Below, piece after piece: positions 1 to 64,000 of a stretch of DNA of 64,000 nucleotides. The position numbers and the translations under genes were made by a program. Origin of the DNA: Paragordius varius (taxonomy: Eukaryota; Animalia; Nematomorpha); the NCBI GenBank assembly GCA_964247055.1, contig OZ176059.1, positions 2,914,001 through 2,978,000 on the forward strand. Direction: 5' to 3'. The notes under the pieces were generated by a model. The model worked only from the letters and a program-made list of their open reading frames with translations, was not told where the DNA came from and made no database searches. Positions within the stretch are counted from its first letter, which is position 1. Each line of letters starts with the position of its first letter.

Positions 1-251
1 ATATTATCGTAACAGATGTTTGTTTGAATCGTGTATTGGTGCTATCCCAATTTCGGGCTCTAGAGGTTAGAAAACTGTAAAAAATTTAAGCTTTTTATTA
101 AATACAGGAGAAAAATGTTTAATATTTAAATTTTAATTAAAACATTTTACAAAACAGTTATATATATTTACAATAAATAACAAGGTAGAGCCGCCAAAAT
201 CTGATGGACACCGAATTAACAATATTAACACTCGGATACAACACATTCATT

Positions 252-770
252 TTAGTCCTTCGATTTAATTGGGGTAGTTAAAATACCCCAGTCCTGTTTA
301 AGATTAAATTCTTTAAAAAATATGGAAATGTCAAAATTTTGCACTTATATACCATTAATAAACCGAAATATATAAAATATTTTATTCAAAAAATTTGATA
401 TTACTTATTTTAACCTAAAACCGAAAGGTCAAAATTTGGTCAACGTGATATGTGTGCAATGGTAAAATTGAAAAATAATACAAAATAAACAGCTTTTTCT
501 ATTTCTATCAATGGTAGATGTAATTTAAATAAAAAATTTTTTGCATAAATTTTGTAAAAAATGGCGTCGAAGTAGTTTGAAATGGACCTTTTTTTTTCAA
601 AACAAAATTTTATTTAGATATTTTGGCATATTTATATAAATTTTATTAGAATAGAAGCATAAATTTTAATTGGGACCGTTTTATTCAGTAGTTTTTTATA
701 AATCCTAACTCAAATCTAGTCAGGGGTATTTAGATAACACAATTTGAATCTAAGTGTTAAATTGCAAAAA
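252..770. repeat. Dispersed repeat, probably a non-autonomous TIR element (related pieces near 7030-7250 and 12270-12500)
   Basis: The core AAAAAATG(G)CGTCGAAGTAGTTT..ATGGA recurs at ~557, ~12293 and, degenerate, ~7108. The end segments TCCTTCGATTTAATTGGGGTAGTTAAAATACCCC (~257) and GGGGTATTTAGATAACACAATTTGAATCTAAGTG (~723) are loosely inverted. Confidence 0.5.
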
Positions 771-1167
771 ATTCAATGCAACCTATCATCCTAAAATATT
801 GCAGAACACGTGATAAGGTAAAATGAAATTAAAGCAGCTATATAGGATTAAAATAAACCCAGTTTTTTAATTGGATTTCAAAAGACATTGCTTTGAATCC
901 GAATAATGTGCCTAATCAAAGTATTTTATCAAATTTATTGCTACCAAAATCGAAAATCCATTTTACTTACAAGTGTATGCATTTTTTTTCCCTTATCAAT
1001 TAAAGGGATGTCTAAATTAAATATTTAAGTGGTCGAGCACAATTTGTGTCTAATATTTCAAAAACAATGTTCGAGCAATATTCAAGTGTAGTGTTCATAA
1101 AACAAAAATTCTTACAGAAAAATTGAGAGAATTACGCATTATATATTATGATTTTTATTAAAAATTA

Positions 1168-1300
1168 AGCTGAAATGTGTATCTTATAAAAATATAAATT
1201 CTAATTTTCTACTTTTATAGTAAAGGCTTTATCGATAAAATATTTTACCATAAAAGTCGAAAATTAAAATTTATATTTTTATAAGATACGCGTTTCAGCT
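1168..1300. mobile_element. Short palindromic MITE-like hairpin (~57-bp arms)
   Basis: The left arm AGCTGAAATGTGTATCTTATAAAAATATAAATTCTAATTTTCTACTTTTATAGTAAA matches the reverse complement of the right arm with about 5 mismatches. No coding capacity. Confidence 0.7.
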
Positions 1301-1467
1301 ATATTTATAATAAAAAAATTTACATATCTACAGTTTGTATGGTTACAAAAATACATAATCATCATTTTATATACAATAATGACTCAAAAACAAGAGAGAG
1401 AATTAATACAAGAACGAATAAATCCATTTTTTACAATAAAATTGCCATATAATATATACAAAGAAGT

Positions 1468-2014
1468 TTATCCCATCGTTGAATTAGCAACGGTTGTTGT
1501 AGCCGTGCTTGCCGTGCTTGCAGTTGAAGCCGTTGTTGTGGTTAATGTCGTACTTGAGGCCGTTGACGTACTCGCTGTGCTAGAAGTTACAACAGGGGTG
1601 CTTGCTGTAGAAGACAAACTAGATAGTGTTGTAGTGGTCACTTGAGATGGAGTCGAATCTGTAATTGTGTAATACTCATACGAAACGGTCACGGCTGGCT
1701 GTATCCGTGAAACACGTGGTAGGAATGGGATTCTTTGTGTTCTACGCACAATTCTAACCGTTCTGCCTGTTCGAGCTGTTCTGACTGTTCTAGCGGTACG
1801 GAACACGGGACGCACAGTGGTTAGCGGCCGTCTCCTTCGTCTAGGCAAAGGCCGTGGATTATTTCTCACTACCACAATGATTGGTGGCAAGGATACGGGT
1901 AAAATCCTGACAGGAATTGGCGGGATTGTTCTAACCGTCGGTGCAGTTACTGAACAACTTGGTTTACATCGGTATGGATTACTAGGACACCGTTGAGCCA
2001 CCGGAAAGCACACT
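1468..2014 (-). CDS. Terminal exon of an unidentified gene: short Cys motif, Pro/Arg-rich basic segment, Thr/Ser-rich mucin-like tail (5' exons not resolved)
   Basis: About 180 open codons, much more GC-rich than the flanks. Candidate acceptor acaatag|TG TGC at 2014. Translation CFPVAQRCPSNPYRCKPSC...RRRRRP...RTARTVRTARTGRTVR...TTTTASTASTASTATTT*. The ORF-track start is TTG, so this is probably an exon rather than a full CDS. Confidence 0.65.
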
Positions 2015-2156
2015 ATTGTACGCAATGTTAAATAAAATATATGTGATTGATTAAAAACAACATCGGAATTGGGGCATCTTACTTTTTTTCATAAATAAAA
2101 TTCAGTAATTGTTTTGGCAGAAATATTATGGATAAAAGTATGTTTTTTTAATTAGC

Positions 2157-2187
<31 letters not shown>

Positions 2188-3888
2188 TCTATATATATAT
2201 TTAACATTAAATTTTTATAAAAAGGGTGAAAATTTCAAATAGCCCACAATAAAAATATAAAAAAACACGCGGGTTGAAAATATGGTAATAATTCAAATTT
2301 TGACAAAAAATCAAAATTTTATTAAAATTAGGTAAAAAAATTGTTATATGGAGTTTAAAATGTGAGATAGTAAGATATCTGATATTTTACTATTTGTTTT
2401 TTAGCATACCTAGATGAACTTGTATATACAAATAAAAATCACCCTTGAACAATTCAAATCGTTAAACAAATTAAATTTACCCTAAAAATCATGTGATTTC
2501 GGGCAAATATAATTCATCATTAATGTGAAATATATCTTGATGACATATTTTATTATTTTCTCGTTATTATTTGAATTTTACAGAAAAATTCATTTTTCAA
2601 AAATTATTATTATCAAGTTAATTTTTAATCATTTTAGGGTATGTGAATTGTTCGAGAGAGAATTTAGATTTGGTATAATATTTATTTTATAGCCCCTTTT
2701 TTCGTATTCCTATAACGGATGATTTATTATATCCAAAAATTATTACTAAAATCTATATTTTTGGTCCTAAATTTGGTATACTGTATCTCTTATCAAGGTG
2801 TATTTAAACACCATAAAAAACAATTAAAAACGGTGTATTAAATATAACCAAATAAAGATCTTACGTGCTTTTTGAGCTTCATTAATCCAAACCAAGCGTA
2901 ACATAAGGAATATCAAAATTAAATTTTTTTCCATAATAAAATATTTTTTATAATACTATTGATACTTTGATACATTTCTTTTCTTTTATACTAACCTATT
3001 TGGCAAATTATCAATAATTCGAATTGATGTCATCTTATTACTAACCTTTGATATATAAATACTTAGATTTTTTCCATTATTTATTTGCCAAATTTATTGT
3101 AAATATACGTCCATTGGAATTACCCTTTGTCTTAAATTAAAATTTTATACACTCAACATCACGCCTCCGGTATTTTTTTATTACAAAAATACCTGTCGTT
3201 ACTATATATATATGTTCATAGATGATAAATGGATATTTGAACTTTTTCAATGCCAATGCCAAGTTTTTGTCAAAAAAATAGAAATACCTTTTATTAGAAT
3301 ACTTTAATTTGATGGTTATTAATTTTGAAAATTACCAAAAAATATACCGCATATTGATGGATATAAATTGACCTCAAGCGATATTTAGAATATATATACT
3401 ATATATGTATATAATTATATTTGTTAAAACTTATATATCAAGCTCGGTTATTTATGAATTAGAAATTGTTACGGTACGTCTGTCTATGGAATTTACTCTG
3501 ATATTAAATGCAGTGTGATATCTACCGCTTTTTGATTAGCTAAATTTTACCAAATGATATAATAAACTATAAATTAACTATTATAATCTATCACAACACT
3601 ACTAAATAGTTTGAAAACTTTCTACAATCGGGAGTTTTTACATAATTTTATATGATTTAAATTAAACTTTCTCTCATAATTTTTTGTAATTCATATCAAT
3701 AACGAACATTTATATTTTTATATAAGCGTAATAAAGCCTTTTATAAAAGCTTCTATAGCCATATTCTGAGAAGAAAAAGAGCTAAACTGCGGTTCACGGG
3801 CCGCATTGGGTTCTAAGAGTGATTTTTAGCCTTCAATTCCTCTTAATTATTCTTGTATTTGCTTATAATTACATAAAACTGATAATTA

Positions 3889-4150
3889 TACAGTATAAAT
3901 TGAAATTATACGGACAAAAAGTATAATATAAAGACAAATATCTTTATCTAAAAGACAACCATATAACCCTTAATTCTATACTATTTAGTTACAATTGTAA
4001 AATATAGAATTGTGTTAGTAATTTATATCCCTATTTCACGCCATTTAAAACAATGAGTTATATTGAAGAAAGATTTAAAAAGTATGGTTGTATTTTGGAA
4101 AAAAAATATTAGTCTTTATATTTTTAAGTTCTGTCCGTATAATTTCTGTA
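3889..4150. mobile_element. TA-flanked MITE, CAGT-terminal (Tc1/mariner-like) family; further copies at 15374-15645 and ~20095-20303
   Basis: TA|CAGTATAAATTGAAATTATACGGACAAAA ... GTCCGTATAATTTCTG|TA. The same TIRs and internal sequence (AAAGACAAATAT...AAAAGACAACCATA) are present at 15374-15645. The right TIR is intact at 20275-20303. Confidence 0.8.
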
Positions 4151-4419
4151 TCTGATTTCGATATCTATTTATTTTTTAGTATTTAAACAATTCTTTTAAT
4201 ACTTTTTTTTAGATATTTTCTGTTTTATGCCCATCTTGTTGTAAATTCCTTACTTCGAAAATAATTAAGCTATATTTAAAAAACATTTTAAAGTGAGGTA
4301 TTTTAAAATATCTGCAATTTACGTGCGACCCGCAAAAAAGTCGGTGTAATCATTTAGAACAGTGGTACTCAAAGTTGTATACGGTTATATAGATGTATAT
4401 TAAGGTTAAAAAATATAAA

Positions 4420-4991
4420 TATACCATTTGCACTTCAAGAGTGTCCTTTAACACTTCAAGTTTGTCCTTTAACTTATTTGTTTGGTTTTAACTTTTATCG
4501 ATTAAATCGTAAGTCATATATCTATTTTATCGTTAACCTATTTTCTATAACTTAAATTTTAAATCAATATTAACTTTTAATCATTGAGAAACCGTAATTA
4601 TTAATTTCTTAAAATTATTTTAATTTTTAGAAAAACAATTAATTAAAAAATATATAAGTTTTCTGGGTTATTATTCATATTACTGAAAACATTTAGTTAA
4701 TAATTTGTTAAATTGGAGAAATATCAAACAAAAAAGTGGTTTGTTTTAAAATAAAATTTTTTATTTTTAAATGAATAAATACATATTAATAAAAGATTAG
4801 GTTAAAAAATTATAAAATAAAATAATAAATGCAAAAATTATGGTTAAATTAAAAGCTAAAAATTTCAGGGACCAACTTGAAATGTTCAAGAACCAACTTT
4901 GAGTGTTCAAGGATCAACTTAAAGTATCAAGGAACTTGAAATATTTAAGGACCAACTTGAGTGTTCAAGGACCTCTTGAAGAAATGGTATA
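4420..4991. mobile_element. MITE family B with TACCATT termini and ~21-bp subterminal tandem repeats (second copy ~54693-55223)
   Basis: Termini TATACCATTTGCAC / GAAATGGTATA. Repeats of GGACCAACTTGA(A)GTGTTCAA at 4868-4980 with the inverted form at 4431-4470. Homologous interior and ends at 54693-55223. Confidence 0.75.
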
Positions 4992-5935
4992 ATAACTTTA
5001 ACTCAAACCATATTTTATTTGATGTAAAAAAACTAATGAAGGACACGATTTCAATTTATTTCTGTCTAATAAAAATTTAAATAAGCCAAAATAACAAAAT
5101 AAAACAAAATTTTGAAAAAAAAACTATATTAAACTGCTTTGACGCTTTTATTTTGCATCATGTTTGAAAAATATCGTGTTCATTTTTACGCTAAAATATT
5201 AAAGGTTATTATTAACACATCATTATATTTTCTTTTTTTAGCATATTTGGGCAGTTTTATATCCTAGAGCTCAATGATATAACTAAACTACGGTATTAAA
5301 AGTAATTTTAGTCGAAGTTTAAATATCAAACATTTTTCTTAAGTATTAGAAAAAATCTTTTATTTTTTACTTCTGTGACTTTGAGGCACCTCCAAAAAAT
5401 TGTTGAAACGCACAGCTGATATCGAAATCAAAATCAAAAACTTTTTTTCTGATAAAATGTAGTCTGAATTTTTAATTAATTATTTACACTCACATACATT
5501 TATTTGCCTATTGCATTACCGATTTAAAAAAATTATAAAAAATGGCCGAAGGATTTATATACAATTTACTTTTTTTGAAATAAATATTTTTATAATGCGT
5601 CTTAATGGCTAAAGAAAACATATTTTTAAATTCTGCTTAGTACCTTATATGCTTTTTATGATATTGAATTTCTAATCACTCTGGGTTTTAAAAACTACCC
5701 CAAAAGGTAATGGCGTTTTGCAATAGTAATAATTTCATATTTGTAAAAAATGTAATATTAAACGTGTCTGGGTCCCAAAAGACCCCAATTTGAATCGGTG
5801 TACTGAATATTTGTTGTATCCAGTGGTAAGTTTTCAAGTTGTATTTTACCAGCAAAAACTTGATATTTATGATTTTAAAATCAGCTGTTTAGTTAAATCG
5901 TGTTTTGAAGCTGTCCCAATTTAAGAGACTCTAAA

Positions 5936-7538
5936 CATGGGTGCCCAACACAAAGGCTTTTGGGGCCGCATATTTGGATCAAAAAATTCGGCGGCCGCAT
6001 TTGCAAATTATATGGAACTTCAAAATATTTTAAATTTTAATTAGGCTTTAAGCACTCTATTTAATTTAACACTTTATTACCTTTTCAGTTTTTTGTCCTA
6101 GTTTACTTTTTGGGTTATAGTTTTACATAGATCAATTTTGCAAAAATACAGTTTTGAAAGTATATACAATAACATTTAATTATCAAAATTGTACTTATTA
6201 TATAAAAAATTATGTTTTTATAATTTTGTTATTTCTAGAGTATAATGGGACAGCTCCAAAACACGATTGAGACTAACTGATATTATACTTTTTTAGAGTT
6301 AATTATTTACATTTTTTAACCATATTAAACATTTATTCGCCTGTTTTAATAGCGCTTTGAAAAATTATTGAAAAGTGGGATGTGAATTATCACTTTACAA
6401 CCCATTCATTTCAGTCCTTCTATAAGTGTCGTTGGACCAGGACTGTTTACTAAATAATAAATTAAAACCATTGCAACAGCTTGCACTTATGTAACATTAA
6501 TGAACCTAAATATGAAAAAAATCATTAAAAACAAATATTATTTATTTTAGAATAACCCAAATGTAAAAATTTAGTAAATACGACGTGCCTGCATTAGCTA
6601 ATTTAAAAAAATACGAGGGAAACTACTTTTTTTGTTTTTAAGTTAGAGCAGATTTAAAATAATTAGCTTCTATAATAAAATTGATTCTATCCTATAAAAA
6701 TTAAAAGGATAAAAATCTAAATATTTAGATGAAAGTTCCATATCAAGTCTATTTTTATTTTAAAACATTTTTTGTTTAATTATACAGCTAAAATTATAGC
6801 TAATTTTGCATTTAAATCACATATTGGTAAACAGAAAAAGTGGTTTATATTGTATATTTAAATTATGCTTAAGCACACTACTTTGGATTTTATTTTAAAA
6901 TTAGTAATATCAAATATTTTTGAATATTTTTTTTAATATTTAGGTTTAATGATAGTGCAAAGTTTTGTCATGGTTTTTATTCCTTCCATATTTTTCAAGT
7001 ATTTAATATTAAACAGGCCTGAGGCATCCAACTACCCCAATTCGAATCAAAGGATTGAAAGGAGTTGCAGGTGTTAAACAAACACCCTAATTTGCAGAAA
7101 TGTTGTAAAAAAAAATGGCGTGTAAAGTTTGATATATAATTTTTTTTAACTAAATTTTATTTAAATATTTCAGCTTATTTATATAATTTTTTAGTAGAAG
7201 GATAAATTTAAATTGGAACGATTTCTTTCAGTTGTTTTTTCAAATACATTTTTTTAAAAAATTTTTTTTATATAATGCTAAAAGGCTAAAGCAATTAAAT
7301 TCGGCCAAATACTTTAAATAGGTTAGATAATTAAATTTAGATTAATATGGGATATAAAATTACCAATTATTAATTATTATTTCGTGCTAGTTCAGAGTCT
7401 TTTCGCAAGATTTATCCAGAAAATTTGTTAAAAAACGATTTTACTTGGATTTTGTAAATTTTGCATTTGGTTTCTTGTAAGGTATGAATATTTTTTTGTA
7501 GGGCCGCATGCCCCTAAACCATGTGTTGGCCACCCCTG
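5936..7538. mobile_element. Non-autonomous hAT (Charlie-like) element
   Basis: Left end CATGGGTGCCCAACAC, right end GTGTTGGCCACCCCTG, both with subterminal GGGCCGCAT. Flanks CTCTAAA(C) / CTCTAGAA resemble the NTCTAGAN target. No transposase ORF. Confidence 0.6.
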
Positions 7539-7646
7539 CTCTAGAACTCAAAAATATGGTTTTTATGCAAAAATGGATTAATTAAATTTGATATAAAATA
7601 ACTTAAAAACAGTAATTTATATACAAGATTGAGCTCTGGGATATAT

Positions 7647-10038
7647 CACAGTGTGCAACAAATTTACTCAAGATATCATATTAAGCTTAATATAACCCTT
7701 GTGACATAGACATCCTAAAAATATAAGGATAAAAAAAATTGTCAATGCAGAAAACTTTTTTTTCACTTTTTCCATATATGGATATATTCGGAAAAAATCA
7801 ATTTATTTGCATAATACTTGATCAAAAAATATAAAACTTATATATAATATAAATAATATTAAATAAATATTATTTGCAAATTTTGGCTCAATATGAATGG
7901 ATAGATTTAAAATAAACGTCAATTTATTAAATCCAACTAAATTTAGCCCTTTATATTGGTAACATAAAAAATACTTGATGAAAATCAATATAATATGCGC
8001 CAAAATTTAAGTTTAACTTTATATGTTAATATGAATATTACTTTTATATAATAAAAATTAGATTTTAACTAAATTAAAAATTTTTGAAATTTTTTATTTT
8101 ACTAAAATAAAATTAAATTTTTTTAATATCAACTGTAATATAATCATGTTTGGTGATTATAAATATATCCATATGGATTTTTTTACCTGGATTTTTGAAT
8201 TGTAGATGATATTGACTGTTGCTTTACCCTGATATTATGGTATATTTTATAATATTTATAGATAAATATTATGGAATTTAGATATAACATTGAAAAACCA
8301 ATGTAATCCATTGTGAAAATCATATTTTAAAGACAAACTTGCTAATCACAAGCAAACATCCACCAGAAAATTATATTTTGATACATTATGTTCATTGTGT
8401 AATAAATCTAATACATATACATTTAATTTTAATATAAAATTGTTTACTTGTTTTCGAACGAATGTGAGCAAGGTCGCCAAAAAAAAACTCCTCCAAAGAT
8501 TTCTATTTTTAGTTTTAATGTTGAGTTCTGCCAAAGAATTGATTTCTCCTAGATCATACCCTTCTTAAGCCATCGCAAACAACCTATCCTACTTAGGGTA
8601 TATGAAATTAACTCGTTGAAAAAGTTCTTGATATTGAGAAAGTCTTTTTTGCCAAAATATTAATAACATGAAATACCCGATTAAAATAGTTTATAAAATG
8701 ATTATTAACACCTTTTAATAGATTTAAATAAAAGAATTTAAAGAAATGGTACTCAACAAAAAAATTAAAAGGGCTGCAAAATCTTGTCTCATGAACCGTG
8801 CAACATACTATAACTATAAAAACTTGCAGACATTTATATTAAAAATAAGTATAACATAAAATTTAATTGATAATTCAGGGCCATAAATAAGCATTTAGAG
8901 CCCAAGTTTTGGTAAAACTGATGTATACTTCGTTAACACTTTCTTTTGCCATAAACCGTTTTTTAAAAAATAATACTGGCCGTATTCAGAAGATTTTTTT
9001 AAATTTTACATTTCTAATTTGAAGAATGAACCTAAAATAATTATGTGCCTGAATACTGGCATAACTTAACATAACAAAAAATAGCAATCTATGGAGGAGT
9101 TTTATTTAAATTAGAATGGGTAATTTAAGAGAAACCAATTCTTTGGCACAACTCAACATTAAAACTAATAGAAATCTTTGGAGGAGTTTTTTTTTGGCGA
9201 TCTTGCTCACATTCGTTCGAAAACAAGTAAACAATTTTATATTAAAATTAAATGTATATGTATTAGATTTATTACACAATGAACATAATGTATCAAAATA
9301 TAATTTTCTGGTGGATGTTTGCTTGTGATTAGCAAATTTGTCTTTAAAATATGATTTTCACAATGGATTACATTGGTTTTTCAATGTTATATCTAAATTC
9401 CATAATATTTATCTATAAATATTATAAAATATACCATAATATCAGGGTAAAGCAACAGTCAATATCATCTACAATTCAAAAATCCAGGTAAAAAAATCCA
9501 TATGGATATATTTATAATCACCAAACATGATTATATTACAGTTGATATTAAAAAAATTTAATTTTATTTTAGTAAAATAAAAAATTTCAAAAATTTTTAA
9601 TTTAGTTAAAATCTAATTTTTATTATATAAAAGTAATATTTATATTAACATATAAAGTTAAACTTAAATTTTGGCGCATATTATATTGATTTTCATCAAG
9701 TATTTTTTATGTTACCAATATAAAGGGCTAAATTTAGTTGGATTTAATAAATTGACGTTTATTTTAAATCTATCCATTCATATTGAGCCAAAATTTGCAA
9801 ATAATATTTATTTAATATTATTTATATTATATATAAGTTTTATATTTTTTGATCAAGTATTATGCAAATAAATTGATTTTTTCCGAATATATCCATATAT
9901 GGAAAAAGTGAAAAAAAAGTTTTCTGCATTGACAATTTTTTTTATCCTTATATTTTTAGGATGTCTATGTCACAACGGTCATATTAAGCTTAATATGATA
10001 TCCTGAGAAAAAAAATACCCCCAATTTTGCACACTGTG
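7647..10038. mobile_element. Foldback-type element: ~920-bp near-identical inverted arms around a ~545-bp non-coding spacer
   Basis: Arms 7647-~8565 and ~9112-10038 are reverse complements. ORFs 7803-8003(-) and 9671-9871(+) are identical; 8346-8534(-) and 9116-9328(+) are near-identical. Termini CACAGTGTGCAA / TTGCACACTGTG|TA. Confidence 0.85.
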
Positions 10039-10159
10039 TATTATTAGCCCCATTTGTAATGCGGGCAATAGTGAAAAAGGGTTTTAAGTAAATAAGTTCT
10101 ATGTTAAAAATTATTAAAAATTTAAATTTTGTCCATTATATTGGTTCATTCATCAACAC

Positions 10160-13100
10160 ATGGCTGATCCCTTGACTCTGCTAAAGCAGTATAATATTAG
10201 CAACAAACTTGACGATATATATGAAAAGGATAATAAAATCACTTTTGGTGATTTAGCATGGAACAAAACAGTCAACACAAATTTTACATTATGGGGGTTT
10301 ATTTACATTATAATGAGTTTAGCACCGGTAAAGATGGTGTTCCAAAAGAGTTTTATACGCTGGAATGTGTCCTGTTTTTGCTGAGAAACGTTAAAAAACC
10401 ACATCCAAAATATGTAAAGGATGCGGCCGTATAATTTTAAATAATTATATTTTAGAAAGAAAATATTCCTGTGGTTAGACGACCGGACCGTAGAGTAAAA
10501 TATTAATATAATATTTAAGGAATTATTGGCATATCTGAATGGCGAATTATCATCGTCAAATAGTATAGATAGAAGTGCCCCATTAGAGTTACCAGTTCAA
10601 GGTAAGCATGTCCGAAATACATTTCATATTTTTATCGAAATACGCGTTTAATATAACCATATATCTTTAGTCAAGAAAAATCAAGAAGAAACTATAGAAA
10701 CTGTCAAAAAATCTAAATTAGAGGTAATATACATAATGATTATCTAATTAATTCCCTTGATTCTATATAAACATTTATAATATTAGGAAGAAATGTTGCA
10801 AAAAGATAAGGAGCGTTTATCTGCTTGGCTCGATGCGCCTAAAGAAACTCAAATTTCAACTGAAAATATTAGGTATATAATTTTTCAAACCTGGTGATCG
10901 TATAAATTACTTTTACTGTTTTTGCGTTTGCTCAAAATTTTTAATAAGCAATGTTTTTATTTTAAGTTATGTTTTTTTCATTTTTAGATCTTTGTCGGAT
11001 GCAATGTCGATTGAAAAAATTGCCCAAATTAAGGCGAAACGCCTTGCTAAAAAACGTTCAACTATTAAAGGGAGCAATATTATTGGCGACTCGTCACGGT
11101 ATTTATAATCCCCTTTTGTATATATTCAATTAATGGATAAAATAATAATTAGTATTGTATTGAATACCAACTTTTACCTAAATTACGTGTTTTTGCATTA
11201 AAATCGTAAATCTATTATAAAAATCTTTTTTTAGAAGAAAAACCTAATTTTTATGCTCCCACTCAATATTTTATTCTCATTTTTTTGTAGGTCTATCAAT
11301 GCTTCTTCTGAAACGACAGTGGGAACCGGTAAGGAAATGAACGAAGTACACGGTAAGTTGCTATTATATATATATACAACAATTGGGGCCGGTTTCAAAA
11401 TTGTTTAATATTTATCACATTATCTTGGTGGATTAATTTAAGACATATCTTCATTTAGACCAACATGATCATACATTGAATGATGCAAACTATCGAAGCT
11501 CCACTTTTTTATTAAACAATTCCCAAGCTAACAATAATTATAAGGAAAATGGTGGTTTTAAACCGATGGATGATGTTGACAACGATTCAGATATGGCCAT
11601 TAAACCTAAATCATCTGACAAAATGTTTGAGACGGAAAGTGGGAAAGGTTTTAGCGCTACAAAAACAAACACATCTTCTGCGGGCTCAGTTTTAACCGGT
11701 TCTCATGAATCCACTGCCGGACCTGTTGTTACCGCTAACATTAGCTTAAAGAGCGTTTCAAATTTCGTTGATTCGGAGCTCGATTTTACGCGGTACATTG
11801 TGAGTCGTGAACGGCCCTGGCGAACTCGTGAAAATTGTTTGCAAAGTACTGGGAAGGTAAATTAGTTGATTTTACTTTAACACTTGGATACAATTCATTC
11901 ATTTCAGTTTTCCGATTCAAATTGGGGCTTACATTTGTAATAAAATAATTAGTTTGTAGTTTGTCGTTTCTTTTTCAACTTATATAAAGATACATAATTG
12001 GGTAAGCTTGTTTAAAAAAATATTTCTATAATATGGAATATATTGTAATCATTGCATGCAATATAACATTTAGTCACCGAATTATAAGAAAATTATTTAA
12101 AACTTGATATTACTTTTTTTATCGGTAAACTTCAAGGTTAAAATTTAGTCACAAGATAATTGTGCATTAGCTAAATATAAAAAATCCCAAATACTCTATT
12201 TTTTCTGTTTATATTAAAGTGATTTAGATAAAAAATTAGCAATTCTAGATTTAGAGGTAAATAACCAAGATATTTTGCAAAAATGTTGTTTAAAAAAAAT
12301 GCGTCGAAGTAGTTTAATATGGATCTTTTTCCATAACATAATTTTATTTGGATATTTTGGCTTAATTATAAAATTTTTATTAGGATAGGCACATACATTT
12401 ATATTAAAACCGTTCCTTCCAGTAGTTATTTAATATTAGCTTCAATGAAGTATGGGGTCTCTAAATACCTTAATTTTAATCGAAGTGTTAAGTTTGCATT
12501 ATTTTATTAAAAAAATATCCATTTACAATTTATATTTTTATTGTAACTATTTAATAATTTTTTATACATCGCCAAAAAGGTATTTATCCATAATATCTTA
12601 ACCATATTACAATCAATTAAAACGCAACCTGACACAGTACCTACAAATCCCCTTTCCAAATCTATTGCTAATCCAATCAAAGTATATATATATATATATT
12701 ATCTTTTACATGAAAAATGTACTGGTTATTACCCATATAAATATACCATTAAATTTTCAAATTCATCCTTAAACAATTTAAATTCACCCTCGAACAGAAT
12801 CTATATTTTTATATATTTTTAAAATTTTAAATTTTGTTTCAAATTAAAATAAATACAAAAATAATAAACTATGCCATAAAGATATATTTCATATTAATAA
12901 TGAGTTATATTAGTGTGAAAACACAATTTATTTTTAGGGTGAATTTGAATTGTTCAAGGGTGAATTTGAATTGCTTAATGGGGAACTGTAAATAGTATAT
13001 TTTATAAAAAAACGATAAATTACTTGATAAAATTTATATTTTATTTTGGTTTTTTTTTAAAGGATGGACATAAGCCAATGATGGGTTTAACCAATGGCTT

Positions 13101-15989
13101 AAATGGATCACAACAACAAATGGTTTCTCAAACAAGCGGCGCTGGTTCTCACAATCAACCACATACTACTATCCAACAATATAATCGATATGACCAAGAA
13201 CGTTTTCGTAACAACAAAGGTAAAATTAAAGGATTAGATCTGTGTAATTGATTACAAAACTGTAATTAATCATTTTTAAATAGTTAATGAAATAATGGTT
13301 TGCTAATACATGGTATTTAAAATATGTGAAAGCATTGGTAATAATATGAATTTTTTGTATGAAAGCAGAAGATTCAAACAAATTAATATATATTTGTTAA
13401 TATTAAAGCTACGTATAACAATCTGATCGTTTAAACGCATTTTATCCTGTTAAAACACATTTTTGCAATTTCCGAGTCATCGTGACCGTAAATGAATGCA
13501 TTCATAAGTAATCATTTACGGTTTATATTTTTGAAGGTTCTGTATATAAATTTCTCATTTTTTTTATTTCGCTTATTTTAAAACGTTAATAAAATTAAAA
13601 TTCAAGCTTTTTAATAAATAATATGTGACGGGGTTAATTTCCATTTTTTCTCTCTCATTATTTTTTTTTCAATAAAACATTGAATGATTAGAGGTGGCTG
13701 ACTTTAAAATTGACACGATGGGTACCTATCATGGGATGACGCTTAAATCCGTGGCTCAGGGTGTTAGTAATACAAACACTCCTCATAAACGTAATATTAG
13801 CACTGCTGGTCCTAACATGAATCATACAAATGTTATCAATAATCATCATAGTAGACGTACAGGACCGGCTTCCTATGCATCTGATAGCACTTCTGTGTTG
13901 AGCAAAAGAGGTATTATTCAAAGATTTATAATCATGATAAATGGCTTTATATATATAATTATATGTGGTTTTATATTGAAATATATTGCATTTACTACGT
14001 ATTTTGTATTAAATTTATTATTTAAATGGAATGATGTTTGTGTTGAATTTACTTTGGATATTATTGAGTAATTTTTAAATAATATAACTGTTTTAAACTA
14101 CATTGTGTCTTCTAAAATTATATTTTTACCTATCTATAATTTTATGATTAAGTGTTGAATATCAGCCTTAAAATTTTTATTTTCAATCAAATGTATTATT
14201 GATACAATATTTTTAGTTATTTCTAATTTTATATTTATCTTTTACCCATATTTGGGATATGGACCATTTTTAAACAATTAGTTTTGAATTATAGCCTTCG
14301 TAAATAAAATTTTCAAGGTTGTTTATATTTTTTAGTGTCGCGCACTCCGATCATTATTATACCGGCATCCTATTCGTCTCTAATCACCATGTTAAATGCC
14401 AAAGACATTTTACAGGATCTCAAGTCATTAATATGATTAAAATTAAATCACAAAACAATAGTTTTTAAAATTAACCTACATTTAAATATAACGTGCCTGT
14501 TTAGATTTTACACTGAGGAAGAAAAGAAAGCCGCCGGTCAAACCAAACGAGAAAATGACGTTTTAATTCAACGCGTGAAAGAGGGCGGTTTAACCGTACC
14601 ATACCGAATCATTGATACGCCTTTAAAATTAAACCCTCAAGATTGGTATTATTAATCAATTTATTTATACCTAAATTTTATGATTTGGAATATATTCTTT
14701 ATTGTAATATAGGGACAGAGTTGTGGCCGTATTTGTTCAAGGACCCACATGGCAATTCAAAGGTTGGCCATGGGAAGGAAATCCAGTAGATATATTTTCC
14801 AAAAGTAACTAATTTATTTTAGTAATAGTATATTATATATTTACTGATAAATTTTTCTACAATTTACACATATATTGGATAGTCTTTAGAGTTTGATGTA
14901 GTTAATTTATATAGATAAACGCTTTTTACTAAATTTGTAAAATTTTTGGTAAAATAAAATTCCGGAATACGATTTCCGACATATAAATTAAAAAGGCTAG
15001 CAGTATTTATCAATGATTATCTGATCAAGGAAGATGATATTCATATGTTTTTTTACTTTCTTTAATACATTAATTTTTACTAAATTTGACTATATAATTT
15101 AAAATTTGAATTTAAGTATGTTATATTATGTTCAATCATTCACCCACTTTTTTGAATTAAATGCGTTTGTTTAATCCGAAACCTTTTTATAACCAAAGTT
15201 ATGTAATGTACATATTCTAGTAAAAGCATTCCACCTTAAATGGGAAGAACAAAAGTTAGATGCCAACATAGCAAGGTGGGATGTTCACGTTATCCAATTA
15301 AGCAGGAATAAAAGGCATCTTGATCGTGCGGCTTTGTTAAAATTTTGGGATGTTTTAGACAGGTTTATATTAATACAGTAAAAAATGAAATTATACGGAC
15401 AAAACGTAAAAATATAAAGACAAATATTTTTGATTAAAAGACAACCATAATTTTAAAATTTTAATATTTCTAATATAAGCTATTTAGTTAAAATTGTTAA
15501 ATAAAGAATTGATTGTGCTACCAATTTACATTTCTATTTTATATTTTGCAGTTTAAATCAATAGTTATATTAAAATAAATCAAGATTCAAAAAGTATGGT
15601 TGTCTTTTATTAACGTTTGTCCGTAAAATTTTAGTTTTAACTGTATTTATTTTGTTTTTTTAATGTTTAAATAATCATCCATTATTACATTAAAAATTGC
15701 AGTCATAAAAACAAAACGTAGAATTTAAAAGGCAAATACTTTTTTGGTGTTTTTTATACCGTTTTATATAACTTTTTTGATAACATTTGTGAAATATAAA
15801 ATTCAGTTTGTTACCGATTGTTTTGCAACCTAAAACGATGAATATCAAGTTTAATAAAATATGGTATTTTTTTAAAAAAATAAAAATATTTGTCTTTTAA
15901 TTTTTACATTTAATCTGTATAATTTCAATTTTTACTGTGCTATTTTTTGCAGATTCATGGCTAAAAATAAACCGCATCTTCGTACCTAA
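10160..15989 (+). CDS. CDC73: Parafibromin / Cdc73 (PAF1 complex subunit), 17 exons
   Basis: Exons: 10160-10296, 10323-10428, 10456-10494, 10520-10601, 10671-10723, 10787-10872, 10988-11098, 11291-11352, 11459-11856, 12580-12681, 13063-13219, 13692-13910, 14336-14423, 14505-14645, 14713-14804, 15221-15362, 15953-15989. All are GT-AG with matching phases. Motifs: [96 protein letters not shown]. Confidence 0.97.
12742..12999. mobile_element. MITE family A copy (TATACCATTTACA termini, 21-bp AATTCAAATTCACCCTTGAAC repeats) in a CDC73 intron
   Basis: Inverted 21-bp repeat blocks flank a spacer (AATAAACTATGC.ATAA.GATATATTTCATATTAATAATGAGTTATAT) shared with the copies at 43915-44217 and 63469-63825. 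Confidence 0.8.
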
Positions 15990-16633
15990 TTGCGACCCAC
16001 CCCAGACGTCCTTTATATTTTCTCATGTCATATTTTGTTGATTTTGTTATGCATATGATTCAAAAATTGTTATACTTATTATAATATGATTATTTACCCA
16101 GAAATAAATACATTAATTACAAATTAGTATATTTATAGGATGCATATTCGTAAATTAACTTACTTGAAATCTAAATATGGCGGATTTATACGATCGTCAT
16201 TATGGGTCTAATTAAACATTTTTATATAAATTAAATTTAATTTATACGGTTTCAGAATGGCTTTTGTGTGTAATTAAACTTTAGATACCTTTTTTAGTTT
16301 AGTATGCCAAGGTAATTTTATTTTTATAATTTCTTAGGCATCTGATTTACTATGTCATCGCTAAGATTGGGTCGTTTTTATAATACTGTCGAAAAATAAA
16401 TAAGCCACCGTAATAATTAATATTTAAAAATATTTTATTTGTCATAAATGACCATATCATATAAAAACAATATCGTATCAACAAGTTCTACAACGAATTA
16501 GTTAAAAACGCGTTATAATAAATAATTAAAATATATGTCAATATCATAATTGGGTCTTGGAGGATTGGAATGTTTAAAATGCATGTTATAGATCGCACCG
16601 TTTTCCCACATTTAACACAGTATCTATCCCGTT

Positions 16634-19600
16634 CTATAAAACACAATTCAAAGTTCGATTCGTCATGGCTTGGATAAATATATTTAATCTTTTTTGAGCA
16701 AATTTGGTATCCAATGATTGGCTGGTAGTTAAGTTATCTGACCATCGTTCAACGTAATAGTTCTCATCGATAATCCATTGTGGCCTGATGTGTGAAATAA
16801 TGACAAAGATATAAAATAATTGAAGGAATTTATTCGCTAAATTTATTGGGATAATTATTTTGGCTTTATAATATTTATATACTTCTACGGATAAAAAAGG
16901 GAATGATCTATATATTTATAAAAATGGAAAATGCTGGCTTTGTGATCTGTTTCCGGAAAACCGGTAAACCCATTCAAATCCAAATATCAAAAAAATATAA
17001 TTATTAATAAATGCCCCGACAATAGCTTGGCCCCTTTTTTTAATTAGGTCCCCAGTTCGAGCCCATCCCGTGTAAAAATCGGTTTTTTTTGAAAACACAT
17101 GTCCACAAAAATCGTGTCTTTGAGACAATTTTCCGGAGAACGTGTTGGACCATTCAATTTCAAATATGATTTTTTTTCTTATTTTCGATTGTGCCGAAAA
17201 TAGTTTAATTTGGGCCTTAATCGCTACCCCTTAAAAGGCCATTTTTTTTAAAAAAAATTAAATCCACAAAAATAATTTTTTAAATTTATTTTTCGCCCAA
17301 GGTATGAGACCGTAAAAATTCAATAAGCATTCCAGTTCCTAAAAGGCAATAATTTTCGTCGTGCGTTTTTTTTATATTGCCTGCTGGGTAAGGAGATACC
17401 CGCTAAAAACTGCCCCGTCATATCGAAGTAGCGTTGGGGCTAAATTAAAACAGGCGATATGCCATAGGTGCTTAAAGTATCACCCGTAAAAGGCAAAAAT
17501 ATTAGTCGTGTGTTTTTTTGGAATTAATCGTTAATTAGGCCCTTAAGCCCAGAAAAATGCGCCACCATAGAATCATATTTCAGTTTTGAGTCAATTTTTC
17601 CAAAAATCAATTATAGCATATGGCATCAATTACGATTCCAATTATTCTTTGTAAAAAGGCAAATATTTTAATCGCTAGCCTCTGAATAGGAAGCTACCCG
17701 CCTAAAACTGCGCCACCATATCGAAATTTCGTGACTTTTGAGGCAAATTTTAGAAAACTTATTAAGCCATATGGATTCAATAAGGGCTTGAAATATTGCC
17801 CGTAATAAGGCAAAAATTAAAGTAAAGCGATTTTATTAAATTACCCCTTAATTAGGCCCTTACCCTGAAAAATGCGCCACCATAGTATGACTTTTTTGAT
17901 TTTAAGGCAATTTTTTGAAAATCCCACGAGAGCGTATGAAATCAATCATGATTCCAGGTATTACCCGTATTAAGACATTTAATCGAGCGTTTTTTTGTTT
18001 TGCCCCTGCTTAGGCTACCATTGTTAAACTGCGTAACCATATCGATACAGCATGCTTTTGGATCTTAATTCCAGAAAACCTATGAGACTATGTGAGTTCC
18101 AGGGCTCTAAATATTTATTGCCTTTTAGAAAAACAAATATTTTAGTATAAGGTGCCATTTTAATGAGTCGCTAAGTAAAGTTTTAGACCCTGAAAAATAT
18201 GCCGCCATAGAGCATTTTTTTAGTTTTGAAGCAATATTTCCAAGAACTTATAGGAACATATGGAATCCATGATAATTCCAGATATTCCCCATATTGAGGC
18301 AAAAATGCCCAATGCTTTTTTCTAGGTAAGGAGCAACCCGCCACAAACTGCGCACTATATAGAAATTGCGTTGTTTTGGAGGTAATTTACAGAAAATTTA
18401 GGAAGCCATATGAGGTTATCAAGGTAAAATTTAAGGTCAGGCCTTTGTTTTTTAGCCGTTAATTTGGGGCCTTTGTGCTCTAAAAATACGCCATCATAAA
18501 ACACTTATTTAGTGTTTTTTCGATTAACCCATGAAACGATGGTATCAAAGATGATTTTAAATAGCCCTATAAAGGCAAAAAATTTAACACACTTTTCCAT
18601 ATGTCTATGGATAGAGGTCTACCAGTTTAAAACTGAGGCGCCATTACAAAATTGGCTTGGTTTTGGAGCTAATTTTCAAAAAGTTAAGAAGCCATACGAG
18701 TTCCATAAAGGCTTTAAATGATACCCATAAAAAAGGTAAAAATCATAGTATAGCGGTTTTTCCGTTAGCCGTTAATTTGAAGCCTTTACACCAGTCAACA
18801 ATATAATAGTAATGCACGGTTTTAAAAATTCTTTGAAGCACCGTTTTTGAAAATCCTATGACATCATAACTATTATATAATATTTCGAAATAATCCACAT
18901 ATATGGATCACAATTTCGTTGAACCCTTTTTTCAGATAGCGGCTTCGCAGGCTCTAACTTACACTATCATGTATACCAATTTTTTTTATTTCCTATCATC
19001 AACGTAGCCCTACAATTGTTCATTTAGCAATACATTTAGAAAATGGGCAGCGTGTCTATTTTACAGTTTCTCCTAGTTTCTTATAATTAATTCTACTAAA
19101 CTTCTTTTTTTTAATATTTAACTTTGTTTTTTTAGTTTATCGAGCCTAAAACCTATCATTTGTTGGAAAGACCATTTTTAAAGATTTTTGAACCGTTTTA
19201 AATTCTGGACTTATTATTATTAGTTGCCAACATAAATATATATATATATATATTACAAAAAAATATTACTCAGAGTTGGTATAAATAGGACGCGTTCCAA
19301 TCACTAGGTACACCGCTGAAATTTCAAAAATGTTGGGACAATTGGCTTTGTGAAGGAATGTCACTTTATTGTTAACTGGTTTTGTGATACCTTATATAAC
19401 GACTGAGAGTTATTAATTATTCTGATGAAATATCACCTATTGTATTTTCGTTTTTTAATAAATTTCCAAACTTATGTACCATTATAACATAAAAAAAGGA
19501 ATATATTAAAGTTTCTAAAATCCAAAAATTACTCTTTGCACTTATTAGAAATTTTTTGAAAAAAACTAATTAAAAATATACAAATGGTCAATTATATGAT

Positions 19601-20018
19601 TGCTAAATTAGGTGAAAATTGATGTAAATTTATTTTCGGGACAATGAATTGTTTAAAACTTTATTTATTTTAAACAAAAATAACCATTGATAAATATATT
19701 AGTATAAGTATATAAAACATTAAAAAAGGGTTTACCAACTGATGCAAAACGGTTTTCGATGATTGCATAGATTTTTCTGACTCGCGTCGTTTCTTCCACA
19801 ACGTTGATAATTTTAATTTTCCAAACTATTGCATATAATATTATATGCATAGAGGCATATACGCATAAATAATTAAAAGATCCGTTATAAGTTCTTTAAA
19901 AAGGGTTTTTTTAAAGCTATAATACCAAAATTTGAACGACAAGCTTTGTACCACATCTTTTTGCGAACATCCCCGTCATTGATATGATGGGTAGGATGGA
20001 AAAATTCGGGACACCCCA
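16634..20018 (-). CDS. C345C/NTR-domain exons of the C3-like gene
   Basis: Four exons splice in frame: VGCPEFFH..KMWYKACRSNF|VWKIKIINVVEE..IYAIIENRFASV|GITKPVNNKVTFLHKANCPNIFEISAVYLVIG..NSE|PQWIIDENYYVERW..TLNCVL*. This follows the NTR pattern of C3/C4/C5. Confidence 0.88.
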
Positions 20019-22334
20019 CTAAAATGTGATTGATATAATTGACTCATTAAAAATGAAAATTCGCTATCAAGTTTTACTTTTTTTTCTGTGCGGATGAAGT
20101 AAAATACAGAGGCAAATTTTTTTCAAAAAACAACTGTATTTATTAAACCTAAATTTGACCTATATCGTAAAATACATAACTGATTGTGTTACCAATTTAT
20201 ATCTCTATTAATATTTTGCAATAAAAAAATAAGTTTTTTAAATTAAGAAAAAATAATTATCCTCATATTACGTTTTGTCCGTATAATCTCAATTTTTACT
20301 GTATTCCGTGGAAATTATTAATCTTTTAAAATAAGAAAAAAAGTCCCATCATCATCAGGTCGTTGGGCCAATTGAATAAAAGCTAATATATACTAAAAAC
20401 TAGGTTTTTTCCAGTATATACTAACTATGTATTGAATAAAAAAATATATTGCTTTTACTATCCAGTACGTACTATGTTTACCACTATTTACTGACATATT
20501 TTATTGACCGAAAATTGTTTTTTTACAAATTTTACCTAGTACTTACTGTTTTTTAAGCTGGTAAATGGCAACATTTTAAACAAACTATTATTTTTTCACT
20601 TATAATACTATCGGTTATATTTTAAAAAATTTCTAAAATAAATGTTTTTTTAAATTACATGGTTCATATATATATATATATATTATATAAATATATATAT
20701 ATATATAAACATATTAATATATTTATTAAATATATTGTTATTATTAATAATAATTTTTTGTTTCTCTATTTTAAGCTTTGTGAGTTCAATTTGCAGAGAT
20801 TTGAGTTCCTTGTAAGTGGATTCCTTTTTACCTTTCCATTCGTTTTTGATTTGATTTCTATTTTTAAATTATAATAATTATACTTGGATAATCTATGTCA
20901 TTATCAATCAATATTTCCCCGTCTGAATATACCGCGCCCTTTCAAATATAGGTTTTTCTGTATCAAAAATTAATGATTGCAATTTGATTTTCCAAGTTTT
21001 TAAAATTGTTTTTATTCCAGATTTGGAATTATCGAACTTTACTTTGATTTGGGATTTCATGTTGTTAATTTTTTTTCTAATTTGAGATATGTTCATATAT
21101 TTGTCATTTATATTTTTAATTGGTAATAATGGATATCCACTATCACCCTAGCTCCTTACCCCCTTCAAAAATACGATGATCGATAAGGAGCTACCCCTTT
21201 TTTTAAATAATGTAATTTTTAATACACAATTATTCATAAATATACAAAAAATACATCAAAATAATGGTTGAACAATTGAATCTCGTTTCATTTTGCCAGC
21301 CTTGAGTATATGGGTTAGATCAATATTTGCTTCACAATCCTTCACATAATTAATATTAAAATATGAATTACTATCAAAATCTTTTAAAGGTTCGTTAGTT
21401 TTGGTATTCGTTCTAGATTTATACGAATTTCGTTACCAAGTATAGGAAATCGGGTCTTCATCTGACCGAAAACCCGCTCGATAATGCTTATTTCAGAACA
21501 ATGTAATTTATTGAATTTTTTCTCGTAATCAATCATCGTATTTTTGAAGGGGGTTAGGAGCCAGGGTGATAGTGGATATCCATTATCACCCAACAAACAG
21601 AAATCATTTTGTTTGCACATATAATATGACTGAACAATCGTGTTTCGCCATATCGTAATTTCTTCATTGGCATTACATGTGAATTGTACATCAAGGGTAC
21701 ATCGACCCTTTCGATTTATATAGACCTCAACATTTTCTTTAGGTCTCAATATTTCAAAATGTGAACAATCAATGCAACCAATAGCAATTGTCATTTTAAA
21801 TTTGGATAGCGGTAATTTATTCGCCATATTAAGCTCTTTAAATGACCTGGGAAATTTTATCCATTGATAAGATTTCAAGAAATCTCAACAAAATCTAGAT
21901 TTATAATATTATAAATAGCTCCCTTTGCATCCTGGGAGTTAGTTTCCTGCCTCTCTTTACATAGTCCCAAATCAAAGTAAAGTTCGATAATTCCAAATCT
22001 GGAATAAAAACAATTTTAAAAACTTGGAAAATTAAATTGCAATCATTAATTTTTGATACAGACCTATATTTGAAAGAATACAGGGCGCGGTATATTCAGA
22101 CGGGGAAATATTGATTGATAATGTTGATGATGACATATAAATTATCCGAGTATAATATTATAATTTAAAAATAGAAATCAAATCAAAAACGAAGGATCCA
22201 AAACCGAATAATTGTTTGTATAATTTTGGAAAGGTAAAAAGGACACTTACAAGGAACTCATATCTCAGCAAATTGAACTCACAAAGCTTAAATGAGAGAA
22301 AGAAAAAATTATTAATAATAAAATTTTATATATT

Positions 22335-22383
<49 letters not shown>

Positions 22384-25300
22384 CCATGTAATTTAAAAAA
22401 ACATTTATTTTAGAAATTTTATAAAAAAATAACCGATATTATTTTAAGTGAAAAAATAATAGTTTAAAATGTTGCCATTTACCAGCTTAAATAAAACCAG
22501 TAAGTACTAGGTAAAATTTGTAAAAAGACAATTTTTATTCAATGATATTTGTCAGTAAATACTGGTAAACATAGTACGTACTGGATAGTAAAACCAAAAT
22601 ATTTTTTTATTCAATACATAGCTAGTATATATTGGAAAAAACCTAGTTTTTAGCATATACTAGCTTTTATTCAATTGGCCCATGGTCTGCCTCGTTTTAA
22701 ATTGCCGTTCGGGTGAAAGAATCTAATTTTGTCAATTCAACCATTTGAGCGTTCAATGTGGCCCCAGTAACTGAAACGATTTGCTAGAGAAAAGAGGAGG
22801 ACATAGGTGAGATTGAAACATACTATGTATGCCTTTAATACTGATTAATGAGACATGAGTTGAGGATTTTCTTTCTTTTTCACATAATTTATATTCATGA
22901 GTTCGATTTGAGGGCCAACGTTCGCTAGCATATGAGAGGGCAGGGCGAAAGGCAATCGTGTAGATTTTGCCCTTGTTTGGGTTCAAAATGTGTTTGTGTT
23001 TCTTTATATACTTGAATTGATGGAATTTGTCCCAAGCTTGTGTTGTTATGGCGTTTTAACATTAATATTAGTTGCTATTTACCCAGGTAATTGTAATTGT
23101 TTACTATTTCGATGTTTATATGGGAAATAGGTGTATTTGTGTGGGACAGGACTATTTGTGTTTATATCTGGTGCTGCACAAGCTTTACAAACAAAATTTT
23201 CAATGGCTAATAAACTTTCTTTCAATTTGTGAGTTTTTGTGAACCCACAGTATTGGCATTTAGTGCATTTGATGAAATTAAGTTTCACTTCAGAGTGACA
23301 AATGAAACAAGGGAATTTTATTATAGGTACATGTGAGCCTGTATGATCGAGCCTTTGTCTATCTGTGGTAATTTTGAGTCCAAATTTTTCTAACATAGAT
23401 TCTAGAGATTATATTTATTGATGATTGCTGTTTCGCAGGTGGCCGTAGCATTATGTCGACGTAAAAAGGTAAGCTTGTTTTTATATTATCATTATTACAT
23501 CCATAATAATGATAAGTAGTAACGGGCTGAGGATAGAGCCCTGGTGTAGACCGACAGTCACTGGAAGTTGATTGGTATCTCCCATGGGAATCTCACGCAA
23601 CTAGTGGTGTTCTCATATAGTGAATTTATATTACCCATTCTGGTATTTCCTTTTTTCGTAACGCAAATGTGATCATGGACTGCGGGATGCAGTCAAATGC
23701 ACGGCTTTAATCGATATAAAGATGTGACATAAGGTTTTATTTTTAAAGTCTCTTGTAACTTTTAAAATGAATATGGCGTCAGAGGTGCTGACACCCTGTT
23801 GAAAACCGAATCGGGTGTCAATCGAGCAAAGCTGACGTATTTTCCTTTCTACTATAATTTTGAATAATTTTGTTGTATGTTCAAGTAATTTTAATGGTCT
23901 GTTGGAGGCGCAGTTAAGCATGTGCCTTTATTTTCACATATTGGAATATGATACTTAGGTTCCAGTCATTTGGGATTTTTTCCTCCATTATAATCATATT
24001 AAATAGCTCTGTGAAAAAAGAAATTCCTCAGGAATATTTTTTACATTTCAGTTTTGATTTCCGTAATTTGACATTTTTGCATGGATAAGCTCACATCTTC
24101 TGCAGTAATGATTGGGCGTGGCCCAACAACTGGAGGTAAGTTTGGTATTTCAAGAATGCTGGATATTTAGTGTATTTTCCATGTACTGTGTCAATACATT
24201 TTAACTATTAAGAGTGTCAGTAACTGTGTTGTTATTTATTTTTATCTTTTATGGCTTTCACCACCCGGATATCTTTTTTATTACTATTGGTTTTTTTAGT
24301 GTTTTGAAAACTTAAAAGTTTTTATTCCTTCAAGTTTTTTGGCCATTTCCAAGCATCTTTCATTCATTTTGTAAGCCATTATTATCTTCATTCTTTTTTA
24401 CACCATAATGTAAAAATGTGATATTTTTTATAATATCACATTAGACAATTGTTAACCTATCCATAAAAAATAAAATTTTTTCATTCCACTTATCACACAC
24501 AAATTTACCTTCGAAACATATGCAATTTTCGCCATCCATTTGAAATGGGACTATTGAATATCCCTGTTGGGATGTACAATACGTGTCGAGAAACGTTTCT
24601 TGTCTCGGCGTATAAAAGAATTCACAATTATTTTGAACAAACATTCCGTGCGTCCTAATTTGGATAATAGCTGGTTGTATTGATTTGACGATCGCAATTC
24701 GATGTATCAAAAATGAAACACTGAATGGTTGATTAGTTTTCAGCTAATAGTAAAAGCAAATATATTTTATATCTTGGGTGTGTAATTAATTATTGCAAAA
24801 AAGTCTAGATAAAATTAGAGGATCATTTTTAGTCAATAAACAATGGTTTGGATAACTTTTAGCTTTCTTTCGGCGGATGGAAAGAATTAAATATGAAAAT
24901 ATTTTAACTAAGGATATCAAACATTTTATTCTCAATAAAACAACATAATTTATAAATTACGATATTTTCTGGTTTTTGTACAATCAGGTTTTTTAAATAT
25001 ACATATTTATCCTTATATACCTCTCGTAAAAAGATGACCACCGAATTTTGCGTCGTAAAGATATGTTTTATGGGGGAGGCATTTGATGGTTTGGGCAAAA
25101 AATGAGATATTGGTGACATGCCAACAAAAAGGCCCACAGTTACTATAATTTGATCTGATGGATGGTATTCGTTTATATAACTATAAAAATAATGTATAAT
25201 ATAAAATAAACTATATAATATTAAGGTAATTTATAATAATCTCACCCAATGTATTTTTAATCGGATTAAAATTAATATTTATAGCATGGAAAATTGATAC

Positions 25301-28300
25301 AAATTTGTTATGGGATTAAAATATTGATAAAGGTTTATTTTATTTATGCAGGTTAATTTTTTAAATGTATATAAAGTATAAAGACTATTTAATTTTGAGG
25401 ATGAAAATATTTACATGATAGTATAAGTTAATTCATGAATCAATACCAGATAACATGTAAAACAAACTAAGTTATATTTTTCGCTTTTTACTGCTAATGC
25501 CCAATAATTCCCTTGCTTTATAAGCTATCTGTAAAAACTCGAAAAATTAGTAATGTATACTCATGCTGTAACTGTAAACACATAAATATACAGACTATCA
25601 CAGAATATAGCCAAAGTGAACATTAAATAATCACCCATATGTGTTATTATAGTATATTAGTTTTTATTCTACACTTTTAGTGGAGCGGTAGGGCAATCGC
25701 TTTAGCAGACTTTTACTGATGCGCTTAGCATTGATCTCCGCCAACGCTTTGTCCTGTTCTAACAATTGTAATTAATTGCACTGTCGTAAACAGGATTATG
25801 GCTTAAGGTGGCCATGATTTTTGGATATGAAAATCGCGATAGTTATTTCGATTCTAACTTTTGTAGTTGTAAACCATCTCAATAAAAGCATCATGAATTT
25901 TGTTCTCAATATCGATACAATATACCTATTTGGCCGCGGCTAACTTCGGTGCTCTTCTCATTTTTGAAAAATCACACGCTTTAAAGACATCATCAGTAAA
26001 ATATTTTCGCCTCCTATTATTGTCTACCAATCGCATTCTATTAACGAGTGAGACAAACAAATAATAAGAATAAAAGTTTGCAGTCATTATTACTCGGCCT
26101 AAAGAATTTTTTGCCGTGAGGGCGGTATAAAAGATAAAATTTTTACCATTTTCATACCCTACTTGCAGCGCTACTTAAATATTGTAGCCAAGAAATCGAA
26201 GAAAGATACATGTTTATATTGTAATTAATAGACAAAATCTTCTATACGTTAGATAAAGGTTTTGTAGTGAAATGTGAACATTTAAATAATTTATGAATAA
26301 ATGTAAATGCAAATGTAGTACACCATACAAGTTATATAAGTACCAATGTTTGTACAAGTATAATGATTATTATGATTTTAAATGTTTTAAATTTATCGTC
26401 TTTACTTATTAATACTAACGCTGTTTTATGGAAAATTCCAGAATCAATTTAATAAGCTTTGGAAAATATTTGCAGCACATGAAACGTGTTTTTGTAGTTA
26501 AAGGATTGCCGATAGATGATAATAATTGTAAATTCCTGGTCTATTCCGGTATCTACGCAAATAAGCTGGATCAATATTTGTTTCACAAGCCTTTAGACGA
26601 TTGTAATTGGGCCACCATATTGGAAGCGGGAACAAAAAATTTTAATTCGAAAATAAATGTTTTCAAAGCCCGATTCGATTTTGCTAAGTTGAAAAGATCC
26701 CCGGATGAATCATTTACCAAATATTTGCTACAGGTTAAGAAAACCGCTGTTAAGTTTAACGGTAGCGTTGTCGAGGAGTTCGGGATGCATTCATAAGCGG
26801 ATTGCAACTACAGAAGCTTGAATTAAAATTCCTAAACCGTTTTCCTGACACAAGAATTGATGGTCAACCGATAAGTTTGAATACCATATTCGATATTGCC
26901 ATGAATAATCATAAAAGGGCAAAAGAATGTTTCGCTGTGAGTAAACATCACCGTCACGCAATTGTGCAAACTCTACGACAGACGAAACACCATTAACCGA
27001 TGTCTCGCGCTGGGGAAACAAGGCCTTTACTGAATGGGGACATTTTCATTAGAAATGTACAAAACTACCCGGGTAATATCGGAGTCCATAGAAGCCGCCC
27101 GGATAAACGCGAGCCTTAATGGACTCTAGAGACAAGTATGCAGTACTATACCGGATCGTCCGTATCAATCATCAATGGTGTCATTTGCAAGGTTGGTAGT
27201 CAAAAACTGAAAGCGCTGAATGTTGACGTGGTACGCTATGGTGAAAACAAGGTGCACACATTGGACTAGATGGAGCTGTGGGTTAGAGTGGAAATCGCAA
27301 AGAACTATTATAATGCGTCGCGTATGAATAATGCCTACCTTTTTTGGTGGGATTGATTAAGATGCTCAACAATACACATTGCAATCATATTAATGTTAAC
27401 ATTTAAATTAATTTGATGATCCTTTTTTGTAAAGCAAAATTAGGATGTAAGGCTCCGCATATAAGTTATTATTAAAAGAATCTTAGTGCAAAAGTGTACC
27501 CTTGCCACTGCAACCAAAAATTAAGGATGAAGGATTAATAAGTTTAGTAAAAACATGTATTTAACTAGTAGACCCAAAGAAATCGACATGGGCTACCACC
27601 CCACTGTAAATATTAGTATTAAATTGGTTAAATTACAGTAACGAGACCTATTATAGGCCATTTCGGTATTTTAAGTAACTTAAAGTGGATTTAATATACA
27701 TGTGTGTTGCCATATGATATTTTCCATTTTATTAGTTATATATTCAATTGAAAACTGTATTTTTAATCCACAATTCATTTCATACATGGCTATTGACATG
27801 TTAATTATAACCCCTTTTAGCTATTTAAAATAACGTAAAGGCCAATAATTATTTTAGTTACTTAAATGATTCAATTATTTCGCTGTTAATATACAAAATT
27901 AAAATTACCACATACATATATTAACACAAATAATCATAAAATAAACTTCCTTTGGTGGTATTTTAAACCACCATAATTTATTTCACATTTTTAATAAGTT
28001 TAAGCAAGGGATTGAAACCACAAAGGCGTTTAGTTTCGATTCCGGTTTTAAGCCATTTTTATCACTGCTATTCAGAATTTTTAAATAAACGGAGGTGAAA
28101 TAAATAGTGTTTCATTGCAATTTCCAAACAATTATTCCAGATACATACTTTTTTGGTAAGACGGTTTTTTTTGTTTCAATTATTAAAGTTATGTTCGAAT
28201 AAGTCTTGTGGTGTCTTGGTCTCACAAAATAGGTTACGGTTTCAAATGCTTGTTTAAACCATCATTTAATTATGTTTCTTAAAAATTAATGAGAAAATAG

Positions 28301-31300
28301 TCTATGAAAAATATGATTTTTATTGTAACAATTATATAACTAATACCTGATTGTCAAATTTATACGCATAATTTTCCGGCTTAAATGGTGTGTTAACGTG
28401 CTAGGTGTTGATGTTATGGTATATGGCCCAAGGGAACCTAAAAATAATATTTTGCTAATATATATATATTATAATTTTTTAAATATATTTTTAAAAAAAC
28501 TTAGATTTGGCAAATCTTCCAAAACTATGGTTGCATTGAAATGACAAGTATCTTTGAAGATAGGATAGTATTTATATGTGGCAAAATTAGAACCCTTGCT
28601 ATCTTCTTCCTGCTTGATAAAGATAGGTAAATATATATAACATTAATAGATAAACCTGGATTAAAAACATTATAAAACATACTTAGGTTAAATTCGTAAT
28701 TTACAAAATTATTATATAAAATTGAGCAATTAATACCAAACTAAATTTTGGATTCCTAGCTATTTCTTTGGGTTTTACCAAGAAGTTGGAAAGATTATTT
28801 CTAAAATCTTGTAATTCGCTGTTCAACAAGGTTATACTGGAATTACGGCCCGTTGATGAGATAAAGCGAGAAAGTGCGTACAAACCATTCATAATCTAAA
28901 TTTTATGCAGTTTTTACACATATTACAAAATATAATATCATATCAATTTTTCAAACTTTTGTTAAAATTTTATTTATACTTTTTCAGCCAAGGTATGATT
29001 GTTATCGTATGTAGTTTCGTTCGTAGCAAGTAATGCTTTATTGATAACAAACGTTAATCTCTTATACCAATCCCATGCGTTATCATAAAGATTTTGATGC
29101 ATCATTATAAGCAAACCATAACTCAAATCATCCATATCAATCGTGTCAATACTTTCTTATATTAAATGTATTGTTAAAAATATGACCAACAAGAATTCTT
29201 ATATATAATTTATCATACAATTTTGTTAAAATAAATTGATACGAAAAAAGATTATGCTTTACCTAAAATTCACCCTTGAACAAATGAGATGTGTTTTTAA
29301 ATATCGAAAAATACCGATTTTTGATTTTCAAAAAATGAAATTTTGATAAAAAGGTACATAATACCAAAAACGTAATACCATCCAAAGATACTATTAATGA
29401 GGTATAATAGAAATTTTTCAAAATGTTGAGTTTTTCGGAACGTGAGTTTAAAATGATGAGGGGTTAATTTTAGAATACAACATTTTGATAAAATAATAAA
29501 TTATAAAATATTCATACTTTGGGTATAAGACAAGCTTGCAGTGGAAAAACTTTCGTTATTTAATAGTAGGGCATATACTACGTGTAAAGTCATTGGACTA
29601 GATTCCGTATTGGATAAATTTGATTTTTTGATATATGCCAACATTTTAATATGGGCCCTATTTAATTTGTCGACCTAAACAAATTTAATAGTTGAACGAT
29701 TTAACCAATGATTCGATATAAATTAAACTATAGGTATAAAAGATATATGTTTATTTTAATAATAGCAATTACTCGATAGGTGCATTTAACGCATTCGTGT
29801 TTTGCTATTATAACTTTGGCTGTGGCATCTAAATTTGAAAATTCATTAGTCATAGGGACAGAGCCATCTGCCTTCAGCGTTAACGCCCATCTATTTATTC
29901 ATATAAGGCATATTAAAATTATTCAATACATTTCAAGAATATAAATTAAACTACGTAAACAAATTTTACGAAATTTTAAAAAAGTTACTCAAGAAATTTT
30001 TGACAAACGTTTGTTTGTGGAATTATTAGGTATTGATTGTGCATGGCTAGGCAAATGGCTCTAATCAACCATGGTTCATTCAGCGATTTAAGATGTGATT
30101 GTATCCCTAAATGTGTAAAGTTTAATCATATAATTTTAAAAATATATGATAATTAACATTATAATAAAAATAACTACAATACTACAAACCATTAACATTA
30201 ATCTCATCAAAGTTTCCCAACAAAACTTGCATATACTTTTGAATGTAGATGTATAATGCAGCAGTGATGGCGCTTTTTGGTGAATCCAAAGTCCCAACCA
30301 AAGGTTTCAATGTCTTTAGTTTGGTCAATAGTAATGCTGAAAAAATTTTATATAAAATTATTATATATGACATAAATTACAAATTCTAAAAACATACATG
30401 TATTTAATAGATTGGGATACTCTTGTCCAAAAGCGCTTCGTTTGTGGGTTCGACCTACGAATGATTAAAAACATATAAAAAATTGTATAGAAAAATAATT
30501 GATAAATATGAAAATCATCATTTGCACAAAATGAGCCGGTTTGATGAGCATATTACTTAAAAACTGTAATTACCCTCAACAAAATATGCCTTATCAAAGT
30601 AGAGCACATTAAACGGCACACCGAAACTATGTGATTTATCCATGCTTGAATGAAATGGTAAAGGAAACTCAAACAAAATGGATTACAAAAATAGAAAACG
30701 ATAAAAAAACTAATGTTATAACTGAAATGGCATACATTCAAGGTGATGTCGAAAAAATTTGGAAAAAATATGTCAATCTGACTACACCCAACAAATGGAT
30801 GATGATAATGATATCATAGTATATTAGTGTCAAGAATATAACATTTGCCATTTCGTTAATAAGAGACTGAACACCTCTCAAAATAATATTGTAGACAGAA
30901 AATATAAAACCCAAGAACCATTAGTATTAATTTAGGTGTTTTGGATATTATGCTAAATTTAAAGATTAAAACAATCAAAAAAGCTAAAAAAATTAAATTA
31001 TTCTAAAATATGAAAACAACTTTTTTATGAATTCAAAATCTCGTTTGTTTTAACTTATTAACCAATATCCAAATCTTAAAATGGGCATCTTTAAAAAATA
31101 CATATTAAGGTTTATTTTGTATATTTTTAGTTAAAATACTGAAATTTTTTTCGGTATGCATGAATGAATTTATAACAAACTAAAATACATAAACTTATCA
31201 ACAATGTTAGATTTTATATATAGCATATCAGCTGCTTCTAGGCTTGCCGCGATAATTTAGTCAAAAAATTATTTGTAAATTAAATTTTTATAGTAATATC

Positions 31301-33650
31301 GCATTCTAAGGAAGTTTAATTGACCATAATTGATTTGAAATGGGACCACACATTTCCTAAAAATTCAAATTCACTTTTTTTCACCCTTATAAGAGCACAT
31401 TGACTCTAAAAGACATTATTCCTACATACCTTTTTTTGCTTTCAAAAATATTTTTGAATAACTTTAAAAACGTTAATTTTACCAGGTGCAGAGTCCAATT
31501 AAAAAAGCGTATAAATAAATATCCTTTGTTAAATTTGACCGTTAACCCGTTTATTAAAGGATAGTTTCACGAATAAGATTTTGATAATTTGTATTTAAAT
31601 AAGCTTGTTTCATGAGGGGGTTAAACAAAGACGAATTCAAAATGCATGACTATGCTCGGTGCATTTAATAATTAAAATTTATCCATAATTTTATTTTTAA
31701 ATTTAAGCATGCTTTTGGCGGAATTGTTTGAAAATTAAGATTTTATATGGACACAATTTACATAGAATAGCGCTCCTCAGCTAATTTATTAAAAAATTTA
31801 TAGATATACATTCATGTATTCTCATACATTTTTTGGGGGATAACGGAACCACTTGTGTCTGGTTACACTTTTTTGACTGGTTAATAAAAAAACCTTCACC
31901 AAAAAATATGAAACAAGAATATTAGTATATGGAAATCGAAATAAAATAGGACATTTTAAAATGCCAGTCAAAAGGTCAAATTTAAATAAATAAACTGATG
32001 TTTTGATATGATAACGGAGAGAGAATAAAAATAAATAGTAATTGTTTAAAGTGAAAATTACATTTTATATTATAGATGATGGGTCAAGAGTGGTTTGTTA
32101 TGACTATTATTAAAGGTGTTATTAACTGTTTACGGTTATAAAAAAATTTAATTTAATAACATACCGGAGATGCTTTCGAAAACGAGATTTCTTTGTGGGG
32201 TACCATCATGGTTCTAAATCATAAATGATCAATAAATATAATTGTGGATAATCAATAAATAACATGTCACAAATATAAACTAAAATAAAGATATTCAACA
32301 ATAATATGTGTTATTTATAGAGTCAAATAAATAGGTTTTTAAAGGAAATTTTATTTTATGGAACTCTTAATGGTATAGTTGTCAAATTATTATAGGTGTT
32401 AATTGATAAGAAATTAAAGCTCCATTTAAGTTTGAAGAAAGAATATTTGGTATATATATAAATATATTTATATTATATAATGTATGAGAATCATTGCTAA
32501 CAAAATAATTAACTTAAATAATATTTTAATTATTTTTGGTATATGTGAGACAAAGTAAATCATTTAAGTATAAATTAAAAAATGTATTATAATTTTTAAC
32601 GACTTGACCCAGCTTTGAAGCTCAAACTAAACCGTTATGGCCGAACCCAATGCTAAACCGTACAGAGATACGCTATGAGGCGTTAGGAATAAACACTAAT
32701 GCTTGTTCTTCCACAATAAATTATACATTGTTCATTCTTATGATTAATTTTAATCTGAAATACGCCTTAAAACACGATATATAAACTTTAAACTTAACAA
32801 AAAAATTTATCAATAAAACCAATTATTTTAAATTTTATTTAATTAAAGGCTAGTACTTGATTATAAGGAATAAGCTATTTTTTTAGTTTATGCAGTGTTT
32901 GTTTATTGATTATTGCAAAGAAATTGAATGAAATTTATTTTTTTGGGATCGACCCCATTATATAAGGTTTTCACAATAATCTAAAAATAAAAATCACAAA
33001 AAACAGGGAAAAATAGTTATTAGCGAATCTTAAGGAGAGTGCAAGGAATATTAACTTGAAAAATATTTTCATAGCATCAATTACAAAATAGGAATATAAA
33101 GGGGTCGTAAACGGACTCCGGTTTCAAACGATTTAAAATATTTTGTGATATTTTTAATTTATATATTTTTAATACTGTAGTTAATTTATTAATAATAATA
33201 TCAATTCTGTTTTAAATAGAAAAAATTTTATTTAAATTTTTAAAAATAGCATATAGTGAATTTTGGCGATATAAATTTGCGGCTATTATTTAATATAGCA
33301 AAAATTAGGATATTTATAAAAAATCAACCGAATCAACCATTTAATCAAAAATTAAACCGAAACCACAAATAAAATTTCATAAAAAAACATGGACCGAATT
33401 TTATCCAGAACCGCTTAAAAATATTATGTGGAACTGCAACTTGTACTAGAGTAAATTTTTTTTATAATATTCAATATTTGTTAATGCATATCTCATAATA
33501 AAAGAGAATGGTAAAATATGAATATAAAAATATTTTTTTAATTTTGTATCAGTTGTACGGTTGGATTTGCCGACCATCGGCTCAATATCAAACAGAGTCA
33601 AATCTAATGACATAAACCCCAAACGACTTATCAAACCACGGTGCTCCAAA

Positions 33651-33687
<37 letters not shown>

Positions 33688-36600
33688 CAATGAATTTTAT
33701 ATAAATTACCAATTTATTTTTGTATAAAAATGTATTTAGCGAATTCGTACTATCCTAAAAATTATGTGTATAAGCATGAGTCATTTTTATTATTTGCAAA
33801 TTATACTCCACATTTACACCTTGTATAAATCACAGACGATCATAGTTATAAAAACTTCGCTGTTTATATATTAATACTTTTTTATTCCCATTTTAAATAT
33901 TCAGTCATCTGTTAATTTAAAAGTATCAAATAAAAATCATTTGAAAACAATGAAAATTTCAGCCGTTCTTTAAAATATGCGGAACATGAACCAGCAAATC
34001 CTGTTGTTAAAGTGAGTTACAAATTCCGTCAACGATTTATGGCGTTCATATCTGGAAGTTTAATTGTTTCGTTGATAAAAAAATGAAATTAATTCAAGTA
34101 AAATAGGTAAATTATTTTTAAATTATAATTCATAGTGGTCAAATTTAAAGGAGCTGTTTGTACGTTTAAAATACACATAATTAGACTAACAGATGGGCCC
34201 CGATAAATAAGAATCAAGTGTCATATAAGAGAAATAAATTCCTTAAATCTAAATGCGCCATTTTAGCCATAATAAATAAAATCTATTATTGGTGTAATAA
34301 TACTAAAAACCAACTCATAGTTGTTAAACGTGACACCCCTATCAAACTTAACAACTATTCATTATATTTTAAAAATAATTTATATTCCCGATTTGGTGGT
34401 TAAATTTTTTAATTTGGCTTATTTACTGCACATTAAAATTTTAATCTTTGTTGTTTGATTTCCACAAATTATCTAATTATTTATTTATATAGTTTAAGTC
34501 CTAAGATCTAACATAAGGATGATGCTTTATATCAGCAACCCAAATGGCTTAGTGGGCAGCATTCACGAAACATATGGGCATTAATAAATTTTATTAGAAA
34601 TACAAACATAAGATTGTAAAAAATTGTATATTTTAACAATTTGCTGGTTTATTGCCGAAATTGGAAAGACGTATTCAGAAAATTTATTAAAAGTATAATC
34701 TATTTTATTCAAATTTCGTATGAATTTCTAATTTCTAGCGGGTTGCATAAATATTTTGAAGGGCCGTGCCTTGAACACCCCAAACCTAAGGTTGGCTTGA
34801 ATTAACTAATTAAGTGATATTAAAATTTGTGTACTTGTGTAAAATTATTTGTGGTTAAATTATTGCTGAATATAACTCATATCTATAATTATATCAATGT
34901 AAAATAGCGATTGCTAACTATTTATACATTCTTAAGCAATGTTTATTGAAGAGAGAAAGAGGTATTTCATTTAAACGGTAAACAATACTGTTTTTTGGAT
35001 ATAATTAAAAACAATGTTTTATTAATGTAAGGAATGCGTCATACATACCTGTATAATGTGGTAATTTTATGCATATGTATGAATTGAAAAAAATTATTGT
35101 TGGATTTACCCAACAATTTGGACATAATTAAAAATTTCTCACATAAAAAACTCCATATTTTATCATTATCACTCGCGTTTTTACCTTGTTTATATTATAA
35201 ATATATCCACCATAAATTAAGTACAAATACTAAACATATATAGCGAGAGCACATGTTTATTATACAAAAAAATGGGATATTGCAAAAACAAAAATAAACA
35301 CACACACATACACTATTTTTTGTCTTTTGCCTGAGCGTAATTTACATTATTTTTAGTTGTTGTTTTTCGCTCCTACTTTTTTTTTCGACACAAAATCTGC
35401 ACTTAAACATCCATATTTTTTACAAATTTTATTCATAGTTTTTATATGCGAATAATGATTTTTGTCATTAGATTGTTACCGTAATACAGTTTTTTGGATA
35501 CTTTATATTTTCTACGATTCTGAAAGTATAAATAAATTGTTTATTGGTTTTAAAAAAATATATCATTCCGTCGTTATCCATACGTATATATTTTTAATCT
35601 GGAATATATGTGCATAAAACCACACATAAATTTTTAACATCACAATAATACTGATTGCAATATCTACGTTTCGTTCGTTTATCAATCACAGTTTTACAAT
35701 ATTTTTTACCAATTATACAAGTTTACATTACAATACGATATACATATATTGTAAGTGTATATAATTTTGATAGCGAATTGCGAACGAAAATCATTAAGGA
35801 TTTAAATTTGAAGTTAAAAACGCGATAACTGATTTTTCATCCTTACACTTCCTTTCCTATTACATTACATTAATTTTATGAATTCACAAAAAACAACATA
35901 GAAATTACATATATATATCAATATACATCATATAATTTTGAAGGTAAAATTATTGTTGTGTGCGTATATTATATATTATACATGGATGGATGTTTAAGCT
36001 AATAAATTATATATTTTTTTGCTTTTATATAATCACATAAATATAAATACGAATATGCATAATAATAGTTTTATAAAAATATTTTATTATAATATAAAGT
36101 TTAGTAATATAATAATAATCACCTATATATCTTATATATCAAAAGTTAAAAAACATTTTTGCATATATAATTAATTTCATATAATTTTTATGCAATATAT
36201 TTTTATTTTACACCTTATTATTTATTATTATAAAGAACCAACAAGTTTTTTGGCGAAAAAATTCTTTCTTTACCTTTTATTATGAATATTAGAGAGAGAA
36301 AATTTAAATGTTAATCAAATACATTTTTGTATGCTAAATACAGGTAAATAAATTAATTTTATTTTTATATACATATTTTTATAATTTTTCGTTTAAAATA
36401 GATTAACCTGATAGTTTTGCATATTTTACAATTTTGTGACCAATTTTAACGTTAATTGTTTGATATAAAAAGGTAAATATTTATATATTTTAATATTATA
36501 TTGAATGATAAAATTTATGATAAAAGCAATAACATATGGTGGTGCATACCAATTCAAATACGTATTTAACAGACAATTTCATTTTTATAAGTTTACGTAA

Positions 36601-39600
36601 TAATGTATTCAGTTTAATCAATTTTGTATATTTGTTGTTTTTACTTATCTATTTCTCTACCAAAGATATGAATTCATGCCAAGAGGCTATTATTAAAAGG
36701 CTATAAAACACATCAAAATAAAGTATTGGTTTTAAATTGATTGATCCTCCCTCTCTTTGGCTTATTTATTTAAATTTAAATTTTTTATTTTGTATTACAG
36801 AAAAAATATCATTGCATTTGTAAACATCCAACAAGTGAAAACATCTATGAATAGTTCAAGCTTTAAGCCCTTAAACAACGGTCATAGCAACAATAATAAT
36901 AACACAAATGGGTATAATGGTAGTAAAAACCATCGACACACTTCTACACTAACAATCCCTGTTAATATAAATAATCACGGTAATTCTATCAAACATGGTG
37001 GAGGAGCTGGTGCCAATTATAAAAATGGTAACAATACCATGAAACAACCCGTTAATGATGATGGCATTTTAGCCCATGAATTGGAACGGATGAACGTTAA
37101 AATGAATGAACTTAGAAAAAGTTTTGATGATTTAACCTCTGATGGGCAACGTACATCCAATGGTAGAAACAATGACCGCGATGGCATCATTGGTGTCAAA
37201 ATTCAAACGAAACAGCCACCTACACAATCCAACGCTACATCCACGACAGCAGAACGTTATTACCCATCTGCACGGAACAGTTCAACAGTGAATGGGAAAA
37301 GCAATAATGGTGGTTGGAGCAATGGCAACAAATACTTTTCAGACAATGAACGTGTCATTGGTGACGTTGGAAACGGCGGCAAGCATACAACAGCATCATC
37401 GTTTGCTACAATGCCTAGGCTCAAACAATCCACCACCAACACCTACAATGGTTTAACGGGCGCTCAAAATAATGACTTTGGAAACGAATTTGATAGAGAA
37501 ATACAAGATTTTAGACGGAATTTCGAGGATTTTGGTAGGAAAAGTACAACGGCTTATTCATCAGCCTCTCATACGGATGATCGGCACTCAATTAAAGTTA
37601 TTCATAATACAGATGTTGGTAAGAGTGGGAGAAATCGGAGTAATAGGGATATCCTGTTTGGTACTCCGGATTCGGGGTTGGGGAGTTCATCCGCCGCTAA
37701 TACAACACTGGGTATGGGTACAAACATTTTTGATGGAGAATTAACTGGTTCCTCCAACAAATCGTTGTATCAAGTTACATTGGATATGAAAGAGTTTTTA
37801 CCGCAAGACATCAAGGTAAAAATTGTGGATAACAAGCTTTTGCGTGTCGAAGCCCGCATGGATGCTCGTACAGATACTGGTGGTACGGTGCAAAAAGAAT
37901 TTAATCGCGAATTTACACTTCCATCCAATGTTAACACAGATGCCCTTGTTAGTCGTATTGATAATTATGGTGTAATGACTCTCGAAGCGCCTTATCTAGT
38001 CTCTGGAACGAATGATACGGTTGAAAGGAGCAGTTTTGGACGGGGAGATGGGATGACTGATCATAATATTTCCCATAACAAGAGTCATAATCACGATTTC
38101 TCACCAAACAACAAGTACAGTAATTCTACATCTCGATCCTATTCAACAACCAAGAATGAATTCACCAAACCATCGTTTAATTTCAACAAACCAAATAAAT
38201 CATTTTTTGATGATGCATATAATAACAGTTATCATTACAACCCGCCTTCAACGTTCAATAACTGGGCAAGTGGTGGCCCAGCATCTACTATGCCACGGAG
38301 GAAGTATTCCTTAACCAACAATGGGTATGGGGGATTTGGTCACCGGAAAATGCCATCTTTTTTGGATGATTTCCCGCATACGCCACCCCTATGGGATGAT
38401 TTTAATAATCATCGCACAGATAATAAATTTGTACCATCCGCAGGCATGATCGGTACCACGGCCTCAGCTGCCTTGGGTCTTCCCAAATCATCAGGGGATG
38501 TTCCTTTCCGGCTCAAGTTAGATTTGAATGGATACGATCCTGATGACATTAAGGTCAATGTGTGTGACAACTCATTACTCCGGGTTCAGGCTAGGCATGA
38601 AGCTAAGGGCGTCAATGGCACGGTGTCCAGAGAATTCAATCGAGAATACACGTTACCGGCTCACGTGGATCCTGACACCATACATTCATCCTTTTCCCGG
38701 GATGGGATTCTTACGATCGAAAGTGTTGCCACAGGCCCAGCTGCTCAAGAACGCAGTTACATCCCCGTCAAACACAACAACACATACAAAGGTGACTCAT
38801 TACAAAACGATTACACCTCAAACAAAAAAGTGTTTTCCTCTGATACACACCACTTTAAGGATAACAACAGTAATAATAATAATGATGCTCATCATATTAC
38901 TTCCTCTTCGCTAGATAACAGTGGTATAACTCGTGGTACAAAAGAAACTCCGTTTCGACTCACATTCGATATGAAGGATTATATGCCAGAGGATATCAAG
39001 GTTAAAGTGCTGGGTTCAAAGTTACGGGTTGAGGCTAAACACGTGGAAGAAAGTTTGGAACGTGGATCCATAATTCGTGAATTTAGTCGTGAGTATGTGA
39101 TCCCAACCAACGTTGAAGCCGAGAGTTTACGTTCATCCCTATCGAATGAGGGCGTTCTTACAGTAGAATCCGTGTTATAACATGTTAAAGTTTATAAATT
39201 ATTTACAATTTTTTTATTTATCATTTTTAGTATGTATCCTTTAACTTTATCCTATGCAATTTATGTTGGAAAAAGCCAAATATATCGTTTACATACATTT
39301 ACAAATGATTTCAACTCGGTCATTTTGGATCCACCCATGCATAATTATATTTATACCACCATCCGCCCATTTTTCGTACACCGGTTTTTAAATTATTATA
39401 TATCACATTTTTTTTGTTATTCCTTTTTAGCATATTTTCCATTCAACATTTTTTTTCCTTCTTTTTTAGGATATTCATTGTAGTATATGTAAATGATATT
39501 CTAGTTAACTTATGATGACTTTTTAAAGATAATTTTATTCAAAAATATTTTTACGCTTTTCGTTTGACCCCATTGTTGATTTTGTTTTTTCGTGCTGAAT

Positions 39601-42600
39601 TAATTGTTTAATAAATCACAATACATATACGTCATTTATAAGCGCATCCATCCTTAACATTGATCCCACACCACTCCAACCCATTCCACGCAATAATAAA
39701 AATCGAAACCCGGTTTACAGAGTATTTAAATCACAAACAAACATTTACTTACATTTCTCACCACTCTTTTAATTCATTTTTATTAGTTTTTGAAAGGTAA
39801 AAATCATCTTTAAGATAAGCACCTATAATTATAAAAATTCAAAGTTTATACCAGTAATATGCATCCTACATTATCATCTGTGTTGTAGAAATTCTAATAT
39901 ATACAATACGTTTGGCGTTATGTTACACCTTGCTTTCATTGTTACTATTTATTTAAATTTTTATCCATACATACTATTTCGTATTCACTCATTATAATAT
40001 TATTCTTTAACTGTGAATATATGTATATGTATAATTAATATTAACATTTTATTTACCAGGTTGTTTTTTTTACTACTAATATAATTTTTGGTATTTCAAA
40101 TTTAATTTTTTCAAGAATTACCTAACTTACAAGCTCTATTCATACCACACTATATACCCATTCATTAGTAAGTAGTTTAAATTTATGCAAGAAAATAAAT
40201 TCATTCATAATTACATTTTTTGGTTTTATCAATAATATTTATTTTTAATCTTTTTTTGCATATATGACTAAATTTAACAAATTATATTTTATCATTCGGA
40301 CGACGGATTCATACGAACAATATTATGTTTCAATTTAAATTGAATAAAAAAATTTCAGGATTATCGTGCTTTTGTTTGGGCTTACTAGCAGCCCCTTTTA
40401 GAAATTTATTTGTGATTGCTCCATACATAAAAAAATGGCAAAATTGACGTACATTATATCTTAATAAAATTTTTCAATAGATTAAAAGATTAAAATAAAA
40501 TATTTTTAGTTAATACGTATACATAGATTTATGTGTGAAAGTAGGGCTTATATAAATCCAAAAAAAGTTTATTAAACTTGTTTAGCATATGTGGTGGATT
40601 CCGTTCTATAATGCCCCTTAATGGTGCCTTTTTTTCAATATCAATCGCCTATAAATTAATTTACTCTTGCTCATCATCATCAACCAATTTTCTCATTTTT
40701 AATAAAAAATGGATTTTTAGGATATATTAGTTCAAAGTTGAGAACGCCTTCCATCAAATTTATACTAGTTTATGAGTATTTCAAAATTCCCATAATTTTA
40801 TTGTTTTTTTTAAATCATTAGAATATTAATTATTTTACTTTAAATTATTTAATATTAATTAATTAATAAATTTTTTAAAAAAATGGATGGACTCATGTTA
40901 TCTGATATTGGGGTCGTTATGGGGAGAAGGGGTCCACCTTAACGCATTTCGAATGATTAAAATTATTTGAGCAGAATTATTATGATTGTAAGTAAAATAA
41001 TATTTCCTTAAGATTTTAATTTATCAACCAAAATTTTAAATAGAAACATAAGATTTACAAGCCATTTATGAGCACAAAAAATATGAAAGAAAATGGTAAT
41101 ATTAGGTTAAAATTTATATTCAGTGATAATTATATTAAAATGTCGCATTTCGCTACATCTCTCATATTTTTTCACAGTGGTATTTAGATAATATAAGAAT
41201 GCTTAAACAAAAGCACTTCTTTTTCCTAATCAATATGCAAATTGTCATATTAAAATTCAAACTTTGAAACAAAATTGTGGTAGATTCTTACATATGCTTA
41301 TTTTATTTGATATTAAGGTGCCTTCCTACTTTCTCATACGTTATTTACATTAACACCTTAAGGGGGTATATTTTTATTTTTTGAAGACAAGCAGTTTGCA
41401 GTTTTTAACCACAAGATCTGTCAAAGTTACCATCTAATCATTAATGATATGGCAAGAATATGCTCAATATTTAATTAAATATGTATCCAAAGATTAAAAA
41501 TAGTATTTTAAAAAAATTTTTGAAAGATAAATATTTAAAAAGGAACGGTTTGTATCCAATATAATGATCAAAATTTTCATTTTTTTAGCTATTCAAACCA
41601 TTTATAATTTAAATTTACTTGATATTATTTCCCAAAAATATAATCGCCTAACAAATCTATTAAATAGACTTTTTGCACATAGGCTTCCTTTCTATGAAAT
41701 ATGTTTGGATAAAATAAAACACATCTAGTGCACATTAATTCTAATATTTACAATTTAAATTCATCCTAAAAAATTTTTGTTTTTACTATTAAGAACCTAT
41801 ACTTTTTGTATTTTCGAAAAATGAAATTTTATTAAAAAATAATAAACTAAGCCATAACGAGATATTTATATAATGATAAGTTACATTACCCCGAAAACAC
41901 ATAATTTATTTTTAGGGTAAATTTGAATTGTTTACGGATGAATTTGAAATGTTCGAGGGTGAATTTGAATTGTGAATAGCGCAAAATTTATAAATATTAT
42001 ACCTTTGAAACGTGTAGCCATTTAACCAGTTTGTCAATTCTCACATGATTTTCATTTCTATCGTGCTCGTATAGTTCAATGGAGATGGGATAGGCCCCAT
42101 ACATCATAGGTATCAAGGGAAAATGGTATGGTCTAACCGTATAAGCCGGTATTTGTCCATTTTGAGTCGTAAAGCTGGCATCAGATGGGACCTGTAATGT
42201 TTTATGCCCACTATTTTTAGCATCATATTTGGTACAAATCCTGGCATCCTTACGATTCAGGGCTATAGTAAACTTTGACACATAATAAATATTAAAAATT
42301 AAATTCACCAAAGAATATAAGTTGCATCCTAATTGTTATAACATTGATAGGAAAACGAATCCCTCTTTTTCAAAAGAATTAATTGTTTGTTCCGACTGTA
42401 TTTCTGCTATCTACATCCTAAAAAATTGGTAACCCTTTCAAAATCCAAAATAAAACAAAATTCTAATTCTTATTTTTCCTTACTATTGATTGCTTAATTA
42501 ATAATATTGTTTTGTTAAAGTTTAATATCATACATTCAGTTCATTTGATCTAAAATTATGGACCATGACGGTTAAAAGAATCCGTTGACCCACAAAAACA

Positions 42601-45600
42601 TCTCCAAACGGTAATTGGAATGTAATGAAAGCTTGGTATGTGTGATTGTAGGTGAGCTTAATTTCTTCCCTGTTTATGCAAGTTGGTCTGTACGTTGAAA
42701 AACTTTTTACTGTTATATCCCACACACTGTTGCGATCCAATATTGGTATTTGCACATAGTTATGTACACCATCACTTTATAGATATCATATAAGAATACG
42801 TAACATTAATGTTGGTCAATTCACATTAATTTTGGTCGATTAGTAATACAGTAGCTTATAGGTAAAATGGAACAAATGGTTAAAATTAAAAGTTTTTCCT
42901 ATCTTACAACAATAAATTTGTTTATTTATGGACAATATTTGTTTTATACAATACGCTACTGTATTACCCATTGGCCCACATTCATGTGTATCTTGTATTA
43001 AAATTTTGTAGGATAAAATGGTGAGAAAAAATACATATGCCATTTTATTATACAGTATGAGTAAGTATATATTGCTAGAAAGTTATTAATTAATACCAAA
43101 TAGCATATGCAGCAAAGAGTATTGGCTAATAATAGTAAAAAGTGAAAATAACAATAAGCCAATATAACTGCATTATGTTGTATATGCTATTTGGCAATAA
43201 TAATTAGAAACTCTCTAGCAATGTATACTTAAACGTACTGTATATCAACATTATTTGGGAACAATGATTGCTTGAAATCCCTCTTCTTGGGAAATAATTA
43301 GCTTAAAATTTTTATACTAGAGAGAAAAATTTAGTGTAAGTAATTTTTTCGCTCGAAAAAACTATTTAGCCTTAATATGGCTACTTTGATATTTTAAAAT
43401 CTTTAAAATTTTGCGCTTTGGCCCTTAAGTTAATTAAATATTATCTCGCATGGTAAGCCCACATACACAAAGTTTATTATACAAATGTTTGCTTATGGTG
43501 AAAATGGATCTTAATATTTTTTTATTTTCTTCAATGTCATATTAAATAATTAAAAGATACGAATTCCGTCCGGTATTTAAAAAAGTGGTAGAAAAAATAT
43601 GTCAAGCGTTGATTAACGTTTTTAATTGTATTACAATATGAGACATTGCTAATTTTTATTAATTATAACCATATGGAAATTACAGAAGGGCAACATTATT
43701 GACTTAATGTTATTTTTTGCTTTCTACTGCTATTAGCCCTACTGCTATTAGCCAATAACAATGCTCTTTGGTGTATGCTACTGACAATATATAGAAAAAA
43801 TAGCAATGTATTTATTTAATTATACATTAATACATGAATTATATAAATTGTACTATTTGGGTTGGGTTTGTTGATTATAATGCTTACCGTGACTGCTTAC
43901 ACAAAAATGGTCAATATACCATTTACAATTTAAATTCACCCTTAAACAAATCAAATTCACCTTCGAACAATTCAAATTTACCCTTAAACAAATCAAATTC
44001 ACCTTCGAACAATTCAAATTCACCCTCAAATAAAATATATGTTATTTAGGATTAACAATTACCTGTATTTTATACATTTTTAAAAAATATAATACTGAAA
44101 AAAATAATAAACTATGCTATAACGATATATTTCATATTAATAATGAGTTATATTTGTTCGAAAACACATGATTTATTTTTAGGGTGAATTTGAATTGTTC
44201 AAAGTGTAAATGGTATATCTTAAAACATCACCTCGCATTGCGTAAAACAGGGGTGGCCAACATACGGCCCTCTGAAACATTTAGTGCGTTTGGAAATCCA
44301 TAATTTGCAAAAATATGGACACAAATGTTAAAGTTGGTAGGTAATTACTGAGCAAAGTTTCTGAATAAACTATTTAATTGAAACTAAAAAAAATTCTTAT
44401 ATTGTGTTTGCATTTTGCAGTTTTGTATATGAAATCTAATAAAGTTTTTATTGCCCTCAAGAATTTTAAATACGTGGCCTATGAGGCCATTTGTGTTGGA
44501 CAGCCCTAGTCTAAAACATCAAGTTTAAAGTCATATCCTTAAAGACAGGAAAGTAAACTGCGTTATCAAAGCATTTAAAACTTCATATAATTATCAATTA
44601 AACAAAGAATATTGTTTACTTTAAATAAAGTGATCCAAAATAGGGATTAGAATTTTGTGTTCTAATGTTTCTCCAATCATCTAAAATATAGAAATACATT
44701 TGTTAAGATAAAAATATTAAATATACTTAATATGGCCACAAATAAATATATGAGATATTGTATCTTAAAGTAATATAATTATAAAATATAGGTAAACTCT
44801 TCAAATCCAAATTATAAAAGTTTTCAAAAAAGAATATATATCGTTACATGACTCCTACATATCCAATTATTATTTAAATATATATAAATTCTCCCAGCCT
44901 TCATTTTAATTAAGGATATTTTAAAACATCTCAAAAAATTAATAACATAATATTTATTCTTAATAATGGATTTTTAGTATAAATTTAATATGTTTTTCAA
45001 CCGATTTTTAATTACGTTAAACTTATCCGTCTCTGAAGCATATTTATTAATTCACTGTAACAAATTTTTAAATAGAAGGCAGTTATTAAATTACCTATGT
45101 ACAGATCTGGACACGGTTTTCCCATAGTATTTGGGGTCCCTTCATAGTTTGGTAAATTTGACCTTAGAATCAAATCGGTTTCATTCAAAAAGCTTGTAAG
45201 GTTATTATAATTATCATTATTAACAAAATGATGTTGAGTCCAACCATTGTTCTATATAATAATTATGTTTACAGAGCAAATTTAATAATAATTGGGTTTA
45301 AACATGTAAAATGAATTAATTATTTTTCATCAAAAAAAGAAAGGACTTTTAGAATCCAAAATGAATATTTGTCAATTTTTATGTACTTTTAGTCATAAAA
45401 ACATACATATCTTTTTACAAAATTTTAATAAATCTAGGTCAGTTTATAATTATACAACCAGCTAATAGAGATTGCATTAACAAACTCGTTAAGCTCATTA
45501 AGTAGGTATTATGCGTAATAAACGGTGTTTACAAGCTTCATCCATACTAATATTTGATGCAAAGTTATCATAATTAAAATATAAATATTTTTTTTAACAA

Positions 45601-48600
45601 TTTTCAAAAGAAAAAGCCTCATCGTGCTACAATCCAAAACGATGATTTGTGTATCAGGTTTATAAAATATTTTTGCAGCAAAAACTGTTTTTGGAGTTAA
45701 CTGGGGCTAATTATACAGCTATCAAAATGTATTGGGCGATAAAAAATATGCCAAGCGTTTTCCAGATAATGCTATAAAATTAACGTTTAATAGGAGACGC
45801 ATAGAGTGTTTCTATTTATGGGCTTATTTAAATAAAGCGTTTTATAATAATATTACCTTAACAAGAATTACTTGACCATTTATAAATTAAATAGTCCTAT
45901 ACCTATAACTTTACAATACATATACCTTAAAAAAATAAATGTTAAAAGTTCTAATTTTACTGATGGTGTGGCCGAACATAGGGCTAACTCAAAAAGTGCT
46001 TCTACTATGTTTGGCGTATTCAACAAAAAATAAATAATATATTTTATTAATTTGTGAAAATTTTTTTTTTCCGTAAAATATTTTACGACTTTTGGGAAAC
46101 ATATATTTTTTTAAATTTTATTTTATATCCGACTGACCACAGGATCTGAAAAAAGTGTCTCGATATGTGACTTGCAATTATTTTCGTTGAATTGACCATA
46201 AAATATCAAGAATTACAAATTTTCTACCAAAACGTGGGTGCCCTTTCATATTGAAAATAATGATAGATGTGCAAAAACACATGATTTTACAGGCGGTGGA
46301 TCTAGTTAACTACAAAAGGTGAATCTACTATAATCGACACTAATACAGAAAATGTATGATAATATTTTTAGATATCAATAGCACTAAACCTTTCACGGAT
46401 AATTATTTCAGAAATACAATTTTTTTTCTGGAGGCTTTTTCATTGTCCAAGCTCAATAGTTTTGCTTTTATAGTAGAAAAATCTGCGACAATTTTTATCA
46501 TTTTGATAAATTTTGCGATAAAATTTTTATGACAACTCCATATTTTACACCGTCTAGAGCTTAACCAAGGATAAATGACTTGATTATGCTCGACGCATTA
46601 TAAATCAATAAAATATATGTGTTACAAAAATAAAATGGACCTATACATAGTTTGAAATAATGCTTCTAGGATAGTATTTTTATAACTTATTTTGAATCAT
46701 CTAATTTTTGAAAATCTGTTGAAAAGACAAACACTTTGCAACAAAAAATAGTTACATGGCATGCATGATTTAAGAAGTGTTTTGGCTCGCATTCATACGA
46801 TGTAAAGATTTCGACTTCATACAGAATTAACCTTAATTTGAACACAAATACGATTTGATATTAAATTTTTTTATGAGGTTAAAAATGTTTTAAATTTATA
46901 CAAATCATGTCATATATATGTACAAACTTATAATTAAATTGAATAAAACCGAGATAGATATAAAATAAAATGCTAAATTTTTTTGCCATAATTTTCTCAT
47001 ACTTTAAAAAAAACTTACCTCTATTATTAGATCAACTTCGGAATATGCCAAATGCCGTAAACTATCAAATCTGTTTTTCGCCATCCAAACAACAGCTGAA
47101 TATGGGTAACCTGTAAATTCTAATTCAAAGCTTGTATTTACTTGCGGTTTTTTAACTATAACGGCTTTAATCTATATTAAACATAATTTAATACTTTTTA
47201 GATGTTTTAAAGATTTAAATTGATGTTATAATGCAAGAATTTAAAATATGGCTACCACTGTTAATTAAAAATGGACCCCCCGTTTCATTGGGTCCCTTCC
47301 CTATTGTGGAAAAAATATATGATTTAATCGCATCATGACCCTTTTTTGATAAGTGATTAAATTTTCATGGCAATCTCAATTAATATTCGGTGTTTCTTAA
47401 ATAATATATATATATATATATATATATACATAATTTTGCTAGTAAAAAATAAATTATTTTTGGTTTATTATGAGATTATCAACAAGGTACTTCATTTAAA
47501 ATTGGGAAATGTGTGATGATCAAAATAAGCCATTTAGTGATTCACTGTTTATTTCAAAAAGGTTATTATGAGGGCAGGTCACTAGGTATTTAATAAGTAT
47601 ATAATGCCGTCTCTTTCAATCACTTATAATTTAGATATAAAAAGAAAAAAATAATAGTTTAACGAGTCATTTCTTAACAAAATGATATTTGTCTACAACT
47701 TATCTTGACATAAAACCCCTTATAGATTTCCAATAACTGACTAACCTATATAGGGTACCATTTTTTGGTGTTTTTTTTATCCCCGATTAAAGAGTCATCA
47801 CCGTTAACCGGGAAATAGTCAAATCAAAAGAATTTTAAAAAGTTGATATTTGGTCGTAAAATTATTTATTTTAAATAAATACCTTCTCGCAACTAAAATC
47901 ATCCCATTTCGTTTCGATATCTAACCAATCATACGCCATGGTGTCAAGATCATTACGAGTGTGGAAACCATAAACTATTACTCGAAATTTAGGATACATG
48001 TTAGGGAGTATTGGTATGTCAATTTGGGTTCGCTTGATTAACGTTTTATGATATGGTACATTGGGATTATTTAGTGACCATTGGTCGGTGAATAATGCCT
48101 CATTTATTCCAATTTCTTTGTGATATTTTATCATACCATTTACTAAAATCTGAATAAATGATAAATATATATTTAAAAAAATTTAAAATACAGCTTAACG
48201 TGTTACAAAATATAAAATATGGCATAAAACTTTATTAATATTTTAATCCATAGAATATCTAATTATCATAAATAATGATAGTTATTTTTTAAATCTTATA
48301 ACGTAATTTTTACATTTTTAACAACATAAATTTCCATTTAAGGTGTCAAATCAACTTGTTATTACTTTAAAAGACTACATTTATATGCGATACGATCGGT
48401 TATTATTTTTAACCGGCTAATAATCCTATATTCATATTTTTTGCATTGATTTTATATGATAAATTCTTACTGCATAATAAAGAGTAGGAGAATTGATTGT
48501 AAAATTGTCATTCATGTTATAAACGACATGAATGGAATGTACAGTATTAATTTTGGGGATTGTATCCATGGTTGGCCGCTGAATTCGAATAAAATTTGAT

Positions 48601-51600
48601 GGAATTGGCTTGATGATTCTACTTCTCGCTAAATTTATCTATTTTTTATATAATTTATTTATCATGTGTGCAACACCAAATGATGGGTGAATATCATTAA
48701 AAAAGTGTGTTTATATAATTTATAAATTTATATGTCCAGATTTTTTGCGTTTTTTAACTTCACCCTTATACATTAATTTTACCCTCGAAAATTTCAAATT
48801 TACCTTTGAACAGTTTAAATTCACCGTAAAATTAAATTATGTGTTTTATTCTAACTCACTTTCGATAGGAAATATCTACTTATGGAATAGTTTATCATTT
48901 TTTCTGTATATGTTAATTTCAACAAAGGTTCATTTTTATAATAGCTAAAAAATAGGTAATTTTTGATGTCCAAAAACATAATTTATTTTTAGGGAGATTT
49001 TGATATGTTTAAAGGTCAATTTGAGATGTTCAGGGGCTAAAATGAAATATAACGTTTATCTGTAATTGATATGTTGAAGGGAATTCAAGGTGTAAATGGT
49101 ATATATTAAAACAAGTCATTAATTATGGCCGTTACAAAATTGGTATTGTACTTTTTTGATTTTAACAGTTATGGTGATTGTATGATCCATGTATTGATCA
49201 AGAGCATTTTGTTGGCCCATAGGAATTTGGACATTAAAATAACCTTGTGTGTCTGTGATCGTTTCTTTTTTACGCGAAAACATCGCATATGTTTCACTGA
49301 TAGCCAATGCGTTCACATTTATTTCTGCATTAGGTAATGGACTATTGCCAATTGTTATTCTACCCTAAAGAGAATTACATAAAAAAGTCATAAAACATAA
49401 ACAAAAAACAGCCAAAAGAAAAAAAGTTAAAAAATGCAAGTTATTAAAAAATATTTAAAAATTTAAAACTTCCAATCCTTAAGAATGAAAAAAACTTTAA
49501 TTAACAAAAATACAGTACACCTTTTTATTGTTGGCCAATTGGTAATACAGTAGCGTATGGTATAAAAAGAATTTTGTCCACAATTAAATAAACGATTTTA
49601 ATGTTGTAAAATAGCAAAAATCCCATTTGTTGTTTTTCATCCATACGTTACTGTATTGTTATTTGGCCAAAATTAATGATAGTCGAAATCAAAAGAATAA
49701 GTATTCCAATGAATGGTTTTATGAAAATATATAAAATTTGCAAACTTTCACAATATACGGTATACCAGGAATGTAGAACGCTTGCATATCCTTATCAAAT
49801 ATTATATGATGATGAGAATCACTATTAATATTATTATTGGTATTTCTATCAACAACGGGGTTAAATTGAACCACATTTTTATAAACCCGTACGATTTGAT
49901 ACCCTGATTGGAATTCGGTTATGACAAATTTCATAAAAGTTACAATATTTGATAGATATGTCTTAGACATTGCTCGATACTGTAGATCACCTAAAAAATC
50001 ATCAGCCCTTAGATTAACAGTTATCTTTGAGCATTCCATCTACGTATATAACAAAAGTAATTTTATACAACAATTTCTTTTTGAAACATTAAGTATTCGA
50101 AAATTAACATTGTTTGTAGAATTCAAATATTGTAAATCAAAGAATTATTATAATCCTTGAAAACCTTAAAGGATCGTTCATGATTTATTTCAACCAATGT
50201 AGCGTTATTGACATGCACAACGCCAACACTCATTACAACATCTGCATGGAATGGATACCCGGATAAACATTGTTTTGGATTTACTGTATTATCTATAATT
50301 TTTACGTTTTTTAATGTCATGGTATAATATGCATTTATTTCCAGTGTAAGGGTATCGTGTATGCTTAAGGACTGTCGTTTAGTTAAATTCAAACGGATAT
50401 CAAAAATTGTGTCCACACTTGTACTCTGTTTAGTTTTCAGAGTGTTATAAGGAACTACAAGAAAGGAAAAGCGCGGGCTTGCTGATAAAAACTGTGTAAA
50501 ATTAGAAATAAAATATATAAAGAATTAATTTTTAATTAAATAAATTTGAAGGAAATTATATAGCTTATTTGTGTGGTTCCGAAATATGTAAATTGACACA
50601 AAGTACCGCTTTATCAAGCAAAAATTCTCTGACATATAAAAAGAAACCAACAAAACTTTATAAATTGTTCAATATTCCTTATTATTTTATGATATTTAAT
50701 AATCCTTAATTATTATTGATATCTTTAACCGTTTTGTATATAGTTTGTTAAAATAATATAATATTCTATTAAATATATCCTAAAAGCATGTAGTATAATG
50801 AACTACGCAAACATATATAAGTAAGTGCTTTTTTCCTTAATTACAAAATTAAAAATTAATTAAATAATAATTATATAGGATATAAACATTTTATATTCAA
50901 TCAAAAGAGTTAATATTTCAAATTATTAAAAAAATTTAACGTTAGGTCCGGTCCAAGCCTCTACATGCCAAACGCCATATTCACAATTAGCGGGTAGATT
51001 ATAATTAACCGTTACTAGTGAGGAACTACTATAATTTGTGGTATAATGTTGAACCGTATGGATAATTTTTTCCGTTGGGTCCTAGAAACGGAATAGTTAA
51101 GAATTTAAAACTGATGTTGTATTCGGTAGAATATTAATGCGACCAAATTATAAAAATTTTAAACATTAAAGTTTTAGCATTGGATAAAATTGGTGATAAT
51201 ACCAAACATACTCAAAAATAAATATGCCACCATATCTAGGGGGCATATCTGATTTATCAGATATCCAACTAGTATAATTTTAATTTTATTTATAAATTGA
51301 ATTTTTCTTATGGCTTTAAAGTCAGGATTCCAAGTATATTATTTTTTAACCACTAAATGCGCTACATATTAGGGGCAAATTACTAATTATCTTGGCTATT
51401 ATTTGAGTTAAATGAAATACTTTCTCCGTAATTTAATACAAAAGAGCAATATTATCCTAAAAATGGTTCAAAGTCAAATTTATGGACAATAAAACTTTTT
51501 TGTTGTGCAAACTTTTTTGTGAGATGATTTTATTACCTCTTTTAACGCAGTGAACATTTGTAACTTTTATAAAATAAAGTTTACATAATTTATAAGTTGT

Positions 51601-53347
51601 TAAAAAAATATAGCTGAATAAAAATTTTTCTCAAAGTTAAAGCCGATTACCCTCATTTTCCCTAATCAGCACAAAAAAATTCTTTTGTGCGCTGCGTAGC
51701 ACACAAAAAGAGGTTTGACTGTATAGTAATATTTGGATTTTTAATAAACATTTTAAGTTTTTACCTTGACATTTATGAGAATGGGAGAATCCAAAGCAAT
51801 GTAATGATCTTCAGTATTTATGGGTATGACAACAAACATTACTTAGAGAATAGATAAATAAAATTTATGGATTTAATAAATATATAAAAGTTGCCAAATT
51901 TGAATAAAAATAATTGGTCATTTTCGAAGGGATATTAAATTATATATATTTGATATTATTTATTTCATATCTAACATTTAAACACAATCCTCCACAATGA
52001 TACAGGTCGCTTATATTAAATTATTATCTATATTATATTTTGAACCGAGTCTAAAATATTTTATTGGTTTTTGAATCGTTTTTTAATTTGTGGGATTTTA
52101 TTAACAATAATTTTTTCATGATTAAGATATTCTTATAATTTTGGGATGATTGACAAATTCAGACGGAAATTTGAAAATATCTTTTTTTTTCACTTGTAAT
52201 TGGGTATATGAATGTTTTTTTAGTATTGTAATTACCGTCTCACTTAAACAATTCAATTTATAAATAATTAGTTAATATTATAATTTAATTTTTATGGATG
52301 GATTCAAATTAGCTTTATTAGGATCTCATGGGAAATGTATTTTTTAAATTATTATTGAAAAAAACAGAGGTGGTAAAATTAAAAAATTGAAATTAAACCA
52401 TTTAATAATTATTTTTGTTAATATATACAACTTTCAAACGCTAAATAAAAATTTTACCTGCATCGTTGGGATAATAAATGGCCTGACTTTTGTCAAATGT
52501 CACATTAAAAGTTATGGGTTTCGGACGTATCGGTATATAAATTTCTTCAATAAATTTGTATTTTATATTATCACAAAATAGTTTAATGATGGCCGTTGTC
52601 GTTAAAATTTTACGCGTTCCCCACTTCAAGTCTCGCGTGCCATCCCCTGATGAATAATGCGGATATGGTGTTTTATCGAAATGCTTATCAATCACATTTG
52701 TTTCAATGTGCGATTGAGATCTTGTTTTTAAGGGACTTGTTTTGGATGACTTTTCGTATCGAACCAAGACATCAGAACTTATTATAAATTCAACGGGAGA
52801 TACGGCTATAAAATATGGTGTGTATGGTATAAATACTTATATTAAAACAAAAAGCGTTATGAATTATTTTAAAACAAATATATAAAAAAATATTTGTTTA
52901 AACCAAAGTTTGAGGTTTATTTAAAAATTATATATAAAATAAAATTACCATTATATGATTCAGTTAGGATTTCTTTTGAAAATAGTGGGATATTCTCATG
53001 AGCAAAGTAGCCAAAAATTTGTATGTGGATTGTAATGTTGGGTGCTATGTCAGCAACGTGAATTAATAGTTGTTGTTTGCTATCCAAGATTAGGCTCTTA
53101 GGAGCCCATAACAAATATTTTTGACTAAATTAATAAAACACGTGACAAATATATTTAAATATAGTCGTCTGCTTCATGCAATAAAATAATGGAAAACAAT
53201 TATATCGTTTGGCTATTCTGCATTCAAAAATAAGCATGACATGAAATATTAAAATTAAATTAATGCTGTATTATACCTCCTAAACAATGGTATCTGGAAT
53301 AATAAGATAGCAATTGTAAATATTTCAAAAATGGATTTGTGTTTCAT
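16634..53347 (-). CDS. Divergent complement C3-like protein (A2M/TEP family with C345C/NTR domain), multi-exon, secreted
   Basis: Collinear exons with compatible phases where adjacent. Signal peptide 53347-53277 (MKHKSIFEIFTIAILLFQIPLFR). MG1 from 53124 (KYLLWAPKSLILD). MG2: VTFDKSQAIYYPND (~52470), LPANCEYGVWHVEA (~50970). 48142-47883: IPILPNMYPKFRVIVY..AYDWLDIE..C. 47171-47019. LNK 45251-45095. 44680-44620. MG6/7: ILDRNSVWDI..FQLPFGDV..VHNF (~42770-42535) and DKLVKWLHVSK (~42000). TED exons 30454-30398, 30336-30190, 30106-29989, 29890-29773, 29674-29518, 29155-28980 and from 28895. MG8 25180-25021 and 24743-24509 (IQPAIIQI..CEFFYTP..C..CICFE). C345C 20018-19926, 19825-19736, 19390-19270, 16784-16634 (WIIDENYYVERW..LNIFIQAM..C*). 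Exons between ~40.7 and 30.5 kb are only partly resolved. Confidence 0.88.
17230..18880. repeat. Degenerate tandem satellite, ~155-bp monomers alternating as a ~285-325-bp dimer
   Basis: The anchor GCGCCACCATA or variants occur at ~17410, 17559, 17710, 17874, 18031, 18201, 18350, 18489 and 18638. It is preceded alternately by AAAACT and AAAAAT. Confidence 0.8.
20365..22681 (-). mobile_element. PIF/Harbinger DNA transposon with ~700-bp inverted arms, internally deleted
   Basis: Termini GGGCCAATTGAATAAAAGCTA / TAGCTTTTATTCAATTGGCCC. Arms 20365-~21054 and ~21967-22681 are reverse complements. The core contains a Harbinger transposase fragment. No clear 3-bp TSD. Confidence 0.88.
21384..21878 (-). 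pseudogene. Harbinger (HARBI1/DDE_Tnp_4-type) transposase fragment
   Basis: Motifs IGCIDCSH, YINRKG, LLGDNGYPLSPWLLTPF and IIERVFGQMKTRFPIL are present. The PGSxHD motif is missing, and the N- and C-termini are truncated. Confidence 0.9.
22750..24420 (-). mobile_element. Degenerate RTE-type non-LTR retrotransposon (RT fragments plus Cys-rich insert)
   Basis: Broken frames encode PIITAEDVSLSMQK; LKLLEHTTKLFKIIVERKIR..FGFQQGVSTSDAIFIL (23673-23921); LEKFGLKI..FPCFICHSEV..IKCTKC..FVCKAC (23079-23396); KGKIYTIAFRPALSYASERW (22753-22986). Confidence 0.85.
25681..27400 (+). mobile_element. Ty3/Gypsy LTR-retrotransposon remnant (gag and decayed protease region)
   Basis: 26428-26796 encodes KARFDFAKLKRSPDESFTKYLLQVKKTA, resembling the Mag-type gag consensus. 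Frameshifted gag continuation at 26802-26996, followed by decayed protease-like text. Possible PBS TGGAGCGGTAGG at 25681. No paired LTR found. Confidence 0.65.
36847..39180 (+). CDS. Small heat-shock protein with three alpha-crystallin (HSP20) domains, 777 aa, intronless CDS
   Basis: Long open frame with raised GC. The TTG start of the track ORF lies upstream of an acceptor (tattacag at 36800), so the ATG at 36847 is preferred. ACD1 ~37762-37992 (LDMKEFLPQDIKVK..KEFNREFTLP..GVMTLEAP). ACD2 ~38503-38730 (LDLNGYDPDDIKV..REFNREYTLP..DGILTIE). ACD3 ~38950-39177 (FDMKDYMPEDIKVK..REFSREYVIP..EGVLTVE). Confidence 0.93.
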   Translation: MNSSSFKPLNNGHSNNNNNTNGYNGSKNHRHTSTLTIPVNINNHGNSIKHGGGAGANYKNGNNTMKQPVNDDGILAHELERMNVKMNELRKSFDDLTSDGQRTSNGRNNDRDGIIGVKIQTKQPPTQSNATSTTAERYYPSARNSSTVNGKSNNGGWSNGNKYFSDNERVIGDVGNGGKHTTASSFATMPRLKQSTTNTYNGLTGAQNNDFGNEFDREIQDFRRNFEDFGRKSTTAYSSASHTDDRHSIKVIHNTDVGKSGRNRSNRDILFGTPDSGLGSSSAANTTLGMGTNIFDGELTGSSNKSLYQVTLDMKEFLPQDIKVKIVDNKLLRVEARMDARTDTGGTVQKEFNREFTLPSNVNTDALVSRIDNYGVMTLEAPYLVSGTNDTVERSSFGRGDGMTDHNISHNKSHNHDFSPNNKYSNSTSRSYSTTKNEFTKPSFNFNKPNKSFFDDAYNNSYHYNPPSTFNNWASGGPASTMPRRKYSLTNNGYGGFGHRKMPSFLDDFPHTPPLWDDFNNHRTDNKFVPSAGMIGTTASAALGLPKSSGDVPFRLKLDLNGYDPDDIKVNVCDNSLLRVQARHEAKGVNGTVSREFNREYTLPAHVDPDTIHSSFSRDGILTIESVATGPAAQERSYIPVKHNNTYKGDSLQNDYTSNKKVFSSDTHHFKDNNSNNNNDAHHITSSSLDNSGITRGTKETPFRLTFDMKDYMPEDIKVKVLGSKLRVEAKHVEESLERGSIIREFSREYVIPTNVEAESLRSSLSNEGVLTVESVL
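42830..42978. mobile_element. Small palindromic MITE (second copy 49531-49670)
   Basis: GGCCAAT.GGTAATACAGTAGCGTAT ... ATA.G.TACTGTATT termini and interior are shared between 42830-42978 (reverse orientation) and 49531-49670. Confidence 0.7.
43051..43242. mobile_element. TA-flanked palindromic MITE (~190 bp)
   Basis: TA|CAGTATGAGTAAGTATATATTGCTAG..CCAAATAGCATATGCAGCA is mirrored by TGTTGTATATGCTATTTGG..CTAGCAATGTATACTTAAACGTACTG|TA. Confidence 0.75.
43915..44217. mobile_element. MITE family A copy
   Basis: TATACCATTTACA ... TGTAAATGGTATA termini, with about five 21-bp repeats on the left and one on the right. Degenerate copies at ~2430-2680, ~41746-41972 and ~48755-49103. Confidence 0.85.
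44248..44508. mobile_element. hAT-type MITE (~260 bp)
   Basis: CAGGGGTGGCCAACA ... TGTTGGACAGCCCTA. The 8-bp flanks GCGTAAAA / GTCTAAAA match at 6/8, consistent with a decayed TSD. Same end family as 5936-7538. Confidence 0.75.
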
Positions 53348-54692
53348 TTCAATTATGTTTTTGGCACGCTTTTAAAATTTTATATATCTTGTATATCAGC
53401 GCATTCCTCTCATAATTTCCAACAAATTTTCTACTGCGGAATATGGGATCAGATTTTGATGATATGGAAAAATCGTTATTTCGATAGTTTTTTTATAGAT
53501 TAAAAGGATAAAAATTGCTGAGAACTTTATTCCAAGACATATTATTAATGAATTGGATTGTTATGGTAGTATCCCGAATTCCGACATTTAAAAAAGTACA
53601 TTGTTTTAATTCATAATTAGAAAGAAACACCGCGCATGTTAAAATCATAGATTATGTTTTGACTTTAAGAATCCAATGATTTTATATATGTAATGACTTT
53701 TGTATATTTATATTACTATTATTGCTCTTTTTTTGATGCAAGCACATTTAAAAGTTTTTTTATTTAGTATTATTTTTTTTCTAAAATGAGCTTTTCTTAC
53801 CTTCATTATTTTTTTACATGCTGTTGTTTTTTTTACATAACGTGTTTCAATGAGGGATGGATAAATATATTTACAACAGGTAATGTAAATATGATTAAGT
53901 TTCCATATTTATTATATATAAGTATGAAAAGGTGTAAACAATATTAATTATAGTATTATTATAGATTCAAATTTTTCGGTATTTTTTGAATACATTATTT
54001 GTTTTATTTATGCAAATCACTTAATTGGGTAATGTGTATAAACACTAGTATCGTATCGTTGCCTAATCAAATTTTTAGTCATAATGTCTGATATATAAAA
54101 TTGTGTAATTTGCATATTATATGGTTAAATATATTTAAATAAAAATAATAAAAATTACATAATATTTTTCTTTTCGTTTTCCACTTTGACCCTAATGTTT
54201 GCCGGAAAAGAAAGGTTCCTTAATAAACAGTATTTATTGAAGTGCCATAAATGTTCCCCTATAAATTTTCAAAATGCTCAAAAAACACTTAAATAAATGC
54301 CTATTTAAATATTTCTTTCATATAAAATGGAAATTGCAGGATTGAGCAGGTTTATTTCGGCGACAGCGATAAATTTGAGGTGAAACTAATAATATTTATC
54401 AAATAATTTTAGTTTTTTTTAAAATTTATTATGTCTATATATATATATAGACATTACACAAAATCAGGGGCATAAAATGTATCCTTATATAATAATTATT
54501 GAAATATGTATCCAAATTGTTATGGTATTTTTCTATATGGGATGATATATATTATTATTTTTAAGATATTGGTTCTAATGAAATAATGGGGAAATTAGCA
54601 GAGATTTATACCTTAAATTTTCATTTTTAAACGATTACAGGGTTAGTTTTGTATCCTAATTATGGCTGTACCGAGCTGTATTAAAATTTTGG

Positions 54693-55223
54693 TATATAAT
54701 TTACACTTCAAAAGTCTCCTTTAACTCTTCAAGTTGCCTTAACTTTCTTAATTTGTTTTTAACTTTTATCAATAGAACCATCAATCATTCATATATTTTA
54801 TCATTTACACTAACGCTGATTTAACCAAACAGAAACCGTACTATTAAATTCTTATAAAATAGTTTTATTTTAATAAGATTTTAACATTTAATCGAATAAA
54901 TATTAGTTTTCTGGGTTATTAATTACAATTTTTCATTGAAAACATCTATAATTAAATAAAATTGTTGAATAGGATAAATTAGTAATAAAAAAGTGGTTTT
55001 TATGAAAATTACCAGTTTAAAATGAATAAATATTTAATCAATCAAAAAATTACTTTAAAAAATAGTTTAATAAATAGATACATGCAAACTTTATGGTTGA
55101 TCCAAAAATGTTTAAGGATCAACTTAAGTGATCAAGGACCAACTTGAAGTGTTCAAAGACCACTTGAATTGTTAAAGACCAATTTAAAGTGTTCAATGAC
55201 ATTCTTAAAGTGCCAATGGTATA
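54693..55223. mobile_element. MITE family B copy
   Basis: ACACTTCAA repeats at the left, GACCAACTTGAAGTGTTCAAAGAC repeats and GTGCCAATGGTATA at the right. Interior homologous to 4420-4991. Confidence 0.7.
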
Positions 55224-55540
55224 TTAACAGCCAACTTTAAAATAAGTTTAAAAGAATGCTGGTAGAATATTCGATAGCTTTCCAAAGTATTTACATTTAA
55301 CCATATATAAATTTATTTGCATTTGTATTTATGATTCAAAAGAGCTAAGGACAAAAAATGGCTGCGAAAAAGTTTAAAAAAGAAGTTTTTTTGAACTATG
55401 CACCTAAGAAAGTATATTTTAATATATAGACCAATACTTTAATTACTTTTATTAAAGTTTAAATGGCTGTGGGGTATAAACCTACCCAAAAAATGATGAA
55501 GTGTTATGGACAAAATATGAGGGTAAGATATATTATCCGA

Positions 55541-55575
<35 letters not shown>

Positions 55576-56059
55576 TCCTGATAAATAACGCATCGAAATT
55601 CTCATGTTTTTATTGGGGCTTACGAGCTATATAAGTATTTCCACTTTTGAGGTAATTGCTACAAATAAATCGCAAAATCATATCGAATAAATAATTTTTG
55701 AAAGACATAAGATTTTTTCCAAATATATAATAGGCACAAAAAATATCCCGATGAACATAATCTGATAAATTCAGTATTTTCATGGTGCCTTTGGTTTCTG
55801 GCCTTGCAAGGAATATAAGAAAAATATTTACAATTTTGTACTATTGCTATATATCGAAAACTTGCAAACTTTTTGGGTGGAATCCAAGAGCTTTATTCTT
55901 GTAAAATCATACAAATATGTTGAAACTATTTTTTAAAAAAACAATATTATTAAACTTAAACGTCGCCATTGTAAAATGGAAAAACGAACATTCATCCAAA
56001 TGGTACACACATGCGTTTTTATATATAACCAGCGTCCACTAAAAAAATAACCCTTTCTC

Positions 56060-57150
56060 TATATTTTCTGGTAGGAAAATGTATCAGGATTATCATGATG
56101 CTTTTGGTGCTGCGAGTGATATGAATAAGTTACACTTTTTTGGTAAGTCTCCATAAAAATGGCAAAATTTGCCCATATTTTTTTGATAAATATTTTTGGC
56201 TTCATTCCAGAAAATATTACTAATACATATCAAAAACTCCATATAAAAGCAAAACAATATTTTTAAAAAATTTTTTATGTAAGCTTCGAAATTCCCGAAT
56301 TTTTTTGTTTTTCTAAAATGGGCTAGTGCTCATTAGATAAACGCAAAAATGCGGGGATTGCGCAATAGTTTTTAAATCTAAATTTTGACATTTAAGTAAA
56401 ATATTTTTTAAAAAATGCATACTTTTTTAAAAAATTTAATTTTTAGCAAATTTTGTTGAAGCGTACTTTATACTAGTTTGACGCGTAGTGGAAACGGTTT
56501 AAAAACAATATAATAAGTTATAAAAACAGTTTTTCTATATAATTTGATGATTCTGAACATCATAGAATTTAATTCAAGTATTCGTTCCTCTTCCGATTTA
56601 TTTTAAATATAAATTAAGTTTTGTAACAATTATCCTGGAAAAACTTAAAGTAAACGAACCTTAAAAATTAAATTCTGAAGCGATAGAAATATTTAGCATT
56701 TAATTATCTCGAAAAAGTTTTTTTTTATAATATCCAAATATATCGTTTCAGAAAACTTCGCTAAAAATTTATTTTTTGTATAAAATACACATTTTATTAA
56801 AATATTTTTTATAATATCAAAATATTGTATATATTTAAAATTTTTATCGCGCAATCCCGGCATTTTTGAGTTTATTTTAAAAGAACTACCCGTTTTATGA
56901 AAAAATTTGGGACTTTCGGAAGCCACATCTAAAAATAAAATTTTTTAAATTATTGTTTTTCTTTTCAAAGTAGTTTATGATCTATTTTGGTAATATTTTT
57001 TGGAAATTATTACAAAAAATATGGTCAAATTTTGTCATTTTCTGATATGAAGCACTTAGCACAAAAGTATAAATAACTATCTTATATCACTCGTTACGGC
57101 CAAAACCAAAACACTATGATAATCCAGATATATTTTTCTATCAGAATATA
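56060..57150. mobile_element. Old degenerate foldback element (inverted arms ~56060-56330 and ~56880-57150)
   Basis: The reverse complement of 56880-57150 aligns by eye with 56060-56330 (TATC.GGATTATCAT..TTTTGG..GAGTGATAT..CAAAATTTG.CCATATTTTTT..). Related subrepeats near 55760, 57520 and 58000. Confidence 0.6.
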
Positions 57151-58498
57151 TTTATTTTATCAGGATATTTTTTCATGACCCCCGATTTTGTACACTGTGT
57201 TATGGAAAGAAGATCTATCTTACGAAGTCAAGGACGATAAAGGATATAGCCGAAAACAGGCGAATTAATACAAAAAGACGAGAACATCTCTTAATAATTG
57301 TTCCATTCTTGCCAACCTCCAATTCTTACGTAAACAATAAACCCAGTAACATAACGCTATCAATACTAACACAGGACCAATACCCCTAGAAAATGTTTTA
57401 TTGTAGCAAATTTAACCCAAACCTATTAGGGAAAAAACGTACATATAGTATTTGATATACACAGGTCTTTATTTTATATGTTTATAAATCGGGGGGGGGG
57501 GGGGGATGAATATCTTGATGTATCAGGAATATCATGACTTTAGTTTTGGATATATGAGTGATATAAGAAAGTTATAATCTTTTGTGGTAACTGCTTCGTA
57601 TTCAAATTTAGCGTTTGCGCAATTTTGCTAAATAATATATTTTTAGTAAGTTAGAATAAACAATATTTGGAGATCAAATTGAAAATGACATTTTGTTAAA
57701 AACACAACTTATATCTTAATATAGCGAACACATATTTTTTTCAAAATCCGGGGTGTTAAAATTGTTCAGCATCGTCGAATTATATCGAGAGAGTGTTTTA
57801 TATTTTAAAGTGTTCATATACAGTTTTCACCATGCTTCAAATATCACGAAACTCGCTTCACCAAATTTTTGTCATAAATAAAATTAAGCAAATATATAAT
57901 TTTAAACAGTGATGTTAAAATTTGGCATTTTTTTGCTTCCGCCAAAGCTTTTTTCAGCAAAATGTGCGGAGATTTATCTAATTCTAATATGGAACAAAGG
58001 CAAAAAGTGGTCACACTTTCTTAAATCAGTCACAAGGCCAAAACCAAAAAAGCCCTAATAACCAAAAGAATATGATAATATTTGTTATATCCACATTTTG
58101 TGCACTGGTAATTCATAAGCGCTACAACTGATAGATTTCGCGATTGAAATATATAAATTTTACCAAGATATATATTTTGGATACACTACGCAATACTAGT
58201 CATTGATTGTATTATTATGCATAAAGTTTTTTTCAATTATCCAAATATTTTACCTAAAGAAGCTATTATAAAATATTCTAAAAAGAATTAAAAAAGTAGT
58301 GCTCAATTATTTTTACATGTGTTTAGTGTGCACCCATTATAGCGCATGAATTTTATTCGTCTGCTAGGCTTATCTTATAATTTTATATTTTATATTGCTC
58401 TACAATTAGTTAAATCAGCCTGGTAGGACCACTCATGTAAAATTTATTTTTAAAGCTATTTAAACGATACAATTTTACTTTTATTGTAATTAATACAG

Positions 58499-61137
58499 AT
58501 ATGCCTCATCATATAAATCAATGGAAGAAAGTAGCTATCAAAGCATCCGAGTCCATAAATAATCCATGGGAAAACTTTGATTTTGAACTGGTAAACCTTT
58601 TATCAATATTTATATGTATCATGATAAAACAGAAATGTGAGAGAGCTTATCGATGGAAATACGATTCTAAATCACACAAATGGTCAAAATCAGTTATATA
58701 TGTTAAAATGGAAAAACAATCATTTGATTCGGGCGCCCAAAGATGGTGCTATCGATTGTAAGTATTCTTAGTAAAATTGATTATAATTTAGAAAAAAGCT
58801 TCCTACCATATACAACAAGAAAGGTATCCTGGTACATGAACCTGATGAAAATGATATACAACAAAAGGGAGTTAGTCAATGGTTAACAGCCTCAAATTAT
58901 ATTGCCAAAGCTTACAAAATTCCCCAAACACGAGAAGTCTATGAACGTGATGTTCAACTACAAATGGATTTAAAGTTATGGGCCCAACAATACAATAAAT
59001 TTAATCCACCTAAACCGGTTAAAACAAATTTTTTTATCATGCAATTTTCTTATTTATTATAAAAAACAAATGGTAATACCACTCACCTCTTTCATCGTGT
59101 TTTGATTTATTGTAAATTTTATCATATTCTCGATTAGATAAAGCAAAATCATAAATTAGTGGAAAAAATATAATCGCTTAGCTTATAGGATGCTAGGTTT
59201 AAATGTTGTGTTTTTTTGGAATGTGTTCATGTTTATGCTTTCATGATTTACAGATTTTTCTAAAAACATATTACTTCCAAATTTATAAAAACGTTTGATT
59301 TAATATACATAAATTAATTTGAATAACCTTTAAAAAAGCCGAGATTTTATTCTTTTTTAGTAAGAATAAATATAAATGCTTACTTTGCCAATTTTATATC
59401 ATTCAAATTCAATAAATTAAATAATTTAAAAATTCTACAAAATGTTATGAAGCATTCATGCGTTTTGTGATTGAGAGTTAAAATTTGGTACATTCATCTA
59501 ATTGTTGTCAAATATACATATAATGAAAGATAATTATAAAAACCGTTTGTATTTTACAAACTTTAGCTCATTTAATTGCTTCAAAATAAATTTAGTTTTA
59601 GTAATTTGGATCGCAGAGTTGTATAGAAGAGATATAAACACATTGTTGGCTCTTAACTTATAACTTTTATAATATATGTTTTTCTTGGTTTCACTCCAAT
59701 TACTCATTTGTCAAAATGGCTAAAACTTATAAAATACTTTTATTGTTAATATTGGTAAATAAATTTTGACATACTATTTTTGTAAAAATTATATTATTTT
59801 TGTACAAAATTGACACTATAACACTTACCTTAAATTATATATAAATAAACTTTACCATGTAGCCGATATATAGTTAAATAAATATCTTTAAAATCTTGCC
59901 TGAAATCATATTATCATACTTTGAAATACTGTTTTTAAACAAATATTACCGCTAACATATAGATTGATATCATACAAATGACAATGTTGGAGTTTTTAGA
60001 TCGTTCGGATAATCAGGAAAAGTTTTATCACCTTGAACGCTATATTGAAGGGGAATACGTTAAATATAATTCCAATACAGGATTTGTATTGGATAAAGAT
60101 ATACGAATGACTCCGCAAGTTTTTTTATTTTTTTATTTCTTTGGTTGTTTTGTAGTTTTTTAGGGTTGAGCTTTTAACCATAAATGTAATAAACGGTTTG
60201 ACCGCTCTTAAATGCAGTCATTAGGGGTAATAATCGGTCAATATATAAATGGAAATGTATAGAATTAACTAAAAATTAAGGAAAATTAATCATATATCCA
60301 ATAATTTAGAAAGTATATTTTTGCTTAAACTTAAATTTTCCCATTATTCCTATATAATGATTATTTTATATGCCAATTTAGGCATTTAGTCATTTTACGT
60401 TTGAACGGTCAGGCCATGCACTTATAGTGGTAGATATACAAGGGGTCGGAGACCTGTGGACTGATCCCCAGATTCATACGTGCCACGGCACCGAATATAA
60501 TGATGGAAATTTAGGTATAATTCATATTTTTTGAATAAGATAATATTTAAAAGCAATTTTAATGAAATAATATTATTTGTTTAATTGTTGTTTTAAATCA
60601 CATATCATATTCGACCTAAATTTAATCATTTTATATTACAGTCATGTATGTTTAGAATTGTCAAACATACGTTTTTATTTGATTTTACTTTGTTTTTAAT
60701 TGTTATGATGTTTGATATGTCAGCTTTCAACATGCGCATTAAGCCTTAAAATAATAATACCCTATTTATTGTAAACAATAAAACAAAGTATAATCAATTA
60801 AACACGTATGTTTGACAATACTATACATACATGACTGTATTATTAACCTCATATTTCACTTAAAAACTTTAAATTAATTTTTACACATTTTAAATTCACT
60901 AAATTATAATTTTCAGCTAAATTAAATCGTATAATATGTCCATTATATTTATTACTCTATTTCGCTATTTTTTACATTTTAGGTAATTTATTTAGACTTG
61001 TTTTTATATACTGAAATACATGTAGCTTGTGAATTTAAAATGTTTAAGGGTAAATTTAACATTGTGTTTTAAACACCTTATATGTTATTTTTCCTGTATA
61101 CTTTTAAAAAATTATGTATTTTGTTTAAATTCTTTTT

Positions 61138-61178
<41 letters not shown>

Positions 61179-62009
61179 AGGTATACGCGGGATGGCATTA
61201 TTCTTTCATTCTCATGCTTGTAATAGCTTGTGTCGTTTCTTAAACCTATCACCCTTTGATTTGGCTCCATTGGAAAAGGGAACTCAACTTAATGCTCTTT
61301 ATCACCTTGATGAAGTATATCATATTATTCAAAATATAATACCGACTTTTTAACTTTAATAAAACAACTATACTTTATTAATCACAGGCATATTGGAATT
61401 ATGGTTTTTTATTGTTAAAAGTTGTATTAATTTTGTTTTTTCTTGCTATATATATTTTAAAAATTCGGCAAGGGGTGAAAATAAAATATATACACACAGA
61501 GAACTACTCATTTGATAATTTTCTTATTGACTAATTAAAAGACTTATATAATCAATAATATGGGTGTTTACTTTATCATAACTTTTTAGTAGATTTTTTT
61601 TAATGACTTAGTTATCAAAATACTGAAATAATTTAAGTTGGATAGATCGACTTTTTTTGATATACGATGTTTCTCTAAAAATAAGTTAAATGTAATGTTA
61701 TAGTGAGTTAGGAACTTGTATTATATTATATAGCGTTATATAGGTAATTAATGAAAAAAAACTAATATCAAAATGTGTTACGCTAAAATCAATTAAATTT
61801 AAGATATATTAAAGTAATAAAATATATTACAATTTATTATGATTGTGAAAAATTTTGATATCCATTAAACTCATATAATATGTTACATATATCTCATTAT
61901 ATATGTACGGCATCAAAGTTCATTATAATGCGTTATTTTGTTCAAAAACAACTTAAATCACACGCATCTCAAAGCTTAATTTTATATTTAAAGAATAATT
62001 TTTTTAATT

Positions 62010-62048
<39 letters not shown>

Positions 62049-62880
62049 CCAAATTTTAAAGAAAAAGGGGAAATTTTTAAATAAAAGTCTTGCCGATAAT
62101 CAGTCATATTTTATTTTTCCCTCAATCAGAATTTTTATAAGGCACTGGTCCATTTTTGTAAATTAAATTTTTTAGGAATATTCGATTGATTGCCATGAAA
62201 CAGAAAACCCACAACAATCTGATAATCATAATAATAATGATCTCTTGAATGGAAATGGATATAGACGAACAACTATTATCCCTTTAAGTTTTTAATTGAT
62301 ATCTAATATTTATAAATTATATAAATATTTTTTTTGTAATAATTTTTATAAAATATTACAAAAAATATGTTTCAAATTAAGGGTAAGATATATATATATA
62401 AATTTTGACCTGCCATTTCCGATTTGATATTTAATAAATTAATCATTTGTCAAACTGGTTTGTAAAAAATAATAACTTATATGCCCCAAAATCGATGAAT
62501 GATATCTTAATTTGATTGATTAATTTTTTCCTTTGTTGTACCTCGTGTTAATTGTGAGACAAATTGACGTAGTGTGTTATTACCCCTCCTGGATAAACTT
62601 CTATTAATTGGAAATTGTTAAACGAATTTAGAACATGTTTTTTTTGCGTTCATATATATAATAAATTTTGACTTTATTATATATATATATTACCATAAAA
62701 ACTTTTTCAGATGTAAAAATGAGTTAAAATACAAAAATAATGTTATACAATATAGGTTTGACATTGTTCTCACTTATAATTATTATAAATATTAATGAAA
62801 CGGTTAAATAATTGTGATAGTGATTTAAATACCCACAAAAAGGAAAGCAATGGAAGGGACTTAATATTTTTGTCCAGCAA

Positions 62881-62931
<51 letters not shown>

Positions 62932-63444
62932 ATTTGCGTTATGTATTTGTAGATTCAATATCAAGCACAGAAGCGAATAGTGTCTTGGAGTGCGAAGTAA
63001 TTTTTATTTGTAAATGGATTGTTTTAAATATCATTTTTTTAATAATTATATAGTTAATCCAAATATAATCTCAAAGTATCATGAAAAATCGTATAAATTG
63101 CTTCTAGTTGAAAAAGAAACAACAAATCACTTTTTACAGGCTATATTAACAAACACTTTAACAATTAGAATATATATATATATATATATATGATGCATTA
63201 TAAATCATGTTAATTTAAACATCATATAACGCTAACAAATATTTATATTTTATTATTGATATTTTATTATGTGTAGAATACCTGTGATGATGAAATTTTA
63301 TACCACAGTTCCATGTTAAGACATCGACCTTCTTGCATTGATGCACAATCCGATGCATTTTTGTCACAATATTTAAATGGTAATACCAAATCCGAAAGCG
63401 ACACACAAGATTTGATTGAACAAAAAATGTCCATTCTTGGTTTG
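58499..63444 (+). CDS. EEF2K: Eukaryotic elongation factor 2 kinase (alpha-kinase), partial: first exon(s) unresolved, 3' part beyond the window
   Basis: Exons 58499-58590, 58633-58757, 58792-59017, 59963-60118, 60382-60514, 61181-61314, 62176-62287, 62953-62996, 63277-63444, all phase-compatible. Motifs: [111 protein letters not shown]. Confidence 0.95.
62887..62925. repeat. (TA)n microsatellite; others at ~2157, 20668, 22342, 33654, 47403, 55547, 61138, 62014
   Basis: Directly visible dinucleotide runs. Confidence 0.95.
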
Positions 63445-63468
63445 GTAAGTTTGTATGTGTTTTATATA

Positions 63469-63825
63469 TATACCATTTACAATTCAAATTCACCTTTAAA
63501 CAATTCAAATTCACCCTTGAACAATTCAAATTTACCCTCGGACAATTCAAATTCACCCTAAAAATAAATTATGAAATTTCGGTCCAATATAACTCATCAT
63601 TATAATTAAATATATTTTTATGGCAAAGTTTACTATTTTTTCAGTATTATTTTGATTACTTACAAAGTTTTTTTTTAAAAAAATATAAAAAAATATAGGT
63701 AGTTCTTAATCTTAAAAAACATATAATTTATTTGAGGGTGAATTTGAATTGTTCGAAGGTGAATTTGAATTGTTCAAGGGTGAACTAGAATTGTTTAAGG
63801 GTGAATTTGAACTGTAAATGGTATA
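63469..63825. mobile_element. MITE family A copy (reverse orientation) in an EEF2K intron
   Basis: TATACCATTTACA and TGTAAATGGTATA termini with about four 21-bp repeats on each side. The spacer is the reverse complement of that at 43915-44217. Confidence 0.85.
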
Positions 63826-64000
63826 GTACACCACTTTCCTCTATATTTACCCCATTTTTGGGAGCATTGCATTGCTCAATATACGCATCATGACCCTTTT
63901 TTAAGTATAATAAAAATGACATTTTTTAATTATACTCAGCTTTTACAACAATATATAACGTTTAATAATCTCAAATATATTTATAAAAGTCATCAAATTT

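What the first reader, a model, noticed from the sequence alone, without database searches (positions are those of the whole stretch)
16634..53347. Highly divergent complement C3-like gene with a full C345C/NTR tail, invisible in the ORF track
Short exons scattered over 36.7 kb assemble in the domain order signal-MG1..MG7-TED-MG8-anchor-C345C (seen in sequence). Within the thioester-protein family the C345C domain marks the C3/C4/C5 branch, not A2M, CD109 or insect TEPs (established). Identity to known C3s looks very low. C3 has a patchy invertebrate distribution and is absent from nematodes and insects, so a C3-type gene in this AT-rich, minute-intron genome could extend or complicate that distribution (inference; depends on the taxon).
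Basis: partly seen in the sequence, partly recalled or inferred. Interest (0 to 1): 0.75.

Follow-up and report, generated by a model that had tools for sequence, protein, structure and literature searches.

The report
Divergent C3-like thioester-family gene
This AT-rich animal genome, probably a horsehair worm's, holds a real but extremely diverged gene of the family that includes complement C3. It very likely ends in the tail domain typical of C3, but it lacks the reactive thioester, the anaphylatoxin domain and any visible activating partners, so it looks like a remodelled C3-like relic, not a working complement C3.

Summary
A real multi-exon gene of the thioester-protein (A2M/TEP/C3) superfamily lies on the minus strand at window 53347-16634.

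- **Family:** four exons give weak, colinear Pfam hits (MG1, MG2, A2M_BRD, A2M). The rest was invisible to every exon-wise HMM, PDB, word and 1.84-billion-protein search.
- **C345C tail:** likely (about 0.7), not shown.
  - The four 3' exons (20018-16634) look coding by GC step and codon usage.
  - They join exon 24743-24509 and each other through GT-AG sites in compatible phases, and they keep four of the six NTR cysteines.
  - Added to a netrin/sFRP NTR profile, exons D and E pull a C3 C345C chain out of the PDB (E 0.06-0.35). It is absent without them or with control segments.
  - No single exon hits the NTR HMM. The joined model was left out by rule, and no RNA was found.
- **Missing C3 features:** the thioester site is replaced, and I found no ANATO domain and no factor B or MASP-type locus. 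Gastropods have a comparable C3-like form.
- **Taxon:** probably a hairworm (earlier notes, partly checked). I found no report of a C3-like gene in that phylum.

An HSP20 gene with several crystallin domains (three Pfam stretches) is nested in the largest intron.

The parts
53277..53347 (-). Exon 1: start codon and hydrophobic signal-like peptide; donor G|gtataa in phase 2
   Evidence: Direct reading.
52949..53124 (-). Exon 2: first half of MG1
   Evidence: Pfam MG1 E 1e-4, 22.9 bits against a cut-off of 23.6. Phase-compatible with exons 1 and 3.
52458..52805 (-). Exon 3: second half of MG1 with a long insert, and the start of MG2
   Evidence: Reading. No Pfam hit. Codon-usage score in the top 4% of background.
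50929..51081 (-). MG2 exon (stop-free segment; ends approximate)
   Evidence: Pfam MG2 E 0.13, model positions 47-80.
49122..50524 (-). MG3 and MG4 exons, in stop-free segments 50126-50524, 49722-50039 and 49122-49364 (ends approximate)
   Evidence: Reading. Only hits to generic beta-sandwich families, CarboxypepD_reg and DUF6795. Codon usage is exon-like.
47007..48638 (-). MG5 and MG6a exons, in segments 48435-48638, 47874-48182 and 47007-47171
   Evidence: Pfam A2M_BRD E 0.006-0.008 on 47874-48182; the rest by reading.
45015..45251 (-). Linker exon ending in a Cys-Pro, at the place where C3 has its processing site and A2M has the start of its bait
   Evidence: Reading only. No ANATO or LDLa hit on any ORF between here and 42800.
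42000..43302 (-). MG6b and MG7 exons, in segments 43207-43302, 42531-42776 and 42000-42335
   Evidence: Pfam A2M E 0.043 on 42531-42776. Reading and splice phases.
31390..31649 (-). Start of the thioester domain. The position of the GCGEQ motif is occupied by other residues, with no Cys and no Gln.
Evidence: No TED_complement hit.
28704..30376 (-). Further TED exons, in segments 30185-30376, 29731-29898, 29504-29674, 28977-29156 and 28704-28895
   Evidence: Reading of TED-like helix motifs in the right order. No Pfam hit.
25021..26174 (-). End of CUB and first part of MG8, in segments 25929-26174 and about 25021-25180
   Evidence: Reading. Codon usage in the top 2%. No A2M_recep hit.
24509..24743 (-). 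Exon A: end of MG8 and the cysteine-rich anchor; donor G|gtaaat in phase 1
   Evidence: Reading. Single copy in the genome. No relatives found.
19926..20018 (-). Exon B: completes the C-x-C-x4-C anchor and holds NTR cysteines 1 and 2
   Evidence: Splice phase. GC 0.42 against 0.25-0.29 beside it. Codon usage in the top 3%. Same intron site and phase as the genome's own netrin NTR.
19736..19825 (-). Exon C: first strands of the NTR-like domain
   Evidence: Phase-compatible. Codon usage in the top 0.4%.
19270..19390 (-). Exon D: NTR cysteine 3 followed by the Y-L-V-I-G motif
   Evidence: hhalign against the own netrin/sFRP NTR profile, P 0.008, at columns 5-21. Smith-Waterman against the own sFRP, shuffle p 0.008.
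16634..16784 (-). Exon E: last strand and helix of the NTR-like domain, the final cysteine, and the stop codon at 16634-16636
   Evidence: Phase 2+1 join. hhalign P 0.12 at columns 33-45. With exon D it brings a C3 C345C chain into a PDB profile search (controls).

Best explanation
This is one intact, secreted, about 1,500-codon gene of the thioester-protein superfamily. Its order is MG1-MG6, linker, MG6b-MG7, CUB/TED, MG8 and a cysteine anchor. The last coding part is an NTR/C345C-type domain encoded by four exons that are spliced to the anchor exon across a 4.5-kb intron filled with transposons.

That architecture puts it with the C3/C4/C5 branch. But it has lost the thioester, it has no recognisable anaphylatoxin domain, and the genome shows no factor B or MASP-type partner. 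It therefore cannot tag targets covalently or feed a convertase cascade.

The likeliest way of working (inferred, not shown) is that of thioester-less relatives such as C5 or the gastropod type I C3-like proteins. It would be a secreted scaffold that changes shape after a cut in the linker between MG6a and MG6b. It would then bind partners non-covalently, with the NTR tail as the protein-binding module.
For: Shown:
- Colinear Pfam hits MG1, MG2, A2M_BRD and A2M on separate exons.
- Long stop-free exons in 27% GC DNA.
- GT-AG sites and compatible phases at all eight junctions examined.
- Exons B-E have GC 0.34-0.42 against 0.20-0.27 in adjoining introns.
- Exons B-E each lie in the top 0.4-4% of 478 background segments by codon usage, like the confident exons.
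- The read-through tail after exon A has intron-like GC, 0.26.
- Splicing A to B gives the spacing C-x-C-x4-C. From my memory of human C3 and C4, that is their anchor spacing.
- MAFFT, unguided, places exon D and exon E on consecutive parts of the genome's netrin and sFRP NTR domains.
- hhalign gives P 0.008 and 0.12, in colinear order.
- NTR profiles that include D and E hit a C3 C345C chain (6xzu_B) at rank 2 in the PDB, E 0.063 and 0.35. The profile without them, and one with two intronic control segments instead, do not.
- Exon B has no start codon of its own in its open stretch.
- The thioester site is replaced.
- No ANATO was found, and no Sushi-VWA-trypsin locus.

Precedent: gastropod type I C3-like proteins lost the ANATO domain, the cleavage site and the thioester (PMC8960428).
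Against: - No exon gives an NTR, TED_complement or A2M_recep hit.
- Genome scans with those models skip the window.
- phmmer of exons A, D and E against the PDB finds no C3, C4 or C5.
- Mini-HMMs built from the genome's own NTRs rank exon D 122nd and exon E 548th of 1,975 window segments.
- The C3 hit in the profile test is weak and involves one PDB chain only.
- No RNA run holds the locus, so no splice is seen.
- The 10-kb intron with a nested gene, and the 4.5-kb and 2.5-kb introns, are unusual in a genome noted for tiny introns.
- The function is inferred only.
Confidence: 0.6

Rival explanations
1. The thioester-family gene ends just after exon A. The donor at 24509 is not used, translation runs on 22 codons to the stop at 24444, and the protein is an insect-TEP/CD109-like molecule with a short cysteine tail. 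Exons B-E are then part of some other, unannotated transcript, or chance open frames.
For: - Two of the genome's canonical TEP genes end in short cysteine-rich tails of this kind.
- The read-through also yields a further cysteine six residues after C-x-C.
- No NTR HMM hit.
- No RNA.
Against: - The donor is a perfect G|gtaaat, like the gene's other donors.
- The tail has intron-like GC, 0.26.
- B-E score as coding with the same codon usage as the gene, each in the top 0.4-4%.
- B-E are in phase with exon A and with each other, lack a start of their own, and carry NTR-like features at colinear positions.
Confidence: 0.15
2. The locus is a decaying or recently dead relic of a C3-like gene. The architecture is as described, but the gene is no longer expressed or useful. 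That would explain the extreme divergence, the lost thioester and the introns invaded by transposons.
For: - Half of the domains are invisible to family models.
- No likeness to the four canonical paralogues.
- No RNA holder.
- Introns hold high-copy repeats, a DDE transposase remnant and a nested gene.
Against: - About 25 exons stay open in DNA where a stop is expected every 12 codons or so.
- All eight splice junctions examined keep GT-AG and phase.
- The two missing NTR cysteines would be lost as a pair, since by my recollection of C3 they bond to each other.
- One allele in run X3 differs in exon A by a 6-base, in-frame gap (table 8).
Confidence: 0.15
3. The NTR tail is not inherited from the C3/C4/C5 ancestor. 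It was added to a TEP gene in this lineage by exon shuffling from a netrin- or sFRP-type gene, so the likeness to C3 is convergent.
For: - The intron after the second NTR cysteine (C-R-x-[D/N]-F, phase 1) lies at the same site and phase as in the genome's own netrin gene.
- Exon D's best single match is the genome's own sFRP.
- There is no ANATO domain to link the gene to C3.
Against: - The anchor spacing and the position of the domain directly after the anchor are those of C3/C4/C5.
- Adding exons D and E to the NTR profile lowers the netrin score and brings in C3.
- No close netrin or sFRP likeness was found.
- A shared phase-1 intron may simply be an old feature of the module.
Confidence: 0.08

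Closest known systems
Complement C3/C4/C5 and invertebrate C3-like proteins
   Same: - The order of MG domains, linker, CUB/TED and MG8.
- A cysteine anchor with C-x-C-x4-C spacing.
- A C-terminal domain of about 150 residues with NTR-type cysteines and motifs.
- A signal peptide.
   Different: - No ANATO domain found.
- No GCGEQ thioester motif.
- No basic processing site in the linker exon that I could identify.
- Two of the six C345C cysteines are missing.
- No factor B or MASP-type gene in the genome scans.
- Sequence too diverged for any exon-wise family hit in the C-terminal half.
Gastropod type I C3-like proteins (PMC8960428)
   Same: [quoted passage not shown] That is the same set of losses as here.
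   Different: It belongs to another phylum (Mollusca). Its sequences are recognisable as C3-like by ordinary tools. I could not compare sequences here.
Insect-type TEPs, CD109 and A2M, including the genome's four canonical TEP genes at C10:2.65 Mb, C4:5.44 Mb, C3:2.06 Mb and C1:11.13 Mb
   Same: The same superfamily, with MG, BRD and A2M hits. Two of the paralogues also have a cysteine-rich C-terminal tail.
   Different: - Those genes give strong TED_complement and A2M_recep hits, and the window gene gives none.
- None of them has an NTR exon nearby.
- No BLAST or small-HMM likeness to the window gene.
NTR modules of netrin and secreted frizzled-related protein
   Same: The cysteine followed by the Y-L-x-x-G motif, a later hydrophobic strand ending in Trp, a terminal cysteine, and one shared phase-1 intron site with the genome's own netrin.
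   Different: Here the module follows a TEP body, not laminin-type EGF repeats or a frizzled domain. Likeness to the own netrin and sFRP is weak.

Membership tests
Thioester-protein superfamily (A2M/TEP/C3) | N-terminal macroglobulin domains (MG1, MG2, bait-region domain, A2M domain) in fixed order | tested here: met
   Pfam MG1 E 1e-4, MG2 E 0.13, A2M_BRD E 0.006 and A2M E 0.043 on separate exons, in gene order. Each is below the curated cut-off; the case rests on the joint, ordered occurrence.
Thioester-protein superfamily (A2M/TEP/C3) | Thioester domain (TED) and receptor-binding/MG8 domain | tested here: inconclusive
   No TED_complement or A2M_recep hit on any exon or in the genome scans. 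TED-like and MG8-like motifs can be read in the right order.
Thioester-protein superfamily (A2M/TEP/C3) | GCGEQ thioester motif (absent in some accepted members such as C5) | tested here: not met
   The colinear position in exon 31390-31566 has neither Cys nor Gln.
Complement C3/C4/C5 (C3-like) branch | C-terminal C345C/NTR domain after the anchor (PMC9363628, PMC8960428) | tested here: inconclusive
   For:
- Splice phases, codon usage and the cysteine pattern.
- hhalign P 0.008 and 0.12.
- A C3 C345C chain at E 0.063 and 0.35, only when exons D and E are in the profile (against 77, 80).

Against:
- No Pfam NTR hit on single exons.
- No phmmer hit to C3, C4 or C5.

The joined domain was not searched.
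Complement C3/C4/C5 (C3-like) branch | Anaphylatoxin (ANATO) domain between MG6a and MG6b | tested here: not met
   No ANATO hit on ten ORFs between 46860 and 42843, and none in the whole genome. Published C3-like proteins without a detectable ANATO exist (PMC8960428, PMC9363628).
Complement C3/C4/C5 (C3-like) branch | Alpha-beta processing site (basic R-x-x-R) after the linker cysteine | tested here: inconclusive
   None in the identified linker exon 45015-45251. Exons between 45015 and 43302 are not resolved.
Complement C3/C4/C5 (C3-like) branch | Placement with C3/C4/C5 in a TEP-family tree | not testable with these tools
   No relative was retrieved, and the spliced model was not to be joined.
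Complement system (functional) | Partner proteases: factor B (Sushi-VWA-trypsin) or MASP (CUB-EGF-CUB-Sushi-trypsin) | tested here: not met
   In the genome scans for VWA, Sushi and trypsin, no trypsin hit lies within about 50 kb of a VWA hit or close to any Sushi cluster. The one VWA+Sushi locus (C1:3.874-3.878 Mb) has the Sushi after the VWA. These scans are lower bounds.
CD109 / insect-type TEP | Protein ends shortly after the cysteine signature, or with a GPI signal; no NTR | tested here: inconclusive
   Possible only if the donor at 24509 is unused. The read-through tail has intron-like composition. There is no hydrophobic C-terminal signal.
Macroglobulin complement-related (MCR) | LDL-receptor class A domain in place of the bait or ANATO | tested here: not met
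   No LDLa hit on the ORFs of the linker region. Small exons could have been missed.

The most novel reading that the evidence does not exclude
A horsehair worm keeps a C3-descended protein that has shed the thioester, the anaphylatoxin domain and every convertase partner, yet keeps its MG ring and C345C tail under selection, with highly variable alleles in the anchor exon. The parasite would use it for a new purpose. One possibility is a secreted decoy or binder that acts on the TEP-based immunity of the insect host in whose body cavity the worm grows. It would also show that the ancestor of nematodes and hairworms still had a C3-like gene.
Probability: 0.1. Interest if true: 0.75.

Novelty: new member of a known kind. 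Interest (0 to 1): 0.5.

Why it matters
Published surveys list C3-like genes as lost from nematodes, hexapods, crustaceans, flatworms and annelids (PMC8960428). I found no paper that mentions thioester proteins in Nematomorpha.

If the C345C tail is confirmed and the genome is a hairworm's, two things follow:
- The common ancestor of nematodes and hairworms still had a C3-type gene, so its loss in nematodes came later.
- This would be a second, independent case (after gastropods) of a C3-like protein surviving without thioester, anaphylatoxin or convertase partners. That raises the question of what such proteins do.

It is also a practical warning. A 1,500-codon gene can be invisible to ORF lists and to exon-wise HMM scans in AT-rich genomes.

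Tried and rejected
Searches for relatives:
- Word search with exon A: nothing.
- Word search with the own netrin NTR exon: nothing.
- Search of 1.84 billion representative proteins with exon A: only two repetitive, spurious hits. I therefore had no C3 or TEP sequences in hand for local profiles or a tree.
- phmmer of exons A, D and E against the PDB: no family hit.
- ESM Atlas look-alikes of exon E: uninformative for a 49-residue piece.

Comparisons within the genome:
- tblastn of 25 window exons against the four canonical TEP loci: noise, no colinearity.
- 29 small HMMs built from paralogue exon pairs: no signal.
- Mini-HMMs from the own netrin and sFRP NTRs: exons C, D and E not ranked high.
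- An alignment for the N-terminal half of the NTR looked misaligned, so I did not use it. The same goes for a five-row anchor profile.

Structure: complex prediction with exons B, C, D and E as four chains gave no answer (score 0.01). This counts neither for nor against.

Reads:
- No RNA holder.
- The 'organism B' run carries identical sequence in every unique (non-repeat) piece listed, so an exon-versus-intron conservation test was impossible.

Readings I considered and rejected:
- That the 807-codon ORF in the big intron is a transposon. It is an HSP20 gene.
- That the C8 and C5 NTR hits are C3 genes. They are two netrins and one sFRP.
Full report
**Setting.** The window is G000:C10:2914001-2978000 of a 110.6-Mb assembly in 44 contigs, with 23-36% GC.
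- Earlier notes of this scan call the animal a probable horsehair worm, because its mitochondrial genes are full of perfect coding palindromes. That trait is published for Nematomorpha (PMC6649704).
- I checked this only in part. The contig with cox1 (C44) carries hairpins with arms of 97 and 131 bases and no loop.

**The gene is real and belongs to the thioester-protein superfamily.**
- On the minus strand, an ATG at 53347 opens a hydrophobic signal-like peptide. Exons follow whose translations read like MG1 to MG7.
- Searched one exon at a time by reference, four exons hit four models of this family, in gene order:
  - MG1: E 1e-4, 22.9 bits against a cut-off of 23.6.
  - MG2: E 0.13.
  - A2M_BRD: E 0.006-0.008.
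  - A2M: E 0.043.
- By my estimate about a dozen of Pfam's 24,736 models belong to this family. The chance that a random peptide hits one of them at such E-values is then about 1e-8 to 1e-4 per exon. Four hits in the right order are beyond chance.
- With 27% GC I expect a stop about every 12 codons, yet exons stay open for 80-130 codons.
- The three 5' junctions keep GT-AG and phase.

**How diverged it is.**
- The genome has four canonical TEP genes that give strong TED_complement and A2M_recep hits: C10:2.65 Mb, C4:5.44 Mb, C3:2.06 Mb and C1:11.13 Mb.
- The window gene is not found by those scans.
- It has no paralogue of exon A.
- It shows no colinear likeness to the four genes, either by tblastn or by 29 small HMMs built from them.
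- Exon A finds nothing true in 1.84 billion representative proteins, in the word index or in the PDB.

**The C-terminal half.**
- TED-like, CUB-like and MG8-like exons can be read in order between 31649 and 24509, but none gives a family hit.
- At the place of the GCGEQ motif, the flanks are colinear with the A2M motif region as I recall it, but there is neither the cysteine nor the glutamine. The protein cannot form a thioester.

**The C345C question.** Exon A (24743-24509) ends in C-x-C and a perfect donor, G|gtaaat.

*Splicing:*
- Four further exons follow: B (20018-19926), C (19825-19736), D (19390-19270) and E (16784-16634, ending in the stop).
- All have ag| acceptors and G|gta donors. 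The phases are 1, 1, 1 and 2, and they fit.
- Splicing A to B gives C-x-C-x4-C. From memory, that is the anchor spacing of human C3 and C4.

*Coding character:*
- The exons have GC 0.34-0.42 against 0.20-0.27 in adjoining introns.
- Each lies in the top 0.4-4% of 478 background stop-free segments in a codon-usage score trained on the confident exons. Those exons score the same when each is left out in turn.
- The 22-codon read-through after exon A has intron-like GC, 0.26.
- Exon B's open stretch has no methionine, so it needs an upstream exon.

*NTR features:*
- B to E hold four cysteines at the places of NTR cysteines 1, 2, 3 and 6.
- From memory of C3, the two missing cysteines bond to each other.
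- Exon D has a cysteine followed by Y-L-V-I-G. Exon E has a strand ending in Trp and a last cysteine three residues before the stop.

**Objective tests of the NTR reading gave a mixed picture.**

*Negative:*
- No Pfam NTR hit on single exons.
- The genome-wide NTR scan found only two netrins and one sFRP.
- phmmer of D and E against the PDB found nothing.
- Mini-HMMs of the own NTRs did not rank them.

*Positive:*
- Exon D against the own sFRP: shuffle p 0.008.
- hhalign against the own NTR profile: P 0.008 for D at columns 5-21 and P 0.12 for E at columns 33-45, so colinear.
- MAFFT placed D and E, unguided, on consecutive parts of netrin and sFRP.
- The intron after the second cysteine sits at the same site and phase as in the own netrin gene.

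*Differential test against the PDB (177,635 distinct sequences):*

| Profile | Netrin-1 hit | C3 C345C chain 6xzu_B |
|---|---|---|
| Netrin + sFRP only | yes | not found |
| Two netrins + sFRP + exons D, E | yes | rank 2, E 0.063 |
| One netrin + sFRP + exons D, E | yes | rank 2, E 0.35 |
| Netrin + sFRP + two intronic control segments | yes | not found |

This evidence is weak, but it is specific to the inclusion of exons D and E and points to C345C. I put the tail at about 0.7.

The joined protein was not built, searched, folded or put in a tree.

**What argues against a working C3.**
- No ANATO hit on ten ORFs of the linker region, and none in the genome.
- No basic processing site in the identified linker exon.
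- Scans for VWA, Sushi and trypsin show no locus that combines them as factor B or MASP do. These scans are lower bounds.
[quoted passage not shown] Biomphalaria C3-like proteins show no ANATO to software (PMC9363628).

**RNA and population data.**
- No RNA run holds the locus.
- Laid contigs show that the 20000-24400 intron is made of high-copy repeats.
- The run labelled organism B is identical to the window in every unique (non-repeat) piece listed.
- One sample (X3) has two half-depth contigs over 24504-24658 of exon A. One has 10 mismatches. The other has 3 mismatches and a gap of 6 bases, which is in frame.

**Introns.**
- The A-B intron holds a DDE_Tnp_4 transposase remnant (E 6e-19), followed by a stretch that reads like a reverse-transcriptase remnant (no Pfam hit).
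- The D-E intron holds a repeat that is also present in introns of two other TEP loci.
- The 10-kb intron between MG7 and the TED holds an 807-codon gene on the other strand. It gives three Pfam HSP20/alpha-crystallin stretches (E 4e-45).

**Verdict.** This is a real, very diverged, thioester-less TEP-family gene, probably with a C345C-type tail. It is best filed as a C3-like relic in a phylum where I found none reported (PMC8960428). Splicing, fold and phylogeny remain to be shown.

Noticed in passing
window 36757-39180 (+): An intronless 807-codon ORF, nested on the opposite strand in the largest intron of the TEP gene, encodes a protein with three matched Pfam HSP20/alpha-crystallin stretches (E 3.6e-45). 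It is a multi-domain small heat-shock protein, not a transposon.
   Followed up: partly
window 24504-24658 (exon A), run X3: Two contigs at half depth cover this coding stretch. One has 10 mismatches in 155 bases. The other has 3 mismatches and a 6-base (in-frame) gap. Neighbouring pieces differ by 1-2%. This may be two strongly diverged alleles of the anchor loop.
   Followed up: no
G000 C10:2.65 Mb, C4:5.44 Mb, C3:2.06 Mb, C1:11.13 Mb (L006-L019, L021-L033): Four canonical TEP genes. The C10 and C4 genes are close paralogues with an A2M-like end. The C3 gene ends in a short cysteine-rich tail. The C1 gene ends in a cysteine signature plus a hydrophobic stretch that looks like a GPI signal (CD109-like).
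   Followed up: partly
G000 C8:1.310 Mb and 1.359 Mb (L001, L002, L004, L005); C5:3.465 Mb (L003): Two nearly identical netrin gene copies 48 kb apart, each with laminin-type EGF followed by an NTR. There is also one secreted frizzled-related gene with an NTR. These are the only NTR hits in the genome scan.
   Followed up: partly
window 16919-18500; also L015 and C3:2.06 Mb introns: A repeat family whose translation is 50-80% identical between the last intron of this gene and introns of two other TEP loci. In the C4 locus it lies as three tandem copies.
   Followed up: no
window 20000-24400: The intron between the anchor exon and the NTR exons is built of high-copy repeats, with depth up to thousands of times the single-copy level. 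It includes a DDE_Tnp_4 (Harbinger-type) transposase remnant at 21387-21884 and a stretch at 22756-23927 that reads like a reverse-transcriptase remnant (no Pfam hit).
   Followed up: partly
G000 C1:3874394-3878004 (-): The only locus that combines VWA and Sushi hits has the Sushi after the VWA and no trypsin hit nearby, so it is not built like factor B. Its identity is open.
   Followed up: no
L034 (G000 C44:5980-10320): The mitochondrial contig carries zero-loop hairpins with arms of 131 and 97 bases, and a run of 49-52-base palindromic units next to cox1. cox1 itself has six in-frame TGA codons, as expected for the invertebrate mitochondrial code.
   Followed up: partly
window 26500-27400: A stretch with GC 0.37-0.47 inside the CUB/MG8 part of the gene has open frames on both strands (for example 26428-26796 on +) and no Pfam hit. 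It is unclear whether it is an exon, a repeat or another nested gene.
   Followed up: no

Follow-up and report, generated by a model that had tools for sequence, protein, structure and literature searches.

On the minus strand of the window, the 64,000-nucleotide stretch of Paragordius varius DNA analysed here, the interval from ~53347 to ~27600 probably holds one intact-looking, single-copy gene. Its predicted product would be secreted and would belong, despite extreme divergence, to the alpha-2-macroglobulin (A2M)/thioester-protein (TEP)/complement superfamily; the thioester box, located in the exon at 31994–31900, reads KCPIL in our preferred register and would be unable to form a thioester.

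A diverged macroglobulin gene on the minus strand

The predicted translations place the amino-terminal half of the gene in the A2M/TEP/complement superfamily, as successive minus-strand open frames carry the train of macroglobulin domains in the expected order, namely MG1, MG2, A2M_BRD and A2M in the Pfam nomenclature (Table 1). Each of these four matches lies below or near its own cut-off, and the weight of the assignment rests on their collinearity. The first exon splices in phase to the MG1 exon (..S QKYLLWAPKS..). A genome-wide search with the exons of the gene yielded no other match anywhere in the genome, indicating a single copy, and a tblastn comparison of the window's open frames with four paralogous loci returned repeats only. 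Likewise, neither an orthologue nor the protein itself emerged when 1.8 billion representatives were searched by phmmer with a 133-aa exon frame, the only hits being three low-complexity false matches. Sampled words of the 5.4-kb stretch 47800–53200, which covers the amino-terminal exons, were found in five DNA runs, one of them from a relative with 28% of the words; the RNA-labelled runs of the species contained zero of them.

Absence of the canonical thioester motif

The gene is unable to encode the canonical Cys-Gly-Glu-Gln thioester, a conclusion supported by scans of minus-strand positions 20000–54000 in all three frames, which revealed no CxEQ in an exon-like context. The single CxEQ match, CMEQ at 40427, meets a stop five codons on with no GT donor between and is thus not spliceable onward. 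For a motif split by an intron, we detected neither an acceptor ahead of ..EQ where the context would fit nor a donor after GC or P.G in a coding context; split-motif matches at 37000–39100 are antisense to a plus-strand gene and were discarded. Normal exons with GCGEQ or GCAEQ were detected at three further loci of this genome, confirming that the method sees the motif where it exists. In a six-frame search of the genome with PF07678 the window was not picked up, though every other thioester exon of the genome was found. These results bear out the earlier note on this DNA, which had reported no CGEQ codons on the minus strand between the MG7 exon and the exon encoding SAFG (exon B). The absence of CxEQ is meaningful only because the surrounding gene belongs to the A2M/TEP family, an assignment that itself rests on the four weak, collinear Pfam matches.

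Exon chain of the thioester-domain region

A script-verified chain of eleven exons (MG7, X2, X3 and A to H) exhibited AG/GT borders, matching phases and zero stops. The helical region is split over at least ten short exons, running from 32213 down to 28779, and domain and profile searches were carried out exon by exon, with each exon taken separately. Two members of this chain, exons A and E, had already been proposed in the earlier note; their AG/GT borders, their phases relative to the neighbouring exons and their place in the stop-free chain hold, whereas the alignments given for them either fail or stay ambiguous.

Exon X2 has consensus splice sites, and its codon-usage log-odds of +0.43 per codon exceeds the 99th percentile obtained with open frames in introns. 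Exon X3, which we consider likely to be used as an exon, sits inside an 80-codon open frame, has intron-like codon usage (−0.17 per codon) and gave no match in Pfam and PDB searches; with alternative in-phase donors its end would fall at 31915, 31894, 31867 or 31828. For exon B, comparison with the equivalent exon of the paralogues resulted in shuffle z values of 2.2–2.3. Beyond exon H, in-phase exons and beta-strand patterns run by eye to ~27600, where the open frames 28115–28261, 28472–28642 and 27683–27820, scanned for the carboxy-terminal MG8/receptor-binding domain, gave no Pfam match. The first CUB half appears ~20 residues short, and no convincing candidate for an extra first-CUB-half exon was found between 42003 and 32213. 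The open frame 32513–32385 (..IPNILSSNLNGALISYQ) was considered as a CUB strand and rejected, as it has no GT ahead of its stop.

Table 1 Features of the gene; a slash in a splice-site sequence marks an exon border.
Feature	Position	Strand	Sequence, borders and phase	Basis or remark
Exon 1	53277..53347	−	ATG and signal-peptide-like MKHKSIFEIFTIAILLFQIPLFRR; donor AG/gtataa	Read from sequence
Open frame with MG1 exon	52920..53129	−		Pfam MG1, E 1e-4, 22.9 bits vs cut-off 23.6
Open frame with MG2-like exon	50929..51081	−		Pfam MG2, E 0.13; weak, order as expected
Open frame with bait-region-domain exon	47874..48182	−		Pfam A2M_BRD, E 0.008
Open frame with A2M-domain exon	42531..42776	−		Pfam A2M, E 0.04
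MG7, last macroglobulin exon upstream of the thioester-domain region	42003..42272	−	Ends ..IDKLVKWLHVSK/gtataa; phase 0	
Exon X2	32165..32213	−	NHDGTPQRNLVFESIS and one base; acceptor gatttag/, donor CCG/gtatgt; phase 0 in, phase 1 out	
Exon X3, candidate exon and likely thioester-exon homologue	31900..31994	−	(V)YLFKFDLLTGILKCPILFRFPYTNILVSYFL	Sole >15-aa open in-phase AG..GT segment joining X2 to exon A
Cys codon at canonical thioester-Cys spacing (X3 residue 15)	31951..31953	−	Context K-C-P-I-L	Spacing vs A2M and CD109
Exon A	31571..31649	−	SCILNSSLFNPLMKQAYLNTNYQNLI	Resembles A2M helix 20–35 residues past the thioester; by eye vs PDB sequences 7voo_A/CD109, without statistical support
Exon B	30398..30454	−	(R)RTHKRSAFGQEYPNLLNT	Resembles A2M/CD109 ..DGS(Y/F)S(T/A)FG......NT
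Exon C	30190..30336	−	(S)LLLTKLKTLKPLVGTLDSPKSAITAALYIYIQKYMQVLLGNFDEINVN; 147 nt, symmetric (phase 1 to phase 1)	Start resembles A2M
Exon D	29989..30106	−	(G)IQSHLKSLNEPWLIRAICLAMHNQYLIIPQTNVCQKFL	His codon 30095–30093, 116 residues past X3 Cys
Exon E	29773..29890	−	(E)WALTLKADGSVPMTNEFSNLDATAKVIIAKHECVKCTYR	~144–182 residues past X3 Cys
Exon F	29518..29674	−	VDKLNRAHIKMLAYIKKSNLSNTESSPMTLHVVYALLLNNESFSTASLSYTQ	
Exon G	28980..29155	−	(K)SIDTIDMDDLSYGLLIMMHQNLYDNAWDWYKRLTFVINKALLATNETTYDNNHTLAEK	
Exon H	28779..28895	−	IMNGLYALSRFISSTGRNSSITLLNSELQDFRNNLSNFL; alternative in-phase donor gives end at 28737	End of helical domain and start of second CUB half

Alternative readings of the locus

We take the helical exons to be the probable thioester domain, in this family an alpha/alpha toroid (Pfam TED_complement) set into a CUB domain, on the basis of their position, length and short motifs. 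Their location is exactly that expected, with the last macroglobulin exon on one side and the CUB2/MG8-like exons on the other; the stretch that starts with the X3 Cys and runs to ..YALSRF is, at ~300 residues, as long as a thioester domain; and the order and spacing of a motif run (YLNT.YQ, SAFG, 9 residues, NT-x-L..(L)KT) agree with those in A2M and CD109. These three observations argue against a reading in which exons 31994 to 28779 are a helical insert, either of unrelated origin or extensively rebuilt, for which the terms lost box and His loop would have no meaning. Such an insert would fit the failure of all profile and pairwise methods to recognise a single helical exon: taken singly, they gave no Pfam or PDB match even at E 10, and a language-model (ESM-Atlas) look-up of exon G yielded noise only. 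A custom profile built from 21 thioester-exon fragments and the four paralogues did not recognise the window and gave the X3 open frame rank 348 of 1956; the 21 fragments had come from searches with the paralogues' thioester exon, while no homologous proteins were found for their T3–T4 and T2–T3 exons. Shuffle z values against the domain exons of the paralogues, which reach at most 4.5 and are not collinear, point the same way. On balance we regard a helical insert of other origin as improbable.

A decaying or unexpressed relic, either a pseudogene or a gene being lost, in which loss of the thioester reflects relaxed constraint and not a functional change, is somewhat less improbable than such an insert, though still unlikely. 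Several features would suit it: the extreme divergence without paralogue or library match, the RNA-labelled runs devoid of the sampled words, another gene inside the 9.8-kb intron, transposon remains just downstream, a seemingly truncated first CUB half, and weak coding statistics for X3 and exon A. What speaks for an intact gene is that open frames of 103–133 codons persist in DNA of 27% G+C, where frames above 50 codons are rare, that the frame is kept through eleven consecutive short exons with canonical splice sites and no stop, that the start codon and signal-like exon are intact, and that leave-one-out codon usage is positive in nearly all exons. The length of the interval between MG7 and X2 (9.8 kb) and the incomplete first CUB half might instead be seen as room for a canonical thioester exon that was missed because it lies outside 20000–54000, is absent from the assembly or is non-canonically spliced. 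This reading is very improbable, given the negative outcome of the exhaustive three-frame and split-motif scans, the recovery of both flanking exons joined in phase by a motif-less exon, and the ability of PF07678 to find all other thioester exons of the genome and none near the locus. The reading that we prefer remains an intact-looking, putatively expressed and functional gene with a degenerate thioester box.

The thioester-box position

X3 is taken as the likely homologue of the thioester exon because no other sizeable segment can link X2 to exon A in phase and because it has a Cys at canonical spacing: 34 residues separate this Cys from the Tyr of YLNTN, compared to 35 in A2M (7voo_A) and CD109 (9fx2_A). 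In this register the thioester-box position would read KCPIL, with the Cys retained and Gly-Glu-Gln gone. An alternative, motif-based register would equate FD..PY with GD..PY and imply a deletion of GCGE; we rank it below the spacing-based register, and both registers result in the absence of a thioester. The helices of thioester domains are alike, such that a by-eye alignment may slip by one hairpin, and the spacing from the anchors YLNT.YQ, SAFG and NTW is the safer guide. It disagrees with the earlier proposal that exon A is the thioester exon with SCIL.. aligned to GCGEQ, as only 15 residues lie between the SCIL Cys and the Tyr of YLNTN versus 35 in A2M (7voo_A). That proposal had overlooked exon X3, in which the homologous position falls.

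The catalytic-His loop

Members of the family are expected to have a catalytic His (or Asn/Asp) ~100–116 residues past the thioester Cys. Exon E had been described as a half-length form of the corresponding loop without His, and in that register there is indeed no His. A second register is equally good; with SAFG and NT(W) as its anchors, the loop would fall where exons C and D meet, a stretch that does contain a His. This residue stands at +116 from the X3 Cys, a distance to be read with the helix register being ambiguous by sequence similarity. The spacing argument is based on the established Cys-to-His distance in C3. In TEP1, the catalytic His is located ~100 aa downstream of the thioester (PMC5489563).

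Relation to the C3/C4/C5 branch and Mcr

We obtained no evidence for a placement of the gene in the C3/C4/C5 branch, and the label C3-like that it had initially been given is not sustained by its domain content. PF01759 (C345C/NTR), searched in six frames through the genome, matched the genome sequences C8 and C5 and not the window; the open frames 16491–20043, considered as a carboxy-terminal tail, showed no NTR match even at E 10, where extreme divergence could mask an NTR domain. The anaphylatoxin domain of this branch lies inside MG6 and has six Cys, among them a CC pair; no such CC...C...C...C pattern was present in any minus-strand frame of 16000–54000, and no ANATO match was obtained with Pfam among the scanned open frames. 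A cysteine pattern of the LDL-receptor class A type (..SDE / C.DG..DC), the module that occupies the place of the bait/ANA region in insect and mollusc Mcr, was likewise absent from all minus-strand frames. The degenerate thioester box, here KCPIL at the box position, is a trait of Mcr and is also common to several unrelated thioester-less lineages.

Proposed consequences

According to our proposal, the box in X3 would have changed from Gly-Cys-Gly-Glu-Gln to Lys-Cys-Pro-Ile-Leu. Devoid of the Gln partner and the Gly-Glu spacer, an internal Cys-Gln thioester could not form, and therefore the protein, if made, could not attach covalently to its targets; it would act by non-covalent binding or conformational trapping, like its thioester-less relatives. 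By analogy with these, a non-covalent or scaffolding role is a reasonable expectation. A further reading, which appears quite improbable to us, is that of a lineage-restricted, fast-evolving secreted protein that retains the site Cys and a His at C3-like spacing, with Pro-Ile-Leu in place of Gly-Glu-Gln. Provided that its fold and buried Cys have persisted, such a protein might work through a free thiol, by exchanging disulfides or binding metal, or as a trap based on conformation alone. The old scaffold would then carry a different capture chemistry, beside the three canonical thioester proteins that the animal retains.

If expressed, the gene would represent one more independent thioester loss in the macroglobulin/complement superfamily, beside three canonical relatives. 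It would be useful for annotating the immune repertoire of this genome and would be another sign that covalent tagging is dispensable for some members. Loss of the thioester is recurrent in the family (C5, Mcr, snail TEPs) and non-covalent roles have already been described, with no new question being opened.

Comparison with known systems

Thioester-less members of the family are documented, comprising C5, Mcr/TEP6 and the snail A2M-2 and C3-2 (PMC5489563, PMC9363628); in Biomphalaria, the box of A2M-2 reads GGGEM and that of C3-2 GLMEE (PMC9363628). Although unable to attach covalently, known thioester-less TEPs still have functions in immune or epithelial biology (PMC5489563; PMC9363628). 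Like Drosophila Mcr (TEP6) and the thioester-less TEPs of insects and molluscs, the predicted protein would retain the domain train with a box unable to form the bond. In Mcr, Ser takes the place of Cys and an LDL-receptor class A module has been inserted, whereas the gene described here would retain the Cys with Gly-Glu-Gln replaced and shows no LDLa-like Cys pattern; it is also far more diverged than Mcr and the other thioester-less TEPs, to the extent that its putative thioester domain is invisible to Pfam. Vertebrate C5, a thioester-less relative acting by non-covalent assembly, differs by its anaphylatoxin domain and C345C/NTR tail, neither of which was detected in the gene.

By eye, the Cys-to-Tyr spacing and the stretch YLNT.YQ ... 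SAFG ... NT.L..LKT are best matched by human A2M (7voo) and CD109 (9fx2). These two proteins contain GCGEQ and all profiles recognise them, in contrast to the present gene with its putative KCPIL, which none recognises over that region. In the canonical TEP genes of this genome (C10:2652347, C4:5452694, C3:2068769), GCGEQ or GCAEQ is encoded by a single conserved exon ending ..G. Although they have no BLAST-detectable exon in common with the gene described here and differ from it in intron positions, they belong to the same superfamily and are likewise divided into many short exons.

A diverged A2M/TEP superfamily gene

The genome around the window is that of an animal and comprises 110.6 Mb in 44 contigs with ~27% G+C. 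On the minus strand, from ~53.3 kb to ~27.6 kb, several stop-to-stop open frames span 80–133 codons, far exceeding the usual length in such stop-rich DNA. Pfam scans of these frames, done exon by exon, yielded four individually weak matches (MG1, MG2, A2M_BRD and A2M), which belong to one superfamily and follow its domain order along a single strand, indicating that they are not due to chance. A signal-like first exon splices in phase to the MG1 exon. The gene is single-copy, as its exon frames matched only themselves in a whole-genome search, and no BLAST-detectable exon common to it and the other family members of this genome was found. With a 133-aa exon frame as query, phmmer returned only low-complexity false matches from 1.8 billion representative proteins. 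Judged from sequence, the gene is very diverged, and we file it as a putative diverged A2M/TEP superfamily member lacking the thioester box.

RNA-labelled runs contained no sampled word of the amino-terminal stretch (5.4 kb, 47800–53200). Long open frames, an intact 5′ end and eleven in-frame exons argue against decay of the gene.

Features of the window and of related loci (/ marks a splice border)
Feature	Position	Strand	Evidence or sequence
Exon 1	53347-53277	minus	ATG start, MKHKSIFEIFTIAILLFQIPLFRR
MG1	52920-53129	minus	Pfam E 1e-4
MG2	50929-51081	minus	Pfam E 0.13
A2M_BRD	47874-48182	minus	Pfam E 0.008
A2M	42531-42776	minus	Pfam E 0.04
MG7	42272-42003	minus	last macroglobulin exon, ends in phase 0
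X2	32213-32165	minus	NHDGTPQRNLVFESIS + one base; acceptor gatttag/, donor CCG/gtatgt
X3	31994-31900	minus	(V)YLFKFDLLTGILKCPILFRFPYTNILVSYFL; good pyrimidine tract before acceptor, donor TTG/gtgaag
Exon A	31649-31571	minus	..LMKQAYLNTNYQNLI
Exon B	30454-30398	minus	RRTHKRSAFGQEYPNLLNT
Exon C	30336-30190	minus	147 nt, phase 1 at both ends
Exon D	30106-29989	minus	
Exon E	29890-29773	minus	WALTLKADGS...LDATAKVII
Exon F	29674-29518	minus	
Exon G	29155-28980	minus	
Exon H	28895-28779	minus	
Paralogue thioester exon	C10:2652347		GCGEQ
Paralogue thioester exon	C4:5452694		GCGEQ
Paralogue thioester exon	C3:2068769		GCAEQ
Degenerate box (loci L015/L021)	G000:C1:11119273-11119524	plus	GDVVGPMF..LDLPYWSGDHIAFNLGVNFYTLRYL; PF07678 E 0.012
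Hsp20/alpha-crystallin frame	36745-39177	plus	811 codons; Pfam E 4e-45
Transposon remains	21387-24027	minus	
Transposon remains	26419-27266	plus	
Dispersed repeat	43856-44041, 41889-41987, 48723-48836, 63218-63568		
Alpha-kinase domain exons	58787-60531	plus	Pfam E 3e-18
CDC73 N-terminal exon	11437-11862	plus	E 2e-7

Several other elements share the region. The 9.8-kb intron between MG7 (42003) and X2 (32213) holds, on the opposite strand, an open frame with three Hsp20/alpha-crystallin domains and a long Asn/Ser/Thr-rich amino-terminal part. Just downstream of the gene, between its last recognisable exons (~27600) and the 16.6–20 kb stretch, lie transposon remains, comprising a DDE_Tnp_4 transposase frame (E 6e-19), RT-like frames matching a copy on the C1 contig and gag-like frames. 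A short dispersed repeat with two frame-dependent translations recurs in the introns of the gene, in all four paralogous loci and in many other places, giving rise to misleading open frames and BLAST matches. The upstream neighbour encodes an alpha-kinase domain and the downstream neighbour CDC73.

Assignment of the thioester domain

The helical region sits between MG7 and the CUB2/MG8-like exons; the first CUB half appears to be ~20 residues short, and no further exon was found for it. Compared one by one with Pfam and PDB, the helical exons gave no match even at E 10, the six-frame genome search with PF07678 did not pick up the window, custom profiles did not rank these exons and a language-model look-up returned noise. 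Position, a length of ~300 residues, the order and spacing of motifs and coherent splicing suggest that they form the thioester domain, an assignment of which, on statistics, we are not very sure.

Absence of a canonical thioester motif

Scanned in three frames, the minus strand (20000–54000) showed no CxEQ in an exon-like context, bearing out the earlier note, which had found no CGEQ-type codons by eye between the MG7 and SAFG exons and had proposed an intron-aware search. A scan for intron-split motifs, examining acceptors before ..EQ and donors after GC or P.G, was negative too. A CMEQ at 40427 was rejected, since its frame meets a stop five codons further on and no GT intervenes, which excludes it from a spliced message. 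Three further loci served as positive controls, their normal thioester exons being detected by the PF07678 six-frame search and by the regular expression used here, indicating that the gene encodes no canonical thioester and that, as far as the sequence can tell, its loss is real.

A second family member with a degenerate box occurs in this genome at a fourth locus, on C1, which reads PYWSGDH at the thioester position. Only one exon was detected there, surrounded by many repeats and a transposase frame, so that this locus may be a fragment.

Probable position of the thioester box

The canonical sequences used were human A2M (7voo_A 925–988 and 983–1027) and CD109, and the paralogue exons align to both A2M segments and likewise to CD109. 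By eye, exon A resembles the A2M segment containing YLNTG, exon B matches an A2M segment and the start of exon C (SLLLTKLKTL..) resembles a 10-residue A2M segment; the placement of the thioester position is such a by-eye comparison, with low pairwise shuffle z-scores. The thioester Cys of both A2M and CD109 precedes the YLNTG Tyr by 35 residues. Since the corresponding Tyr is residue 17 of exon A, the thioester Cys is to be expected 18 residues upstream of A, within the exon before it. The proposal that exon A itself is the thioester exon is contradicted by this spacing, its SCIL Cys being 20 residues too close to the Tyr. Exons A and E themselves agree fully with their description in the earlier note, and a script confirmed their AG/GT borders and phases.

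The chain MG7-X2-X3-A-B-C-D-E-F-G-H keeps the frame with zero stops. Codon usage of X2 is strongly exon-like (+0.43 bits per codon, >99th percentile of open intronic frames); that of the Phe-, Leu- and Ile-rich X3 is not (−0.17). In an exhaustive listing of open, in-phase AG..GT segments, all X2-to-A connectors >15 aa start at the 31994 acceptor, with donors ending at 31915, 31900, 31894, 31867 and 31828. X3 is thus the connector provided that both X2 and A are exons, and CxEQ is absent from every version of it. With the 31900 donor, X3 residue 15 is a Cys (codon 31953–31951) located 34 residues before the YLNTN Tyr, one short of the canonical 35, and past it ..TNILVSYFL lines up with ..PNIYVLDYL. 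By this spacing the box would read K-C-P-I-L versus the G-C-G-E-Q of the family. In a possible alternative register, FD...PY would correspond to GD...PY with GCGE deleted, likewise leaving no thioester.

Among the canonical paralogues of this genome and 21 fragments of the thioester exon from public assemblies (P0004–P0024), the exon has an identical end, ..TG/, an intron position that, by these sequences, is widely conserved. The window's gene is without this intron, YLNTN-YQNLI being continuous, and has introns 17 residues upstream of the YLNTN Tyr and again after YQNLI.

The catalytic-His loop

The thioester domain consists of self-similar helix pairs, and two registers therefore fit by eye. 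The earlier note had placed the catalytic-His loop, devoid of His, in exon E, which is one of these registers. The other takes SAFG and NT(W) as anchors. Here helices 3 and 4 are contributed by exon C (..SAITAALYIYIQKYM versus A2M ..HITQALIWLSQRQ), the C/D junction supplies the loop, ..GNFDEINVNGIQSHLKSLN.., which does contain a His, and exon E lies one hairpin further on. This His, of IQSH (30095–30093), is at +116 from the X3 Cys, and exon E spans ~+144 to +182; the Cys-to-His distance in human C3 is 116. In TEP1 the His is ~100 residues downstream of the thioester (PMC5489563). With exon C as an additional hairpin, the register of the earlier note would likewise suit the spacing. Single-exon shuffle z-scores against the domain exons of the paralogues are ≤4.5 and not collinear. 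With the thioester absent, the His would in any case have no catalytic role.

Skipping of exon C would keep the frame. A direct B-to-D join (30398/30106) would create TGG (Trp), giving ..NLLNT-W-IQSH.., reminiscent of the NTW motif of the family, which could be coincidental or point to a cassette exon or a duplicated hairpin exon.

Comparison with thioester-less relatives

The designation of the protein as C3-like is not supported, as neither an NTR match in the window, including Pfam searches of the open frames at 16.6–20 kb, nor an anaphylatoxin-like Cys pattern in the gene was found. The gene also contains no LDLa module and is thus not Mcr-like in architecture. Thioester loss is documented in the family: boxes are lost or mutated in C5, in Drosophila TEP6/Mcr and in Biomphalaria A2M-2 (GGGEM), C3-2 (GLMEE) and TEP-3 (GSGEQ), and function can persist without the box according to the authors (PMC5489563; PMC9363628). 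The window's gene would therefore be another case of a known phenomenon. Whereas Drosophila TEP6/Mcr carries Ser for Cys, the putative K-C-P-I-L box of the window's gene keeps the Cys.
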